35,084 bases of DNA from Sanchytrium tribonematis. Lineage: Eukaryota. The notes under the pieces are model-generated. The model saw nothing but the letters and a program-made list of their open reading frames with translations. It made no database searches and had not been told where the DNA came from. Where the stretch lies: contig JADGIG010000039.1 of assembly GCA_018985235.1 (NCBI GenBank), positions 1 through 35,084 on the forward strand, in the 5' to 3' direction. The number at the start of each line of letters is the position of its first letter. Within the stretch, counting starts at the first letter, position 1. Made by a program: the position numbers and the translations under genes. Shown one piece after another: positions 1 to 35,084 of this stretch.

Positions 1-190
1 TTTAAGTATGGGAATTGGATCTGCTTTACAATCTACTGGATTGTATTTTTTTGGGTTGCAATTACATTATTTGGCGATAAGTGCATTCTTGTATTTTCAG
101 TCTAGATCTTTGATCACTATTAAGGCAGTTTTACAGAGCAGAATAACGATCCTAAGTGTTATCTCTGATCAAACAGACATCTTATGCTAA
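1..190 (+). CDS. Probable 3' end of a gene truncated by the window edge (hydrophobic, unidentified)
   Basis: Frame 2 is open from base 2 to TAA at 188-190 and abuts the stop of the convergent gene at 191, typical packing here. Frame 1 is also open to TAG at 103-105, so the frame is ambiguous. Confidence 0.3.
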   Translation, partial: LSMGIGSALQSTGLYFFGLQLHYLAISAFLYFQSRSLITIKAVLQSRITILSVISDQTDILC

Positions 191-1543
191 TTAAGACAAA
201 TTCAGTAAATATCGGATGGCTTCATTAAAATTAAGGGGAATTTTTTCATCCAAATGTCTCTTTAGAAAAAAATATTCACTTAAATGTTTTGAAAATGGAT
301 TATCTCTCACATTTTGAATTATCAAGAGATTTTTGAATCCTAAGTGAATTTGATCCTCCTGCTTAAGCAAATAAAGTCCATACTTGCATTTTTCGTATGC
401 GCAATAACCATTGTGGCAATTGTAATATATTTTTTTTAGCGTGGAATTTGATTCCTCGGTTTCTATAGATTTAATGTTTTCAAAAAGACACATAAGTCCA
501 TCTAGAGATTTAAATTCATAAGTGAAAAATGACATTTCCGGGCTGAAAAACACAAGATTTGCGCAATCATTATTGAATAAGTTCGGAATTATGCTTTTGC
601 GTAGAAATAAATCAAGGGTATCGAGATCTTTACACAGAACCCAATATAAGGCGACATATTGGTCTAGCGTAGCTGTAATTCTCCATTGACCTTGAAAGAA
701 ATCCACCAGAACAAAAAAGGAATTAAAATCATCTTCATTTGGAATTTGAAAACTAATTCGAAGAAAGGAGTTTGTCTTCAAGGTGTCTATGCGATATTCC
801 TCATCTGCAAAATTGGGTTCGCTGGATATTGATTCTGTTGACATTTGCTTTACCATTAATTGTTTGTAGCTTAATACGTCCAGAAAATGCAAAGACTCAG
901 CTAGGTCTCCCCCATACTTAATCTTAAATTTCCTTAAACCCAAATATTTGACTTTATGTGATAAAAATGAATATTTGACTTCAGAATTAAGCACATCTTT
1001 AATCAAAATTCTATCTTTGCAGCCCAGATGGTACTTTTGTGATTCATGGTCCTTGAAGATACAAGTTTGGCGCTCGTAAATTGCTCTTACTGGAGGGACG
1101 TCTTTTTTGGGAAATTGAGTCTCTAGGTTTACAAAAACATCAAATAACCCTAGAAGGTAATCTATGAAGTTACTGTACTCAAAAGTTCCAAATGAAATTA
1201 CGACTGATTCTTCTAATCTTAGCTCAGCCTTGTATTTCATTCCTATAGAGGAAATTGCGGCAAGTTCATCTACGATTTTCTTGATTCCAAAGGACACAAA
1301 AACCCAATTTTCATCAGTATATTTCACTTTCCATCCGTCTTCAAATTTAACACTTGCAAATGCTGATAGTCTGTCTCTTGAATCCTCCACATGTTCCCCC
1401 TCCCATAATATAATCTCCACAGGGTGTTTGGTTCTTATTCTGGTTGCAACGTCAAAACGCTCAAGTTTATACGATATAGCGAAAGACCTTTCCATAATCT
1501 CCAATATTGCGTCCTTGTTAAGTACTTTTTTTTCTAAACTCAT
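191..1543 (-). CDS. Hypothetical 450-aa protein with an internal two-fold repeat
   Basis: Long ORF with no family recognised. Repeated blocks LLGLFDVFVNLET/LMCLFENIKSIET and HLGCKDRILIKDV/HLGFKNLLIIQNV. Possible 10-codon first exon at 1564-1593. Confidence 0.75.
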   Translation of the reverse strand: MSLEKKVLNKDAILEIMERSFAISYKLERFDVATRIRTKHPVEIILWEGEHVEDSRDRLSAFASVKFEDGWKVKYTDENWVFVSFGIKKIVDELAAISSIGMKYKAELRLEESVVISFGTFEYSNFIDYLLGLFDVFVNLETQFPKKDVPPVRAIYERQTCIFKDHESQKYHLGCKDRILIKDVLNSEVKYSFLSHKVKYLGLRKFKIKYGGDLAESLHFLDVLSYKQLMVKQMSTESISSEPNFADEEYRIDTLKTNSFLRISFQIPNEDDFNSFFVLVDFFQGQWRITATLDQYVALYWVLCKDLDTLDLFLRKSIIPNLFNNDCANLVFFSPEMSFFTYEFKSLDGLMCLFENIKSIETEESNSTLKKIYYNCHNGYCAYEKCKYGLYLLKQEDQIHLGFKNLLIIQNVRDNPFSKHLSEYFFLKRHLDEKIPLNFNEAIRYLLNLS

Positions 1544-1684
1544 CTAACTTATAGATTTTTGACAGTTTCAGAAATTTGCGAGGTAAAAACCATCAGAAGT
1601 TTGTAAGCTAGATATACCAGACTTCTGATAAATTGGCAAGGGATTTGAATCTTCACTCATATTTGCCGTGATATTTTTCAAACA

Positions 1685-2841
1685 ATGACATTCGAAAATA
1701 TGTTTTCACAATTGACTCAACAGGAGCAAGAGCAAGATTTCTTGCTTCCTTATGATGTTTATCTTGAATTCTATAGAGAACATAACGGGCAATCATATCG
1801 ATCCGGATGGAGTAAGATTAAGAAAAGCATCTATGTTGATGTAGAAGAGACCAAAGCTGAGGAAGTTGCAAGGTGTGATTGCATGGGCGATTCCAAATGC
1901 TCTTCGGATGAATGTATTAATCGCTGCATGTACATTGAATGTGATCCTGCTCATTGCAAAAATTGTTTAAATCAAAGGATTCGCCATTTTGAATATTTAC
2001 AACCAGAAGAATTTGATATCAAATTTCACGAAAGAAAAGGCTGGGCATTTCATACTAATGTAAAAATTGAAAAAGGTCAATATATTTACGAATACACTGG
2101 TGAAGTGATTTCAGTTCAACTATTTAAAGAGAGGCTCGAGGAAATGTCAAAATTGAAAAATTATTATTTTTTGCAAATCCAAAATAGAGTCATAGATGCT
2201 TTCAAAAGAGGAAGCGAGGCTCGTTTTGTGAATCATTCTTGTGACCCTAATTGTGAAGTTCAAGTGTGGACAGTCAACCACGAAAAAAGAATTTGTTTAT
2301 TCGCATTAAGGAATATCAAACAGGGCGAAGAAATTACTTATGACTATAATTATTCTGCAGATATATCTTATCCTTGTTTTTGTGGTGCTTCGAATTGTTC
2401 AGGAATAATGGGCAAGAAATTAGACTCAAATCGCTCTTTGCTGGAATCGGCCCAAAGACTCACCGTTTCGCAATATAATGTATAAATTTATTGATTTAGA
2501 GTAAAAAAGTCTCACCTCGATATTTAAAAAGAAATTTACGGAACGAAGATCGAAATTCATTGGACGAAAATCAAAATATTGACTTCGAGTATGATTTTGG
2601 AAACAATTCTGTACAAGATTTTATGGGCCTACGAAATTTTTCTCAATTTGTAGATAATTTACTATCTAGACGACAAACGGAACATTTTTTGGAAAAATTT
2701 GAAATTGGTAAATTTTCAGTATTCCAGGCCAACGTCAAATTGCCACCCCTAGGAGTCGAAAAGGTTCAGATCGAATTATTTGCTTCTGAAGATGATTATG
2801 AAGAGCAATTAGAATCCCGAAAAAGGTTTCGGTGTGAATAA
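1685..2841 (+). CDS. AWS-SET-postSET histone H3K36 methyltransferase (ASH1/Set2 family); exons 1685-2479 and 2500-2841, 378 aa
   Basis: Cys-rich AWS (CDC..C..C.NRCMYIEC), SET motifs EYTGEV, ARFVNHSCDPNC and EEITYDY, and post-SET CFCGASNCSG. A 20-nt intron joins the 2560-2841 ORF in frame and yields YLKRNL, resembling the ASH1L post-SET FLxRN segment. Confidence 0.88.
2480..2499 (+). other. 20-nt spliceosomal intron
   Basis: gtataaatttattgatttag; phase 0; contains the in-frame TAA; removal fuses two adjacent ORFs; A at -6. Confidence 0.75.
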
Positions 2842-2854
2842 ATTATAATTTTAA

Positions 2855-4171
2855 CTAATCAATCTCTTTGAAGGAACCAAATTTTAAATTCCACTCTAAA
2901 TGGAACTTGATGTCTTTTTCGCATACACTGGTACCAACTTCTTTAAAAGCCTCTTCGAAAGAATTTTTGCTTATTGGGGGCAAAATTGAATTTGACTGTT
3001 TAATGGAATCACCTAGTTGCCGAACGCAAATACCTGCAGCACTTCTACAAAGCTCCTTTACATCACTGCAGGAAAATTTAACGGATTTTTCTACAATGTC
3101 TTTATAATCGTCGTCAGTCAGGGAAGTAATTTCATTTCTCAATAAATCACGAATCATCTTCTCTCTAGCTTCTGGATTTGGCAAACCGACGTATATTCTT
3201 TTCGTAAATCTTCTACGTGCTGCCTCATCTAGACAGTCCGGTCGGTTAGTGGCAGCGATTACCAAAATTCTATCCTCAGAGTCACTGTTCATCCCATCTA
3301 ACTGAACAAGGAATTCAGTTTTTAGTCCGCGAGCATTGTCCTTATCATCAGAGGTCCGCGCGGAGAGCAGGCTGTCAATCTCATCAATGAATATTATGGT
3401 AGGTTGTTTTGCTTTGGCGACAGCAAATAGAGCACGGACAAGTTTTTCACTTTCCCCAATCCATTTACTCGTCATGGAGCTAGCACTGACCGAAAAAAAG
3501 GTCGAATCACATTCTGAAGCAGCTACTCTAGCCAAAAACGTTTTTCCGGTACCTGGAGGCCCAAATAGTAAAATGCCCTTTGCGGGACTTCTGATGCCAG
3601 TGAAAATATCCGGTCTTATCATTGGCAATATCACAGTTTCATTCAAAGCTTGCTTTGCAAAATGAAGCCCTGCAATGTCTTTAAAAGTTAAACCAGTGGT
3701 TGAATTAACAATCAATGAATTTACCATTTCTATAAACTTTCCACCATATTGCTGTAAAAATTCATCCTCTGGTTGATTTTCCTTGTCATTCGAGGACTTA
3801 CTACCAGCCTGTCTAAAAGAAGAAAAATCTTTGACATGTACATTATCATCGGTCGCTTTGATACTGACTTTTGAATTAGTGATTGAAGATTTTCTTTTAA
3901 GCGGGCGATCTTCAGTTTGAGATTTGACTTCGACCATACAAATTACGTCCTCATTTTCTAATTTTTCTAGATATTCGATGTCAGAATTTGAGAGTTCCCC
4001 CACTGGTCCAGTAACTAACTCTGTATCTTCGAGTAATTTTAATAAGTCTGGTTCGACATAATTTTTTCTAAACTCATTAAAAATCTCATAGTCTTTCTGA
4101 TGAACCTCCATTTTTGCAATTTTCCCGAGCACCTCTTGTATGTTATTGAGAGTGCGTCCATTATATGGCAT
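2855..4171 (-). CDS. FIGNL1: Fidgetin-like (meiotic-clade) AAA+ ATPase
   Basis: IAGLHFAK, Walker A GPPGTGKT, SKWIGESEK pore loop, Walker B IIFIDEIDS, KTEFLVQLDG, ATNRP..LDEAARRR. First in-frame ATG is at 4171 (the track starts at TTG 4198). Confidence 0.88.
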   Translation of the reverse strand: MPYNGRTLNNIQEVLGKIAKMEVHQKDYEIFNEFRKNYVEPDLLKLLEDTELVTGPVGELSNSDIEYLEKLENEDVICMVEVKSQTEDRPLKRKSSITNSKVSIKATDDNVHVKDFSSFRQAGSKSSNDKENQPEDEFLQQYGGKFIEMVNSLIVNSTTGLTFKDIAGLHFAKQALNETVILPMIRPDIFTGIRSPAKGILLFGPPGTGKTFLARVAASECDSTFFSVSASSMTSKWIGESEKLVRALFAVAKAKQPTIIFIDEIDSLLSARTSDDKDNARGLKTEFLVQLDGMNSDSEDRILVIAATNRPDCLDEAARRRFTKRIYVGLPNPEAREKMIRDLLRNEITSLTDDDYKDIVEKSVKFSCSDVKELCRSAAGICVRQLGDSIKQSNSILPPISKNSFEEAFKEVGTSVCEKDIKFHLEWNLKFGSFKEID

Positions 4172-4373
4172 TTCTGTTTCAAGGAATTTTACGGTCAAAT
4201 GAATTTCTTGTTCAGTGAAGAGTTTTTCCTGTTTTCACATATCTATAATTTTGGACAAGCAAGTGTTTCTTCTAGTAATTTAACTATCAACTTTGAAGCA
4301 GACTATGATTTAGAAGAAAAAAGCCTTAAAAAAAGCACATCAAATTTATTCTAATAAATATATAGCATCTTTA

Positions 4374-5066
4374 TCACCACTCCAGCTTACAGGCATTTAC
4401 TGTTTTGTTTTTCTCTTTGCACAAACCTCCATTTTTAAGATCAAATGCCCAGCCATGTTTTTGACAGATTAAATTATTGCCTTCCACGTATCCATGTAAC
4501 ATGTCTACATTCTTATGTGGACAATATCTCATACATTCATAATTGATTCCGTTTGCATTTACAATTAGATTTTTGGGATTGTTGGGTGATATTTGGATGT
4601 TTGTTACTTGCACGGCAGCATTAATTGTGGATCCAGTCAGCATAGATTTAGCTATCTGAGCAGGCGTTAATTTTTCGTTTTCAACTGCAGTAACTAATCC
4701 TTCCTCTTTAGATTCTCCATATGATACACTTTTCACGCCTTTCTTTAAATATTTAAATGACATTATAGAGATTTTAAATAGTAGATCTTTCAATATGATT
4801 TTGATCTGCAACTTCTCAAAGCTTGATTTTCGTAATACATGGAGATCAGAAATTGTGAGAATGTTTTGGGCAATCAAATAATCAACATCTTGCTTAAAAT
4901 TATCATAATTCCAGTTTCTATGTGAAGCAACAGACTGAATTATAAATTGGATTGAGACTTGGTCATTGGGTGTCAATATGCTTAGTTCTGGTATAGCCGG
5001 TCTCAATTTAGAATTCTCAAAGTATTTCCAATTCTCGTTTTCAGAATCTGAACTGGAACTTCCCAT
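4374..5066 (-). CDS. Protein with a C-terminal Rieske [2Fe-2S] domain
   Basis: CPH-x16-CQKHGWAFDL Rieske ligand motif. First ATG at 5066 (MGSSSS) avoids overlap with the upstream gene and follows TTCTCCTTG. Confidence 0.85.
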   Translation of the reverse strand: MGSSSSDSENENWKYFENSKLRPAIPELSILTPNDQVSIQFIIQSVASHRNWNYDNFKQDVDYLIAQNILTISDLHVLRKSSFEKLQIKIILKDLLFKISIMSFKYLKKGVKSVSYGESKEEGLVTAVENEKLTPAQIAKSMLTGSTINAAVQVTNIQISPNNPKNLIVNANGINYECMRYCPHKNVDMLHGYVEGNNLICQKHGWAFDLKNGGLCKEKNKTVNACKLEW

Positions 5067-5094
5067 GAACAAGGAGAAATTTTCAAATAAATAT

Positions 5095-8000
5095 TTATTT
5101 TGTCGCAATTAATCTTTGAAATGATTGTTTATCTTCCGCGCTCAACGTACCAATATAGCTTTTAAAGATTTTAATATTTTCACTCTCCGTCAAATAATTA
5201 TTTATAATTCTAGCGTAATTTCTTTTTGCATCAATTTTTTTCCAGATGCTCAATAATAAAAGGAGTGACTTCTTTTTCTCAAGCGACTCTAGAAACGAAA
5301 AACATTCTTCTAAAAACAAGCCTTTGTGAATATGAGTCTTTTCGTGGAATTTTAAAATTGCGGTCACCACACTAGAAACAATCAGACGCAATGAAGATTC
5401 AACTTTGTGCTTCTGAACAACTAGCTTCAGGGCCTGGATTGAATACAATTGATTTGTTGAATTTTGTTCTAATCCTTTGATTAAATATTTGGTAATTTGG
5501 TGAATTTTATTTTCCAAAAGCGATGGGCTTGATGAACTGGATATGCACATCAATAAAAGTATGTTCCGCTCGGACACCTCTGCAAGTAATATATTTGTAA
5601 ATTTTTTATAGATCATATGGCTAAAGGAGTCTACTTCTATTTTTTCAAATAAGAATTTTAGATCAGGAAGTGCATCATTGATGGATGCATCAGATTTGAG
5701 ATTCATCAATAAAGCCATCAATATTTTTGATAACAACACATCGCTATTATCAGTTTTGGTCATAAACAATCCTGTTTGAAGTAAAATTAAGAAATTTTCT
5801 TTCGATCTATCAAGTTGCAAATTGTAGATGCATTTTTCAAATAAATCCATCAAAATAATGGGAGACACGCTAAACTTTTCAAATATTTTTAACACAGATT
5901 GCAAATAAGTGACTCTGACTGAGATAGGAATTTTGACTAAAAAATTAGTTACAAAAATATAAAAATCATTCAATACTTCATCTTCACTGAACAAAACATT
6001 GTCTTTGCCGATTTGCTCACACAATGCAGAGAGTATTGGTATTGCTCGTACAATAAAGCTCACGCTAGCATTTTGGTTCATTGAGCATATTAGCAAGCCA
6101 AATGATTGGCATAAAAACTTTTCACTTAAATTTTGCTTTACCAAAAATTCCAGTATCTTCAGCCATCTAGTTTCAAATTCCAGCTTGTTTAAATGTGGAG
6201 ATGTTAAAAACTTATTATTTTGAAAATAAATTTTGCACAGCACCTGTAAGACTTCCTCCTCACAAAGCACTCTAATTTCATTAACGTCATACTTGAATTG
6301 GAATTCTATCTTTTCATTATTTATAAAATCGTAGACCTCCAGAAAGCTAACAAAACAGGAAATTAATAGAACATTTGACACTGAAGATCGCTTTAAAGCA
6401 ATTTTGGATTGATCAAAGGCGGTTAAAAGCAATTGCATTGGCTTTTCAATGAGAATGCCATCTGGATCCTTAATACTTGTAATAAAAGTACTGGAAACCA
6501 AACAAGAACTAGCCACTAGAGCGTCTGGGGATGTTTTGCTGAACATAGGAGATAACGCGCTGGAAAATTGAGCGTGATATTGTTCAAGAATACTGTGATC
6601 TGGTAAGTCTGGATCTTGAAGCTGGGAAAAGATCTAAGTCAAATTAAAATACCAAAAGGCAATCTTGCAAAATTGTCAGTCCATAAAATTTCAATTCCAT
6701 ATTACTACTAGTTGAACAATTGAAAGAGATGCTAATCAAGTCTTGAATTTTGTTGATTAAAAACTTGGTGTCCCCTGTCTTGATGAGTTTAGTATTAAGA
6801 TGATTAGAAAAATCTTTTCTATTTTGCAAAACTTCAATCATTCTTAATAAACAAGCAGCAGAAGTTATTTGGCTATTTGAAGAAGGCAACAGACTCGTGC
6901 TAGATTTTTTTTCGGCGTGCGAAATCATTCCTTGACCCTCATCGTCTTCAACCTTCATATCAATGGTTTGCTGATCTTGGGCTTGGCGATTCAAAATGCT
7001 TTTCAAAAGGTCAAAAGTTTTTGTGAAATCTGTAAAATCTTCAACAGTAATAAGGCACATTTCTCTTATAAGGCCTAGTTCTGTCTTGTTGATAGCATCT
7101 TCGGTGGACATGATCAATTGTTGAAGAGGTAGTTTTGCATCGATATCCACGAATCCAAAGAGTAATTGTTTCAATAACTTCAAAGCCGATTTTCTAAGAT
7201 CTGTATTTTCACTCTGTTTGTAGATACTCAGCAATGACTTGCTTGTAAATGGCAACTTTGAACTAAATTTAAAGCTTATTAAAAATTCAAAAACATCAAA
7301 TGCATTTAAGCATATATTTGGGTTGTTTTTCACTATAAATGACGTGGCAAGATCAAGGACCTTTGTCTTACTATCACTCGCTATAAAATCAGCTCCTAAA
7401 TTTAATAGCAAATTTGATAAAATGCTTGACAAATTCCACTCGTAAAAATGATCGGCCTCCATACCCAGAACGTCGTTGAGAATGAAATATTCTTCAAAAT
7501 AAATATCGCTATATAAAGACAAATAAAGTTCCATATATTTTTGACCGGAGTTTAAAAACGGAGCTGCAGATACGTCTCTCAATCCCACTAATGCAGAAGC
7601 ATGAGCCAGCGGATGGGCATCTTGGATTAAAGATTTGATTACGTTATAAATTACATCAATACTTGGTTGATCTAAATATGCGCAGCTTTTAATCATCGAA
7701 GTTAGAAAAACAAATTGATAGTGACGTTTATCGACATCTGGATTTGAAATCGTTTTATCGAGTAGGTCTTTAACTATCGCACAAGCTGTTTGTTCATCTA
7801 AAGACTCTCCAAATCTACTCAAAAGTTCACTAATCAAATGAGGCACATCTGAAAATATATCTTGAGTATATTGGAACAATAATTTGTACGCATTGTTTGC
7901 ACAAACCGCATCAAGTTTGACTGAATTCCCCAGCATGCTGGAGAAGATAACAAATGCGGTTTTTCTTTTCAAAGCGCTTTTCACATCGTGGGTTTGCAAA

Positions 8001-10345
8001 AAAAGTCCACAGGTCTGGATAAATTGTCTTTGTACACTCTGATCACTTAAAGGTAAGCCTTTTTGGATAAACTTACAAAAAGCACTTATACAACGCATGT
8101 AGGGCATTGGAGATCCTATAGTGACAAAATTGTCTCTAAATGTAAGTCCTTTAAACACAGCAAAATCTAATTCGAAAAAGAATAGCTTCACATGAGTATC
8201 ACTGCTTATCCTATACAAATCAATGTATTGATTACTATTCAAATTGACGGCAGTAGCTTTTGGAAGATGATCTAAGAAGTGTAGCACAGTCCCCAAAAAG
8301 GATCCATTTGCTCTGGACTTATAGAATGAATTATGCTGCTCGACATTGAAGATATCGTATTCCAACTGAAAAACTAGTCGAGCATGCTTCTTAAATATAT
8401 TATCTAAATGTTTCACTAGTAGATTTTTACCGTTCTTGTGATGCTCACTAAGTAAAACTGTAGATTCAAATACAAGAGATCTGAACATCAGCTCACGATC
8501 ATTCAAGTTGTTCAAAACTTCCGTACGTAAAGAAACCATTGCTGTCAAGGACATTGATCCGAATAATGAGGGCAATTGCTCTGCTAATCTTAAATATTCC
8601 TCAAGCAAATCAGCTGCACTTTCCATGAATGATGGCCTATAATTTTTTTTAGATAAACACTTTCTTAAAAATCTCAGGCAACTTGTTGTTTCAGTGAAGA
8701 ATTTCAAAATCTCATTCTCTTTAATGGGAAATGCAGGAAGAATCATATGTCCTTTCATATCTTGCAAAAAGCCAACAACGTCTTGCTCAATATCAATGGC
8801 CACTTCTTGAACATCCATCAAATAGCCCAAAATTTGCCATCCACTATTTCTGACTAATTCTTGAACAAGAAGCAAATTATCATAATCTGCTCGAAAGTAT
8901 AAGCTCGATTTTACAATTTTAAGAATTATATCGAGATCTGTAGCAGTCATTTGCATGTGTTCACTCCAATAAACTAAAATGACCATCAAGGCCATGCTAT
9001 AAGCATAGTATTTTTTTAAGTAAATATCGGGGCTGACCGATTTCAACTTTGGAACGTCATCTTTTAAAAATGGATAAATCGAATTAGCCAATTTGCGAAC
9101 ATAGGACGCGTCTGCTTGCATAATTCCATATAAACAATACAATGAAGAAGTTATCAGAATGTCATCTTGATGTTCGAGATACCTAAATATGATAGTTTGC
9201 AAATTCTCAAAGGAAGTAACATTTGTACCTGCAAGTGAGATATAATTTCCAAGCTCCAGCATGCAAAAGCCCAGCACCCAAGTGTTAGGGCTAGGTTTGT
9301 TCGGTATTAAACTTGGCCATTGCTCCAAATACTCTATTAAAACATTAATTGCTGGCATGAATCCATCATCGTGAGTCAACAAAGAAGAAACATCTTTCCT
9401 CATTACAAAAGAAAGGCATGTATAAACAAAATATTGGTCGGAAAAGTACAACTTGTTAAAGGATTCACTCGAGAGCAATTTCGAAATGTGTTCTAAAACT
9501 AATCCATAACTTTGCTCCATGTATTTCTTACCTTTCATATTCAAATAGCGTCCCAAAACTTCACACAAATAAGCAACATAATCTCTTTCTAAAAATGCTA
9601 GTTCCATGTTACGAAATAAAGCTGGCAATACATCTGCCTCGGTAAATGATTCTATTTTTTTAACTTTCTTCTTCTGTTTTGTCATATCATCATCTTCATC
9701 ATTTTCCTGCGGTTGTTCCACAGTTTGCTTAGAGTAGAAATACAATAATGTACTCAATGCTTGGCTGCTTTTTTCACGGATCATATGCGATGTGACCATA
9801 TTTCTATCCAAAAAGATGTCCAGAATATTGAATATTTTATTTGCCTTGCTGACAATGGAGTGATTCTGGATGCAAAATATATAATATTGCTGAATAGCTT
9901 TTAATTTAATTTTTTTGTGCTCAAAGTGCATAAATCCTCGAAGTAATCGATAAAGAGTCAAGGTATTATTTTGGTCAACCTCGAGGTATTGCATACAATC
10001 CATGCTAAGCAGATGATATAAAATGGTATTAGATTTGTAATTTTTAATAAGTTTATAATAAATACCACTAAATTGAGATTGGGCTTGATAAGATGCATTT
10101 GCCAAGATGGAATCCAATATATCTAAAATAAGACAGATTGTAGAGTTGGTAATATCCTTAGATTCCAACATACCAATAAGTGTAGTAGATGTGTTCATCA
10201 GCATCTTTTGATCGGTTAGCAGCATCAAAAATAATTTTGGCAAAGTTAAGCGAGCATCAATATTATTGTATTTGTTTTGCTGGATATTCATTATGTGTTG
10301 GCTGATGATCAATTGAGGATCGCCTTTTGGGTCTAACAATTCCAT
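5095..10345 (-). CDS. HEATR5: HEAT-repeat AP-1 accessory protein HEATR5/Laa1; exons 10345-6653 and 6633-5095, 1743 aa
   Basis: Long all-helical HEAT-type protein. The spliced junction restores LIQDLISISF...GLTILQDCLL|IFSQLQDPDLPDHSILEQYHAQFSSALSPMF, matching the HEATR5/Laa1 PGHxILEQYQA-type motif. Confidence 0.85.
6634..6652 (-). other. 19-nt spliceosomal intron
   Basis: gtattttaatttgacttag on the minus strand; phase 0; joins the 1233-aa and 483-aa ORFs through a conserved segment. Confidence 0.9.
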
Positions 10346-10406
10346 ATTTAAAATCCTGTTTCAAAAAATTGCAAACATTGAGATTCAAATTTATTAAATT
10401 TATACA

Positions 10407-11522
10407 TTAGTCTTCCATGATCACGTCAATAAATTGATTGCCGTTGTCAATTTGCATTTCGTTTTTCTTCGATAGTAATTCTCGTTTAATTTCGGGAGAA
10501 ATTAGATGATGTCTTTTGGAATGATTCAAATCTAATAAAAGTTCAATCTGGCTATTTGAAAGGTCATTTTTGTATCTTTGGCAAAAAACCAGCAGCGATT
10601 GATACCACAAGACGGTCATTGTTTGCGAACCATTTTTAAATTTGATGAAATGCTTAACAACTGCATCAATAACCTTATATGGTAGTGCATATTTTTTGTC
10701 TAACAGAACTCTTAAAAAAATAGAAGTGCCACCAGAATAAGGAAGCTGTGTCAGCTTCAATATTGCAGCGCAAGAATGTAACACTGGAATGGTGCATTTG
10801 ACCATTATTGATGAAATAATGACTGCTTCTTTTAAAGTACAATTTTGCTGACACAAAGGAAACAAAAACCCTTTGAAAAAGGCTGAGGGTTTGTACAAAG
10901 CTTTTTTCAATGCCATGTACAAGTGGTAATTAAGTTTTTTCGTTTTCAGGATGTCTCTACGAGCAGCAAACAATAAATATTTCATAAACACAGTTGCTTG
11001 ATGTGGTTTCATTGTAGAAATATATATTCTAGAGGCATGAAAAAAGGTGTGTGGAGTCCAAGTGTCAGGGTTCGTGCATTGTAAATAAAATTCCCAATTT
11101 GGAAGTTTGGGAATAAATTTAAAAGCAACAGGTAATCTTCCGCTAGTGAACTTTGATAAAACATCTCCCAGCTCCTTGTATAAATTTTGCAATTGTAAGT
11201 CATAATCCTGGTCATCCTCTTTAGGAACAATTTTTTTCAATGACTCACTCAAGTCAACATGTGAAGGGAAGAACGAAGAAATAGCATTAAGCTCCTCCTT
11301 CGAAAGTCCTTCCATCGGCAACTCTTCATCATAGTCAGAATGGTCCGATATATCGCTCTTCTCGCTTTCAGCGTCCAATTGAAAATCCAGTTTTTTTTCT
11401 TGCATCAGGCTCATTATTTTTTGCGAATCTTTTGCAGTTAATTTGGTTTCCTTAAAAGACTTTTCACGCTTAGTCTTGCTCTTTAGAGCTGGCATGACCT
11501 GATCTTTTAAACTTTTGGTCAT
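10407..11522 (-). CDS. ENP1: Bystin / Enp1 (40S ribosome biogenesis factor)
   Basis: SGRLPVAFKFIP, LNYHLYMALKKALYKPSAFFKG, LLDKKYALPYKVIDA and VLWYQSLLVFCQRYK are bystin-family motifs. Confidence 0.95.
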   Translation of the reverse strand: MTKSLKDQVMPALKSKTKREKSFKETKLTAKDSQKIMSLMQEKKLDFQLDAESEKSDISDHSDYDEELPMEGLSKEELNAISSFFPSHVDLSESLKKIVPKEDDQDYDLQLQNLYKELGDVLSKFTSGRLPVAFKFIPKLPNWEFYLQCTNPDTWTPHTFFHASRIYISTMKPHQATVFMKYLLFAARRDILKTKKLNYHLYMALKKALYKPSAFFKGFLFPLCQQNCTLKEAVIISSIMVKCTIPVLHSCAAILKLTQLPYSGGTSIFLRVLLDKKYALPYKVIDAVVKHFIKFKNGSQTMTVLWYQSLLVFCQRYKNDLSNSQIELLLDLNHSKRHHLISPEIKRELLSKKNEMQIDNGNQFIDVIMED

Positions 11523-11563
11523 TGTACAACACTTGTTTTATCCGCTTTTTCAAAAGATTGAAT

Positions 11564-12998
11564 TTATTCTCTGCTGATATCTCTACCGAACAACCTGTGC
11601 TTCAGCCAGTCAAAGCTCACTAAAACTTGATTTCTAAATGAAAACAGTGTCGTCAAATAAACAGAATTCCAAACTGCAGTTGCTAGTAATCCATCCAATG
11701 AATAATTTCCAAACGAAAAATTGAAATCACCGATGGACTTTTCGCCACCAATGTATGCCAACCCACCCAGATGACGATAAGCAAATGGCCTTAGTCTTGG
11801 TTCCCTGCCCAACATTTCTGAATTTCCGATTTCATTAAAGACTTTGGATAAGTATTTTCCTTGCTGAAACGCAACCTGAGCTGTACTAGATAAGCAATAT
11901 GTACGGTGGATTCTTTGTGAACGTACAATCTCCAAGTGCGAAAATATCATCAAAGCCTTTTACTCTTAGAAAATCATCAACTTGAAGCCCACGCCTGGAG
12001 GTTTGTTCTTGTGGCTGTAAGTCCATCAGATTCTTAATAAGAGGCCTGGCAGTATTACCCGTGGCCCAAATCAAAATACCATATGGAATTACAACTTCTT
12101 TGTTTGTCAGTTTGTCCAAGGCTACTACAGCTTTTTGTTGCACCTCCTTCACTTGCGTGTTATTTAAAATGTCAATATTTGAGTCTTTAAATGATTTTTC
12201 AGTATATTCTACAAGTGTTTTGGAGAATGATGGCAGAAGAGCAGGGAGTGCTTCTATAAGTGTGATCTTGAACTTTCTTTCATCACCTGGAAACCATAAA
12301 CTGATATCTTCATTTAAAAAATCATACAACTCCCCTGCAAACTCCACGCCTGTGGGACCACCACCAACCACAACTGCACTCAATAATCTTTGCTTCTCAT
12401 TATCATCGACTTGCATTTCAGCAGTCTCTAGACAATCCTGAATTTTTCTTCGAATTTTACGAGCGTCTTCGACTTCTTTGAGAAAAAGACCATGATCTTT
12501 AACACCAGGTATTCCAAACGTAGCATTGTCTGCACCAACCCCTACAACCAAATAATCAAATGGTATTGTTTTCTCAAATACATCGCCTCTCACTTCGGAA
12601 TTATCTACAATAGTGACTGACTTTGCAACTGGGTCGATGTTTGTACAGTCTGCTTCTAAAAATTCAACTCCGAATGGTTTTTGACGCAACAAATATCGAA
12701 TTGGCATCATGATTGATCTGGATTCAATCCCTCCAGTAGTCAAGCTGGGTAATAGTGGAGAAAATAGAAAATAATTTCTTGGGCTCACTACTGTCACTCG
12801 ATATTCTTGGGACCATAGGTTCTTCAAAAGGCTGGTACAACCCCAGCCAGTCCCTAAAATAACAAGCCTTTTCTTATTCTCTAGATTTGCTTCTACAGGT
12901 TTGGGAGGATAGTGAAATTCATAGTATGATCTTCCAATATTGTATGTTAGCAGACCACCAGGCAAGTAAACAAACAAATATCGAAATTTAAACTTCAT
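11564..12998 (-). CDS. Type-II (alternative) mitochondrial NADH dehydrogenase, Nde1/Ndi1 family; exons 12998-11905 and 11885-11564, 471 aa
   Basis: LVILGTGWG, SPRNYFLFSPLLPS and VVGGGPTGVEFAGE. Splicing restores ALGDC...PPTAQVAFQQG. The C-terminus reads YRHLGGLAYIG...DWLKHRLFGRDISRE. Confidence 0.95.
11886..11904 (-). other. 19-nt spliceosomal intron
   Basis: gtacatattgcttatctag; phase 2 (CC|T); removal gives N-P-P-T-A-Q-V-A, the NDH-2 quinone-site motif. Confidence 0.93.
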
Positions 12999-13050
12999 AC
13001 TCCTGTTTTATCGAGATAATTTGACAAGGTGATAATTTCAGCTCGATTTA

Positions 13051-13854
13051 TTAGTAAAACGGAACTTTTTCTTTCACCTTTCTGCGAACTTCTGATTCGA
13101 TTTGAGTTTTCAGTAACTCTTCAAAATCTTGAAAAGCTTTTCCTGTGAATCTTTTTACTCGGTCTTGCAACATTCTTAAAACTGAAACAAGCTTGTCAAC
13201 AATAAAATTGTTAATTCCTTGGATCTCCTTTTTTTTAGAAAGTGTTCTAAGATCTGGAATTTGCAAATCATTTGGAAGAAAACTATTCAAGACCTTTCTG
13301 GCTACGTCGCCAATACGATTTCCGTAATCATCCTTCGTCTGCAAAGTAGTTTTATGAGCTGCGTCGTACAACAATGGCAAAACTCGCTGAATAATTTTCT
13401 CGATCTGTGCTTTGTACCATTCATGTACATCTCTCTTTTTCAATTTGCGCCAATAAAGAGACTCTCTTGCTGTCTCGTACATATTTTCTTCTAAATTGAA
13501 CTCAAACCGAGTCAAAACAGTATCAACTTCTAATCTTATATTTTCCTTAAATAAATCTATGATCTTAATCGCAAATTTTTGCCACATACTTTTTATAATG
13601 TTTAAGCTGTGTTTTTGTTCCACTCCGAAAACATCTTCTAAAGAGTCGCGAAGCCAAACAGGTGCCATGGCAATATGATCTTTCTTAAGTTCAATCGACA
13701 TTTTGTGGATAGTGCTATTTATAGCTGGTTGTAGAGCTTTTATGCTACCATCGATTACATTTTTGTTGTAAAAATTCTTAAACGGGTCAAGCATTCCTCG
13801 CTTTTTCAATTTGATTGCAGTGCTATATATCGATAAGAGAAGAACAAACAGCAT
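13051..13854 (-). CDS. Putative secreted helical two-repeat protein with KLKKR processing sites
   Basis: Hydrophobic N-terminus MLFVLLLSIYSTA; KLKKR at residues 15-19 and 137-141; no family recognised. Confidence 0.7.
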   Translation of the reverse strand: MLFVLLLSIYSTAIKLKKRGMLDPFKNFYNKNVIDGSIKALQPAINSTIHKMSIELKKDHIAMAPVWLRDSLEDVFGVEQKHSLNIIKSMWQKFAIKIIDLFKENIRLEVDTVLTRFEFNLEENMYETARESLYWRKLKKRDVHEWYKAQIEKIIQRVLPLLYDAAHKTTLQTKDDYGNRIGDVARKVLNSFLPNDLQIPDLRTLSKKKEIQGINNFIVDKLVSVLRMLQDRVKRFTGKAFQDFEELLKTQIESEVRRKVKEKVPFY

Positions 13855-14142
13855 AATGCGATTCTTAAGTAAGAATGTAGTGCATTGTATCTCTTATGAA
13901 CCCAATTTGGGCAATATTTGGCAAACACCTAATTTTGTACGGTCGCATATCGCCATAAATTGCACCTCATTGGTCTGACAATTGCAAGTTGCACTTGAGT
14001 TTTCATACCCACTTTCTTGATGATGTACTGACCTTTGAATTCTAGACACTAAAGGTCTTAGAGTAAAATTCGAAAGTTGTGTTCAAAATTTGGGAAATAC
14101 TTCACTCCGTGTAAAACAATTTTAACAAAAGTACCAACCAAA

Positions 14143-14640
14143 ATGAAATCCCTCGAAAATTGTCCGCAGCATCTGTTAGCAGAGATGATGGCAGATATGA
14201 TTAATACACTTATCACTCATAATGATAAAATCCCGCTAAATTCACAGCAAGTCACTCGATTTCATTCCAAGCAACCACCTAATATATCTGTTTTAGACTA
14301 TTTTAATAGAATTTGTAAATATGCGTCCATTGAAAATCCCAGTTTGGTTTGTTTGCTGGTTTATATAGATAGATTATGTGAACGAAATCGTTTATTTACT
14401 ATCAGCTCACTTACTATTCACAGGTTTATCATCACTGCACTCACAATAAGCTCGAAGAGTGTTTGTGATTTGTACTGTACCAACTCGTTGTATGCTAAGG
14501 TTGGAGGACTAAATATACAAGAATTGAACACTTTGGAATTAGATTTTATGTTTATGATGGATTGGAGAGTTGCGACAAGCGAGGAAGAACTAGAGAGGTA
14601 TTATTTAAATCTATGGAATAGATTTCATTTGAAAGGGTGA
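14143..14640 (+). CDS. Pho80/Pcl-family (Pho85) cyclin
   Basis: TRFHSKQPPNISVLDYFNRI, LVYIDRL, HRFIITALTISSK..CD.Y.TN..YAKVGG....ELN.LE. First ATG is at 14143. Confidence 0.92.
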   Translation: MKSLENCPQHLLAEMMADMINTLITHNDKIPLNSQQVTRFHSKQPPNISVLDYFNRICKYASIENPSLVCLLVYIDRLCERNRLFTISSLTIHRFIITALTISSKSVCDLYCTNSLYAKVGGLNIQELNTLELDFMFMMDWRVATSEEELERYYLNLWNRFHLKG

Positions 14641-14641
14641 T

Positions 14642-15376
14642 TTATTTCTTGCCTTGATTAGCAACAGCTTGTTCTTTCTTGGCAATTTCGTCCTGATCTC
14701 CAAGGTAATAATGCTTAATAGGTTTTGCTTCACTTGTCATTTCATAGACTAAAGGCACTCCAGTAGGAATGTTTAATTGGGCAATATCGTCATCCGAAAT
14801 GTTATCGAGATATTTGACAAGTGCTCTTAAGCTGTTTCCATGAGCGACAATCAAAACTGTCTTACCTTTTTTTAATAAAGGCTCAATTTCACTTTCATAA
14901 AATGGTAGGACTCTTTCCACTACCATTTTTAATGATTCGGTGTTTGGAACTGAAAGTCCTTTATATCGAGGATCAAATTTTGGGTGTCTTTTATCATTGT
15001 CGTCCAAAGTAGGTGGGGGAATATCGTATGATCTTCTCCAAATAAACACCTGATTTTCCCCATATTTTTCAGCTGTTTCTTTCTTGTTCAATCCTTGCAA
15101 TCCACCATAGTGTCTTTCATTTAATCGCAAATCTCGCACTACTGGCAAATAGAGCTGGTCCATCTTCTCTAAAGCCAGATAATGTGTCTTTATGGCTCTT
15201 TTTAAGACAGAAGTGTAAGTAATATCAATCGGGGTTTTTGCGGTGGCTTTTAAAAGCAATTCACCTGCTTGCTTTGCCTCCTTGACGCCCTTATCAGTAA
15301 GATCACAGTCATACCAGCCGGTGAATTTATTTTCTAAATTCCATTCACTCTCACCATGTCTTAACAAGATTAACAT
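14642..15376 (-). CDS. GPM1: 2,3-bisphosphoglycerate-dependent phosphoglycerate mutase
   Basis: [36 protein letters not shown] and C-terminal AVANQGKK. Confidence 0.97.
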
Positions 15377-15534
15377 CGATTCAAGGGGAATTGTCCAAAA
15401 TTTGATATTAATCTTAATTAATACGCGATAATCTTTTTCATGTGAATAGTAGGTCTTATTACTTCTGCCATTTATTAATTCAATTGTTTTGTGATGTCAT
15501 CAACAAGAATCAAAAAGGAGGAAACAATTGTACA

Positions 15535-17469
15535 ATGAACATTCCAACAATTGATAATTATGTCTCAGCAAATGCAGTGTTTAAGAATTGGCTTAAGAAA
15601 AAGAATTGCGTAACAGCAAATGCTTCTGTAATGTATTTATTGGAATTGCAAAAATTAGGAATTCCTTTACTTTTTAAAGATTATTCTGAACATCCACTTA
15701 TTACTTTAGAAAAAAATAGTGACTGCTCAGTATTCTATTCATTATTAAAAAACTATATCAAATTGAACAGTGTGGACGTTGGAAATTTAGACAAAATTTG
15801 TTCGGATATAATACTAGAAAAGAGAGATTTGACTGAATTGCTTTATTGCATACAAAGAAAACAGCAAAAAAGAATTAGTAGTATGATCGAGGATTTTATG
15901 GATGATTCAATAGTTTCTTACGATTACAAAGTCGCATATTTAACTATTTGGACCAAAGACTTCTCAATTAAAAGTTTGGACCTTTTAAAAGATTTCGACA
16001 AAATCCAGTTTCTGATAAACTCTCTGGATTACATATTGCAGTACCCATGTTCTGACTCCATTCTCGGTCGCTGCTGTCGTTTTGTCAAACATTTGACCAT
16101 CAAGTGTAGAAAATTAGATACATTAACACAAACTAATATTTGGTATCAAATGAAATGTATTGAGTATTGGAGATCTCTTTTTGTAAATGGGAAGCAAATT
16201 GCTATCAAAAAGCAGAGCAGCATAACAGCAAACCTTTTAGAATGCTTCTTATTTATTTCTGGAAAATTCAAAGAATTTAGTCCTGAAAAGTCTTTGATTT
16301 TTTTGAATCATTGGGATGTTTACAAAGAGAATGCTCCAATGAACAAGAATGATATAAATCAGATTGATGTTATCCTTACTGACGCGATATGCTGTTCAAT
16401 TTCAATGGATCAAAACAATTTTGTGGATAAAGTTTATAATTTTCTCAAAACATCGACACTAAAATCGAATTTAAAATGCGACATTATACAAACTATGATG
16501 TATGCCAGATATGATGGGAAAAAACTTATAAAGCTGGCAACTACAACTGAAGACGAATCTTTGTTTAAAACAATCTTGTTGCATGCCAATTTGTATGATT
16601 CAAGAAATATTTACAAAGACGCAGCAAAGCTTTTTTATTCATCGGCGAGCTATTATATGAAAGACAATCAGTTATTTTTACTATTAGAGCATCACAAGTT
16701 TCTGACCGAAGCGCATTTATTTGAAAATTCGGTTTCCGACACTGCCGGGATAGAATGGATCAAAATCAAAACCAGAACTTATTTCGATAAACTGTGCTAC
16801 AAGTTTGATCCGTATTTAGAGTTGTGTGGTACCTACGATGATTGCCCAGATAAACAGGAAACATTGAGTGCGTTGATTCGACTTAATCGAGCATTTTATG
16901 CAAAAATCCCAGTGGATGTATTTTATGCCAATGGGGTAGTTGGATTCTTATTAGTCATGCTTTCCTGTTTCGATAAGACCATACAGGCACAAGCTAGGTT
17001 TCACTTGGATTATATTGTGAAAGAAACGTCTAGATCAGATATGCCCGACAAGACTTTGCTGGTTGCAGCTGTGAACACCGTTAGAAACTGGTTTTCCATT
17101 CCATTTCCTAATGAGCAGAATAAGCTTGAAGCAATCCCGTATGTTTATGCATATTTTGTTTCTAATGCCATCCAAATGAAAAAGGATCATTTAATGTACA
17201 CACAAACTATGCTGTATTTGTTCAAATCGCCGGTGTTTACCAACGAGCCGCCGTTCTTTAAAAATTTGTTCAAAGAGGCTACTTTAGTGAGACGAAAGCA
17301 TAGACTGTACGTAATTGAACTTTTAAGCCACGGACTCAAATCGCACTTAGATAAATCGCTGTATTTTAAATGGCATGTAATGGAAGTTTTGGACTGCTTC
17401 GCACAAACATTTTTATGTACACCAGAGGAACGTTGCTTGATTCAAGAACTTTTAGTCAAAATAAACTAA
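15535..17469 (+). CDS. Probable reduced URB1/Npa1 nucleolar pre-ribosomal protein (NopRA1-like C-terminal domain)
   Basis: The C-terminal region GVVGFLLVMLSCFDKTIQAQARFHL...HLMY....YL...P....PPFF..LF......R.HRLYVIELLSHGL resembles URB1 from memory. First ATG is at 15535. Much shorter than typical URB1. Confidence 0.55.
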   Translation: MNIPTIDNYVSANAVFKNWLKKKNCVTANASVMYLLELQKLGIPLLFKDYSEHPLITLEKNSDCSVFYSLLKNYIKLNSVDVGNLDKICSDIILEKRDLTELLYCIQRKQQKRISSMIEDFMDDSIVSYDYKVAYLTIWTKDFSIKSLDLLKDFDKIQFLINSLDYILQYPCSDSILGRCCRFVKHLTIKCRKLDTLTQTNIWYQMKCIEYWRSLFVNGKQIAIKKQSSITANLLECFLFISGKFKEFSPEKSLIFLNHWDVYKENAPMNKNDINQIDVILTDAICCSISMDQNNFVDKVYNFLKTSTLKSNLKCDIIQTMMYARYDGKKLIKLATTTEDESLFKTILLHANLYDSRNIYKDAAKLFYSSASYYMKDNQLFLLLEHHKFLTEAHLFENSVSDTAGIEWIKIKTRTYFDKLCYKFDPYLELCGTYDDCPDKQETLSALIRLNRAFYAKIPVDVFYANGVVGFLLVMLSCFDKTIQAQARFHLDYIVKETSRSDMPDKTLLVAAVNTVRNWFSIPFPNEQNKLEAIPYVYAYFVSNAIQMKKDHLMYTQTMLYLFKSPVFTNEPPFFKNLFKEATLVRRKHRLYVIELLSHGLKSHLDKSLYFKWHVMEVLDCFAQTFLCTPEERCLIQELLVKIN

Positions 17470-17497
17470 TTAATTCTGAACACTTCTCCTTGATTTT

Positions 17498-18085
17498 ATG
17501 ACAATTCAAATTCATTCTTTGGCTTTGTTGGAAGCTGTTAACGGAGACCAAAAGACTGGATATTTGGTTGGTAAGCAAAACGTTATCTCTACTTGCAGCA
17601 CATTTCATCAATTAGATTTAATCCTACAAGTTTGGCCTGGTAATAGTGTCATAGGATTATTCTATTCTGATATGCTAGACGAAAGCAAAGTTAGGGATGG
17701 TTTTCTTCTCTTTAATACTACGAATTTTCGATTGCATGATAAGAACGAGCGCGATCTAGACTACGAAATTTCTTCTACAATGGCAGAGCAAGCAGCAATT
17801 AATTTTTGTGATACAACCGACACTCTTTCTAGATTGCAATTTTCTTATTCAAAATTTCAAAAAGAGCTAGAAGCTTCGATTGGAAATTCAAAAAAATTGG
17901 ATGAACTATACCAGATTGTAAAGCCAATCTCGGACGACAAGCTCAGAGAATATACCGAAAACCTCGAAGAATTGATCCAAAATAATATTGCTGGTCATTT
18001 ATTGAATCATTCGCACGATCTAGTGGATAACCTTTCCACGATCAAGACTGTACCACAAGGTCCTAAAAGAAGGAAAAATAAATGA
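17498..18085 (+). CDS. Degenerate non-catalytic MPN protein, most like COP9 signalosome subunit 6
   Basis: IQIHSLALL..., GYLVGKQ, QVWPGNSVIGLF and STMAEQAAIN resemble CSN6 VALHPLVIL, GALIGKQ, QVF..LEFLGWY and TEEAERIGVD. Confidence 0.6.
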   Translation: MTIQIHSLALLEAVNGDQKTGYLVGKQNVISTCSTFHQLDLILQVWPGNSVIGLFYSDMLDESKVRDGFLLFNTTNFRLHDKNERDLDYEISSTMAEQAAINFCDTTDTLSRLQFSYSKFQKELEASIGNSKKLDELYQIVKPISDDKLREYTENLEELIQNNIAGHLLNHSHDLVDNLSTIKTVPQGPKRRKNK

Positions 18086-18091
18086 TGCTAT

Positions 18092-20800
18092 TTAATATCG
18101 TTTTTTCTTTTTACGTATTTGGATTCCGTCCGACTTCTGAGCTTCAAATTCAATTGAAAAAGGATTTTGGTTCTTCTCTTCTTTTCTTAAATTGAACGTA
18201 AACTCAAATGGCTCCACAAAATGATTTTTCACGCTGAAAAACTGAGGGCCAAGCTCAGCAAGCCATAGCGGATCTACAGAGGTGACTGTTTGCATATATT
18301 CCTTTGACGTGTATAACAATTCGTGATAAACAATATAGTCTGGTAAGGCTCCCATTGAAGATAATGAAGAGGTGGGGTGAAGGAAGCAAGAAACACCACT
18401 TCTTGCATTCATATATTCATTCAAGGATTTCATTCGCGCAGTGTGGTGAAAATACGCAGAGCATATGGATTTTCTAACTAAGTCTAGGTTAGAACCACAA
18501 CTTGTGATTGTAATGTTAGCTTTTTTAATTAATTCGACCAACTGAAAATTAATTTCCTTAGCTTTGCGGATCGGTTTCGGGTGCAAAAAATGCTTCAAAC
18601 ACCACGAATCGCGTTGGCCGTTTTTCAGAAATTGCGAATAAATGTTTAAAAGGGTAAGGTGATCGCTCTCAGGAACATAGAACTTTTCTCTGCTAGAATC
18701 GGCTTCTTCTGCCCTTTCCTTTGGTCGATAAAATACATGAGGCACTGACAACATGCTCACAATGACGAGCACTTCCTCTAAACATCCGAGTTGGATGCCC
18801 ATTACCACCATTTTGGCTAAACTTGGCTCTAAAGGAAACTCGACCATCAAGCGACCTATTTCAGTGAGATTTTGTTTATCATCTATGGCACCCAAAAGCC
18901 AAAGTTGATGCAGCGAGTTTCTGATAGAGTCCATTGAAGGAGAATCCATAAAATCAAATTTGAAAATATCATCTATGTTGAGAGATTTGAGCAATAAAAT
19001 GACATTAGCAAGGTTTGTCCTCTGAATCTCGGGAATAGTATTCGACAGAAGCTCTTTCTCGAATTGTATTTCAGTATATAATCTGTAGCAAAATCCGTTA
19101 GTGGTTCTTCCCGCCCTACCACTTCTTTGATTTGCGTTGGCTTGAGAAATTGGTGTAACTTGAAGCGTGTCGATTCCCAATCTTGGGTTGAAAACTTTTA
19201 ATTTGCAAAATCCCGAGTCTACAGTATATTTGATTCCGTCAATTGTTAAACTTGTTTCCGCGATGTTTGTTGCTACTATTACCTTGCGATTCTTTGATTT
19301 CATAAAAATTTTTGCCTGCATATCTGCTGGCAATTGGGAATAAATAGGCAAAATGTCAAGTTCAGGGGTATCTTCCATTCGTAAAAGACGCTCTTTCATA
19401 GCAAAACATGCAGCTTCGATGTCTTCTTGTCCGGTTAAAAATAAAAGTATATCACCAGGTCCCATTGTCAAATGAATGGTCAATGCTTGTTTAACAGCGC
19501 TTTCAACATAATCCTGAGTTGGTGTTTTACTATACATAATTTCGACCGGAAATGTCCTGCCGGGTATGTTATAGATTGGACTATGCGAAAAAAATTGGGA
19601 AAACTGCCCCGCATTCATAGTTGCGCTGGTTACAATTAGTTTAAAATCTAGCCTTCTTCCACTCAATCGCTTAAGAACTCCCATTAACACGTCAGTATTA
19701 AGATTTCTCTCGTGAGCTTCGTCTAGAATAATGACAGAATATTGATCTACATCGGAGTCTTTCAAGCATTCTCTCAAAAGGATACCGTCTGTCATAAATT
19801 TTATCTTTGTCTTGGAACTTGTTTGATCTTCAAATCTAATAGAATAACCAACCTCTTCTCCTAGAGCTACTCCCATCTCATCAGATACTCGCTTTGCAAC
19901 ACTAAGAGCGGCCACTCTTCGAGGTTGCGTAACTCCGATCATTCCATGTCGAGCGAACCCCACTTCATACAGATATTGGGCTAATTGTGTGGTTTTACCG
20001 CTACCAGTTTCTCCAACAATAACTAGAATCTGGTTTTCACGAATCAATTGCATCAGCTCTCTCCTGACAGCAAAAATAGGTAAATATTTCCTCTGCTGTT
20101 GAATACTTTTTTTAAGAGCAAATTCACTGGTAGCCATGTTTTGATTTTCCATTAGTTCTAAAAACTTTTTTTCTTCTTTGACAACCTCAAAAGTGCTTTT
20201 TTGACCTGATATCTTTCCCATCATTGTTCCATCTAAATTGTGCGACGACAATTTTGATACTTCTTGTTCTTCCCTTTTTCTTGAAACTAATTTAGAACCT
20301 TTTCTAGCAAGAACACTCATATCCGATTTAGGGTCCTTTACAACGCTGATCATATCCATTTCTTTAATTGTTGAGTTCTTAAGAAATTCCGGAACGTCAT
20401 CATGTACAATGAGATGATGTTTCTCACCTTCATCTTCTAGTTCATCTTTTCGTTTTCTTACACCACTGGTAGCAAGCCTATTTTGTTCCCATTTATCCTG
20501 TTCTTGCTCGTAAAACTTTTGTCTTTGCGTTTTTCTAGTACGCTCGTAATCGCTGTATGGATGCTGCTGTACATCAAAAGCGTCTTCACCATACCATTCT
20601 CGTTCTAGCAACAAGTCTTCAATTGGATCCTCTGTATTTTCGTCTTCAACGCTAAATTCACCATAAGTCTTTAAACTTAGTTCATTGTAGATGTTCTCAC
20701 CGTTCAAACCAAAGCTGCTCACGTACTCAACAAACTTTTCTTTATTTGATAATAAGCTCAAAGCATATTGCTCATTTTTGATTTGTTTGAGCGAATCCAT
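18092..20800 (-). CDS. PRP16: Pre-mRNA splicing DEAH helicase Prp16/DHX38
   Basis: GETGSGKTTQ, DEAHER, SAT and QRSGRAGRT. Prp16-type N-terminal features EREWY, PVKDP-like VVKDPKSDM and QQRKYLPIFAVR. First ATG is at 20800. Confidence 0.93.
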   Translation of the reverse strand: MDSLKQIKNEQYALSLLSNKEKFVEYVSSFGLNGENIYNELSLKTYGEFSVEDENTEDPIEDLLLEREWYGEDAFDVQQHPYSDYERTRKTQRQKFYEQEQDKWEQNRLATSGVRKRKDELEDEGEKHHLIVHDDVPEFLKNSTIKEMDMISVVKDPKSDMSVLARKGSKLVSRKREEQEVSKLSSHNLDGTMMGKISGQKSTFEVVKEEKKFLELMENQNMATSEFALKKSIQQQRKYLPIFAVRRELMQLIRENQILVIVGETGSGKTTQLAQYLYEVGFARHGMIGVTQPRRVAALSVAKRVSDEMGVALGEEVGYSIRFEDQTSSKTKIKFMTDGILLRECLKDSDVDQYSVIILDEAHERNLNTDVLMGVLKRLSGRRLDFKLIVTSATMNAGQFSQFFSHSPIYNIPGRTFPVEIMYSKTPTQDYVESAVKQALTIHLTMGPGDILLFLTGQEDIEAACFAMKERLLRMEDTPELDILPIYSQLPADMQAKIFMKSKNRKVIVATNIAETSLTIDGIKYTVDSGFCKLKVFNPRLGIDTLQVTPISQANANQRSGRAGRTTNGFCYRLYTEIQFEKELLSNTIPEIQRTNLANVILLLKSLNIDDIFKFDFMDSPSMDSIRNSLHQLWLLGAIDDKQNLTEIGRLMVEFPLEPSLAKMVVMGIQLGCLEEVLVIVSMLSVPHVFYRPKERAEEADSSREKFYVPESDHLTLLNIYSQFLKNGQRDSWCLKHFLHPKPIRKAKEINFQLVELIKKANITITSCGSNLDLVRKSICSAYFHHTARMKSLNEYMNARSGVSCFLHPTSSLSSMGALPDYIVYHELLYTSKEYMQTVTSVDPLWLAELGPQFFSVKNHFVEPFEFTFNLRKEEKNQNPFSIEFEAQKSDGIQIRKKKKRY

Positions 20801-20848
20801 GTTGAAATAATTGCCAACCCCCAATTGTTTTCAATAGTAGAAAGCTAA

Positions 20849-21412
20849 ATGTTTATTGACACTTCAAACACAATATTACCAGAAGAATTGAGATGTTTTG
20901 CAATGGAAAGCATGGTTCGCTGTATACCGCAAGTTGATGTGAATGAGCATTACACGCTCTTTCAAATATATGGTCCTTTCAAAGCTGGTATCCCATGTGA
21001 AATGCCATTATTTATGGCACTGAAACTGAAAGTCCAAATTGAGATGCCCATTTATTACCACAATCAAGAGTTAGACAAAATGATGAAATTGGAACAGAGT
21101 TCTGAATTTTTGAGAAAGTTGCCGCATGACCACTTTTTCGAAATCGGTTTTATTTTAAAAATCAATGTAAAAAAGCTCAATGATTTTCGAAATATACGAT
21201 TTGACAAATCTGTGAAACAAGTGACAATGATGAAGCCTGATTTGATAAAGTTTGGTTTTCTGACCAACTATGAAGCCAATTTGTTGCGCCCTTTGATTAT
21301 GCCTCTTCTGGCTTATTTAAAGCATTGCTCTCCGGATCAGATAGGCAGCATTAGTGCAGACATGGTTAAAAAGTTGTATAATGACAAAGTTAGTCAGATT
21401 TATGAAGAGTAA
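20849..21412 (+). CDS. PSF2: GINS complex subunit Psf2
   Basis: PEEL.CFAME.MV..IP, YGPFKAG.P.EMPLFMALKLK, LP...FFE, R.IR.DK and LT.YEANLLRP. Confidence 0.88.
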   Translation: MFIDTSNTILPEELRCFAMESMVRCIPQVDVNEHYTLFQIYGPFKAGIPCEMPLFMALKLKVQIEMPIYYHNQELDKMMKLEQSSEFLRKLPHDHFFEIGFILKINVKKLNDFRNIRFDKSVKQVTMMKPDLIKFGFLTNYEANLLRPLIMPLLAYLKHCSPDQIGSISADMVKKLYNDKVSQIYEE

Positions 21413-21546
21413 AATTTTTGTACGTAAAGTGGAACTTTTTTGTTATATTTAAGCTGGGTCTCGTACTTTCGCATTTCTAATGTTATTTCTTCGACAAGCT
21501 TCATGCCTCGACTGCAATTCAAAACATTGACTATTTCATCCTCCAT
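21400..21546 (-). CDS. Candidate 48-aa microprotein, absent from the ORF track
   Basis: ATG at 21546 is open to TAA at 21400-21402 (MEDEIVNVLNCSRGMKLVEEITLEMRKYETQLKYNKKVPLYVQKFYSS). It fills an otherwise anomalous 165-bp gap and has ACTCCTTT about 20 nt upstream. Confidence 0.45.
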   Translation of the reverse strand: MEDEIVNVLNCSRGMKLVEEITLEMRKYETQLKYNKKVPLYVQKFYSS

Positions 21547-21577
21547 CAAATTTATAAAAACAAATAAAGGAGTAAAA

Positions 21578-22525
21578 TTAAGGTGTCAAAAACTTCAAGC
21601 CTTCTAAATAATCAGCAAAAGACTTACAGAGCCCATTGCCATTCATATAGAGTCTACCGTCATCCAACCTAAAGCTTACCGTTGATATGAATTGTGTTTT
21701 CAATATTGATGTATCGTTACCTCTTCTAAAAGCCCTCGACCAAGTGTTTTTTTCTAAAATCAGGTTGCAATTTGATCCATCTAGATCAAGATCACCATAC
21801 TTTTCTAAGAGTTTAAAAAAATCAGAGAAATTTTGGTTTTGGGTAGAAAAAACTTTGTCATATTGTTGCTTCTGTGTAATTCTCCATATTAATACCCATC
21901 TGACAGTAACGTAGGATATTTTATGGACTGTGATTTCAGGTTCTAACCCAAAAAGATGACACAAATATTTAATATAGTTTTTCAACAATGGAACTGACTT
22001 TTTAAACCCTAGTAAAGTCGAGAAATATCGGACCGATTTGGACAAAAGTAAATTTTTGATAAAACTTTTAGCAAATTCTACCTCCCCACCATCGGTCACT
22101 AATTCGTGAGGCATACCACCAAAATTCAACTTGACGCGAGTAGCCTTAATACCACCGCATTTCGAAATTTCCAATTCGGAGGAATAAAACGGTGGATTGC
22201 ACATCACAAAGTCAATCTTATCAATCAAATCCAAAGGTATTTCATCAGAGCACCTGATATCAATGTTATTATAATCAAGCTGTTGCAGTACTCTAGTGGC
22301 ATTTTTGTAGCTAATTTCATTCTTTTCTATCCCCATCAAGGGTAGTTTTGGATGATTTATGCGCAACAATATTAAGTAGATTGCGATGCTCCCTGTGCCA
22401 ATGTCTAAGACACTTTTAGGCTTATATTGACACACTAGGTCTACATAGTCCTTCCGATTTTTTACTGCTGGCTTCAGAAATCCCTCCGGCACTTGAGACA
22501 AAGCCCATTCGATAGTTTTTGACAT
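21578..22525 (-). CDS. METTL16: METTL16/RlmF-family RNA m6A methyltransferase (U6 snRNA m6A)
   Basis: LDIGTGSIAIY, DFVMCNPPFY, ELVTDGGEVEF, FSTLLGFK.S and TVRWVLIW. The start is ATG 22525 or alternatively ATG 22597. Confidence 0.9.
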   Translation of the reverse strand: MSKTIEWALSQVPEGFLKPAVKNRKDYVDLVCQYKPKSVLDIGTGSIAIYLILLRINHPKLPLMGIEKNEISYKNATRVLQQLDYNNIDIRCSDEIPLDLIDKIDFVMCNPPFYSSELEISKCGGIKATRVKLNFGGMPHELVTDGGEVEFAKSFIKNLLLSKSVRYFSTLLGFKKSVPLLKNYIKYLCHLFGLEPEITVHKISYVTVRWVLIWRITQKQQYDKVFSTQNQNFSDFFKLLEKYGDLDLDGSNCNLILEKNTWSRAFRRGNDTSILKTQFISTVSFRLDDGRLYMNGNGLCKSFADYLEGLKFLTP

Positions 22526-22536
22526 TTTTTTTGCAA

Positions 22537-22545
22537 TTCTCCTTG
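22537..22545. promoter_or_regulatory. Candidate core-promoter motif TTCTCCTTG between the divergent METTL16 and NOT1 genes
   Basis: The identical 9-mer also lies immediately upstream of the ATGs at 17498 (17484-17492) and 5066 (minus strand, 5070-5078). Confidence 0.5.
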
Positions 22546-22556
22546 TTAAGCATTTA

Positions 22557-25500
22557 ATGTCGCAGTTCGTGCTTGATGATAATATTGAAGCTGCCATTGT
22601 GTTTAGAGCACAGGCGCACTTAAACAAACCTTATCCAAATTATGAACATTATTATCTTTTGCATCATATATTCAACATCACTGAAGATGACAATCATGAC
22701 AAGTTGATTGATCTAGTACTAGGCGGAACTTGTCCATTTTACATGTTCAAAAATATCTCAATTAACCTTATTAACGCAATTCAATCTAAGCCCTGCAAAT
22801 GCCTGCTTGCATTGTATTGTTCATTTGCAAATTTACCAATTAAATCATTGAAATGTCAGCAATTAGCAGTCCAACACTTTGATGACCTTATGCAATACCT
22901 TTTGAAGCAGCAGTTGCTTCCTGCTGAGTTAAAATTGTTTTTGGCTAGTTGTTTAGAATTTCAATTAGTTCCAAAACCATACATCATGACGCTCAGCAAA
23001 CATATCCAATACTCTTTACCCTCGGACACTATGCAATCTTCTCCAAGCTTATTAAATGTTTTGCTGACTGGTAGCTCAAGTTCTAGCTTTAAAATTGATC
23101 TGAAGCCCACAAATATTTCAAAGTATTTACAAGACAATCAATATAGCATGAAAAGTGTTGGGATTTTATTGCAAAAATATGTATCTAATCCTTTAGATTA
23201 TCAATTTGATGCGATCAAAAGAGAAGTGCTGGCGGGAAAGTATGTAACAGTTGACTTGCAGGACATTATATCCGGGATAGATGTGGAAGCTGGTCAGACT
23301 AATAGCAGCGAGGCTGGAAATGTATTGGATATCATTCTAGAACTATCTCACAAGCTTTCCTCTGCTTTTCCGTTACCTGGATTCGTCAACAAACAATGGA
23401 AGCATGCCAAGACTCAAGCAATTTATGTTTTACTTCTTTGTGTTAAGGAAATTGAACTGAGCGGAATCAAAAAAATTACTGACTTAAGTTGCAAAGATCT
23501 TTCAAAAATTTCGAAGCGAGATGATGACAATAGAGTTTATATTGGCCTTCATTATTTTCCTATTTTTGAAAATTGTATGATACTGGGCACCAACTTTTTC
23601 CCTGAAATGCTTGAAGACATGATCAAAAATTACACCGATATGTTTTTGCTTGGAAGTATTCAGTTTAATGAGGGCTACAACCTGTTTAGTGCATTGGTAC
23701 CACAATATTTGCAGCACCCTTTGCTTCCAACTCTTCTTGCGGATAAACTAAGTCATAATTTTATAAATACTTGGTTGATGGAAATCTATCAGCAATCTCC
23801 AACGCATTTAAAACGAACGCTTCAGGCGGTCTTTTTGGAGAGTCCTACCAATGTGAATCAACTTGTAGCTATTTCTCAGCCACCTTTACAATATGATTTA
23901 GTTTGCTGGTTTATTGATCAAGTGGATCTTTGGTTAAAAGAACAAATCTTTTCAAAAAAGGATGAAGCAATGAAACCTTTAATTGACTTGATTCAAAGTA
24001 AAACTGCTGGATTTGTTAACAGAAATATGTCTGAAGTTGAAATAATCAACAAATTAGGTCCTAGTGCTGTGGTTCCACTAACTGTCGCAAACGTTAGAGC
24101 TATTAAGAATGTATTAGGTGGTTATAAAGGATTTGAACTGTCTCCAAGTACTCAAAAATTTGTTTTAGAAGTGATGGATAAATTGAGCAATTTGCAGTCG
24201 GCACTTCAGCCATCACCAGTCACGGCAGAAATCGAAAGTGAGGCAAGAGCATTGTTTAGTCGATTATTTAGAGATAAATATCCACCAGAGCAATTGGTGA
24301 CTTATTTACTCGGCACTACTAGCTCTCCTAATGGAAATCAACTTCTACTTAAAGTCGTTCACCTTCTTTTACAGGAACAATCATATTTTCATCAATATCC
24401 AAGACAGGAATTGGAAATTTCCAGTGAATTTTTAGGACATTTAATCGCTAAAAATGCAGTGCAAGGCTCATTATATTCCGAAGCGACTAAACTTTTAGTG
24501 ACATGTCTGGCTCAACCTACAAATACAAATTTGTTTATTTTTGCACATCGTGTGGTGTTGCTCGGTATCCATGTGTTACAAAAAGATGTCGAATTTATCA
24601 AAATTATCAGCAGCATTCCGAATATCACCCAAAATGCACCTGACATCTTTTCATTTATATTACAACCTTCATATCAACAGCCGCCACCGTACGATAAATC
24701 TTCGAAGAGTCAGTCAAAAGGGCTTGATGCAATTAGATTATTTCCCGCCCTGGTCTCAGACAAGAAGAAAGAAGTCGAAAATGTCGCACCGCCTGAACAA
24801 CTGCAAGACAAAATTTTGTTTGTCATTAACAATTTATCTCCTTCCAATATTGAAATCAAAACGAAAGAAATTTTAAAGTTGATTAATGCACCAACTACAC
24901 TAAGATGGTTAAGTCATTATGTTGTCAGCAAAAGGGCAGTACTTGAACCCAATTTTCATGACGTTTACTTGTCTTTTTTAGTAAGGCTTTGTGGCTTATT
25001 GGACTTGCAAACTTTGAATGTCAACGAGAATCTTCTTGATACATACATAAAAGAGCATTGCAACAGAGGTTATTATCATTCTCACATGTTATGGAAATTC
25101 GTACTTTACGAGTCATTTGAAATATGTAAAAAATTACTAGAGACAGAAAATGCCGAGTCTCGTGAAAAAGGTTTTATTAAAAGCATTGGTGCATGGATTG
25201 GTTTGCTTACCATTGCGAAAGACAAACCATTGATTCACATTCACTTGAATTTGAAAAAATTACTGCTTGAATCACTAGAGAAGAGCAAAATTCAAAATGT
25301 AATACCTTTCACTTGTAAATTGTTGGAACAATCAAAATTTAGCCAAATTTTCAAACTCCCAAACCCATTTATTCAATTCCATTTAAAATTTTTGAAAGAA
25401 TTATATGAATTTGCAGATATGAAGCAAGGGCTAAAGTTAGACATTGAAATTTTATTTAAAAACTTAAATCTCGAGATGACTGAATTTGAGCCTACCTTCT

Positions 25501-28287
25501 TACTACCAGGAAGATATCGGGTTTTAAAGCCAGATGAGTACAATGACCAAATATCGAATGCGCTAAACGATTTACAGTTAAGTGAGCACTCTTTAAATAT
25601 GAGTTCAAACGAGCATCTCGAATCAACTATTCCTCCGAATTTCGAGCATTCTGATCACTATCAGAACGGAACTTTACAAAAACTCTTGTTTTTTGCAATT
25701 GATAAAAGTGTAAAAGAAATTCTTGCTCCAGTTGTTGAACGAAGTGTAACTATAGCTAGTATTTCCACTCGTGAACTAATCAGCAAGGACTTTCGGAAAG
25801 AAAAAGATCTACAAAAAGTTCATCGCGCTGCCCAATTAATGGTCACATCTCTTGCTGGCTCTCTTAGTATGGTAACTTGCAAAGAACCCTTAAGACTCAG
25901 CATTATGACGAACCTAAAAACTTTAGTGGTTCAACAAGGCATTCATCAGTTAAATGAAAACGAAATGATACAATTGATTGATGAGCAAATTGATCGAGTT
26001 TGCGTATATATTGAGCAACAGGCTAAAGAAAAGGCGGTTTTAGCCATTGATATAAATTCCATAAAACAAGCAATCGAAGAAAATCAGAGGCATAATTTTG
26101 AAAGTGGGAACAAAAGTGACTATATCATCAATCAATTACCAGCTCAATTACGCTCCAATACGGGGGTTTCTTCGCAACAATTTAAAATTTACGAATCTTT
26201 TGGAACTGACGAACTTTTACCTCCAACACCTGCCAGTCCAATTAACAATGCCAGTGAATTTTTAATTACTGTCACTCAGGATATTTGTAAAGGAATGGTA
26301 AGCGGTGTAACAGGTTTAGAATACCAAAATCAATATCGCCAAATCAAATCAATTCTGGCAGAAAATACTCAGCAAGACCAGATTTTACTACGATATTTAG
26401 AGTATCTTCTAAAATTATTATATTCTCACAAGGAGGACGTCGTCGTAACATTCTTATGTGGTGTCTTGAAAGAAGTGTGTGATTTGAGCAAAGCTGTGAT
26501 AAAAGAATTCACAAGTTGGTTCTACATGAGTGAAAACAAGTTGAAATTCCAAATTCAACCAGTGATGGCATTAATGGCTTGTGGATTAGTCAGTATTTCT
26601 GATGTTGATGTGCAGCTATATTATTTATTGGATGATGATTTTTTTATTCAATTTGCTAAAGATTTTATTAAAGAACTTTTGCACCAAGAAGAAGACGTAT
26701 TATTATTGGAATTGAACCAGACAATTAAGAAGCTGGGTATATTCAATGAAAAGGAACTATTAGCTCACACTATCCCCGAGCATCCGTTGGACTCAGAATT
26801 AGTTAGTGCGTATTATGCAGGTATATTTGCAAAGTGGTCAAGATTGACTCAGATAACCACATGGAATAAGGACATATCTAATCTTTTTGTTCATCGAACT
26901 TTGGATGTTCTAGAATCTGACGAAAAGCTGATACATTTTATAAGAATTGCTTTAGAAATGAGTATTGACAATTACGACAAGGTCAAATTGACCCTGATCG
27001 ATTTTTGCAGCATTGATGCGCTGTCAATATTCATAATTGAAGTTTTAGCCGTTAAAAAGTTGAGAAGTCAACACGTGAGTATGTTTGGTAAAATTATTGC
27101 CTGTATTAGCATGGTACTAATTCATTATCACGAAAGGTCCAAAATGAAATTTAATCAAAAGGGCTTTACCAGATTATTTTGCAATTTAATATCTGGAGTG
27201 CATGAAAATTCGGCTTTACATAGTGACTTTTCCAATTCAATGGCCATTTTGGCTGAAACTTTCCACACTATTCAACCACAAGTTGTTCCTGGATTCGCAT
27301 TTGGCTGGCTTTGCTTAATTAGTCACCGAAAATTTATCCCATCTATGTTGGGTTCAAAATCTTCTTGGGAAAACTATCAAAAATTGATTATTGATTTGCT
27401 GTATTTTTTGCTACCATTTTTGCGTGATCCCAAAATGAATGAAGCTGTGCGTCTTATTTATAAGGGAACTCTTCGTCTATTGCTAGTTCTATTGCATGAT
27501 TATCCAGAGTTTCTATGTTGTTACTATTACAACTTTTGCGAAGTAATTCCTTCGATTTGCATCCAATTGAAAAATTTGCTATTGAGTTGCTTTCCGCGCG
27601 ATTTGAGACTTCCTGGTAGTTTATATTTATTTAGATCCATTTACTCCAGGTTTGAATATTGAAGACCTGCCCGAAATTCAAATTCAGCCAGAAGTGAAAT
27701 GTCAATATGAGCAAATTTTGAATCAGTACAATTTAAAAGACTCTTTGGAAACCTATTTGAGGACTAAATCGCCTTTGAATTTTATCGCCGATGTAATCAC
27801 AAAAGCAACCTTAACAGACAAAGTTGATTTGGTGTCGGAATCTAATTATGATACTAGACTTTTAAACTCGATTATTTTTGCATTGGGCGTTAGTTATTCA
27901 AATATGCAAATCAAAGGCGATTTACAATCGTCTTCCCACTTTGAATTTATAAAGACTATTCTGGTCAATTTAGATAGCCAAGGGCGATACTTGGTCATTT
28001 CATTTATGGCTAATCACTTGAGATATCCCAACGCGCATTCATTTTTCTTCAATCGATTACTACTTACTTGTTTTGAAGATTCTTCAGTTAATCATGTTAT
28101 TCGTGAGCAAATAACCAGAGTGTTGCTTGAGAGACTTATTGCAAATAGACCCCACCCGTGGTGCCTTTTGACGACATTTGTGGAACTGATTAAAAATCCA
28201 AAGTACAATTTTTGGTCACATTCTTTCACTCGTTGTGCTCCCGATATTGAGAGATTATTTGAGAGTGTAGCAAGAAGCATTTCTTAA
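22557..28287 (+). CDS. NOT1: CCR4-NOT scaffold subunit Not1; exons 22557-27615 and 27635-28287, 1903 aa
   Basis: KILFVINNLS, SKRAVLEPNFH, PVVERSVTIA, TCKEPLR, PGFAFGWL and LLVLLHDYPEFL. Splicing restores RLPDPFTP. The C-terminus has ANHLRYPNAHS and LERLIANRPHPW. Confidence 0.96.
27616..27634 (+). other. 19-nt spliceosomal intron
   Basis: gtagtttatatttatttag; phase 1 (G|AT); removal gives the conserved Not1 LRLPDPFTPGL..E.LPEI. Confidence 0.94.
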
Positions 28288-28308
28288 GTAAATCAAGATT
28301 TAAGTTTA

Positions 28309-29082
28309 CTATAGCTGTTTTCCAATATACAAAATGAATAAATCTAGAGGAATGGTACCCCCACTACCGATTAGATATGGCAATGTCCTGCATAAGAATT
28401 TAGAAGAGTCAAAATCTTTTCGCGTTTCCGCCATTATTAAGCTAGTAGAATAGCAAATGTTTGCGCAAACCATAAAAACCCAAACATAATAATTGAATTT
28501 AACGGGTCGTACTTCATCCTCTAAAACAATGTCCACGCTTTCTTCCTCATAAATGGGCTCGTAATCAAAAACTCTGTGCCTTTTATAGAGCATGTAGATT
28601 TGTGGTATTCTACTTCCAAAGTAAAATATGGCGCATATCCATGCTAATGTGGAACCAATGATTTGTTGATCATAAAACTCTGGCTTTCCGTCAATTAGGT
28701 TTAGTGATGACGCAGCAGAAATTGGACTTGGAATGACCAGTATCCCAAGAAGTCGATAGATCGTAATTTTAAATTGATAAAGACGCTCATTTGGCCTCTT
28801 CCAACGTTCGTAATATAAAAAGAGCAAAATCGTAAAGGAATCAATCGACACAAATAATGCTGCTGTTGCTTTCACTGAAAATATTTGGTCAAGTAAAAAT
28901 CCAGATATCAAGTTGGTCAAATCGCCTAGAGTCCAAAGAAGTAACGTTGCCAAGCTCAGACCCTCTAGTGACTGATTTCGGAGGCCATTTACAATTTGCG
29001 GCATGAGGACTAAAGAATAGAAAAAAACCGCTATAGCTCCTAGTAATTCCTCTAAAGTTGGGAATGACAGAGCAAAAAACAT
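28309..29082 (-). CDS. PQ-loop vacuolar/lysosomal amino-acid transporter (Ypq1/PQLC2-like)
   Basis: Two PQ motifs (LMPQI..., SRIPQI), EGLSL..LLLW..GD..NL, and LPYLIGSGGT...D; multiple transmembrane segments. Confidence 0.88.
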   Translation of the reverse strand: MFFALSFPTLEELLGAIAVFFYSLVLMPQIVNGLRNQSLEGLSLATLLLWTLGDLTNLISGFLLDQIFSVKATAALFVSIDSFTILLFLYYERWKRPNERLYQFKITIYRLLGILVIPSPISAASSLNLIDGKPEFYDQQIIGSTLAWICAIFYFGSRIPQIYMLYKRHRVFDYEPIYEEESVDIVLEDEVRPVKFNYYVWVFMVCANICYSTSLIMAETRKDFDSSKFLCRTLPYLIGSGGTIPLDLFILYIGKQL

Positions 29083-29194
29083 TAAATCGCGTTTCGTGAT
29101 GCGTGATTGGAAATTTTTGTTGGATGGTGCAATTTGGTTTAATCAATCTTTTGATAATCTAATTGTGTTAAATTATAAATTAGGAATATTCTAA

Positions 29195-31963
29195 TTATTT
29201 ACTTTTTCTGGGCAAATTTGTAACCTTAGTTAGCAAGGCTACTAGAAGACTAACCACCCCAGCGCCAATTGATACTAGCCATTGCTTTGGCGACAAATTT
29301 GTTGTCTTAAATATCACATGAAAAAATGAGACTTCGATCAAAGCAATCTGCAATCCAATTATGAAAAGAAAAAGAGGTATAAAAAACGGATTTTTGTGAA
29401 TGTTTTTGAAAATATTCAATTGGCCTTCAATTCTCCTGGCATTTAATAAATTAAATATTTGTAAAAACACAAAAACATTAAATACAAAAGATCTTGTAGT
29501 TAATTCGTCAAAATATTCTCCCATTATCAAATGTGGATATTTCATTAATATAAAAGAAATTAAAAATTGATATACAGCTTGAACAATTATCATAGTCCAC
29601 ATTGACGGACTTATTAGTGGTTCCTCCGATTTATAAGGCTTGCGTTTCAATAATGTAGGATCTGGTCGATCGGTAGCTAAAGCCAACGCAGCAAACGTAT
29701 CCATTATCAAATTAACCCAGAGCAATTGAACTGCAGTCAGTATTGGTTCTGAATCCTCATCCAAAATAACGGATACAACTGCTAAAGCCACGGCTACAAT
29801 ATTGACAGTTAATTGAAACTGCAAAAATTTCCTGATTGAATCAAAAATAGACCGGCCCCAAATAACAGCCTTGACTAAACTTGAAAAGTTATCGTCCAAT
29901 AAAATGATATCTGAAGCCATCTTTGCTACTTCTGTGCCCGCAATTCCCATTGAAAACCCCACGTTTGCTTCCTTCAAAGCAGGGCCATCGTTTGTTCCAT
30001 CACCGGTGACCGCCACAATTTCTCCCATGGATTTCAAAGTTTTGACCAGAATTTGTTTATCAAGGGGAGATGATCGAGCAAGGACACGGAGAGTGGGAAG
30101 AATCTTAAGTCGCTTTTCATGGCTAAGTTCTCGAAATTCTGAGCCTTCCATCGATAATTCTGCTGTCGCTAAAGGATTTAATATATTGGCCTTCAATGCA
30201 ATACTTTTTGCTGTCTTCAAATTGTCTCCTGTTACCATACGTACGGTGATTCCGGCATTTTGACAACTCTTGACTGCATCAGGCACTTCAGGTCGGACAG
30301 GATCCTCTATTCCAACGATTCCAATCAAGGTCAAGCTTTTATCATCATTCTCTTGATCTTCTTCTACTCTTTTAAATCCGAAAGCAATGGTTCGCAATCC
30401 CAGAGATGCGAAGTTGTCAATAATTTTCATATGGCGTTTATAATTCTCTTCGTTCATTAGCTCTATTTCGCCATTAGATAAAAAAGTGGTAGATAAACTC
30501 AGAATTATTTCTGCAGCGCCTTTGACGTAAAATCGTAATGAATTGTTTTCAAGTCGAACTATACTACACATTCGCTTTCGATCCGAAGCAAAAGGTATAA
30601 TTTTGAGAATTGTAGCATGTTTACGGTCAAACACATAGTCAGAGCCAAGAACGTTCCTAGTAAAATTTAATAATGCCACTTCAGTTTTAGAACCCAAAAA
30701 AGTGATCAGACCTTCTTCGTTTTCCATTTCACTAGCTGTGGAATTTATATTCAAAGTTTTGCATATCAATTCTAAAGTCTCAGCATCCAATTGATCTTTT
30801 AAATGAGTATCTGGATCAAGCACCTTTAAATTCAAACAGCACTTGACTACAGTCATGATATTTTGAGTCAAGGTTCCAGTCTTATCACTACAAATAGTGG
30901 TCGCGTTGCCCATAGTCTCGCAAGATGCGAGGACTCTTACAAGATTATTGTCCTTCATCATTTGAATGGTAGCAAATGATAAACTTAATGTTACAGCCAT
31001 TGGTAGTCCTTCTGGCACAGCAACAACAATTACCGTAATTGCAGAAATTACAAAATGCACGAATTTTTGAAAGACAACAATGGAATCATCAGCAATACCT
31101 TTGTACAAATATTTTCCAATAGAAATACATAGAATTAATCCCGCAATTAGAGTCCCGTATTTTGCTATTTTCTCACCAAATAAATTTAATTTCACTTGAA
31201 GTGGGGTAAATTCGGAAGAATTAACCAAGGACATGAGTAATTTACCATTTTGAGAATGAATTCCAACAGCTAATACAAGTGCAGTTCCTAATCCATCCAC
31301 AACTTTCGAACCTGAAATCAAATACCTGTCCTCTTCGTCTTTTTCAACATGATCACTCTCACCTGTTACCGAGCTTTCATCTAATTTTAAACTGGAGTAG
31401 GTCAAAATTATACAGTCAGCGGGTATTACATCCCCATTCTGGATTTTAATAACGTCCCCAACTACTAGCTCAGAGACTGGTATATGGCTGGCTTGAATGG
31501 ACTGTCTATTGTTCTCCACATCACCGTCACAATGTATTCTAAAGACTGTGGCTTTCAGATTTGAATCATTTTGAGAACTAAGAAATTCAAACTGTCTTTC
31601 TTTTTGGTAATCCTGGTATGCATTTATAAATAACACCAAGAAAATAGTAACTATAATGGCTAACCCTTCTACGTAGGCTAAGTCAACATGATAAACAAAA
31701 TATTCATACAGACCTGTTCCCAATGAAATTATTGAAGCAATACTTAGAATTTGGATTATACGATCTTGAAATCCAGCTTGAAGCAACTTAAAAAAACCAT
31801 CTGATTTTCTTTTGGGGAGCACATTAGAACCAAATGTATTTAAGTTTTCCTCGATTTTGCCAATTTTTAAACCCTTTGGGCTAGAATTGACATTACCAAG
31901 TATATCGATTAAGTCATTTTCTGATATATGAGTTCTATTTTCGACTAAATTGGTCAAGTCCAT
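29195..31963 (-). CDS. PMC1: P2B-type Ca2+-ATPase (PMCA/Pmc1)
   Basis: TGES, VVAVPEGLPMAVT, phosphorylation site DKTGTLT, KGAAE, MVTGDN, TGDGTNDGPAL and LLWVNLIMDT. No long calmodulin-binding tail, as in fungal Pmc1. Confidence 0.96.
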   Translation of the reverse strand: MDLTNLVENRTHISENDLIDILGNVNSSPKGLKIGKIEENLNTFGSNVLPKRKSDGFFKLLQAGFQDRIIQILSIASIISLGTGLYEYFVYHVDLAYVEGLAIIVTIFLVLFINAYQDYQKERQFEFLSSQNDSNLKATVFRIHCDGDVENNRQSIQASHIPVSELVVGDVIKIQNGDVIPADCIILTYSSLKLDESSVTGESDHVEKDEEDRYLISGSKVVDGLGTALVLAVGIHSQNGKLLMSLVNSSEFTPLQVKLNLFGEKIAKYGTLIAGLILCISIGKYLYKGIADDSIVVFQKFVHFVISAITVIVVAVPEGLPMAVTLSLSFATIQMMKDNNLVRVLASCETMGNATTICSDKTGTLTQNIMTVVKCCLNLKVLDPDTHLKDQLDAETLELICKTLNINSTASEMENEEGLITFLGSKTEVALLNFTRNVLGSDYVFDRKHATILKIIPFASDRKRMCSIVRLENNSLRFYVKGAAEIILSLSTTFLSNGEIELMNEENYKRHMKIIDNFASLGLRTIAFGFKRVEEDQENDDKSLTLIGIVGIEDPVRPEVPDAVKSCQNAGITVRMVTGDNLKTAKSIALKANILNPLATAELSMEGSEFRELSHEKRLKILPTLRVLARSSPLDKQILVKTLKSMGEIVAVTGDGTNDGPALKEANVGFSMGIAGTEVAKMASDIILLDDNFSSLVKAVIWGRSIFDSIRKFLQFQLTVNIVAVALAVVSVILDEDSEPILTAVQLLWVNLIMDTFAALALATDRPDPTLLKRKPYKSEEPLISPSMWTMIIVQAVYQFLISFILMKYPHLIMGEYFDELTTRSFVFNVFVFLQIFNLLNARRIEGQLNIFKNIHKNPFFIPLFLFIIGLQIALIEVSFFHVIFKTTNLSPKQWLVSIGAGVVSLLVALLTKVTNLPRKSK

Positions 31964-32157
31964 TGTCTCAAAGGGGATGGCGATTAAATTTTAATTTTTA
32001 AATACAACACAAATGATTGTTTTATAAAACGACATAATTCACCTTTTTAAAATTTAGAAATCTTTTATTTAGAAAATTGAGACGACGACATTGAGTCCAC
32101 ATTGATTGTGTTACATGTTCCTTCGAACCAAACTTGCTTTCTCCTTTTATACAGGCG

Positions 32158-32745
32158 ATGAAATTAGTTTGGGGATTTACAGGTTCTGTTGCTTCTATCA
32201 AATATGAAGAGATCCAACAAATATGTAAGAATGACCAGGTTATTGTTATAATATCAAAATCAGCCAAATTTTTCATCCCCAACCTACAGCCAACCACAAA
32301 TGTTGAAGTTGTGTTGGAGAAATTGCGAAGCGATCAGCCTTTTTGGATTATTGTTGATGAAGAAGCCGAATGGCAATGGAAAAAGAAAACTGATCCTGTT
32401 TTGCATATAGAGCTTAGAAAGTGGATGGAAGCAATAGTGATCGCCCCACTCTCTGCTAATTCTCTTGCAAAGTTGTCAAATGGGATTTGTGACTCGCTAC
32501 TTCTTTGCGTAGCCAGAGCTATTGATTTTGAACAAGCAAAAATGGTTGTATGTCCATGTATGAATACTCAGATGTATTTACATCCTATTACCACGACTCA
32601 AATTGAACTTTTGAAAAGTTGGGGCTGCAACTTAATCTATCCAGAAGAAAGAGAACTAGCCTGTGGTGATGTGGGGGTAGGTGCTATTCCACCCATCAAA
32701 GTCTTGTACGAATCAATCTCAAATCTAGTATTAAACATTAATTGA
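32158..32745 (+). CDS. PPCDC: Phosphopantothenoylcysteine decarboxylase (HFCD flavoprotein)
   Basis: GFTGSVA, PVLHIELRKW, APLSANSLAKLSNGICD, PCMNTQMY.HP and LACGDVGVG. First ATG is at 32158. Confidence 0.95.
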   Translation: MKLVWGFTGSVASIKYEEIQQICKNDQVIVIISKSAKFFIPNLQPTTNVEVVLEKLRSDQPFWIIVDEEAEWQWKKKTDPVLHIELRKWMEAIVIAPLSANSLAKLSNGICDSLLLCVARAIDFEQAKMVVCPCMNTQMYLHPITTTQIELLKSWGCNLIYPEERELACGDVGVGAIPPIKVLYESISNLVLNIN

Positions 32746-32777
32746 CTTACTCGTAATTACAAGCTGCATTTATTATA

Positions 32778-34152
32778 TTAAGTCCCAAAATATCGATTCG
32801 AGAAATTTCCCATCCCCGGTTGTAGTTCATAATTCTCATCAATATCTCGATCTATCCAGGAAGTCACGATCTTGACCTTAGGAAACGCTCTGCAAATCGA
32901 GTGTAGACCTTGGGGAGCAGATATGTATGATATAAAAACAATTTTATCCTCTGATACATTGTGATCCAACAGTACGCGAATGGCCATAATTCCAGCAGCT
33001 CCTGACGCGATTCCAGCATCTAGTAAAAAGACATTATAATTTTCTAAATGTGAAGGAAATTTCCTATAATGTAGCTAAATTAAAATAGTCTACCTTTGGT
33101 TCGCCTGTGTTTGGATCTGTTTGGATTAAGATTCGTCCAAGTGGCGCGTCCTTTACTACTTGACGAAGTCCACTTTCTAAAGCGCTACCTCCTCTAATGA
33201 CACATATGCCACAAATAAAATCTTTCAAACTCTTGCCGAAGCCAGAGGTAGATGCTTCAATCATTATATTGTCAATTGGAACAAGATTCATTGCAAACTC
33301 AACTAGCATTGTAGACAACCTTTCTATATGAAACACAAATGAAGTTCTAGATGTGTTTTTGTCTCTTATAATTGTTTGAATGCATTTTAGTTGGTTTGTT
33401 TGAGTCAATAAAACCACTTGCTTTGGCAGCTCTGCAGGCAAGTCTTTCCTATTGAGTGTAGATCTAAACAGAATACCTCTTTCATTTAACTGCCTGTTGA
33501 TGTGTTTCGTGATTAAATCTATGGCTACGACATTGTCTTTTCCGCGAGGACTAATAATGTCAGCAAATTTCATTGAAGGTTGAACATATTGCATAAACAT
33601 TGGCTTGACAAATCTGCGGTACTGTGTAAGCACTCCGATTGTATCCCTGCCTCTTTCAACGATATCTCTTTTCAATCTTCTGGCCAAACAGACATCCGCG
33701 TCTGTATCAACAAATAATTTTAAATCCATTAAACTTCTAATTTTTGCATCATATAAGGCGAAAATCCCCTCAAATATTATAACGTTTACACCATAAATTG
33801 TAGTTGTTTTGGAAGTCCTATTGTGCTGCGAAAAATCATAATTTGGAATTTCGACACATTTTCCCAGTTTAAGCTCTTTTAATTTTTCATAAGCCATATC
33901 AAGATCTAATGCGTCTGGATGATCAAAGTTATAATTATTTCCGTAGGCTGCCTTAATTTGTTCAGCGTTCAAAGGCCTGTAAAATGAATCCAGGCAAATA
34001 ATTGCAACTTGAGGTCCCAATTGTGATATTATACGGTGACTAACTGTCGTCTTACCACTTGCCGAAGCACCGCCGATTCCAATTATGTATGTTTCGATAT
34101 TTTCACCAGTGTTGGAATACCAAGGAAGTCTTCCAGCATCATTCCTTTCCAT
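32778..34152 (-). CDS. URK1: Uridine kinase fused to a UPRT-like domain (Urk1/UCKL1); exons 34152-33094 and 33074-32778, 451 aa
   Basis: IGIGGASASGKTT, NFDHPDA and RRLKRDIVERGRD. Splicing restores TGEPK|LHY.KFP...LLD...ASGAAGIMAIRVLLDH. Ends PGMGNFSNRYFGT. Confidence 0.95.
33075..33093 (-). other. 19-nt spliceosomal intron
   Basis: gtagactattttaatttag; phase 0 (AAG|CTA); restores the UCKL1-type GEP.LHY motif and joins the 69-aa ORF. Confidence 0.93.
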
Positions 34153-34246
34153 ATTGAAAACCCTTTGTCTCGAACCAATATTATCTTAGATTGTATAAAT
34201 GTTATGAACACATTGCACGACGAATTTTGCTGAAAAAGTATTTATT

Positions 34247-34570
34247 TTAATCGGTTTCCTCAAAGGTTACAGTTCGATTCACATTGTAATTAATTTTTTT
34301 CGATTTTTTGTCGGCAGTGACATATTTTTCAACTTTGCCTAGTATTTCCTCTACATTTCCAGGCAAAGTTTCTCTCAGCTTCACTTTAAATTTCCCTCTA
34401 TCAATGTGATCTTTCTTAACCTCAACCACTTTAAAATGTGACAATTGCCTTACAAGTTTTGTTTTGATGGTTCTGTGAGAGAACTCAGGAGCTTCCTCAA
34501 AGAGTTGCTGCATACTTTTAGGGCCTTTTTTCAATGCATGAAATATTGTGTTTGTAAGAAATTTATTCAT
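34247..34570 (-). CDS. Small basic hypothetical protein
   Basis: Lys-rich ORF; first ATG at 34570 with an AAAGGGG motif about 15-20 nt upstream; no family recognised. Confidence 0.55.
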   Translation of the reverse strand: MNKFLTNTIFHALKKGPKSMQQLFEEAPEFSHRTIKTKLVRQLSHFKVVEVKKDHIDRGKFKVKLRETLPGNVEEILGKVEKYVTADKKSKKINYNVNRTVTFEETD

Positions 34571-34607
34571 CGAACTTTTCAACGACCCCTTTCTTAAAAT
34601 TATTTAT

Positions 34608-34958
34608 TTAAATGGGCATGTTATTTATGTCACAATTAAATTTTAGCGTTTGCTCATCAATTTTCAAAAGATCGCGGCAACTACCGGAAAAGCCTAAATT
34701 GGAACGGCCAGGTGCAATATGGAATGTTGGATCTTGCATGTTACCCTTTGCATCAAACAAAATATGAACAGGGTCTACGGCATTATTGTAAAGTACTTCA
34801 ACGAGCCTGATAGAGGCAGTTTGCTTTTGTTCTTTATTAGACTCATATGTCAGGTAAACCACAGAATTTTGACCATATTTTGCTTGTAAATCAAAAATGC
34901 TTCTTTTAGAAATTTCCAATTGAATGCTCATCTGTAATATAAGAAATATTGTTTGCAT
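34608..34958 (-). CDS. Small hypothetical protein, possibly secreted
   Basis: 116-aa ORF with a short hydrophobic N-terminus followed by KR, and two Cys near the C-terminus. Confidence 0.5.
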   Translation of the reverse strand: MQTIFLILQMSIQLEISKRSIFDLQAKYGQNSVVYLTYESNKEQKQTASIRLVEVLYNNAVDPVHILFDAKGNMQDPTFHIAPGRSNLGFSGSCRDLLKIDEQTLKFNCDINNMPI

Positions 34959-35084
34959 CTGTTGTTTGAAAGATTCTTAATTTAGATCGCTTCATTTTTT
35001 TATAGAATTTAGATCGAGCATGTCACGCCATACGATGCTGACTTAAGACAATTTAACAATTTCGTGCATGTTACTGTTGCTATG

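What the first reader, a model, noticed from the sequence alone, without database searches (positions are those of the whole stretch)
2480..33093. Uniform ultra-short (19-20 nt) spliceosomal introns in a fungus-like genome
Seen in sequence: five split-ORF pairs are joined by GT-AG introns. They are 2480-2499(+) gtataaatttattgatttag (20 nt), 6634-6652(-) gtattttaatttgacttag, 11886-11904(-) gtacatattgcttatctag, 27616-27634(+) gtagtttatatttatttag and 33075-33093(-) gtagactattttaatttag (all 19 nt). Removing the 19-nt introns restores family motifs at the junction (Not1 RLPDPFTP, NDH-2 PPTAQVA, Urk1 GEPKLHY, HEATR5 into DPDLPDHSILEQY). Established knowledge: introns this small are known from chlorarachniophyte nucleomorphs (about 18-21 nt) and heterotrich ciliates (15-16 nt), while typical fungal introns are much longer. 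Inference: this lineage may have independently evolved a length-measuring minimal-intron splicing system. Standard gene finders would mis-annotate these genes as split or frameshifted.
Basis: partly seen in the sequence, partly recalled or inferred. Interest (0 to 1): 0.92.

Follow-up and report, generated by a model that had tools for sequence, protein, structure and literature searches.

The report
19-base introns in a sanchytrid fungus
Five genes in this DNA from a sanchytrid, an alga-parasitising fungus, are each broken by a 19-20-base insert that is very likely a spliceosomal intron (no RNA seen yet); these would be shorter than any fungal intron found in the papers searched, and public protein predictions cut these genes short.

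Summary
All five GT-AG segments are at the stated coordinates (19, 19, 19, 19, 20 nt). For four, homologues fix the exact 19-nt cut; the SET cut is less sure. A single-gene tree places the window with Amoeboradix gromovi (Sanchytriomycota, 100/100). New here: all five introns read GTA...YTNAY-N-TAG with an A exactly 6 nt from the 3' end, the branch geometry reported for Stentor's 15-16-nt introns. Three relatives' Urk1 proteins stop at the same site, and their tails imply introns of 19 and 22 nt with the same A. Three of the five sites appear to carry introns in unrelated eukaryotes too (47 and 54 nt read directly at the Urk1 site), so these look like old introns that shrank. Best reading: ordinary U2 splicing near its size limit, with fixed branch-to-AG spacing; a new length-measuring system is not shown. 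No RNA run was listed, so splicing itself is inferred. Tiny introns are known in ciliates, Mikrocytos, nucleomorphs and myxozoans; ten paper searches found no report for sanchytrids. This scan earlier noted short introns in Rozella (25-32 nt) and Neolecta (30-45 nt), none in sanchytrids.

The parts
2480..2499 (+). 20-nt GT-AG intron (phase 0) in a SET-domain gene; likely branch A at 2494
   Evidence: relatives P0242 and P0243 end at about this column; other frame-restoring cuts of 35, 110 and 113-134 nt exist
6634..6652 (-). 19-nt intron (phase 0) in HEATR5/Laa1; likely branch A at 6639
   Evidence: A. gromovi orthologue P0362 is unbroken and aligns without a gap across the join
11886..11904 (-). 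19-nt intron (phase 2) in type II NADH dehydrogenase; likely branch A at 11891
   Evidence: exact register with yeast Ndi1 (4g9k)
27616..27634 (+). 19-nt intron (phase 1) in Not1; likely branch A at 27629
33075..33093 (-). 19-nt intron (phase 0) in uridine kinase/UPRTase (Urk1); likely branch A at 33080
1685..2479 (+). SET gene exon 1 (AWS + SET domains)
2500..2841 (+). SET gene exon 2 (113 codons, no family match)
   Evidence: coding-like codon use in the spliced frame, also before its first Met; no homologue found
6653..10345 (-). HEATR5 exon 1
5095..6633 (-). HEATR5 exon 2
11905..12998 (-). NDH-2 exon 1
11564..11885 (-). NDH-2 exon 2
22557..27615 (+). Not1 exon 1
27635..28287 (+). Not1 exon 2
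33094..34152 (-). Urk1 exon 1
32778..33074 (-). Urk1 exon 2
18092..20800 (-). Unbroken Prp16 gene (spliceosomal helicase): this genome encodes at least this spliceosome part
   Evidence: E 3e-300 to human PRP16 over residues 78-860, no insertion in the window's protein

Best explanation
The five inserts are very likely U2-type spliceosomal introns of a sanchytrid fungus, probably shrunk from ancestral introns to near the smallest size the spliceosome can handle, and predicted to be cut by branching at an A fixed six bases before the 3' end. Shown: the inserts, their GTA start and YTNAY-N-TAG end, the frame restoration, the lineage. Inferred: the donor is read from little more than GTA; U2 would pair with the U-rich seven bases at -11 to -5 and bulge the A at -6; the acceptor is then the first TAG, four bases on, with no room for a polypyrimidine tract; the lariat loop would be 14-15 nt. 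A 19-nt intron is roughly a 6-nt donor region, a 2-nt hinge, a 7-nt branch helix and 4 nt to the end (my inference), so deletion pressure in a compact genome pushing against this floor would explain the narrow 19-22 nt range without a separate ruler.
For: Exact register: Urk1 join matches 102 of 116 homologues' P-x-L-[HYF] pattern; HEATR5 aligns without a gap to 17 of 24 homologues spanning the join with the 19-nt cut and to 0 of 24 with the 31-nt alternative; Not1 gives RLPDPFTP, found as MRLPDPFTP in 70 of 119 hits; NDH-2 matches Ndi1 residue for residue. Independent assemblies: 3 of 3 close Urk1 relatives end at the same site; back-translation allows only 22 nt for P0122 and only 19 nt for P0123, both with A forced at -6. 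Branch motif: A at -6 and T at -8 in 5 of 5; shuffles give an invariant T-N-A in 0.15% and YTNAY in 0.0015% of 200,000 trials (pattern chosen after seeing the data). Ancestral sites: L014 and L015 carry 47- and 54-nt GT-AG introns at the Urk1 site; P0021 has a 26-residue insert at the Not1 site; P0373, P0378, P0390 leave homology with a Val at the HEATR5 site. Spliceosome: Prp16 in the window; Prp8, Brr2 and a U2AF subunit annotated in A. gromovi. Genome is 94% coding, gaps mostly under 100 nt.
Against: No RNA evidence; splicing, efficiency and the branch site are untested. Only five introns were read as DNA; relatives' introns are inferred from protein tails. The SET cut rests on the consensus, codon use and two of three relatives' end points; P0244 ends about 18 columns earlier with no Val-led tail. 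One coding stretch (21781-21800, minus strand) also fits the consensus, so the motif alone is not sufficient. A. gromovi lacks the HEATR5 intron. No snRNA gene lies in the window and no whole genome was held. Placement rests on one gene tree.
Confidence: 0.8

Rival explanations
1. A dedicated ruler: a modified spliceosome counts about 19 nt from the donor and cuts there.
For: Four of five introns are exactly 19 nt; donors are only GTA; an in-frame AG 12 nt further on in HEATR5 is not the one homology supports.
Against: Inferred lengths of 19, 22 and probably 21 nt in relatives, 20 nt in SET; the A stays at -6 while its distance from the donor changes from 14 to 17; the branch motif is enough to place the acceptor.
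Confidence: 0.12
2. Real introns, but spliced so poorly (as reported for microsporidian short introns) that they act mainly as expression brakes through truncated or decayed transcripts.
For: Short E. cuniculi introns are spliced at under 20% (PMC6349667, passage); Mikrocytos 16- and 17-nt introns at 63% and 37% (PMC10245619 section 7).
Against: The breaks cut off conserved C-terminal domains of housekeeping genes such as Not1 and NDH-2, which needs useful amounts of spliced product (inference). This rival is compatible with the best explanation and differs only in degree.
Confidence: 0.2
3. Assembly or amplification errors, or decaying genes, that look like introns by chance.
For: No raw reads could be laid on the window; published sanchytrid genomes come from whole-genome amplification (PMC8371127 section 6).
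Against: Errors would not give 19-nt GTA...TAG inserts in exact register four times (8 such 19-mers in 70,130), nor recur at the same codon in three other assemblies with different sequence, nor sit at intron sites of other eukaryotes.
Confidence: 0.02
4. No splicing: the ribosome frameshifts or hops over the insert, or the two halves are made as separate proteins.
For: Four inserts are 3n+1 long and some have no in-frame stop, so a +1 shift could restore the frame.
Against: A shift would leave six extra residues inside conserved motifs that show no gap in homologues; SET and the A. gromovi Urk1 insert have an in-frame stop right after the first codon; the second halves have their first Met 24-90 codons in, past conserved sequence; splice and branch signals would be unexplained.
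Confidence: 0.03

Closest known systems
Heterotrich ciliate (Stentor coeruleus) 15-16-nt introns (PMC9505925, passages)
   Same: GTA start, AG end, U-rich body, putative branch A at position 10 of 15 or 11 of 16, that is -6 from the 3' end, as here.
   Different: Here 19-22 nt, so a 14-17-nt loop instead of about 10; a clearer YTNAY branch motif; low density (5 in 33 kb of coding DNA); a fungus, not a ciliate; no transcript support here.
Chlorarachniophyte nucleomorph introns, 18-21 nt (PMC10245619 section 7)
   Same: Almost the same size range; compact genome.
   Different: Relict algal nucleus with over 800 introns in about 300 genes; here an autonomous fungal nucleus with about 0.15 introns per kb.
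Mikrocytos mackini 16-17-nt introns (PMC10245619 section 7)
   Same: Parasite, few, tiny and uniform introns, RNA-confirmed there.
   Different: Rhizarian; shorter; none found in metabolic enzyme genes, whereas here NDH-2 and uridine kinase carry one.
Myxobolid and Dicyema ultra-short introns, median 22-27 nt (PMC13644364, parts 1-2 of 3)
   Same: Opisthokont parasites, donor reduced to GTa, ancestral positions kept.
   Different: There the weakly conserved A residues move away from the AG as introns lengthen; here the A stays at -6; here shorter.
Microsporidian short introns (about 25 nt, from a 76-nt intron called about three times longer; PMC6349667, passage)
   Same: Nearest relatives with miniature introns; compact parasite genomes.
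   Different: Longer; many 5'-biased in ribosomal protein genes; separate lineage, since sanchytrids are sister to Blastocladiomycota (PMC8371127).

Membership tests
U2-type spliceosomal intron | GT...AG termini | tested here: met
   5 of 5, all GTA...TAG
U2-type spliceosomal intron | Removal restores a conserved reading frame in exact register | tested here: met
   4 of 5 by homologues; SET frame restored but register not testable
U2-type spliceosomal intron | Branch-point adenosine in a U2-pairing context near the 3' end | tested here: met
   YTNAY with A at -6 in 5 of 5; a sequence pattern, not a mapped lariat
U2-type spliceosomal intron | Removed from the mRNA | not testable with these tools
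   no RNA run was listed
U2-type spliceosomal intron | Host encodes a major spliceosome (U1, U2, U4-U6 snRNAs and proteins) | tested here: inconclusive
   Prp16 in window; Prp8, Brr2, U2AF subunit in A. gromovi annotation; no snRNA in the window; no genome held
U12-type (minor) intron | Long conserved donor RTATCCTT and branch TCCTTAAC (recalled consensus) | tested here: not met
   none of the five has either (sequences)
Tiny-intron genomes (heterotrich, Mikrocytos, nucleomorph type) | Nearly all introns of the genome fall in one narrow size class | tested here: inconclusive
   5 of 5 in the window are 19-20 nt, relatives' inferred 19-22 nt; no genome-wide count possible
Sanchytriomycota (host lineage) | Groups with Amoeboradix, sister to Blastocladiomycota | tested here: met
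   Urk1 tree 100/100 for the group, 91/84 for sister position; A. gromovi is the closest named hit for Urk1, SET and HEATR5; GC 35% as in published sanchytrids; single gene only

The most novel reading that the evidence does not exclude
Sanchytrids as a phylum have converged on the Stentor solution: genome-wide introns with a mode of 19 nt and a branch A locked six bases from the end, the shortest introns of any fungus and shorter than the shortest animal medians (22 nt), unnoticed because their genomes were annotated with an intron-blind method, so that a sizeable share of their predicted proteins (5 of 22 genes in this window) is truncated.
Probability: 0.6. Interest if true: 0.82.

Novelty: new member of a known kind. 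Interest (0 to 1): 0.7.

Why it matters
It adds a fungal, independent origin of sub-22-nt introns, and the same branch-to-end spacing as in Stentor suggests a shared physical limit of the spliceosome rather than lineage quirks. Sanchytrids are sister to Blastocladiomycota and several sites are ancestral, so shrinkage can be traced site by site. In practice, the published sanchytrid proteomes were made with TransDecoder on DNA contigs (PMC8371127) and A. gromovi Urk1 and SET entries end at these sites, so domain-loss and orphan-gene counts for this phylum may need a re-check.

Tried and rejected
No whole genome was held. The one search for sequencing runs listed no RNA holder; this is no evidence either way. 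A scan of JGI metagenome contigs with the sanchytrid Urk1 alignment gave 16 loci, none closer than 59% in its best segment, so no relative's intron was read as DNA. Rfam: no match in the window. ESM Atlas on SET exon 2: low recognition, bacterial hits at 0.90, treated as noise. Extra intron candidates rejected: 8015-8035 (21 nt, in frame) aligns to A. gromovi as coding; 21781-21800 fits the consensus but its removal shortens the protein; 2650-2669 and 2708-2727 shorten SET exon 2; 31678-31696 has a GTT start and lies in the open Pmc1 frame. Alternative cuts rejected by homology: Not1 16 nt (adds a residue), HEATR5 31 nt. Prp16 shows no hidden in-frame insert; the other unsplit genes were screened by motif only. 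A 2022 Current Biology paper on aphelid genomes (recalled) is not held. PMC10815200 and PMC8476143 passages gave no minimum fungal intron length.
Full report
OBSERVATION. Each lies at the break between two reading frames of one gene. Cutting them gives stop-free proteins of 378 (SET), 1743 (HEATR5), 471 (NDH-2), 1903 (Not1) and 451 (Urk1) residues. Of 22 genes that I delimited, covering 94% of the window, these five are the only split ones I found. Only 8 of 70,130 19-mers on both strands read GTA...TAG, four of them these introns.

EXACT BOUNDS. I listed every GT-AG cut up to 150 nt that restores each frame and used homologues to choose. Urk1: the 19-nt cut gives GEPK-LHY, and 102 of 116 more distant hits match the pattern P-x-L-[HYF]. 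HEATR5: of 30 homologues, 24 span the join; 17 align with no gap after the 19-nt cut, none after the 31-nt alternative; the A. gromovi orthologue is one unbroken frame, 76% identical over 92 residues across the join. Not1: 70 of 119 hits hold MRLPDPFTP, 10 a variant, 39 none (many start later or differ), which excludes the 16-nt alternative that adds a residue. NDH-2: exon 1 aligns to yeast Ndi1 (4g9k) up to residue 345 and exon 2 resumes with Thr350, with exactly four residues between in the spliced protein. SET: no homologue crosses the join. Exon 2 has coding-like codon use in the spliced frame (score 0.15, and 0.14 before its first Met, against 0.13 for exon 1 and negative values in other frames), so it is probably translated from upstream, but cuts of 35 nt or over 100 nt also restore the frame.

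LINEAGE. The three closest Urk1 hits are 74-78% identical, the next 57% or less. One of the three is EukProt's Amoeboradix gromovi, which is also the closest named hit for SET and HEATR5. A tree of 37 Urk1 sequences that I chose from the 120 listed, trimmed at the junction, groups the window with A. gromovi and two unnamed ENA proteins at 100/100, sister to Blastocladiomycota at 91/84, as in the phylogenomic paper (PMC8371127, section 6). The window is therefore a sanchytrid other than that A. gromovi proteome; the species was not determined.

RELATIVES SHARE THE INTRONS. All three close Urk1 hits are 358-359 residues long against about 465 for other fungi, and all leave homology at the same codon with a Val, as expected from reading into GT. 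Enumerating back-translations, the tail of P0122 fits only a 22-nt intron and that of P0123 only a 19-nt intron followed by L-H-[YF]; the same test returns 19 for the window's own entry. A. gromovi has a stop right after the Val, so its length is unknown. For SET, P0242 and P0243 (A. gromovi) end at about the same column with Val-led tails; P0242 fits a 21-nt intron if its stop is the acceptor TAG; P0243 fits the motif at 20 nt (also 16, or 24 and more, where nothing constrains it); P0244 ends earlier and gives no support. A. gromovi and P0363 lack the HEATR5 intron. These lengths are inferred from proteins; no relative's DNA was obtained.

Aligned at the 3' end, all five introns have A at -6, T at -8 and pyrimidines at -9 and -5. 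In 200,000 shuffles of the intron interiors, some invariant A column arose in 1.7%, T-N-A in 0.15% and YTNAY in 0.0015%; the pattern was chosen after the fact. The independent check is the relatives: A at -6 is forced in every allowed back-translation of P0122 and P0123, and A at -6 with T at -8 in P0242. The consensus GTA...YTNAY-N-TAG of 19-22 nt occurs 6 times in the window against a mean of 0.86 in 200 simulated sequences (circular, since it was built from five of them); the sixth lies inside an open methyltransferase frame and is probably not used. YTNAY resembles a degenerate form of the fungal branch consensus (recalled). In Stentor the putative branch A is at position 10 of 15 or 11 of 16, also -6 (PMC9505925, passages).

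OLD SITES. Two metagenome loci whose best matches are rotifer UCKL1 proteins (L014, L015) carry GT-AG introns of 47 and 54 nt at exactly the Urk1 site. P0021 has a 26-residue insert between RLP and DPFTP starting with Gly, as the window's unspliced frame does. Three HEATR5 fragments (P0373, P0378, P0390) leave homology with a Val at the HEATR5 site. The last two are inferred from proteins. So at least three of five sites look ancestral: shrinkage, not recent insertion. NDH-2 and SET sites were not tested for this.

MECHANISM. Shown: termini, motif, register, conservation, an unbroken Prp16 gene. Taken from the A. gromovi annotation table: Prp8, Brr2, cactin and a U2AF subunit (no row named MSL5, SLU7, PRP18 or HSH155, but the file is cut and gene names vary, so this says nothing about loss). 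Inferred: intron definition by a normal U2 spliceosome, donor reduced to GTA, U2 pairing at -11 to -5, acceptor set by the fixed branch-to-AG spacing, a loop of 14-17 nt. The narrow range would follow from deletion bias against a functional floor, the model discussed for Mikrocytos (PMC10245619 section 7). A dedicated ruler is not needed and is weakened by the 19-22 nt spread. None of the five is a multiple of three, but in-frame introns are harder to see, so I draw nothing from that.

NOVELTY. Introns this small are known: ciliates 15-16, Mikrocytos 16-17, nucleomorphs 18-21, myxobolids median 22-27; among fungal relatives the microsporidian ones are about 25 nt. Searches for sanchytrid, Sanchytriomycota, Amoeboradix or Sanchytrium with intron or genome and for tiny or short introns showed no report of sanchytrid nuclear introns; most hits were seen as listings only. 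In PMC8371127 and PMC10459994 the word intron occurs only in the reference lists, and the genome paper predicted proteins with TransDecoder on contigs. Nine of its supplementary files were searched; one is an unreadable scan and one was cut, and subscription journals are not held, so an earlier mention cannot be excluded. Earlier notes of this scan describe 25-32-nt introns in Rozella and 30-45-nt introns in Neolecta, unchecked by me, and none in sanchytrids.

VERDICT. Observation confirmed; very likely real tiny U2 introns shared across sanchytrids; a new lineage for a known phenomenon, with a branch geometry matching Stentor's. The missing piece is RNA.

Noticed in passing
window 1544-1563 (-): A 20-nt GTC...TAG stretch with A at -6 and T at -8 ends right before the ATG of the unassigned 450-aa ORF (191-1543) and would add a short in-frame 5' exon; a weak sixth candidate (no pyrimidines at -9 and -5).
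   Followed up: partly
window 191-1543 (-), 34247-34570 (-), 34608-34958 (-), 17498-18085 (+): ORFs with no Pfam match at E 0.001.
   Followed up: no
window 15535-17469 (+): A 644-aa protein with only the C-terminal NopRA1 domain of Urb1/Npa1; much shorter than typical members (recalled), possibly a reduced form.
   Followed up: no
window 22557-22597: The predicted starts of the divergent Not1 and METTL16-like genes overlap by about 41 nt; HEATR5 to Rieske and other gaps are under 30 nt.
   Followed up: no
window about 21400-21550 (-): A 48-codon ORF fills the gap between the Psf2 and METTL16-like genes; possibly a small unannotated gene.
   Followed up: no
P0362, P0363 versus window 6634-6652: The HEATR5 intron is absent from A. 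gromovi and one ENA relative, so intron loss appears to be ongoing among sanchytrids.
   Followed up: partly
L001 54-1385, L002 137-1444, L003 89-1621: Unbroken UCKL1-like frames in very AT-rich contigs (23-26% GC), of unknown lineage.
   Followed up: no
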